This document shows, one piece after another, positions 1-62,663 of a stretch of DNA of 62,663 bases. The notes under the pieces were generated by a model. That model worked only from the letters and a program-made list of their open reading frames with translations. It had not been told where the DNA came from and ran no database searches. Position 1 is the stretch's first letter. The number at the start of each line of letters is the position of its first letter. This stretch comes from Perkinsus olseni (Eukaryota), in the NCBI GenBank assembly GCA_013115125.1, contig JABANN010000143.1, positions 1-62,663 of the forward strand, given 5' to 3'. The position numbers and the translations under genes were made by a program.

Positions 1-1484
1 CATATGAAAGCTTCGTATTAAGCAAGATATCTCAATTTTGGTCATTTGCATATCAAAATGGCACACACAGTATGATAGTGTATGCAGACACTCGTGGGTT
101 ATGCAAATATATATCCGAGTACGTCTCACCGTGCATCATACATGCTAAAAGAAGCCAGAAGCTATGAGGGAGTCTCTCCAGTCTCTTCCGGAAAAAAGTG
201 GATGCTCGAATCTCTATATGCCGGAAAAGCGCCAAAATGATCGATGAAAATGCTCACTTCGAGGCTAACACTACGCGCAGCATCATATCCCCTTCTGTTT
301 CCGATACCCTACACTGATCCTTGATAGTGGTGACTGGTGGCACCAGCCCGCTGCGAACACTGGATCATGGCGCACTCGTAGCTGTGCATATATCTCCAAT
401 CAAAGACGGATGATGCGTGCTACTACTACACCATTTCCACACCAAGTTGATTTGATGATACCCTACACGAAACCTGCGTAGTGTAGAGTGATGCAAACAT
501 TGGTCCGTGGCGCGTTCGTGTCCTGATACGCTTCGTAGTCTGTCTTCGCCTATCCGTCACAGTGGACAGCGGCGGCGGATGGCTGTCCAAATCTGGGCCA
601 TTGGACAGTCTAATGGCCCAGATTTGATCGGCAGAGCGGGACAAGTCGAGCTGAGTCAACTCGTCAACTCAGTTGACGAGATTTGAGCGGGAAGCTGCGA
701 TCGGGCCTAGGTTTCCATTCGGTTTAGAAGCACGTCAGACGGATGATGCGTGCGAGCACTTGTACCCTCACTTCTTAAATATGAAAGACATGCCAGTGGG
801 AGCCCACTACACCCAGTAGATTCGAGTTTCCAACCTGCAATCTGTATGATATCGAGGGCTAACTTCGTGTATGCTGACGATTGTCAGTGTTGCCATCCTT
901 GTCGATCACTCGGTCGGGCTGTGCTTAACCGGTCTCGCTTAGAATCAAAGAGCTCTGGGTTTCTACTAATTTCGTTATCCTTCTGGCATTCGAGGATAGA
1001 TGAGTGCGCCTTGCGATAGTTTACTGTTGGTGGCTCATCAACGGTAAGCGTGCTGGCTCCATTGAATTGAGTCGATCCCCCACCCGAAAGACTGGCAGAT
1101 CATCTGTCACAGATTATGAGTGTGTCGATGTCGTCGACACTGTCGTCTAGGAGTAGCTAGCAAAGTGGGACCTACACCGGCGGTGTAACACCGCTCACTG
1201 TTGCTGAAAACCCAGGCCTTCTGCATTACTTGCGCAGCACAAGTCATCATCATAATCAAGATGTAGCTTATGATTAAGAAATAAGTTTCCAGGGAAAAGT
1301 TACTTCTGTTGCACGGTGCTACTTGTAGCGGTAGAGAGTCAGCGCCGCTGACAGTCAGCGGTACGCTGGTACGAGGCTCGCAGAACCTTTTTTCGGGTTA
1401 TGAGGGTGGGTCGTGTCACGCAGCAGGATTTGGACTTGGAATTCTAATGAGGGATCATTGTAGGGAATCTCATATTCCTCCGCT

Positions 1485-3180
1485 ATGCAATCATACTCGT
1501 CGTATTCAACGCCAAGGTCTTCGAGTATAACGCCACCATACTCAGCAGCAGCTCCCCCTAGTCACAGAAGCAGTACCGCTAGTTGGGCCACACCCAGGAC
1601 TTTCGATTCCGCTAGGGTAGTTGGGATCCAGGGCTCCACTCTTGCACTTGCCATGTGCTTAGATATCCATATCATCGCCGTCTCAAGATTACGCGTTTGC
1701 CGCTGCGTGCGATGCCGTGGCATCAGCGATGTTACATGAACAACACAGTTTTGGTAGCGGAGGAAGCAAAGATATGTGCTTATTGCCGATCCCAAAAGGG
1801 AACTCCCGCCCTGGAAAGAAAACAATCACTACAAAAGAGGTTTTTTCGGCAGCGAGAAACGGTGAGTGGCTACCGGTTACGATGCTTCTGGTGAAGGAAA
1901 CGAGCACCGGTCGGGAGCCCGGTACGGTACCTCAACAATTTCTTATCTGAGCGGTAGCCGGTTAAAACCACTATCGTGTAGTATTGGCGTGATGGCCGGC
2001 GGCGCCCTCTGCGCTAATAGACGTGGCGATTGTACCATGTACAACCCGATGTATAGAGAAAACTCCGGTGTTTGAGCGACAATGAGTCGGCGATGAAGTT
2101 ACTGTTTCATTACAACTTCCTTTATACGTCGTGCTGCACACGGTATTCTTTCCACGTTTCTCAGCATGAAAGGCGCCGGTTGTGAAATTATTTATTATTT
2201 CGTATATTGGCGCGCTCAGCTTTCGTTGTTTCTTAGGCAGACACGCTCTGGTCGAGGAGTATCTGTCGTCCGGTTGTTTCGACGCCAACACGCCCGATGA
2301 AGTACATCGCAATACATTGTTAATAGTGGCTTGTCAGAACGGATCCAAGAAAATAGCGAAACTCGCCCTCAAGTATGGCGCATCGATTGACGCGAAGAAC
2401 GTAAGTACCATCATCGAACGCCTGAGGAAAGCTACACGACGAACTGTCTGATTCCACTGCCTATCAACGCTACAAAGAGTCCCCAACTAAGCACATCGGC
2501 TGCCGATGTGTGTAGTGTGCGACGCACGCTGTGGGTTAGTGGGTAGACTCTCAGTGGGTAAACCCTCCTAAAGTCGTAATCGGCGTTGGACTATAAACTC
2601 ACACACACCAGCATCGTGTGTTTACGAGTTCACAGTCTATGGCGAAACCGGCTCAGTGCTACTTCTGTGAAGTGGCCGGCTGATTGAGAACACACGGGTT
2701 TTGGCATCCGGAACCAGATTTTTTTATCTGTGGCCACTTAGCTCAGCTTCAGCGCAGCTATCTTTCAGAGCAAGATAGGTTCCGCGATACGCTCACATCA
2801 CACTTTCACCGCCGAGCGGCGCGCAATACAACGATATCGGATGCTCTTCACCTGGCAACACAGATTCTTGCCAAGAGGCTTCATGGTGTAACAGCGATTT
2901 TCGCGCTTCTCGCTAGGTCACATGCATTTACTGCTCATCTCCTTAGTAATCGTTGTGAACACTAGCTTCCTTGAGAGTAACTCTAACGTGAAGGACTTGC
3001 CTCGAAAGCAGGGAAGGGTTAGTTATCACTACGCTTAAGGTACACGGCAACACTGGTCTACACTACCTCTACAACTACGGTTACTATGACGTTGCTGAGT
3101 ACTTGATAAAGAAGGGGGCTGATGTTGGTATAGTGAACAACGAAGGCAAAACGTGTGCTCAGATGAAGAAGACTGCATGA
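1485..3180 (+). CDS. Small ankyrin-repeat protein, 5 exons (1485-1616, 1663-1694, 1749-1861, 2237-2400, 3040-3180)
   Basis: GT-AG introns join in frame to give KEVFSAARNG-RHALVEEYL...HRNTLLIVACQNGSKKIAKLALKYGASIDAKN-VHGNTGLHYLYNYGYYDVAEYLIKKGADVGIVNNEGKT, which are ankyrin consensus repeats. Confidence 0.85.
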
Positions 3181-4239
3181 GTACCATTGATGGCTATCTT
3201 AGTAAATTATCATGACCTTGAGTTGTTGTTTCCATAGTAGCCCGGCTAAACTATGATGGTTCCTCGTCCCGTGTGTGTGAGTTTAGAGTCCAACCCTTAC
3301 GGTTCCGGCTTAGTCAGACTCGAAGCCGATGCGCTCAGTTGGAGACTTTCTGTAGCATTGACGTGCAGTGCAATCAGACACATTGTCAAGAAGCTTTACT
3401 CAGGAGTACATTTAACCAGAGAAGCTTCCTTTCCACCCGGCAGGATCCACATCTGGTAGAGGTCTCTCGGGTTCAATGGTCATCCTGATAACATCACTCT
3501 AATGAGAAGTGTTCTGTGTGTGTGAGTTCAAAGTCGGGTGAAGCAAGGAAGCGCGTGCGACAGGGTGGCAAAAGCAACAGGAAAAAGCCTGAACTGCGGG
3601 TGAAGGCAGGAACGGGAAGCCCTAAACCCCTCCCGAAACCCGACAGGGCAACCCGATCCCGGAACTGTTACCCAGGGCAACCAGAAACCCGAACTTTTGA
3701 CGTGGGCAGAATCCCCGAAAGTGCTTCCTTGTTTCTGTACCTTTCCCTTGGACTTTGGGAATTACCCGTTCAAAGTCCAATACCGACAGTACGGCATAGT
3801 TAGACTAGCATCACCGATGCACCTTTTTGAGGGGGATTAGTTCGGCCTGTTGAATAAGCCCTGTTCATGAAGCCGAGGAATGCTGCTTATAAAGGTAAGT
3901 TCTCATCATTAGTTGGGGCACGCCCTTTCCTCCCAGCAGACGCCGCTTCCACAGATATTATTGTGTCATCAGGGACCCATAAGTCGGCATCGGACTTGGG
4001 TTGCGATTGGTGTGGTATTGGTGGGGTTACGCAGATGAGCAGGACATTCCGTGTGATGGTAGTTCAGCCTGTAAACATAAGAGAGGATTTGTTGTCATCG
4101 CGTCACTCTTAATGTGGGAGATCCCGAAATCGGATTTCCACCCGAGTTCGATCCCGGCACGCGACGTTTTTCCGTAATCATTACACTTGGTAACACAGCT
4201 CATCCCCGTAGATAATCTTTGACTTTGCTTTTCTTAAAA

Positions 4240-5880
4240 ATGGAAATCGCCGAAGACAATTCATCACCGGACCTCGATCGTAACGGCTCCTGCTGGGCTA
4301 CTGCAAAAGTAATACTACGACCAATAATAATCTCCGATAATGGTATCTTTAGGTTGACCCTGCCGCACACGAAAGAAAAGATATTCGCATCATTTTTGGA
4401 TATGGCTCCATTATGTGGAGACCCGCCCTCGACTACGTAAGCTGTTCCTGAGTACATCGAAGCTCTTTGTCCACTTTCACGTAGAGCCCAGGGACGGTAA
4501 ATAAGTCCGAAACCTTTGCCCGGTTCGCAATGGACCCTGAATCACTTAGTGACCGAAGTCTCCCATGCAGGGTTTGGACGAGAAAACTATCTGCGACTTA
4601 GGTTTCGTTTCGATCCTTACCGGATCTAACTCGCTTTAAGGACGATTATGGACCGCTCAGGAGAGACACCCGGTCAAAATTCATTTCAGGAAGGAGTTCA
4701 TCCTCGTTAATTCACATTGTCAATTTTTGTTCGATCGTGCTAGATTGAGTGGTGCTGGAGAAAGTGGAAGGTGTTTCTCGTGAACTCGGTCGTATAACTG
4801 GCGATCGATGTCTATGCTTTTTCTCCTATTTTACGGTTCCCTCATCTCAGACCTCGTCATTTCCGGCCAGAGTTAAGGGATACGTCCGGAGATTCTGGCA
4901 GTCCAGCGTGGACCACCGAGGAACCGTCGACTATCCTGGCAGGTCTGTATATTTACTTAGTCGTCTTAGTTGTAGTTTTACTCTATCTTCTGCAGTTTTC
5001 TGATGAATTTTACTGAAAAAATTGATTTTTTTCCTTTTTTCCGTATTTTGTTGTCCTTGTGTGTCTTCATTTTACATCTTTTTTTCCAGAGTTGCCACAC
5101 TTTTACGCTGCAAGGATCTGCCGCATACCAGTTCGCGAGATCGTGCTGAGGGGGAGCGGGAAGGCGTGTGGGGGATGGCCTATGTTCTCAAGGATGATGG
5201 TTTTGATGATACGATGAGAGTAATAGGGGCTCTTTGAGGGAAGGGAAAGTGGCTGTTGTACTAGATAAAGGGATTGGGGGGTCTCTACTAAGGTGAAGAA
5301 TTAATTGGTGGAGTTTAGGTAGGGCGTGAGTCGTCGATGAAATTACAATTATTAATGAGGTCCACTGTTATTACAGCGTTGAGTAGTTGTAGTATTATCG
5401 AGAGGCCTCATAAATTTTGTTTGGGCTGTAGACGAGTATCATTTTCACGATATAAAGTAACTTATCTGGGGCTGCGTGTGATCATCACCTCTCATCAGAT
5501 GCTGGACATCCGTGAAAAAAACGGATACACGAGGACTGTTGCGACCCTCTACGATGCCGACGACAAGGCCATTGGTAGTAGCAGCGACTACCACACTTTT
5601 CCTAAATCATGATCTCAGGGGAGGCTTTCCTGTATTACGGCTCGATCGACATTTCTGAGAACCCTATGTATACGGGACCGGAAGATGTGAAGACGATTGC
5701 TAAGCGCGTTAATCGGGCGGTTGGACCGAGTGGAGCTAATGCGGATTATGTAATAAGTGAGGGGAGGGAGGGGGGCTGAGGTGGTTGTGGCAGGTGTGTC
5801 GTTTGTGGCGGTGCTTGCAAACGTTGGGAGTACGGGACGATCATGTACAGTCGATATACGACGCGATAAAGACCGCGTGA
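4240..5880 (+). CDS. CHAC: ChaC-family glutathione-specific gamma-glutamylcyclotransferase, 7 exons (4240-4308, 4353-4436, 4851-4942, 5090-5219, 5499-5574, 5619-5749, 5794-5880)
   Basis: Spliced translation gives [53 protein letters not shown] and AVGPSGANADY, all ChaC hallmarks. Confidence 0.92.
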
Positions 5881-6355
5881 TCCAGGTTCGATCCTAGCAC
5901 CCTCTGTTTTTACAGCATTTCTGTCCAGAATTATTTCTCATAGTAGTTTCTGCTCGCTTGGAGGTTGTTTGGTTGCGGCTTGATCTGGTTTTTCTCGATT
6001 TCTATTTTTGGCGATCGTGAGCGCCCTACTTTTCGCTTTGCCTGGGTGTTGGCGATATTTTTCCGTAAAATCGCGTGTCCTTATTTCTAACCCGATGTAT
6101 TTTTCTGAGGATCTAATCCGAGCATTCCACCGTCGATTTTTTAGGGTTTCTTCTCACCCCTTCCTCACCATCTGATAGTGGGCACTTGTTTCTTCCTTTG
6201 TGTGCCTTGGTGCTTATCAGAGCCGAGAATTCGATTCCGGAAACTCTTTTGGGTTTCTCGGATCATTAGTTTTGTAAACTGTCGTACCATAATTTCCTCT
6301 ACATATCTATGATGAATTGATAGGGCTTTGTTCTGTCCCTTTAGTATTTTTGTTC

Positions 6356-9110
6356 ATGTCATCATCATCTTATGATCTGGGCATAGGGATCGATCCGCCA
6401 TCGGCCGCGGGAGGGTATCTTGCGGACGATGAGAGTATCTTAGATGACGACCTCAGCTTCCTGCAGATAGGTAATAATAAAGATTCCTGTGAAACGGGCG
6501 TATCTTTCTTTTCAGCTGTGACCAGGATGGACTCAACATTATGTGAGGAGATGACGAGTGCCTGTCGACGGGCAGCTGTAGTGTTGTTCATCATTCTGCT
6601 GCTTTCATGGGCGTGGTAGTAGTGGGAAGCGGGGGGAATGTGGTATGTCCCTGGTGGAATTATTCGCATAGTTCTCGCTGTTCAAGGCAAATACTGCTGT
6701 TTTTGATCTATCAGTGGCTTTACGCGGGCCTGCGAGTTTACGCGCTCAGGGGTGGTTACAACAAGTGTTTTTCGGGCAAAATTTGGTATGCCCTGCTGGA
6801 TTATTTCACGCAGGGCTTTGAGCTGTTCACGACAACGACACTTGCAATCTTGCCATAGAAGACGAGTTGCGCAGAGTTGCCAGACTTACTTTGAGACTAG
6901 TATTTTGCCGGCAGCGTTGACGGCTAGCGGTCGAGCCAACGAGCGCGGGGCCAGGGCTCGTTCAATCAGTTGCAGATCGATGGATGGTCGTCCGGCGTCC
7001 TGTGGATTTACGTCCTGAGCGATGTCAACGCTGCTGGTGTCGCTTAATGTTAGTTTGCATCCTTTGGTGGTTTGTTTTTTCATGTCGAAGATTTATTATT
7101 TTAGCATACACAGGTACTCGAAATCGATCAGGGAATATTACGGGAAGTACGTGACGCCAAATTATGAGCCTTCGCCGCCGGCGCCGGCGGAGCGAGGGGA
7201 GGACGAAGACGATTCCGATACGACCATCACCCCACGAGGGTGATAGAAGAGTATCTTTTACCAGTGTTGGTGCTTGGGTTGAGTAGGTCGACCTAGGGGG
7301 AATCTTTTAGTTTATTTTTCACATGGTTGATTATGGTTGCCGAGACTAAGGCAGCCACTACACAGGAGCCTTTGCGCTCGGTGGTGCCAACGATGACGTT
7401 GCCGTCGATAAGTTTATTATCATCATCCCTACCTAAGGATTGTAATAAAGGGGATTACCGGGTCGGGGTGGTAGAATCTGAGGTTGAAGCTGGCGCATCG
7501 CAGAGAGCATGATTCTTTTCGTAGGTCGTTCTGTACAGTAGTGCATTTTTTATGGAAAGCTATCACTCGTTAGGGTCGAACCCGGATCGTCGTCATGTTA
7601 AGGTAACGCGATCCTCACGAGAGTGTTGGTGGACACGGTCGATCGGGGTTTGTTGAAACCGTCTGCGGAGACCTGGCGGGACCGGCGGGGGATGCGACCG
7701 CTGATGGCGGCAAAAATCTCTGTAATATCGGGGAGCCGATTTTCCTGGATTTTCCCCGTTCTTGGGTTCTTTGTGAACGCCTTGCTAGCTTTTTGCAGAG
7801 GTATTTTTCTGCGGATTTTTACGGGTTCTGAATTTAAAATTAGAAAGGTTCCGTGGAGAGGGGGACCTAGACCGCTGAGCTCTTGTCTGTCGTCTCGATC
7901 GTTCAACACGCGCGCACACCTCGTCACATCTCGCAAGTGGTTATGAAATTGATTTGACGTATTGTGGTATGTGTCTTCAATTTACTGAATTTATTTTTAC
8001 TGGTTATCGTGTCAGGTAGTTCCGGATTCGGAGGTTGCCATACCTCACAATTGGAGCGTCCCGGTGTCCTTGGAGGATGATTTTGAGAAGGTAATTTTAT
8101 TTCCGGGTGAATTCTGTTGCAGATATTATCGTAGATACTGATCGGTGGAGGAGGGGGAGAATCTGTAGTAAGGGTTGGTTGAAATCTTCGCAGTGTGGAG
8201 ATATCTTAGGTTGATCACGGTGATTGGCAGATTATATGATTTTTCTTTGGGAAAACCGCTGAAATTATTGGTGAGGGATTTATGCTGCAATTGTAGCAGT
8301 AACCGATAATTCAGATTTTTCTCGGATCCGCGATGGGAAAAATACGGTGGAAAAACGTCCAGCGTCTGGCAGGCGAAAAAATCCGATGTGTTTTTTACCC
8401 ACGTTGTTAAGGCGCGAACGGCACTCCAGGCATTGCTGTTGAACTCCCTTGGATTGATGGAAGGTCGCTTTTAGGCGGTTGAAAGTCAGCCGAGCTCGTC
8501 GAGGTCCATTAAGGAGAATAATGATGGTGGTAAACTGAAGCCTTCGGGGGCGAGGTAGGAGGGGAGCATGGGTCGACCTAAAGATTCATGGCAAGGGTCG
8601 ACCTAAGGATTCCTGGCAAGGGTCGACCTAAAGATTCATGGCAAGCATTAACTTAGGATATTCGATGATGATGTTGAAGTTAATAATTCCGATAAGGGCA
8701 CTGATACCGCCGCGGATGGCGATGGTGTCGTTTTTAGGAGGTCGGGAGCGAGGTACACCTGGAGGAGGGGGAGTATCTTTGAGATTGCGCACAGCAAAGA
8801 TTTTGTTGTGTCAGGATTTTTGATGGCCGCGAGAGTGAAGGTGTTGTTGATGTTGACGCTGAGGGATGGAGCGGCTCTGAGCATTTGAAGAAGTCGATTG
8901 AGAGGTAGTAGTGATGGGGGAAGGAAGAGTTGGTGGAGGAGTGGTATTATCGGAAGGGGTTTATATTTCTATGAGTAGATAGAAATCCCGTCTTTCCGAC
9001 CTCTTTGATGGTTTGTGGGGGAATGTCTGAATTTGCAGGGAACACTGCCAGAGGCCTAAGGTCTTGGGTGGCGAAATATTTTGTTCTTGGAAGAATGCTG
9101 TGATGATAAT
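6356..9110 (+). CDS. Multi-exon hypothetical protein; may be the 5' part of the FAM13-like gene downstream; boundaries approximate
   Basis: Series of short open exons bounded by AG/GT, e.g. VVPDSEVAIPHNWSVPVSLEDDFEK, AVESQPSS...SGAR and IFDDDVEVNN...SGAR. No domain recognised. Confidence 0.4.
8570..8644. repeat. Intronic tandem repeat, 3 x 25 bp (GGGTCGACCTAAAGATTCATGGCAA)
   Basis: Three near-identical units read directly; the reverse complement contains the dispersed ATCTT(T)AGGTCGACC motif. Confidence 0.95.
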
Positions 9111-9433
9111 GATGCCAAAGGACGTCGAATTTGACCAGCGGATGGGGGTCGTCTATCGATTAGCCTTCGTCGTGTTTCTTCCAGGAGTGTCCGTAGCATC
9201 CCATCTGCTGAACATTATTATGCATACCTTGCGACTACAATTCTGTTCGTTAATCGAACCTTCAATTGGACGTAATTAATAAATTACGATCAGCAGATTT
9301 TGGTATTTGTCGTTTATCTTTGTTATAGTCTGCGTAATGGTTGGTACCTGATTTGCCCGTCAGACTCTCGCTCCCACCTGAGGGGGTGTCTAGTGGATGG
9401 TCAGCTCAAATTACCCGACTGACAGGGTCGCAG

Positions 9434-10336
9434 TTGATGCATGAGAAACGGAGGGTGAAGCAGGAGTTGAAGGTAGGCTGTGATTTGGGCGTTTTATGGT
9501 ATTAATTCTTGTCGTCAGTCGCACGATGTTGCATTTACAGCGGTTCATGGACGACCACCGGGAAGGGCGGACAAGGAGCCAATGCGGCCACTGTGAGTGA
9601 AGGGGAGATATTTTTATGCTACTTTCACAGCTACAACCGATATTGGCTGAGTTACGATTGGTATGGTAGGTACACGTATTACCGTGGCCTGAAGCAAGCA
9701 ATTGAGGAGTCCGAGGCGACCGCTGTAACGAATGGTGATCGATCTCGGGTGGCGACGAATCAGGGAAGGAGTGGTACGGGGCATCAGCCGGAGGAGGAGC
9801 CCTCGACCACAACAGTGTCGTCCAATAGGATGATGATGAGGCTGCAGTCTCTGTAGTATATAGGGAGGAGTTGGCGTATCCGAGGTCGATCATGGGCTCG
9901 CGCGGGAAAAAAGATTCTTCCATAGTGTTGGATGAAGCACGACATTGACGGTACCGAAAGATTCTTACTCAACTTTTTACTCTGAGGGCGAGTTTGGTGG
10001 TGGTGGTGGCGATGAAATTTGACGAGTACTTTCGCTGTTTTCGGTCGATTGGAACGATTCAGGATCGACGAGAAGTCGCGGATACGGGAGGGGTTGCAGC
10101 AGTATCAGGCGCGGTTCTTCGTTGAGAATCAGCGGAAGATAAAGTACCATAAGGACATCGTCCCGATAGAGCGGGAGTATCGGGAGTAAGGCTGCACATC
10201 GAGAGGTCGGGGGTTCGATCCCCGGTGAGTGCGTTTTTGTAGGTATAAACAGGTGAAGGAGGAGATAGCGCAGTTGGAGCGCAAGTTGGGGATTGGCAAC
10301 TCGACCAGGGATCATCATCACCATCATGAGGACTGA
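9434..10336 (+). CDS. 3' exons of a protein with FAM13A-like C-terminal helical repeats (5' end not resolved)
   Basis: Spliced: LMHEKRRVKQELK-SHDVAFTAVHGRPPGRADKEPMRPL-YTYYRGLKQAIEE, and a second repeat EKSRIREGLQQYQARFFVENQRKIKYHKDIVPIEREYRE-YKQVKEEI; stop at 10334-10336. Confidence 0.6.
10186..10242 (+). other. 57-nt intron consisting of a tRNA-3'-half-like/B-box unit
   Basis: GTAAGGCTGCACATCGAGAGGTCGGGGGTTCGATCCCCGGTGAGTGCGTTTTTGTAG; its removal restores EYRE-YKQ. Confidence 0.8.
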
Positions 10337-10654
10337 TGGACCCCATCCTCAGAAGGAGGGCAGCATTCGCAGTCGAGTGCCTCCCGTTTATAATTTCGTA
10401 TATATAAAAGTCATTTTTCTGGATTGTGTTGAGGGGGAGGAGAGGTATCCGTTTCTTCGCTCATCCAGCTTAGATTGCTCGGGAGCGTCCGGAATGGAAG
10501 ATGGACGATGACAATTGTAGTAGTGGCGTGGCAGCGTCTCCCTCTGTGCTGAGGAGGCGGGCGAGGATACAGTATGCTGTATAAAGGCAGCTTCGGTTTG
10601 CTTGTTGTGGTTGGGGAAGTTTTTTGATTATCAGAGTTGAGCCACGTTCCCGTA

Positions 10655-13600
10655 ATGGCAGCTCAAGTGATGAGGACGCCTGCTGCAGCACCGCCGTCTA
10701 TGGTGACGAGTGGGAAGCTAGAAGTGTCAGAAAGGACCTCAGGACCATCAGTCGATCTGTCGGCGTGTGTTGACGTTGAGATGGAGGAAGAGTTGCGGAG
10801 GAGCCCGGGGTCGATGCGCCTTTGGTGGTACTACATACAGGCCACGACTAAGCGGATGGAGATGAGGCAGAACGCGGATCTGAAGGTGGGAGAGTTGGGG
10901 AAGGTGTGGTATGGGAGCTGTGTATTGGTCAGGATGCGTTTATGGAGTTCCTTTGTCAACTTCATGAGAGAGCACTGAGGGAACTGCCGAGGTGTTACAA
11001 GATCTGGCACAACTATCTCAAACTGAGAGTAAGGGGAAATTTGGTATGCAATTATCCGTATCTTTCTACTCGACGCTTACCCCTTCCGGTCCTGCTAGTA
11101 TTAGATGGCGGTTTCTCATATCGCTTTTTTAGTACCACTCCTTCTGCAACTCCCGAGCCGTTCGAAAGTTCCATCATCATCTCCCTCTGTAGGAGTCCTG
11201 GGTGGCGGACTTGTGCGTGACGGACCCAGCCTGTGACGTGGTGGAGGCCTGCTACGCCCGAGCTGTCTGCATGCTGGGCAAGATGCCTCGGATATGGGAG
11301 GAGTATATTGAGCATCTCACAAGGAGGTTGAAGATCACTGCGACCCGACACGTGAGAGCGTCTACGGGTGTGCCTTGCCGTTATTGGCTTTGGTCAGGTC
11401 ATCTACGAGGCCTTGAGGAGCCTTCCGATCACACAGCACTATCGTGTTTGGGCGTTGGTAAGTTACGTTTGGTGTGGTATTGGTTATGGTGGGGTGTCAG
11501 GCTATGAAGTTGATCAGAGAGCTCAACGTGCCGGTTAGAACGGGTGGTGAGCTGTTCAGGAGTTACCTCATGTTGGAGCCAGCGCATGCGGAGACGTACG
11601 TGGCGTATCTCGAGGAAGAGGAGCAGTGGGATGAGGCTGCGAGGTTGCTGGTGAGTAAATAGCCTAGTGGTGGAGCGCGCGGTTGCTTATAGAGAGGTCG
11701 TCGGATCGAATCCACGTGACCGTATTTTAGATGAAATTGGTTAACGACCCCGACTTCGTGTCCATGGAAGGGAAGTCCAACCATCAGCTTTGGCTTGAAC
11801 TCTGCGATATGGTCACTACACACGGTAAGCTACCAACTACCACACCTCTCCCGACTCTTGGGCTTCTAGTAATGAATATATTTCCGAGCACACAGTAGCA
11901 TTTAGTAAAGACGGTCCATCTATTTCTGGGCTCTCCACGGGCTAGCATATGTGTGGACGATTATGTGATTATTATGCGCATGATGGAGATGTTGGCCCAC
12001 TCTCATCAGTATTACTCCCTCAGGCCCTTTCATTAAGTCCGTGGACGTGGACGCAGTGGTGCGATCGGCGATAGGGAAGTTCTCGGACCAAACGGGTCGT
12101 CTGTGGAACAGTCTGGCCGACTACTACGTGCAGCTAGGCAACTTCGGCAAAGTAGGGCGATCGGATTTTTAATGGTCATGCATCGCTTCGCTCCGCCTAA
12201 TTTTCAGGCGCGTGACGTTTATGAAGAGGCCCTAGAGAGTATATCGACAGTGCGTGATTTCTCGTTGGTCTTTGAGGCTTACCAGAAGTTCCTCGAGAAT
12301 CTTGTAACCGTTTACAGCGAGATGGAGGAGGAGAACGAGGAAGGAAAGGACACGGCGGGCTCCACGGCTGACCTTCTAGTGGAGGTAAACCCGCACAGGT
12401 TCGATCCCCGCACCCGGCATTTTTCCTTCCAGGTTCTTGCCAAGCTCATAGATCGTCGATTGGACCTTCAGTCTCAAGTGAAGCTCCGGCAGAACCCCAA
12501 CAAGGTCTCCGAATGGATCTCTCGCGCTAAGCTCTTCAAGGACGACCCTCTCGCTGTTATAAGTAAAAAGATTTCTAGAAAATGCCACCTGTGGGGATCG
12601 AACCCGGGTGGAGATTAACATCATTTCCATTGTCAGTGCAATCAATGGTTCCGATTCGTCATACGTCGATAAGATCACAAGAAAATTCCAGCTAATTTTT
12701 GCTGTTTTTTTCAGAGACTTTTGCCGAGGGTGTGAAGACTGTTGACCCGTACCAAGCAGATGGGAAGCTGAGCAGACTGTGGATTGAATTTGCCAAGTAA
12801 GAATCTGGAAGGGTCGAACTGAGGCCGGTGCTGGTCTAGGGTCGTATTATGATGAGGAGAGGTTTTGATGTATCTGAGGTGTCGCACAATCGATCACCGG
12901 GGCGAGCGTGTTTTTCACGGCTTCTCGTACTGTGCATTGATGAGCTGGTATTTTCCTCTTTTTCTATCAGTTATTACATTAATACTGGTAAGGACATCGC
13001 CAATGCCCGAGCGGTGTACGAGAAGGCTGTCAAAGTCGAGTTCCGCAACGCCGAGGAGTTGGCGTCGGTGTGGTGCGCCTGGATCGAGATGGAGATCCAA
13101 CAGAAGAACAACAAACAGGTGGGGAGGAATGATGAGGAGAGGCGATGATGGTTGTCTTTTAGGCACTGGAAATTTCGCGGCGCGCGGTCGGGCAGTACAA
13201 GGGAGCGGAGGCTGGTACGGTGCAAGCCCAGTTGTCGAGGAGCGTCCGACTGTGGCATTTGGCGGCGGATTGCGAGAGATTTATTGCGAAAAATTTGGTA
13301 TGAACGACAGCTCAAAGATGAATTATCTTATTCATTCTGCGCAGGACACGACCAGAGCGGTGTACGATAAGATGATCGACTTGAAGGTGGCCACCCCACA
13401 GACCTGTAGGCCGGGAAACCGCCATCCCGATCGCCATCAGCACCCTCCCTTCGGCAGGCATCGATTATGCACAGTTCGAGGAAGACAACAAGTACTTTGA
13501 GAAGTCCTTCCAGGTCTACGAGAGGGCCGTTAGCTTATTCAGATGGCCGCACGCGAAGGATATCTGGGTACGCCAGACCTGCTCATGGACGATGTGATTT

Positions 13601-25324: not shown

Positions 25325-27570
25325 AGATTATATGACGAAGCGCCTTGAAGGGGATAATCTACGGCACTTCTACGTCGATGCTGGACAGGCTAAATTTGGA
25401 AATCGGATTTTCGAGCGGACGAGACGGGCTGGGGCGCGTATGGCCTTCTCGAGGACAGTGGTATTCAACGCCGTTGTCTGTCCTCGAGAAGTGGCCTTCT
25501 GATTGCTACGCTGGATTAATGACGCAGCCAGTCATTACAGCGCGCCGCAAGTTGAAGGATTCCGACGGAAGCATGGGCCATGAGAGCGACCACTCCGGAA
25601 ATTTTCACACTTTCAGAAAACAGCGTTGCCGTGTATCGTTTAGGCCGTGCATAGGAAAATCACGGTGGGCCGACTTGGGAGTGGTTCGGTACCGCGCGAA
25701 CCAAAATAAGACGGTCGACCGCCGGCTGTAGAGGTGGGAACGGTTAGGAGGAACGGACTAATTTCCGAGTCCGGTCCGGGCTCGATTGAAACGTTCCTTA
25801 ATAACGAGCAATACATGAATTAGTCATCACGTCTTCCTGCTCTAAGGCTTCGACCGACTTCATCTGCATCTTCCTCCATCCCCGCGGTCACCATCCCGGT
25901 CGGCAGTCCGGGCATGGGTGATCGATGCAGGGCGATGCAGGGCGATGCAGGGTATTGAGTGCAATCGTAGAATTCACTGCGATTCTATGGCTGAACGAAT
26001 ATCGGTGCAGCACCGATATTCGTTCAGCCATAGAATCGCACCGACGGTGGTCTCATGCCGGACCAGCCGGACTGCCCCTTTCACATCCAGTGTCCACCCC
26101 TAGGACGCTGGGACCGGCCTAGTTAAACTAACCATGTGATCAATTCGTGTGGTCTTCAAGCACACATATGTGATATCGCCGGTAAGCCTACTTTGATCCG
26201 ATGATGAGGCTGAGGAACTTAGAGGGAAATCGATGTGAAGAGAATAGCGCAGAGAATAGACGCTGGACGGCAGAGCTCGGGTGTTATCATAACAACGTCA
26301 TCATATTCCACTTATTGTTAATTGTTGGCGATAAAGCTGTCAGCGTTCTTGCAATCAACTCGAGATCACAGATTAATCCACCCACTTGAAATCAGCAGAC
26401 GTCCTTCGTGCTCACCTTCGATGCCTGAGAGCCCACTCGGAGCGGGCCACTCCCTCAGCCTCCTCCTCACTAGCAGACAACTCTGCCACAGCAGAGATTC
26501 AGAGGTCGTCTCATACGACGCTTTCAACTTCCACCATCTGTGTGTGGATCAAGTCTCGAGTCGGCGAGATGACTTGCACGCTCAACACCACGCCGCTGTT
26601 ACCTGAGGCACCGGGGCATGGCGGGCGATGGCCTTGCCTGACTGTCTTCGTAGCCACGCGCCCTCTCTCAACTTTAAAATCAACCTGTAACGATACGCAG
26701 CGTGAGACAGAAATGTTGTGCATGCGTGCAAAATAACCGCCATACCAAATCTTTCCCAAATCGTGACTATTTTCGCCGCATCTTCTACGTTCGTCAACTA
26801 CAGTTGTTTACGACGCTCATGTCTATCAAGGTCATCGACACTCAGGGCCTCTGGCCGAAGATACGTAACCATGGGGAGACCTTCGTGATGGCCACTTCTC
26901 AGGCGCTTGTTATTTTGATGAAAATGATTAACATTGTGAACGAAATTTCCTGTTGACCCGATATGCTTACGTAGAATGGGGAATCCAAGAGTATTATAGT
27001 GAATACAACACAAACGTAACGATGTCTTTTCATATCGGGAAAGAGAACTTGGTGTAACGATCCCATTGTCGTTTGTCTTGTGCCGCCGCCGCCGCAATGA
27101 TGCTGATTGTTGGGAACTCTTCTCAAGGACGCGAGAACATGATGACCATGCGTTGATTACTACGCCCCTCCACAAGTTATTAGCATATCCATTTTTACAC
27201 CGTCTACTGTCATCCGGCGGCTCGGGGATGTATTTTTTCATTCATCGCTGAGACACAAGTCTCCGAGAGTCAGGATGAGGAGCTTTCGGCAAGACGCTCG
27301 TCTCGTCGATGATGCGAATCAGCAGAAGGGGGTCTCAGATTGAAACTGTCCTTAATAACGAGCAATACATGCCTTTATTGCTCTAAGAGTTGAAGGGTGT
27401 CCATACCCGTGATTATTAACTCATTCTCCTCATTACTAATTTATCATCGTCCATCAATCGTGGTGGAATCTTTGACCTCTAGATGAGGCGTCGATCCATC
27501 GGACTGGTCGCAAAGTTAAGAAGTCGTTGAGGAGTGTATAAACCAGAGTCGGAGAAATCATTTATCAATT

Positions 27571-29851
27571 ATGAATTTATGGCCGCATATCGATCGTGGC
27601 GGTATCTTTGACCTCCATCTCAGGCGTTGATGTCTCGGAGGTATCCGAGTACGTGAGTGGAGCTGGTGATGATGAACCCAAGGGTGGCGTTAATATTACT
27701 CGAGAAAAGCTGCTTCAAGAGGCCGATGCCTTTAAGGTAGGGATCTTTAGAAATCTTCCGCCTGCGCGTCGCCTCGGTAGATGTTCAGAATTCCTCACCG
27801 TTTTTGAGGTAGAAAGAAAATGATGGAAAAACTGGGAATCTTGAGGTTGAGCCTTGCGTGTCGCATATCGGGCTGCCTCGAAAAGATACGTTTGAGAAAT
27901 TCCCCGATTTTAATTTACTGTCATTCTCCTCAAAGATTCCCTTGCCCTGTCTCAGCGTAGCGTCGTGAAGTTTGGCTGCTTCTGTGCTCAACTACAGTCC
28001 GATGACGAGCTGACTTCGATTCTTCTACCGGCCGGTCGAGAGCTGGCCAACACGTTCGGAGTTCTTTGCACTTGCATGACGGCAGTCGCTTTAAAGGGTA
28101 GTAATGGCGGGAGATGCTAAAAGGTCTTGTAAAATTGGCGTGACAGCCAGTGGTGAGCTTTGGGCTGAGAGACGTGGCGGTCGTAGTAGGTATATGAAGG
28201 TGTAAGATAGTCTGATATCATCTTTAGGAGAGCGCCTCGCACCCTTGTTGTTGTCTCAGCGTTCTGTGTTAATTTATGCTACTTTCACGTTGACAATAGG
28301 ATTGTAAGAAGGCCTCTTGTCTGTGATGCAAATCTCACTATTGGTCGATTTCCTGGGTTTGACTCAAGGGAAAGGAACCTAGAAGTGGATGACGTACTTC
28401 TCCACCCATCCGCGACCCTCAGTAACAAACAGGAAGGGAATGCAACATGTAAAAAGTTGCATGTTAGTTAGTAACCAGGTTACTAATAGTAACCGTGTAA
28501 TAGGTTGCGAAGTTAGGCCACTTCTCCCTTGAGGCGAAGTAGTCGATTTTAAGCAGCCTCTATCTTTGTCGTTACAGAGTGAGTAACGTTACTGCTGTTA
28601 CGTAGTCTAGTAGCCTATGACCTTGGTCCCGTTTTCAGGAGGGAAGTGTTTGACAGCGGAAGTAGCGGCCCTGGGAGATGATATTAACAAACAGGTGGAC
28701 AACCTCAACATGGCAGCTCTCGCAAACAGGGCTTCTGTCAGCCGGATCTGTAGTGTCCACGGGTCGACCTAAGATATTCTGCCATTTATCTTCATGCGAC
28801 TAATCCATTACTACGCGAAAATTCAATCTGCCGCTACCTGGGTTATCGCTGGACGCGAGAATTCCGGCGGTGCTCCCACCTCTCTCCGGTGAAAATGGGT
28901 GACAGATTTTTACAGCGGAGCGTACTACGCTCAGCGTAGCTGGTTCAGAGATTGACTTTTTCTCGGAATTAGTGTGGCGCGCGAGAATCTCTTTCAGGTG
29001 GTGCGTTGCTGGAGAGAATTCAGCGGGTCAAAAAGATGTCCTTGGAGCCTTCGAGTGCTTGTCGGAAGATTGTGATAAGGAATATCAAGTGTATGCAAGA
29101 TGCGCAAGATGAGCTAGGATCCTCGCTCGAAAGGGTTAAAGAGGGGAAGAAAACGGAAGGGGGTAGTACTTGGGTGATGGGGTCGGAAAGGGAACAAATA
29201 TCTTTCATTTTCCTTTCGCTTAGAACTTTATAATACAGTGTCGTGTGAGCCTGCGGTGTATTATAATAGTAAGGAATGTGCAGAGTGTGAAAATATAATT
29301 TCGATTGTCATGTAGAGAATTGAAATTACTATTGAAATAGAACTGTTACACTCACGGGGAACAAGCAAAGGAATTGAATTTTTTTTCTGGAATACAGATC
29401 TTATGGATACTATATTATTGAGAACCATTCTGTATACTATTCCAAGTGGCTTTCTATAATACAAAAAGTCATTTTTACGTTCAGAATTTTTAAGCATTTT
29501 CGCTGGTTCTCAGAGGTGCCTGAATTAGTAGACGATGAAGATGACGTGTTGGACTTTGATGGTGATGATGATTTATTTCTCGTCGAGAGCGCAGAGGAGT
29601 TGATAGGAGCGATCGAGGGGTTGGTTGGAGATATGAAAAGATTGGCAGTTTCGGCGGCCGATGATATCTTAGCGGAGCGAAGCAGAAAAGTATCTTCGAA
29701 AATTGACGAAATTGTGGTAGCAATTACGACGGGAAGCGACGACGAAGAGGAATTTGATGATTTGTTTGATGCGTTGGAAAGGGAAGGGTGTGGTGAAAGG
29801 ATGGGGAAAGTGAGGGAGATTGTCCGGAGAGAGATGATATCCAAAGCTTGA
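27571..29851 (+). CDS. Probable GCIP/CCNDBP1 (cyclin-D1-binding protein)-like protein, spliced; 5' end uncertain
   Basis: Helical exons GALLERIQRVKKM...NIKCMQDAQDELGSSLE, an acidic tract DDEDDVLDFDGDDD, then KVSSKIDEIVVAI; this matches the GCIP family layout from recall. Confidence 0.5.
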
Positions 29852-30431
29852 GCGTGCAAGATACGAAATAGGTTGGGTTGGGTGTGTATAGTTAACGATG
29901 TTCCTTACTCTTACGAAACGTTTCTACTGTGCTATGAAGGCGTTGTGTGTGAATACTGAGCGGCTGGAGAGGCTCACAATTCCGATGATGCTCACTTACG
30001 GTTTTTTAGAAGTTTGGGAGAAATTCGGAATTCAGTGATCTCCACGGTAAATATTTTCGTGTGAAAGTCGAAATTTTCGTGAATTTTTTGTCATTTTTGG
30101 ATGCATTCTTAGTATTATCCGCTCCGGTTCGATGAGAGCGTTGACACTTTTGTAAGGTATCCGAAAGTTCCCGCATGGTCCGAACTCTTTTTTTTATCAT
30201 ACCGAATTTCCACGAAATGAGAATTACTGATAGATCGACAATATTGTCATCTACGAGACCCTCGTTAGCTTGCGTCGTGCAAATTTGACAAGTCCGTTTT
30301 TTCCGAATAATTTTTCCGTTTTTTCCAGACTAAAATGGCCTGTATACTTGTTTCGTGTGGTACTTTTTTTTCGGTAAATTTCGGGACGCTGTGATTTTCC
30401 TTTGCGTACTTTCAGGATTGTTTTCCTTCTG

Positions 30432-30794
30432 ATGGCAACCGCATTTGCCTCATCCACGCCGACGAACCTTTGCACGCATGCGCACGACGATCTTGAACCG
30501 ATTGAAGTTGTCAGGAAGGTGTTTGTGTATTTTGGAGACCGACCGGTGCCGGTGGAGCTGCAGACGATGGCAGAGGGAGCGGATGTTTTCGCGGAAAAAT
30601 TTGGGAAAAGTTGTGCGGAAAATAACGGGAAATTTCTGAGAGAATTCATGGTCTTCGCGGGAGCTGGTCGACGGACTTTTCACGGCTTGGTTAATGGAGT
30701 ATTCATATTTGTGAGGTGGTGTGCCGACTTGGGAGTTGATGTTGAGCTCGATGCGGTGGAGATTATAAAAAGTAGTAGCAGGGAGGAGGGGTGA
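30432..30794 (+). CDS. Short hypothetical ORF (~120 aa)
   Basis: ATG-initiated ORF with protein-like composition and base composition similar to the neighbouring TBC ORF. Confidence 0.3.
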   Translation: MATAFASSTPTNLCTHAHDDLEPIEVVRKVFVYFGDRPVPVELQTMAEGADVFAEKFGKSCAENNGKFLREFMVFAGAGRRTFHGLVNGVFIFVRWCADLGVDVELDAVEIIKSSSREEG

Positions 30795-31189
30795 AAAACA
30801 GTTTTTTGTGGGTGTCACGGCGCTCGGCGATTCGGTTCTACTCAGGGTTTTTAGAGCATTGCCTTCGAATTCTCGAGTTTTTCATACTTCCCTGTTGTGA
30901 TAACAGATCTTGGATATAAATTTTTCGGCTGCCAAGTGAGAAGGGCATTTCGTTAAATATCGGAATGGAACTTTGGAGTTCCACTATTTCCAATATTCGA
31001 CATTCAGGGTCATGTCGTGTTTGCGCCTCACCTTTGGAATTGATGGAAGTTTTTCTCGCTGGGGTTTTTAGTCTCCGTGAGAAGTTTTTCGACACTGGTG
31101 GAAGGGCGACGGTGACGATTCTGATAGAAAAATCAGAAGTCCCAAGTAATCACAGAAAATTGTTTTCTCCATATGACAGCAGTTCTCGG

Positions 31190-32530
31190 ATGAAAAATCC
31201 ATTCGTAGTGGCAACTGGTGTGTTGGTGATGATGATGATCTGTCATGAATCTGACTATCGGACGAGCTTCGAAAATCATCTCTGTGATGCGGGGTTCTCA
31301 GATACGTACCCTGAGAAGCTCCTACGGGCTTTCGATCGTCTTCTAAAGATTCTCCCCGACGTTCCGAGTGAAGCCAGCGCGTTGCACATTCGAGGTTGCC
31401 CGTGTTTAGAGTGCCGATGGGGTAGTATCTTGGATCATTATATTACAACTAATTCCGCCATCCCGACTCCGGTCGTTCAACGGCTGGTGAGGAAGGGTGT
31501 TCCGCGGTCGGTGAGGGAAGGAGTTTGGTTTTGGCTGTTTGGAGGGAGCGCTGTGGCTCGCGATAGGAATCCTGGGTACTGCAGTTTGCTGGGGGTCGAT
31601 GGCGACTACGCCGAGCTGATCGATTTGGACGTATCTCGGACTTTTTGCGGTGAAAAAGAGTGGCAGAAAAAAGGCGGAGCGAAGATTTTGGGCAGAATTT
31701 TACGAGCGTATTCGCTGAGGAACCCTATGGTTGGGTATTGCCAGGGTTTGAGCTACATAGGAGCGCTGCTACTGGAGGTCTGTTCGGAAGAGGTTGCGTT
31801 TTGCTGTCTATGTGCTTTGGTTGAAGATGGGTCGATGCCGCCAGATTATTATACTAGTTTGAAGGGAGCAATCGTTGATCGATTGGTTTTGGAGGAGCTG
31901 GCGAAGCAGAACGTGAAGGGGTTGTGTGGCGCGTTGGAAGAGGAGGGAAGAAGTTTCGACGAATTTTCGTTTTTGGCGGTATCTTGGTTTCTGTGTTTGT
32001 TCACGGCGACCTTACCTGTGGAAGTCTCGGTTCGAGTTTGGGATTTTTACATGACTTACGGAATTTGCGTGATTTTTCGAGTATCTTTGGGAATCTTGAC
32101 GGTCGCTCAAGGTCCGATAGTTGAAGGTGCGGAAGATATTAATGATTTGCGAGATCTGATAGAAAAATCGTTAAACGAAATTGGAGTCTGTGACGTGCCT
32201 GACTACTGCATGTCGTTTAATAAAGTTACTAATACGGTGGTGGAGACGCTGAGGGAGAGCAAGAGAAGACGGATGAGTCGGGAGGAAGAAATTGATAGAA
32301 AAATGGGGAAAAAGGAAGACGCCTTGGACCGGTGCTTTCTAGCTGTTATTGATCGTCCGGAGGAGTCCCCAGAGAAGAAGGTTAATGAAAATTATTTCCA
32401 AGTTGATCGTGAGAGAACGTCGTCGTCGTCGGCTGCGTCTGGTGGAAGGAGGGACGCGCGGCTGTTGGGGGAGTTGGAGGATTTTATGATGTTTAAGAAG
32501 CCTCATCACCATCGAAGGCGAAGGAAGTGA
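31190..32530 (+). CDS. TBC-domain Rab GTPase-activating protein, intronless (start may be a nearby downstream ATG)
   Basis: LVRKGVPRSVREGVW, IDLDVSRTF (arginine finger), VGYCQGLSYI (glutamine finger), SWFLCLF and RVWD. Confidence 0.95.
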   Translation: MKNPFVVATGVLVMMMICHESDYRTSFENHLCDAGFSDTYPEKLLRAFDRLLKILPDVPSEASALHIRGCPCLECRWGSILDHYITTNSAIPTPVVQRLVRKGVPRSVREGVWFWLFGGSAVARDRNPGYCSLLGVDGDYAELIDLDVSRTFCGEKEWQKKGGAKILGRILRAYSLRNPMVGYCQGLSYIGALLLEVCSEEVAFCCLCALVEDGSMPPDYYTSLKGAIVDRLVLEELAKQNVKGLCGALEEEGRSFDEFSFLAVSWFLCLFTATLPVEVSVRVWDFYMTYGICVIFRVSLGILTVAQGPIVEGAEDINDLRDLIEKSLNEIGVCDVPDYCMSFNKVTNTVVETLRESKRRRMSREEEIDRKMGKKEDALDRCFLAVIDRPEESPEKKVNENYFQVDRERTSSSSAASGGRRDARLLGELEDFMMFKKPHHHRRRRK

Positions 32531-32918
32531 GGTGTTACTCGACTTGACCTATTCCGTATCTTGCCAGGGTGACCTCAGGATACTCTGTGGTCATACTGCT
32601 GTATATATTCGTATAATATGATATTCTTGTTATACTTTTCGTAATGATACGCGTAGTTGCGTTGAAAGTGCGGAAATGGGGGCGAAAGTTGGGCGATTTG
32701 TGGTATGGATTTTTGGACGTTTTCAGATTTGTCCCATCGGTATTGAAGGTAACGTACGACTTTTAGTGCTATCTCGAGTAAGCGTATCTTTCCATCATCA
32801 ACTTTAGCGATCCGGGTCGACTTTCTCGTTGGCTTCCCCGTCCGCGAGTTGTGGGATTTTAGTGGCACTCTTTGACTTCCCTTCCCCTTCCTAGTGCGTC
32901 TGCTGGCGGTGGCTGTGG

Positions 32919-36202
<3,284 letters not shown>

Positions 36203-37738
36203 CGATAATGATGATACCACTACAAGTGCAATATTGATCAACTTTCTAAATCACCGGTGTTGTGTTCATGCGTGCAGATTTTTGATACCAACTTTTCCGC
36301 AACTTTCAGATGCGTCTCCTTCTCTCTGCTGCACTGGTATGGCGTGGTTTTGCGGAGGTGAATCCTGTCGTCCAACAGGTTGACATTGGCGAGGCTCTCC
36401 CTGATAAGCTCTGTCTCGAAGCGGGTGAGGGGTGAAGCAGTGGTGTCGGCCTCGTTATCGTACCACACGGAAACGGTCACAGTTTTTGGACTGTTCTTTT
36501 GTTCATGTCATTGCAGCGGTCAGCATGTAGGCTAAAAACAGATTGAAACCCTCCTTAGCGGAATTAACTTTTAAGACTACTATATCAATTGGGATACTCA
36601 TGATAAATTGCGGAGCGAGCGGAGCATATACTGTCACTTCCGCGCTTTTTTGTGCGTTCGTTCGTTCGTTCGTTCGTTCAAATTATTTCTCCGCGACTAT
36701 GTCGATTCAACTCGCGAGATACATACCATTCGAAAGCTCGCGGTTTGTGTATTCTATGAAAAATACGAAATCGCTATCATCCCTGTTCTACCGAGCAAAA
36801 CCGCCGTGGACCGTTGTAGATGAACCCGAAAAAATACGGAAAAAACCCCGGGCTGGGGTTCGAACCCGAGACTTTGTGCCGAGCTCCGCTTTTTTCGTTG
36901 CGAAGGCCTAGTGACTATTTACTGACTATAATAACTTGGTTTGTGAGGACGCCTAAGCACTTTCCGGTCTACAAGGGCGTGAGAGTAGGTGCGGTGGGCA
37001 GCACCGAATTGTTTGCAGCATTCGGCTTGCAATGGTATCGAACCAATGCGTGATAGTTGTGGGATATGCTACCGACAGATGCGACCCTCAAGCAGCTCGT
37101 TCGGCCGATAGCCTATCTTCTTCTTGTGGATGCGGTCCGGCCAATTTACGGCCAACACACCTGTGAATAGCGGCGCTTCTGCGACTCAACAACACTCTCC
37201 GCTCAGTGAAGTTCCGTTTCGCCGCCGCAAACATATGGGGACTTCCTTGAATTCAGTCGTTCTCAGCATAGTGTATGGGTGTCGTCTATAGTACCAACTT
37301 TCCTCTTCAGCAACCACGTCCAATGGCAACTTCTATGAGACTGAGAAGGCCCCGTCAGTGGTGGTTGGCGAGGGGTTGTATAAGGAACTCGTCACCAGAG
37401 CGCGTGTGAGGCTGGATTTGGGGACCGGGGGCCTCGGGAACATCTATTATCATCAAAATTACAGCAGCGGTGATCTAGTCCAAACTCGAGCTCGGTACTC
37501 ATCTCCCTGTAGAGGATGTGGTCATAGAACGCATCATAAGAAGATTGGGCTCATAGTGAAGGAGATAGAGTGATGAGTAGTCGACAGAATTGGGGTTGAT
37601 GACGGGTCGCTAGTATGAAGGGGGTAGTGGACACACAGTTCAATTGTGTCATGCAGACAGTGCACAGCACTGCTCGGAAGAGAATCAAGAGTCTTTCTTT
37701 ATTTTTTGTGCGATCGAGACAGGCGTCGTCTTTGGTAG

Positions 37739-40700
37739 TCCTCAGCGGAGGCACAGCACGACAGGGTTATACAACAGCTGCATGCCGAGTTGACCGATCA
37801 TGGGAAAAGTGTGGGGGAAGCGGGCGGAGCGAAGCACGGAAATTCGAAAGAGGGAAAGGCTAAACAAGTTGGAGAGGCTGAGAGAACCGAAGGACAGCAC
37901 TTTCCAATTCTGTGAGTTTGGCGGAATCTTGCAAACTTGCTACCTCTTGCATTTTCTCAACGAGAATTTGCTGATCGTCTGATGGTTGCTGTTCGATAAG
38001 ATTCATAATCATCGCGGTGAGCGGCGGAATCTTTCTCTGCTGGGTCTGTGCCAATTTGGTGAAGTTTCTCCCTCCAACAGTCGCCGTCTTCAAGCTGGGC
38101 ATGGTAAGATACTCCCAAATCGATCACGCGATCGATTATTATTCAGTTACTAGCTGTGCTAATTCATCACGTGCCGCTGCATCGGTGGGGTGTGCTCGGC
38201 GACAGCATCCAGACGTGAGGACTCGGTCTGTGGAATTTCGTGGCGAGTGACGCTTCAGATGGCTCACGGTGGATCCCCATCTCATGTGTTTTGTCTTCAT
38301 CCCCATGCTCATGTTCGGCGACGTCCTCGCCCTCGACGCCAATCTGGTCCGGGGCGGGTTGCTGCAGTAAGTGCCTCGACGCTCTTTCTGGCCAATACTC
38401 TCGGGGTCTTTCGAGAAGAGAAAAAGCGGCAGATGAAATATTAGGAGATTGGTCGAAATCATACTGAAAAACTTTCCGTCGATTTTTTCGCGTCAAAATT
38501 TTCTGATAACTTGGAAATTTTGAATGCTATTGTGATGACAGCGCGTTGTTGCTGAGGCTGATGTTATTATCGGTAGTGGGAAGAAATCTTCTTGAGCGGG
38601 TTCAGCACGGGTCATTTTGTGCTCTCGAGTTGCCCGTTGCACACCCATCCACAAAATCTTATCGTGCGGCGTAGAATACGATGATGGAACTTGAGTCTAA
38701 TACCTTAATGCATGTCCCACACCAAGGCTGCCAGCCCGCTGAAGTACAACAGCGCCTCGCCTTGTCAACGCCACACAATCTGAGAACGTCCTTCTACTTC
38801 GAATGGTGGCACAAGTCAATTTGGATTCCTGCCTTAGCTGCTGAGTTCATAGCTTTTTACTATCCAAGGGTCATACCACTCCGCGCCCGATTCGTAGGCA
38901 TCATGTGATTAATATCAAGATAGCACGCGCTATCTGAAAACGCGAAGCTGACCCGTTTTCCATTCCCTGCCTACGGCGAATTTTGAACTGAATCCCCACT
39001 CTCAGAGCCGCCCTGATGGCCACCCTGGGCTTCCTCATCTCGGCCTTCCTCTCCTCCCTACCAACACGGTGAGGTGGTGGACGCGCGTCGTGCTGGCTTG
39101 CCGCCGAAGGTTGTGGAGCAGGTTCCTGCCATCAACGCGTGATTGGCCGGTGGCTTTGAGCGTCTGCTTCGGGGCTGTGGTGTCGGGGACAGAACCGACT
39201 GCGGCTATCTGGATCCTCAGGGCTCTCGGATGTAGGCCAATTCCGGCTGGGAGCTCCTTTCTGCTTTTTTCGAACGATTAATTCCTGTAAGGGCAGCCAT
39301 AAGCGCTTTGCTTTTCATCGCCATCGCGGCGGATTACCTTCGCCGTTTGGGTTGCGGAGGCTTCGTGCTTGAGATGCTGTTGAACGATTTTGTACCTACA
39401 ATCTTTTTATAATGCTGGAGCGTCCCAATTTTGGCAGACTAGGAGCCATCGGTCGTTATCGATCGCGTCATCGATTAGTGTGTCCGGTCCATCACCGGTG
39501 TGTTGGTCTCAGCCACCCAGCGTTTGAAGACCTTGATGGAGACGGAGAGCCTGTTGGGCGATGGGATGCTCATCGTGCTATACTCGGTGGCCAAGACTGA
39601 GCTGGATGATCATGTCTCACCATACGGACCACGTAGGCCAAACGAGGGGAGATGAGTTTTGCCTATCGCGCGCGCCCTGCTGATCGATTTGATCCGTGGC
39701 TCTCCCTTCAGTCGATATTGCTGTGTATGTGGTCCGTGCTGTGATTGGATCGGCATCACTCGGTATGCTACTTGGTATACATGGACTAACTGCCTTGGCG
39801 CACATCAGCAACAGGTATCATTCAACCTGACGCTGCTGTTTACTTCAACACTATTCCCGTCAGCCACCCGCACGCCTTTAATCGCTATGAGCATTCTCTT
39901 CGTTCTACTATCGCAGCCGTCCGCTCAGTGAGCGTCACGCGCCACGAAATTATGGGATAGGTTCGGTCAGTATGACCTGACGCTACAGACCACCATAACG
40001 CTAGTTACGGCCTATGCTTCCTTCTTCATCGCGGAGGTCTACTTCGGGATGTCTGGGGTCATCACGACCTTCACAGCTGGCATGATACTCTCCTGGAGGT
40101 GAGCACGATGGAAATTACCGCGCGCCACGAAATTATTATCCTCAGGATGCGGCCGCTGTTAATAAGCAGCGAGGCTGTCGACTCGTTCTGGTCGGTGATG
40201 GAGTTCGTATCCAATGCGGTCGTCTTCTTCCTGGGTGGAGTCCTCTTCGGGGATGCCTGCTACCGTGCGCAGCCGATAGAATTCCTTTGGTGAGCAGCAT
40301 TGGCATGATGGCCCGTGGCGTGCGAGACAACTTGGGAAAATGACTCGGCGTTCGTCTTCCGAGAATACGATGAATTACGCGGAAACTTAACGCATCTTAG
40401 CTTGGCCCTGGCAGAGCGTAGCGAGGTTGATTAGAACTTCATAGCCCGTACCTTCGTCCTGTGACTCAGCACGATCGTGGAATTTTCAACAGGTTTGTTC
40501 CCTCTCTGGTTGCTCAGGTTGTTGGTGCTGTATCTTGCAACCATCGCTAGCCGAGCTATAATGGTCTTCACCTTATCCCCTCTGATAAATTCGATCGGCG
40601 AGAAGTAATTGCGCATTGCATGCTGACTGCGGGGGTAGAACCAGGGACCTCTCGGTCATTAGATACTCGTGGAAGGAGCTTACGCTATCAGCGTGGAGCG

Positions 40701-43700
40701 GCGGTTTACGAGGTGACTCGCCAAGTTGAGCGCGTCGTTCGCTTTTCGCTAAACCCATGTTCAGGAGGGGTATCCATGGCTTTGGCCGTCTCGCTGTCCC
40801 GTTCGACATTCCTGGATGAGGATCAAGCCACTCAAGTCTTCTTCTATTATGGAGGTGATCGAACGGTTCGGGAATTGGGTCCGCCCATTTGGACACGAGC
40901 AGGCGTCGGGTGATCGTCTTTGAGCTACAGTCTTTGAGTCACTGTTGTCATCATTCTTCCTATTTGGGCCAGCCACCCGCTCATGTTATCATGAATACCA
41001 CAAGTGACTCATGCTACGGTCAAGTTCGACCAAACAACATTTGGTATCTGTAGGAAGACGGCTTCAGAGTTTACGGAGGCTATCTTTCCCGAGGCCGCGA
41101 GGCCTGCCCTTGCCTCCCGTGATAACGCCCTGGTAGCGGCTAGCAATGGGAGAACATTTTCCTACAGGGGTCAGCCTGCTATTGCAGGATGAAACTCCCG
41201 GCATCTCCCCCAGGGTTGTTCGACCAGTGATGTGGATGCCGAATCGAAGCGTGTGCCCGCATCAAGCGTGTATGATTCTGTGCTCGTACCGCAGGGCAAG
41301 GTGGGGGTGCCCAGTGGTGAATGAGGTTCTCGTTGGGATACTACCGATGGTTTTCGGATCGGCATTCCCCTGATATCGGAATTTCCGATTCGGAAAGTTG
41401 GTCGGATCTGGTCGGACGGATCATACTGGATGTCGGATCTCGAGAGGGTCAGTGACATATTGACCACCTTCTATACATGGAGGACCTGCGGGTATCCGTG
41501 GTCGCTGTACTTGTTGGTAGGAGCGAGAGGTACCTTGGGACAGCGTAAGCTTCCAAAGACAGTGCAGGCATTGCCGCCAAGATCGTAGCTCAAGGCTTGA
41601 ATGGGCTTGCAGTGACGTGAAATTTTTGCCTCAGCTAAAGGCCATCTTAGCTCAAACTAATCCAGGTGATGAACTCTTGTTGTGTCTCTTGTTGTATGAA
41701 AGACTTCATCCAGGGCGTGGCTGATATAGAGTCAAGAAATGAGACAGAGACGGAGGAAAGCAGCTGCGTTATTCAGCCTGAATATACTTCGCGGCACTCT
41801 AGATGGCCTGCAGTTCCTCTAATGCTTGCCAGAACTATTACATGTGGTCTCCGTGTTCCTGATAGCGCAAGACGGTTCATCATGGAGGCTGGCTTAACAA
41901 GCCAGGCTTAGCGTGTACTCAAGTTGCGTTGATTGGACCGGGTCGGATCGATCCGTGCCGCACGGGCGCAGGATATACTGATCTTTTGACCAGTTTAGTT
42001 GCTCGCTTTCAAAATCCCGTTTTCGTGAGTTGTCCCGTAATTTACTGCCGGGAAATGCTAGTATGACTTTGTATACTTAGGCCTAGCGTGGATGAGTTTG
42101 ATCATCAATGCCATGACCTGTGGGCCTCTAGTGGACTTCCTCGGTCTCTCCCGTCCACAAGTAAGTTGCACGGGGACAGGCGCCCGAGGAATCACCTGAT
42201 TTCAATTCAGTTCTCTGTAGTGATCAAAATGGAAGCTGTGAGAGCTCGGCTGCGCGACGCGATCTACGGACATGGACCAACGGGTGAGGCGGATGAACCA
42301 AATCTCATCGACCCTCGCAGATTTCGGCTGCCTCCTAGGCCCGGTGGAAGAGCTGTGTCCTAGCACGTGGAGGTATCTTCATGCTCAGCCAGAGGCTGTG
42401 TTGAACTGCTTGTTGCAGCACAGGTCGAGCATCACTGGAGGGCAACTCTATCATTACAAACCGAGTAGCGACAGTAGATCCTGACACGTCGATATGTCAC
42501 GTTCGTAGATCCCACATTCCGGAAGTCCTTAGCGGCGCTAAACTCGACAGAGGACTTAGGCTCTCATTCGTCCGTGGACGTCTCCAGCTCTGAGCTACTG
42601 AGTACACAACGAGAAACCTACCTGAATGTGCTGGGTGAGCTCTCTTCAGTTGCCACTGCAGAGGGTTGTTGGGCACTTGCAGTGGGAGGACGTTCGGTGT
42701 CACATTCATGTCGATTGAGTTTATCCACAGGACTTGCCTGACGTGAACTCGTTCCGGAAATGAGTAAATCTGTTCATGAATTCACTAGCGTAGTGCGATG
42801 GCATTGCCACAGGTATGTGTAACTCAACCGGGTTGTTGCCTTCGCCTTCGCTCGGACGCGCTTAGCTTGAAACTGTTTCCCCCTCATCTCAGCCAGTTTC
42901 TACACGCGAGCCTTGAAGGACGAGATCGTCCCTGGGCAACCGGAGATTGCTGGCTTACTGCTCAGGACGGTTGAGGACGCTAAAATGAAGGTGTGTTCCG
43001 CCAAGCATCAGCAGGCCGAGCTTCTACCGGAGAGGTCGCTCCTCTCCGGCGTGAAATGCCCGTTGTACCGCCGTGGCCGAACTGCCAGTTAGCAACTTGG
43101 CTGCGTTCACCTTTCCTTCAGGTTTTCGTCGGCCTCCGTGACTGGAAGGCTGTTCAGAATTTGCTCAGGGTTGGGCGAGATAAGCACACTCATATGAGGA
43201 ATGCCATGGTGGGTACATGAGATTTCGCGAAAATATGGTATGGATTTCTCGTGAGGGGGCAGTTTTGGTGAACTTTCTTCTATCAGATACTTCACCTCTT
43301 CATGGGATGTAGTCGGAAAACCGTGGAAGTAAGGGGGTGTCGGGGTGGCTGTGGGCCAATAGCTCGCGGGAGAGGACAACAGCGTCGTCATAAATAATTT
43401 AACTACCAAATTTGTGAATACACGCTGTAAATGGTGGTAAATCGTTGTTAGTGTAGATAACTCAACAAGAGTCGTTTAAAGTGGTTCTTGAGTTATAGCT
43501 ACAGTAATAACAGTAATACGTAAGCTAGGCTAGCAAGGGAGACAGTCACAAAGGGTGAGACACTCAATTGTGTACAACTTCTCCTCACAATCGTCCCTTG
43601 TAACGATGCCTTTTTTAGTCTTCAATTCAGCATTACTCAGTAAAACCCTTCAAATCACGAGTTATAATTAGGGCTCGATGGGATCGTGCGAAGAGGGCCA

Positions 43701-44851
43701 TCTTGAACTCTGGAAGATGGGAAGAATGCCACACCCGAAAAATTGAATGGCGGAACGTGTTGTGTTGCCTACCATTTTTGAGTATCTTTCGCTGTGCAGC
43801 TGCCATTGGTATCTCCCCTCCTCAGGCAGTGACCGAGTTACTCTGTCCGACCAGCGATAGGGAGCACGACCAGCAGCATGAAGGCAGCAAAATAGTCGAG
43901 CAGCTGAATAAGGTCTTCGCCAACTTGAAGGCAGGTCGTTTTGGCGATCCTGCCAGGCTTCTGCCGATCTCACAATCCGCAGCGAACTCGACCGAAGGTC
44001 TTACATGCGAAATGTATATACTCGCTGGCCGTTTCGCTTCGCTTCCAGTGGGACAATTTTCTATTTCCTGACTGTATCCAGCAAACTCATTTATGCGCTG
44101 ATTAGAGGTATCAATTCTCATAGAGGATTGTTTAGAACTTTCTCTGGATTGTTAGAGGATATCACATGCCTCGAGATATCAGTGTCTCTAATTTTCTCCT
44201 ACCCTGGGGAAGCTCTCTCGGATAGTGATTTTCAGCCAGTATGGACCAACGTCCGTTCGGAAGTGGAAGAGAATCTTGGGGAAGCCGAGGCCCTGCTGGG
44301 TCGGATGCCCGCGAGAATTGTTCATCTCTCGCACAGGTGAGGCGTCTCCCGGAAGCTTCCAATTTGATCAGCGTAGAGACTCGTGAGCTCGTTGGGCATG
44401 GTACACGATCCTTTCACCAACAATTGCCTTTGAATTATTCAACTACAGCTGTCGTGTTCGCGAAGCTGCATCTTGAGGGAGGTCACTTGGAGTCGCCTGT
44501 CTATCGCTAAAATGTGTATTTTATGCGGTGATGCAAGACAGCAGGTATCAGAAGGTCGGAGAGGTCATCCAGCGGCTACAAGCTGAGCTTTCCCGTATCA
44601 TCGACTCAGGCCTCCTCGACCAGACAGGTAGAGCGGTTTCGTTGTTTTGGACAACTCTTCCTCGGCGGCTTCCACAGAGGCTCAGTCGGTGCTAGAGCAT
44701 ATAGACGAGGATATTCACCGTTTGCAGAACAGCATGGACTTGCCGGGGAGAAGCCCGACCTTGCTGGTGTAGGAATACGTCTGCTTCGCTGCGCCACGAA
44801 ATTGTATGAATCATCAGGAGGAAGGATGACATCTCGCTGGAGGACGAGTAA
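37739..44851 (+). CDS. SOS1/SLC9C-like CPA1 Na+/H+ exchanger with a long cytosolic tail, many introns; true start probably further upstream
   Basis: WLTVDPHLMCFVFIPMLMFGD, FGAVVSGTEPTAAIWILRALG, TESLLGDG, SFFIAEVYFGMSGVITT, FWSVMEFVSNAVVFFLGG and AWSGGLRG-GVSMALAVSL. Confidence 0.8.
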
Positions 44852-45001
44852 ACAGGCGCCGAGTACTCATTCAGGCTTCCATGCTTGTTGTTGCCATTTC
44901 CGAGGTATCATGAGAATGGAAGATCGCGTTACAGTGGGCCCTAACGGCTGTAGGGAAGGGGGAATGAATTCTCGTCTCTGCAGTGTTTATTGCTTGTTTA
45001 C

Positions 45002-45799
45002 ATGGCTAAGTCACCGGAGAAGTCCGCGGTCCATTCTTGTTTCTGCTGTTTTCCTCGAGGGCGTTCGAGCCCTGCTGTTCCTGAGGGCTCCAATGGCGGT
45101 AGCATAATATGGCACGGAGGATTGCCGTACAGAATTGAAGACGATGTTATGGAAGGGAAGAACGCGCAGTACAAGTATGTAGAGACTGAGGTTAAGCTGA
45201 CAGAAGAAGTGTCGTTGAAAGTGATGGAACAGCCTGACAGACCGTCGATCGCTGCGGTCCTTTGGCCGAGTGGAAGGCTTCTCGCCCGAGCGATTATTGA
45301 GGGTCGGGTTCCGCTGCCTTCTCGCGGAAGAGTGATCGAAATCGGTGCTGGCGTTGGGCTGCCGAGTCTGGCGGCAGCGAAGAAGTATCCTGAGCTCGAC
45401 GTGACGGTCACTGATCGACCTGAGGTTCGCGGCTTGATATCTGCAAACATCGAGGCCAACGGGCTACAAGGGCATGCGAGAGCTGAGGCATTTGACTGGT
45501 CGAACAGAGCTCATCATGGCAAGATTCGCGCGCAGAAGTGGGACGTGGTTTTGGCGGCAGATGTTGTTTACTTCGAAGAGCAGGATCCATTGCTATATGC
45601 TCTCTCTGCTGTTGCTGAGGACCGCCCGGAGACTTTGGTCGTTTTGGCGTACAGGACTCGGACGCCTGAGGATCTTGAATACCTTCAGAGTCGAGTGCTC
45701 TCGGCGTTCAGATTGGTGGACAGATTCTCGATGGAGGCTCCGGGCTGCGGGCGATCGGAGATACTGTCTCTAAGATGGAGAGGCGATGGGAGTTGTTGA
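45002..45799 (+). CDS. Class I SAM-dependent lysine methyltransferase (Methyltransf_16, METTL21-like), intronless
   Basis: AAVLWPSGRLLA, VIEIGAGVGLPSL, VTDRPEV, FDW and WDVVLAADVVY. Confidence 0.92.
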   Translation: MAKSPEKSAVHSCFCCFPRGRSSPAVPEGSNGGSIIWHGGLPYRIEDDVMEGKNAQYKYVETEVKLTEEVSLKVMEQPDRPSIAAVLWPSGRLLARAIIEGRVPLPSRGRVIEIGAGVGLPSLAAAKKYPELDVTVTDRPEVRGLISANIEANGLQGHARAEAFDWSNRAHHGKIRAQKWDVVLAADVVYFEEQDPLLYALSAVAEDRPETLVVLAYRTRTPEDLEYLQSRVLSAFRLVDRFSMEAPGCGRSEILSLRWRGDGSC

Positions 45800-46170
45800 T
45801 AGACATTATTGTTGTGTTGGTCAAGGGAAAGTGTATGGGCTGATCCCATCGGAACTCAATTATTGGCTGTAGATCTGATCCTTCCTGCAATAGAAGCTTT
45901 CCCCTTGTATATCCTGGATATAAGCTCGAACCGCAGATCATCGAGCATCGGAAAGGGTAGGCATTTCTCGTTCGCCTCGGGCGCGCTCCTGTGTTATAAT
46001 CCGAGCTGCGTACCGTTTCCGTAGGTCCGCCGTGACCTTGTGGCTCGCAAAATACGAAAGCAGCGCTTCATCGCGAAGCGCTCGCTCTACAATGGTTTTC
46101 GTGTTTTGTGAAAAAAGCCTTTTTTGTGTCAGCCTTGGGGAGATTTGCTAACGTTCATCCCCTCGAATTT

Positions 46171-47199
46171 ATGAGAATCCACGTCGTTGTATGCCTAGTG
46201 ACAGTCCTCTTCGCTGCTGTAAACGCTGAAGATAGGTACTGCTACGATACTAGCCGGTATAAGCTGTGTGCACTCGTGAATTCGGCAAAGAAGCAGCATC
46301 TGCTGAACTTCAAGGTCGAGCCGGCGTCAAGCAAGCGTCCGAGAATTAGATTCGCCACAGGAAATTTGTCCTTTAGAAGCCAGCGAGAAGGTCGGTGCTG
46401 GGTTCCAAGGGGGCCAGTGACTGATGCTCACGAGGAGATGTTCTCCGGTGTGAGAGAAATCACAAAGCTTTCATGGATGCTTCTCAAGAACATCAAAGTA
46501 TGTCCAATAAGGGATGGCATATCAATCGTTGATGCCGCTAAGCGCACTCACAGACGACTTGTCCTGAAGAATGTCCGAAGCGGTGCGGAGGAAAAGCACC
46601 GGCTTGAGGATGCGTCGAGACCTCTCCTCGCTAATAGAAAGAGGAAGAGCCCGGCGGGATTCGGCGCCCACATCACCGAACCGCAGTCCTGTGGAAGGAG
46701 GGAAGACGCTCTGTCGAGTGGCAATCCGGGCCGCTTGTCTCGTGCAATGCCCAGTGGACGATTCTGCAACGCAGATTGGGTACGTGGACTGACTCGCATG
46801 ATGGTGGATTTGAGCAGTCATGGGGAAATCGTTAAAGCGACCTTCATGTTCTTTCTCAATGACACATTGCCTGGGACTGGCTTGAAAGGCACATATTTCA
46901 CTCGTTCTCTCCCACTATCATCGTCTCCTCTTGTGCCTGGCCGTCCCGGGCTGTCACTGTGGAGCGTCGAACGGAGTTTGGTGGATTCTGGCGACCTTGG
47001 AGGCAACGACAAGATTCTTGAGGCCGTCGGGAAGGAGGCAAGCATACCACTACTCGATACTACAAACCTCCACATCCTTTCTGACGAAAACAGCGGGAGC
47101 ATCGGAGCCTTCTTAGGGAGCGGCGATGCTCTCGGGACTCCGGCTCTGTGGGTCCCTTTGGCGAGAACGGCCTGTAGTATTGTACACCACTACCTGTGA
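46171..47199 (+). CDS. Secreted lineage-specific protein, paralog 1
   Basis: Signal-peptide-like MRIHVVVCLVTVLFAAVNA, then YC..KLC; central NRKRKSP; MPSGRFCN domain; clearly homologous to the genes at 48966 and 51026. Confidence 0.85.
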   Translation: MRIHVVVCLVTVLFAAVNAEDRYCYDTSRYKLCALVNSAKKQHLLNFKVEPASSKRPRIRFATGNLSFRSQREGRCWVPRGPVTDAHEEMFSGVREITKLSWMLLKNIKVCPIRDGISIVDAAKRTHRRLVLKNVRSGAEEKHRLEDASRPLLANRKRKSPAGFGAHITEPQSCGRREDALSSGNPGRLSRAMPSGRFCNADWVRGLTRMMVDLSSHGEIVKATFMFFLNDTLPGTGLKGTYFTRSLPLSSSPLVPGRPGLSLWSVERSLVDSGDLGGNDKILEAVGKEASIPLLDTTNLHILSDENSGSIGAFLGSGDALGTPALWVPLARTACSIVHHYL

Positions 47200-48965
47200 A
47201 GTTCTAATTTCAGAGCCTGCTCAGACTTGAATCTCCGCCACAGATGTTTGTTACATCGTATTTCTATTTCTAAAGCGTATTTATCTCGTTGCTACTCGGG
47301 TTGATTTTATCGTTATATTCATTTGTTGCGAGTTGTCGATGGTGTGGTATCATAAGCTCGGTGTTGCAGTCGGGTGACCAACAGCATCGGAGACGTGTTT
47401 CTAGTATCAGTAAATGCGGAGCGGAAGTATCTCTGACATAGGATTTGTTTGACAGTCTTGGGATCTCGGCGAGCATCTCGGTTATGAGATGGGAGTCGCC
47501 TCAGCCTCTGTCACACATTTTTAGCTATCCTATAGCTGCTATAGCAAGCAAGTATCAGCAACACTATAGCTACAGTACAGCTGTGATGGCATTTTCAATA
47601 ATGGCAGTGCGTTCTCTTCTTCGTCACAAGCCTTCGACGCCAATCCTTGATAGGGTGGAATAAACCTTCTCTCGGTCTCGCCAAGGAATGTTTCTCCTAT
47701 GGGGAACGCTCGTTATGGTGCTGTTGCATATTTCTTTGATCTTCTTGAGAAGGCCTTTTCGAGTCGGTGTCGCCGACTCGGTGATTCTTCACTTCGAGTT
47801 GCCTATCATGCCCACCCTTTGCGCTGATTTGGGTAGCTACAAATTTGTGCAGAATATTGTAGCGCGCAAAATTTGAGTAATCGATACACTCCCTGTGTCG
47901 AAGGAAAATCCAAGGTAGTCCGCTGCAGGAGACAATCGTGTGTGTGCGTGCGAGGCGCTCATCGTGAGAGGTTAGCGTCTCCTGTCGATGTTTTTGACCC
48001 ACCCGTCCCTCCCTCAGGGGGGGGGGTCGCCTGGTAGGAGTGTCTCCTTCCCGACTGATCCATTCACGACTCGAGCCCTTCTCCCATTGTATGTTACGCG
48101 AGGTCGCGGACGAAAGAATTTTCGAGCGGCTCTGTCCGGTGAAATTCGAAAATACGGAACGCTGCTGTACCCATTTCTGCCCTAGAGCACATCTCAAGCA
48201 TCTTGATATCTGTTGTATTGTCCCAAAGCTGCCGAGGGATTTGAGGATAGAAGACGAGAGGACCCGGCTAGACGATAGCTGGAATATGAACTTGGGATTC
48301 ACGCAGCTTTTCCGAATTCGTGCACTCATGACACAAGTGACGGGCTTCGTCCATAATAGGTTACCTGATTCAGGAACTATTTCCAAAGCTCCCTCAAAGC
48401 AAGCCTCACCTCAACTTGAGCCCGGGGGATCTCATTGATGGAACAACGCCGAGAGTGGTAGAGAGTAAAGTCTTCAGTCTTACACAGTACTCATGGGATG
48501 AACTATTCTGAATTCCTCGTCGCAACTCAGAGTAAGAGCGGTGACGGTGCGGTGAACACCGCTCAGAGTGGTCCGCTATCCGTCACCGCAATTGTTGCTC
48601 GTCACTGACGAGCAATTCGTTAAAAAATGCATGAGTCTCGTTCGTTAACATGTCGGAGATCCTCAGCCTCCAAGAAAAGCGGAGGCCAGTTACTCGGTGC
48701 GACTATAAGCCCGAGGTGCTCGAAGCTAGAAGAGGACGGACGTTTCTCGCTCGCCTTGGGCGCGCTTCTGTGCCATCGACGGAGCTGAGTATCGTTTCCA
48801 TAGGTCGGTCGTGGTCTTGTGACTCGCGTATTGCGAAAGCCGCGTTTCATCGCAGAGCGCTCGCTGCACTATGTGCAATCGCGGGTTTTCGTGGAACATG
48901 AAAGAAGCCTTAGCTTTGACGTCTCAGCCCAGGGGAGATTTTACGACGTTTATTCCGTCGAATTG

Positions 48966-49991
48966 ATGAGGGTTCACGTCGTCGTATACCTGGTCGCAGC
49001 CCTCTTCGTTCCTGTGACCGGCGAAGATGTTTACTGCCACAGGACCAGCAAGTATGAGTTGTGTGCTACGGTGAGCTCCGCAAAGAATCAACATCTGCTG
49101 AACTTCAAGGCTACGCCGTTCTCTGAGGGACCGAAAATAAGATTCGCCACCGGCGACTAGCCCTTTGTAAAGCAGCGAGACAGTGGGTGCTGGGTTCCAA
49201 GGGGGCCAGTGACTGATGCTCACGAGGAGATGTTCTCCGGTGTGAGAGAAATTACCAAGCTCCCATGGATGGTTCTCAAGAACATCAGAGTGTGTGCAAG
49301 GAGGGATGGCATATTAATCATTGATGCCGCTAAGAGCAGTCGTAGAGTTTTCTTAACGAATACTCGATCCACCACGGAGGGAAACTTTTTCTTTGAGGGC
49401 CGACTTGAGGATGCCCTCAGACCTCTCCTAGCGAATAGAAAGAGGAAGAGCCCGGGCGCCGACATCACCGAACCGCGGCCTCTTGAGAGAGGGGGAGACC
49501 CTCTGTCCAGCGGCCATCGTGAGAGATCGTCCCGTGGAATGCCCAGTGGGCACTTCTGCAATGCCCAGCCTGTAGGTGGACTGACTAAGCTGTTGGTGAC
49601 TTTGGTCAATGATGGTGAAACAGTTAATGCATCACTCGTGTTCTTCGGCGATAAACCACTGCCCCCGGTCGGCATGAAAAGGGTACAGGTTATCAGTTCT
49701 CTACCACTATCGTCGTCGTCTCTCGTGCCTGGCCGGCCCGGGCTGTCATTGTGGAGCGTCGAGCGGAGTTTGGCGGATTCTGCCTACATTAAGCGCACAG
49801 ACAAGATTCTGGAGGCAGTCGGGGAGGAGGCAAGCATACCATTACTCGATACTACAAACCTCCACATCCTTTCTGACGAAAACAGCGGGAGCATCGGAGC
49901 CTTCTTCGGTAGCAGCGATGCTCTCGGGACTCCGGCACTTCGGGTCCCTTTGGCGAGAACGGCCTGTCGGATTCTGGACCACAATTTGTGA
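48966..49991 (+). pseudogene. Secreted family paralog 2 with a single in-frame TAG (49158-49160)
   Basis: Colinear with paralog 1; a TTG(Leu) codon there is TAG here; the frame is otherwise intact to TGA at 49989-49991. Confidence 0.8.
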
Positions 49992-51025
49992 ATTTCGATT
50001 TCCGTAGGAGAATCTCCGCCAGAGACGTTTGTTGCACCGTGTCTCCACTTTCAAGGCGTATTTATCTAGTTGTCACTCGGGTTGTATCGTCTTATTCATT
50101 TGCTAACGTTGTGAGGTGTCGATGGTGTGGTATCATAAACTTGGTGCTGCAATCAACGGCAACGGAGAAGTGTTCGAGTATCAATAAAGGCTCAGCGCAA
50201 GTCCGGTCCGCATAAGGATTCGTTTGAAAGTCTTGGAACCTTGGCGTGCATCCACTTGCCGGAGAGTTCTTCTCCGAGGCGACATGGACGATCGCGCCCT
50301 GGCTCGTTTAACTCTACTAAAGAGTGGCTGAAAGCGTACCGCGAATACGCCGAAAATTTCTGGTCGGGGTTGAGCTCAGGCCGCAGTCGGACGCCGCGAA
50401 GCTTCCATGAGACGCGGCTCACGACTTGTAGGTCATGATGAGACCCGAGTGGACTCGCTCGAAACCCCGAGATGAGCCTCTGAGTCAGATCTCAGTTCCT
50501 TGAAGTGAGCCGCAAGCGCTTCTTAGGTCAAGAGAGGAAGTATGAGCTCACACTGTGAGCCTCACAGTCAAGCGGGCTCTGCTTACCAGAATCGAGTGGC
50601 TCGATAGAGACGGCTTTAGCGAGTCGTGCGCCACGATCCGCGCAGAGGGCCTTTTCCATGATGGGACGAGCGATTCCGCGTTGCTCGTGAGACGACGCAG
50701 GCAACTTTACTTCCTGGCACCGATATAAATCAGTCTTACAGTAGATTTATAGGAGGTACGTGTACCCTCGGAAATCTGAGGGTTCTGTTGGGCAGCAAAC
50801 CGCCATCAGAGTCGCCCAGGAAGTCTGTGCGACTCTATCTCAGTGATGGAAGTTTGCTGAGTCTGGGCCAGACTCAACAGACTGGCACGTCTGTCAAAGA
50901 CTTAGCGACAGCGTCGCTGCGACACCGTTAATAACAGCGTGCGGCGATCCCTGTATGGCTCGAGGCTCCCCTCAGCGGCTCACTTCAGTCCTGGTCCAGT
51001 CGTTGGTTGTTCTCCTTTCTTGTGA

Positions 51026-52054
51026 ATGACGAGGTCTCGCCTCCCTCTGATCATGGCCATGAGTATCTTCCCAGAGCTTGTTCAGAGTGACGATGTTTAC
51101 TGTCACAATGAGGCGCAGTACAAGTTGTGTGTGACGGTGAGGTCAGCTGAGGAGGATCCTTCCCTCCAGTTCGGGGTGACGACGTTTTCGAAACCTCCGA
51201 GGAAATTCGTAACAGAAGATATGCCTTTCGTGTGGAATACAGACGACCAGTGCTGGATTCCAAGAGACCGAGTCTCCGGCAAAGGAAGGAGGGCTGCTAG
51301 TGAGATAAGGAGAACTGCCAAGCTCGAGTGGTTTTATTTTTCTACCCTTAAAGTGTGTCCAGGTGGAGATGTCATAACGATATTTGATACAGCTGACGAA
51401 AGCAACTCGCTTGTCTTGACGAACATCCGGGCCAGTGCGAAGAAGCGTCGCCGTAGCTATACGCTCGGGACCGTCCAGCCGAGTAGAAAGAGGGAGGGAG
51501 TGAGCGCTCCGACGACTCCGTCACGGCAATCAGTGAAAGGCAGGGGTGCTGCGTCGAAAGACCGCGTTGAAGCTCGGAAGGGCATATCTCATGGAATGCC
51601 CATGGGGAAGTTCTGTAATGCTGAGCCCATCCATGGTCTGGCCAGTTTTTGGGTGGACCTGATGGGGGACTACAAGACTGTTAATGGAACCTTCCATTTC
51701 TACGGCAGCGAGCCGTCGCCCAAGACCGGGTTCAAGGAGTTACGCAGCACCGGTTCTCTACCGCTAGCAAGATATTCTCTTGCGCATGGTCCCGGCGATG
51801 AAGTTGTGTTGTGGAGCGTTGCACGCGAGCTCACCGAAGACAAGTCCATCAATCCAGCCAATGACGTCCTGGAAACAGTGGGGAAGGAAACAGGCCTGCC
51901 CTTACTCAACGTTACCAATATTCATATTGCTTTCGACCAAGCCAGCATGAGTATGGCAGCCGTCTTTGCGAGTGAAGACATCTTTGGGTCTCCGGCGCTG
52001 TGGGTCGCCCTCAATGATACGGAGGCCTGTGGGGTCTCGTCTCTCTCGCACTGA
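51026..52054 (+). CDS. Secreted family paralog 3 (more diverged)
   Basis: DVYCH..YKLCVTV, CWIPR, LKVCP, KKRRR, MPMGKFCNAEP, LWSVAREL and PALWVAL are shared with paralogs 1 and 2. Confidence 0.85.
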   Translation: MTRSRLPLIMAMSIFPELVQSDDVYCHNEAQYKLCVTVRSAEEDPSLQFGVTTFSKPPRKFVTEDMPFVWNTDDQCWIPRDRVSGKGRRAASEIRRTAKLEWFYFSTLKVCPGGDVITIFDTADESNSLVLTNIRASAKKRRRSYTLGTVQPSRKREGVSAPTTPSRQSVKGRGAASKDRVEARKGISHGMPMGKFCNAEPIHGLASFWVDLMGDYKTVNGTFHFYGSEPSPKTGFKELRSTGSLPLARYSLAHGPGDEVVLWSVARELTEDKSINPANDVLETVGKETGLPLLNVTNIHIAFDQASMSMAAVFASEDIFGSPALWVALNDTEACGVSSLSH

Positions 52055-53269
52055 TGCCGGGAAGAATCTCGTCTCGTCTGTTACCGCTGACCCAGCGGCG
52101 CTGGGTGACAGCCTGGGCGGTAGCAATGTCACCACCGTCGTCCGTACCCGAGGGTCTTTATCTTTATCAACCGATATTCGAGAACGCTTTGTTCGTTCGT
52201 GTACATGAGAATCGCTCGTTGTTGTGCGATATCGCATTCCGCGTTCAGTATAAGAATGAGTTGCGCCCCGAAAACTATGGGGTCGCAACTACGTTGAAAG
52301 GGGGATGATTGGCGCTTCGAAGAGCGCCGTTACTTTGGGGATGATGTTATGACTACCGAGTCACTCGGTAGTCATAACATGACTGTCATCACATCACATC
52401 CCAGCACTGTGCTGGGATGTGATGAGTCTCATACGTGGCAGAGGGATCTCTTCGAAAGTTCCTAGACTTTAGCTCCGCGGAGCGTTGGCCGGTGATTTTG
52501 AAGTAAATAGAGCTGAAGCCCCGGTGAAGTGTCGCGACAGGCTCAATGAAGTTGTGATCAGCTTTTGTACTGTCCATCACGTCGTCGCGGATGACGTTCT
52601 CACTTAATGTCGCCGTTACGGGAATGCTGTTAGGATTATCGCGGAGGTCCTTGCGGAGCTAGTAGGTGGTTCGATTGGGGTCAGAGTGAGTGAGAGAGAT
52701 CCTGAGTGGAGTGACGTTTGTTATCCACATAGCCTCCCGCCGAGCCTGGACATGAGGCGCGACAAGCCCTCTTTCGTTGAAACGCGGTTTCATCGTTGGC
52801 CGATGACATGACGCGCCCTGCGTGGTACTCCGGCCCACGTCCCAACGCCGGAGAGGGTAAATTATCTTTCGGTAGGCCCAAATAAAAACTCACGATTCCA
52901 CTTATTATGTAGCTCTTAGGTTTTTCATGGTTGAGAGAACTCGGAGTCCTGCTGAGGAGCCTTAATCTTCAATCTGTCGCATTTCGATGAATTAGTATCT
53001 ATACTATTGGACACCGTGGGTCATCTTGCTATACCGTGAGTGTGCAGTTCGTCGTGTGTACTGAACACAACGAGAGACGGGCGCACAAATAGATAAGCTA
53101 CTGCAGCTACGACATCACAGCTTCGAATAAAGTAGGGAGGTGTGAATGATGAAGGGAAAAATGGCACTGAAGAGGCTGATTGATAGCACTTGCAGAGGGG
53201 ACACTGATTGAACAGGACGGCCCGCTTGTCGTCCGGCTAATACAACCAGCCGTGCAGAAATTAGGGTTA

Positions 53270-62663: not shown

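Follow-up and report, generated by a model that had tools for sequence, protein, structure and literature searches.

Short tRNA-like repeat units in introns of Perkinsus olseni: a candidate tRNA-derived, SINE-like and introner-like family

Fifteen copies of a unit resembling the 3' part of a tRNA gene lie within 36.5 kb of a 62,663-nucleotide stretch of Perkinsus olseni DNA (contig JABANN010000143.1, positions 1 to 62,663; this whole stretch is referred to below as the window). All of them are confined to non-coding parts of Pol II genes, and eight of those in sense orientation occupy nearly the entire length of 44-85-nt GT..AG introns in at least five unrelated genes, four or five of these eight being assigned by frame logic or prediction only. 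On balance, it seems probable that the units are a short tRNA-derived, SINE-like repeat family, mostly 5'-shortened, with introner-like behaviour. The window is nuclear DNA of Perkinsus, the organism being a parasite of shellfish.

The observation set out in an earlier note on this DNA was confirmed as a whole: all 14 units that it listed were found at the positions and on the strands it gave, and a fifteenth was added at 11651-11730. No unit was found anywhere past 40.7 kb of the window; the note had seen none in the paralog array at 46-54 kb. The exact B box, GGTTCGANNCC, has 12 matches in the window against a mean of 0.57 and a maximum of 2 in 100 shuffles. Ten of these matches are in listed units, one is the opposite strand of a palindromic site (36856/36857) and one (37034) is without any other unit feature. 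Units 4141, 5878, 7557 and 40620 have one B-box mismatch each, and of all 15 units, 10 have the exact box and five differ from it by one base (5 mismatches in 135 positions). A pattern that is blind to the B box, RGGTC-N25-TYTT, has nine matches where 2.2 are expected, six of them with an exact B box and one with a one-off box. A metagenome scan found nothing.

The units had been described as 3' parts of tRNAs in which the B box is conserved, and their geometry matches this in 14 of 14 listed cases, with an invariant spacing of 20 nt from T54 to the T-run. RGGTC is present in 8/14 units, and TTTT comes right after position 73 in 9/14, with TCTTT in 2/14 and neither in 3/14. The T stem is fully paired (5/5) solely in 34807, as the note had said (34804..34840, minus strand, in a predicted context that GC skew suggests to be antisense to the plus strand). 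With a mean of 3.1 of 5 T-stem pairs over 14 units, and with hairpins in the units showing no excess over shuffles (mean z -0.01, Fisher p 0.59), the claim that pairing is not conserved stands as well. Acceptor-side sequences are highly diverse, hence no single consensus can be written for the family, and subfamilies of units have heads or tails in common.

Functional tRNA genes were ruled out, as no cloverleaf is found by ARAGORN (0 tRNA genes in the window) or Rfam (no tRNA match at gathering score, nor at E up to 10) and the T and acceptor stems are unpaired. ARAGORN at relaxed thresholds of 85-90% gives weak cloverleaves only, one at 7561-7627 (85%), whose acceptor pairing is not above chance, and another at 35421-35502 (90%); at 80% there are 53 calls. 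The note had also raised the alternative that the units are split or permuted tRNA gene halves, the 5' halves lying elsewhere and being joined as RNA. The correct 3'-half geometry, with discriminator and terminator, fits this, but A boxes (within one mismatch) are at chance in the window (20 versus 19.69 expected), which led us to reject it. No A box lies at the right spacing for 14 of the 15 units, the T stems are unpaired, complements of the acceptor strand for the 15 units are not above chance (p 0.09-1.0) and units lie inside spliced Pol II introns, all of which makes joined halves extremely improbable.

Splicing is most directly seen on the minus strand at 17112..17155, a 44-nt intron in which the unit begins at intron base 3 and stops 7 nt short of the AG. 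An RNA splice joint (17111->17156, GT..AG) removes exactly this segment in RNA contigs of all three RNA-type runs (X7, X8 and X11). RNA or homology backs the splicing of three more unit-introns, 12385-12432, 11651-11730 and 20335-20386. The first is a 48-nt plus-strand SYF1 intron, supported by homology and by the end of an RNA contig piece at 12382 (equivalent to 12384 owing to a repeated AG); if read, it would give a 16-residue insert that is missing from all SYF1 homologues. It is present, gap-free, in the diverged DNA run X12 (record 8), and also in the relative carrying the open reading frame P0102. The second is an 80-nt plus-strand SYF1 intron that starts with GTGAGT and ends with TTTT and then AG, and the SYF1 homologue P0109 aligns to flanking exons that end at 11638 or beyond and start by 11734. 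The third is a 52-nt intron of TatD, a minus-strand gene at 18.9-20.7 kb, which places the units at both 19277 and 20335 in this gene; the TatD protein model P0255, from P. olseni, aligns over 20725-20387 and resumes at 20334.

The remaining whole-intron cases follow from frame logic or prediction. A 57-nt GT..AG intron at 10186..10242 (plus strand), the last of a gene ending near 10335, would consist of the unit back to the anticodon-loop region: without splicing, a TAA at the donor would stand in frame, with splicing the reading frame carries on past the joint, and the segment aligns in register with 11651-11730. Predicted introns of 78 nt (35160..35237, plus strand; unit 35168-35204, which begins 8 nt past the GT), 69 nt (35458..35526, plus strand; unit 35474-35510) and 85 nt (40582..40666, minus strand; unit 40614-40650, with one B-box mismatch and no T-run) complete the set, and since the frame is open throughout 35458-35526 splicing there is predicted only. 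The eight introns align in register on the unit, with the GT at differing tRNA positions (the donor of shortened copies being outside the conserved unit) and the AG, as YAG, 4-36 nt downstream of the T-run. Ordinary short introns in the window are 44-47 nt long, and six of seven RNA-supported short introns are without the unit. There is therefore no space for an older intron beside a 35-nt unit in introns of 44-52 nt.

In six unit-introns the 3' splice site is 21-28 nt downstream of the A of TTCGA, as might be expected if the B-box resemblance were due to chance or to a splicing signal such as a branch-site motif. We regard this as very improbable, given the excess of B-box matches over shuffles, the absence of the motif from most of the RNA-supported short introns, the existence of antisense, UTR and intergenic copies, and the A box of one copy.

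That the units are on both strands and mainly intronic, as earlier described, was borne out, and 11 of the 15 are in sense orientation relative to the gene. Upstream of the first RNA-supported ChaC exon, on the gene's own strand, is a unit cut at the T stem (4137..4173, plus strand, 37.7 bits), consisting of T arm, acceptor 3' strand, G73 and TTTTT. The copy at 5877..5912 (plus strand), which had been placed directly after the ChaC stop, is more precisely in the 3' UTR and unspliced, an RNA contig of the ChaC mRNA (run X11, record 1) being unbroken over 5794-5929. The antisense units include one at 7555..7590 (minus strand), probably intronic by prediction, in a plus-strand gene that starts at a spliced-leader acceptor (7309), and one at 12576..12612 (minus strand), placed by homology in SYF1 intron 12563-12714 and 14 nt from the 5' end of that intron (the preceding exon ends at 12562 and the next starts near 12711-12715).

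Three copies are full-length and have related 5' parts. That at 19271..19387 (minus strand, 5' edge approximate) consists of a 5' part with a small hairpin insert followed by the unit, and lies on the gene's strand in TatD intron 19154-19532, whose donor at 19532 comes from the P0255 alignment and whose acceptor near 19154 comes from TatD homology. That at 36838..36923 (minus strand) starts GTCAGTAAATAG, ends in T-runs and is antisense to the plus strand as suggested by GC skew. An 18-mer of the former recurs in the latter at 36894-36911 (2 matches versus 0.07 expected). The third, 11651-11730, is full-length and tRNA-like but decayed; its A box (11660-11670) is exact (9/9; null frequency 0.0002), its B box (11703-11713) is one-off, and neither ARAGORN nor Rfam calls it. 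It shares with 36841 the beginning AGTAAATAGYC (11 bases; at 11654-11664 in this copy), which is exact only at these two copies, and two of the full-length copies open with GT[G/C]AGTAAATAG. The note's statement that the units have no 5' half or A box thus needs qualification: it holds for the A box in the 14 listed units, but the fifteenth has one 45 nt before T54, and upstream of the units at 19277 and 36841 the common 5' part adds about 60-90 nt, with the D-arm region disrupted.

The other 12 copies are 5'-shortened at staggered, nested positions and have their 3' end, at the oligo-T (T4-6), in common. Contigs from other loci have only the 35-nt unit in common with the window and unlike flanks, though their loose ends could be assembly artefacts: RNA contigs flanked on each side by unlike DNA match 4139-4173 only, and others match from 10202 on. 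Captured or copied tRNA 3' fragments, which the note had given as its first alternative, therefore fit the data better than the system of TFIIIC sites that it preferred, this being favoured by the three full-length copies with related 5' parts, the nested 5' ends with a common oligo-T 3' end, the limitation of similarity between loci to the unit, and the eight sense copies that are nearly whole minimal introns.

Copies might also have entered existing introns, or replaced their interiors via gene conversion between units, with deletions trimming the introns to minimal length and no new introns being made. The antisense copy in the 152-nt intron 12563-12714 and the sense copy in the 379-nt intron 19154-19532 are in line with this, 10186-10242 resembles 11651-11730 without its D-arm part, and conversion is also what a relative's SYF1 gene looks like. 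In that relative, the open reading frame P0102 has a near-identical SYF1 exon and then translates through the orthologous intron, and the intron-derived peptide corresponds to the units themselves as translated in another frame; in this intron most positions of the unit's 5' part differ and its 3' part is kept. In five to eight introns of 44-85 nt, however, trimming must every time have left the whole unit untouched, and shortened copies are also found where length is unconstrained (4141 and 12579). We consider an origin of all these introns before the units unlikely.

The relative's intron, which appears to hold a unit, bears on a rival reading close to the note's inference, in which the units are functional DNA-level sites, kept by TFIIIC binding to organise chromatin or to modulate Pol II transcription in gene bodies, in the way of ETC sites or SINE B boxes, with tRNA origin secondary. 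The B box seems to be kept in this intron while the 5' flank differs, B boxes in the window are exact or one-off next to unpaired T-stem positions, few copies have two or three mismatches, the units are on both strands, and six of the seven found without a B-box criterion carry an exact box. Yet a 9-base core kept in one orthologous pair is not significant at about 10-20% intron divergence, the mismatches counted over the 15 units fit moderately young neutral copies, the T-run and positions 72-73 are also kept though a TFIIIC site does not need them, and the link to intron edges and to the sense strand is unexpected for a chromatin site. Fifteen sites per 36 kb would also be far denser than any ETC system known to us. 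The backing for a dense intronic system of TFIIIC sites is limited to the intact B-box sequence, and such a function seems quite unlikely to be the explanation. The note's interpretation is supported in part, for the tRNA 3' parts and their B box, the lack of conserved pairing and the mainly intronic presence on both strands, and is not supported in the TFIIIC inference that it preferred.

Under the preferred reading of a tRNA-derived, introner-like family, a full-length copy is about 80-115 nt long. Its 5' end has the GT-initial form above; there follow an A-box/D-arm region, AGGTC as variable loop, the B box as T loop and, where an acceptor 3' strand would be, a stretch that does not pair, and the copy closes with the oligo-T of a Pol III terminator. 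Most copies lack the 5' part and retain the last 35-50 nt up to the oligo-T. In a sense copy, the oligo-T and the YAG that follows it could provide the polypyrimidine tract and the 3' splice site, a GT at the 5' edge or immediately ahead of it could be the donor, and such a copy would be nearly by itself a minimal intron of the organism's preferred size, about 44-57 nt. We infer that the family spread when Pol III-type transcripts or genes were copied, and that these introns were created by insertion and are not older introns that became filled. The intact B boxes would reflect young copies and a promoter that is the conserved part of the source genes; judged from their sequence, they may still bind TFIIIC.

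Several observations sit uneasily with this explanation. Target-site duplications or flanking direct repeats were not seen by eye at the three full-length copies, only one of which has a good A box, and the oligo-T 3' end is unlike the A-rich or LINE-like tail of classical SINEs. The diversity on the acceptor side likewise counts against it, and decay of young copies of real tRNAs fails to explain T stems that are unpaired despite near-perfect B boxes. Copies 4141 and 12579 have an identical shortened 5' edge, which random truncation alone would not predict. B-box mismatch classes fall steeply (10, 4, then about 2 above background), a pattern that selection on the box would fit as well, and five of the eight whole-intron cases are those resting on frame logic or prediction.

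The origin of new spliceosomal introns is a long-standing question, and the clear cases so far are, to our knowledge, DNA-transposon introners. If a tRNA- or Pol III-derived repeat can be a minimal intron, this would be a second, mechanistically different source of introns, tying the splice signals of Pol II genes to the promoter and terminator of Pol III genes, and it would explain the density of intact B boxes in gene bodies, whether used or not. A bolder proposal, put forward tentatively, is that a Pol III-type tRNA-derived mobile element might act as an introner, its 5' end (GTGAGT...) serving as donor and its oligo-T plus AG as 3' splice site, so that copies dropped into exons would leave as ready-made minimal introns; a sizeable share of introns of about 45-80 nt might then descend from tRNA-gene copies, each planting a B box as a potential TFIIIC site. 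For annotation, unit-introns that are open in frame (12385-12432 and 35458-35526) are easily mis-called coding.

Simple tRNA-derived SINEs consist of a tRNA-related part that contains the A and B boxes. The units are like them in being short, dispersed, on both strands and divided into subfamilies, in keeping the B box with loss of the cloverleaf stems, and in having many 5'-shortened copies with a common 3' end. They are unlike them in being only about 80-115 nt at full length, in ending with an oligo-T terminator, in having no target-site duplications visible by eye and a good A box in one copy only, and in coinciding with intron boundaries. The tailless tRNA retropseudogenes of mammals copy part of a tRNA, have their break points in loops and carry a CCA from the mature tRNA; the units resemble them in the first two respects, but carry the oligo-T of the gene in place of CCA, and unpaired stems. 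With yeast ETC (extra-TFIIIC) sites and mammalian TFIIIC-bound SINE B boxes they share a lone B-box consensus, without a usable A box, near Pol II genes; unlike ETC sites, they retain further tRNA features (variable loop, positions 72-73, terminator), are much denser and are tied to introns, and would be candidates for such sites on sequence grounds.

Within the genus, the available text of PMC3706591 reports Dada DNA transposons of 4.7-11 kb that target tRNA genes in Perkinsus marinus, inserting in the A box of real tRNA genes, which are very numerous there (e.g. 349 tRNA-Leu copies). Mobile DNA linked to numerous tRNA genes is common to both cases, but the units are 35-115 nt long, start downstream of the A box and are intronic. 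Introners are reported in Micromonas, Aureococcus, dinoflagellates and fungi, and most of those known are DNA transposons or MITEs that have terminal repeats and show target duplications (PMC11282704); the available text of that article describes no introner as tRNA- or Pol III-derived, the word SINE being absent from it and its six uses of "tRNA" unrelated. The units are unlike introners in that most are partial copies and the donor is at no fixed position of the element, and like them in that whole spliced introns of unrelated genes consist of a single repeat family, with intron length set by the length of the element.

All 14 tRNA-like units listed in the earlier note were located where it had placed them, and B boxes (the TFIIIC promoter motif) outnumber those of shuffled sequence: GGTTCGANNCC occurs 12 times in the window where 0.57 would be expected (maximum 2 in 100 shuffles), and 35 times with at most one mismatch (15.4 expected). 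Each unit, named here by its start coordinate, follows the layout of the 3' part of a tRNA, with a variable loop (RGGTC in 8/14), five bases, TTCGAYY, five bases, seven bases, a purine (13/14) and a T-rich stretch, and the distance from T54, the first T of the T loop, to the T-run is 20 nt in every one of the 14. RGGTC-N25-TYTT, a pattern blind to the B box, matches 9 places in the window (2.2 expected), and the B box is exact in six of these and one base off in a seventh; the conservation is therefore not merely a product of how the units were found. This B-box-free pattern also uncovered a fifteenth copy at 11695-11728. A harshly scoring position matrix, trained on the 14 units themselves, gave all of them at least 27 bits and nothing else in the window more than 8 bits (null mean above 8 bits, 0.28); since both this matrix and nhmmer recovered the training units only and missed the fifteenth copy (11651-11730 at full length), the impression that the family has no decayed tail is a weak one. 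The paralog array at 46-54 kb is free of units, as previously remarked; it is a tandem duplication (46119-47303 / 48914-50084) with a spacing of about 2.79 kb and 71-88% identity. Further along, an ORF at 58616-60034 (-) weakly resembles a MULE transposase (E 1.8e-4, below cut-off), and there are 15-nt tandem arrays at 58088-58306 and, inside the stretch covered by this ORF, at 58999-59208.

The identities of a RabGAP ORF (30920-32530) to Perkinsus proteins (86-94% for P. olseni, 70% for P. chesapeaki and 65% for P. marinus) indicate that the window is nuclear DNA from P. olseni itself or from a very close relative. RNA contigs from public runs reveal GT..AG joints on both strands, and introns of 44-47 nt account for seven of the 15 joints listed (out of 68), in agreement with the short Perkinsus introns described in the intron-length passages of PMC3101222 (mostly <100 bp, down to 39 bp). 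The unit is absent from six of these seven short introns. At 17112-17155 (-), contigs of three RNA-type runs (X7, X8 and X11) remove exactly the 44 nt of the unit (joint 17111->17156, GT..AG). For the units at 10186, 12385 and 20335 no joint is among the 15 listed, which carries no weight either way because 53 others were not listed. The intron at 12385-12432 (+) is instead supported by an RNA contig piece ending at 12382 (equivalent to 12384 owing to a repeated AG) and by SYF1 homology, its 16 codons being missing from every SYF1 homologue, and that at 20335-20386 (-) by the P. olseni TatD protein model (P0255), which aligns over 20725-20387 and resumes at 20334. In the alignment with the SYF1 homologue P0109, one exon ends no earlier than 11638 and the next starts no later than 11734, so that the tRNA-like sequence 11651-11730 makes up an entire SYF1 intron. 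Four further calls are local readings: 10186-10242 (+), which frame logic requires, as an in-frame TAA stands at the donor, and the predicted introns 35160-35237 (+), 35458-35526 (+) and 40582-40666 (-), recognized by GT, T-run, YAG and open flanks.

When these eight sense introns are aligned on the unit, their 5' ends form a staircase, with the GT placed, depending on the copy, at the 5' end of the tRNA, in the loop or the stem of the anticodon arm, in the variable loop or in the T stem, and the AG lying 4-36 nt past the T-run. The remaining copies are found in the ChaC 3' UTR, inside an mRNA contig (5878), upstream of ChaC (4141), inside a 379-nt TatD intron, 19154-19532 (19277), and in antisense orientation, either in the SYF1 intron 12563-12714 (12579) or elsewhere (7557, 34807 and 36841). 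Sense-strand copies, assigned by gene evidence or GC skew, number 11/15, not significantly different from half; Pfam has no match for the ORFs at 33-41 kb, so gene strands there rest on GC skew. Two custom gene finders over-called or recovered 0-5 of the 15 known introns and were left out of all counts.

The RNA contigs and introns show several other features. At 7309 and 10633, contigs carry 9-11 extra letters ending in CTTGGCTCA, loose ends that read like a spliced-leader tail and would mark trans-splice acceptors at the starts of two + strand genes. Contigs from three RNA runs match from 12888 onward, after >250 unlike bases, an edge that may reflect an alternative SYF1 isoform or a diverged haplotype. 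RNA-contig depth is very high in bin 15891-16461, and a histone H2B ORF lies at 16145-16504 (-). A second dispersed motif, TATCTTAGGTTGA, has 10 matches between 7475 and 36063 (1.18 expected), nine of them on the + strand (for example 8202-8214, 13745-13757 and 35016-35028), and the related ATCTTWAGGTYGA has five (0.35 expected). It looks like the AG of a 3' splice site with a GT joined to it, one copy lies 37 nt into the RNA-supported intron 8165-8474, and the sites may serve in recursive or alternative splicing. Part of the RNA-supported intron 8555-8814 consists of three 25-nt copies of GGGTCGACCTAAAGATTCATGGCAA in tandem (8566-8645), with a relative at 28758-28784.

The fifteenth copy belongs to a full-length element of 80 nt (11651-11730, +) with a GTGAGT start, an exact A box (the 5' partner of the B box; TAGCCTAGTGG) 45 nt before T54, AGGTC, a one-off B box and a TTTT-AG end. 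Random places attain its A-box score of 9/9 with a frequency of 0.0002. Two of the listed units, 19277 and 36841, reach further upstream as well, through a common 18-mer that is exact but for one R position (2 matches, 0.07 expected); both have a GGAGC-rich stretch in common with 11651-11730, and 36841 shares with the latter an AGTAAATAGYC start preceded by GT, the full-length element starting GT[G/C]AGTAAATAG. The earlier statement that no 5' half or A box is present thus stands as regards the A box in all 14 units, and fails for the 5' parts of 19277 and 36841. These three full-length members measure ~80-115 nt; the other 12 copies are without the 5' part. Subfamilies can be recognized: 4141 and 12579 have a common head and an identical shortened 5' edge, which random truncation alone would not predict, and tails are common to 12385 and 35462, to 4141 and 36841, and to 19277 and 35166. 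No target-site duplications were seen by eye, and a metagenome scan with two subfamilies returned 0 loci.

ARAGORN found no tRNA gene in the window, and Rfam gave no tRNA match there, whether at gathering score or with E relaxed to 10; relaxed ARAGORN matches ending at two units were given no weight, as this program seeds on T loops. Two C/D-box snoRNA-like sequences, both below Rfam gathering score, lie at 50839-50896 (+; snoR35, 27.6 bits, E 0.13) and 53138-53206 (+; Z40, 23.4 bits, E 2.8). The T stem is fully paired in a single unit, as had been claimed, and the mean of 3.1/5 pairs is what chance pairing would give when added to the B box's own GG/CC. Shuffling positions 63-73 did not raise the folding energy of the 15 units (mean z -0.01, Fisher p 0.59), and no alternative hairpin was conserved or above chance among them. 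Upstream complements of the acceptor 3' strand are not above chance, A boxes in the window are at chance level (20, 19.69 expected), and none stands at tRNA spacing in any of the 14 listed units. We therefore reject both split tRNA halves and functional tRNA-like RNAs. The two T-stem strands are non-complementary even in aggregate, the 5' strand reading CCNGG in nearly every unit and the 3' strand either CCCRC or CCGGC. Unpaired stems beside near-perfect B boxes are explained neither by decay of real tRNA copies nor by simple chimeras; the source genes may themselves have been stem-less already. The spliced-leader RNA intron was likewise rejected as a source: its start GTARATATCAGKTCC, taken from the primers in PMC3101222, has 3 matches (4.15 expected), none of them at a unit.

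Copies seem to exist at other loci. An X11 contig matches 4139-4173 only, between unlike sequences, an X7 contig has the same left edge at 4139, and X8 and X11 contigs begin to match at 10202, where that unit starts, after >250 unlike bases. We infer that these contigs represent other expressed loci with near-identical, sharp-edged units; chimeric assembly through a shared 31-mer would likewise imply near-identical units elsewhere. A diverged DNA run (X12) retains the 12385 intron ungapped, differing at 13 positions in 359 nt. Protein searches aimed at orthologous ORFs that read through an intron yielded a single relative for SYF1; for TatD they yielded no more than a spliced model. The SYF1 relative, P0102 (an ORF from an assembled public run), differs at one residue in ~60 of a SYF1 exon and reads on through the same intron. 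There its peptide corresponds to an other-frame translation of the window units (motif VRS.H.AFF), and every codon would allow an exact B box; upstream of the B box it disagrees with the window intron at most positions. A unit thus seems, from the peptide, to be present in the orthologous SYF1 intron of a diverged lineage, its 5' part exchanged or fast-changing.

The B box is exact in 10 of the 15 copies and one-off in five, and the steep drop in copies with more mismatches (classes of 10 and 4, followed by 5 where 2.97 were expected and 29 where 21 were) would fit selection on a putative system of TFIIIC sites, as the earlier note proposed. However, five mismatches in 135 positions are also consistent with copies dating from roughly the time when the P0102 lineage split off, and the T-run and positions 72-73 are kept too; we consider such a system improbable. 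On balance we favour a tRNA-derived, SINE-like repeat family that acts as, or fills, minimal introns. The pattern is SINE-like because the family is short and dispersed, with few full-length members and many 5'-shortened copies, and because the copies share their 3' end, a Pol III terminator, with promoter boxes kept and stems lost. That insertion of these copies created the introns is a tentative proposal, and one we consider less likely than not; a 35-nt unit within an intron of 44-52 nt leaves no room for an older intron, ordinary short introns being 44-47 nt. The main alternative to intron creation, namely that copies entered older introns by insertion or conversion and that these introns were then trimmed, we regard as unlikely.

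A search of full texts brought up no publication that connects introns of Perkinsus with tRNA-like repeats, SINEs or TFIIIC; supplementary files may include repeat tables that bear on novelty. In the sections concerned of a 2024 review of transposon-derived introns (PMC11282704) the word SINE is absent and six mentions of 'tRNA' are unrelated. In P. marinus, some tRNA genes are reported to number in the hundreds, and the species to carry Dada transposons of 4.7-11 kb that target tRNA genes (PMC3706591); the latter, whose size and insertion site are wrong for a source of the units, are a different phenomenon. The family described here would be a variant of SINEs or introners, readily testable on public Perkinsus genomes. 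Introner elements likewise coincide with minimal introns, a behaviour unusual for SINE-like copies.
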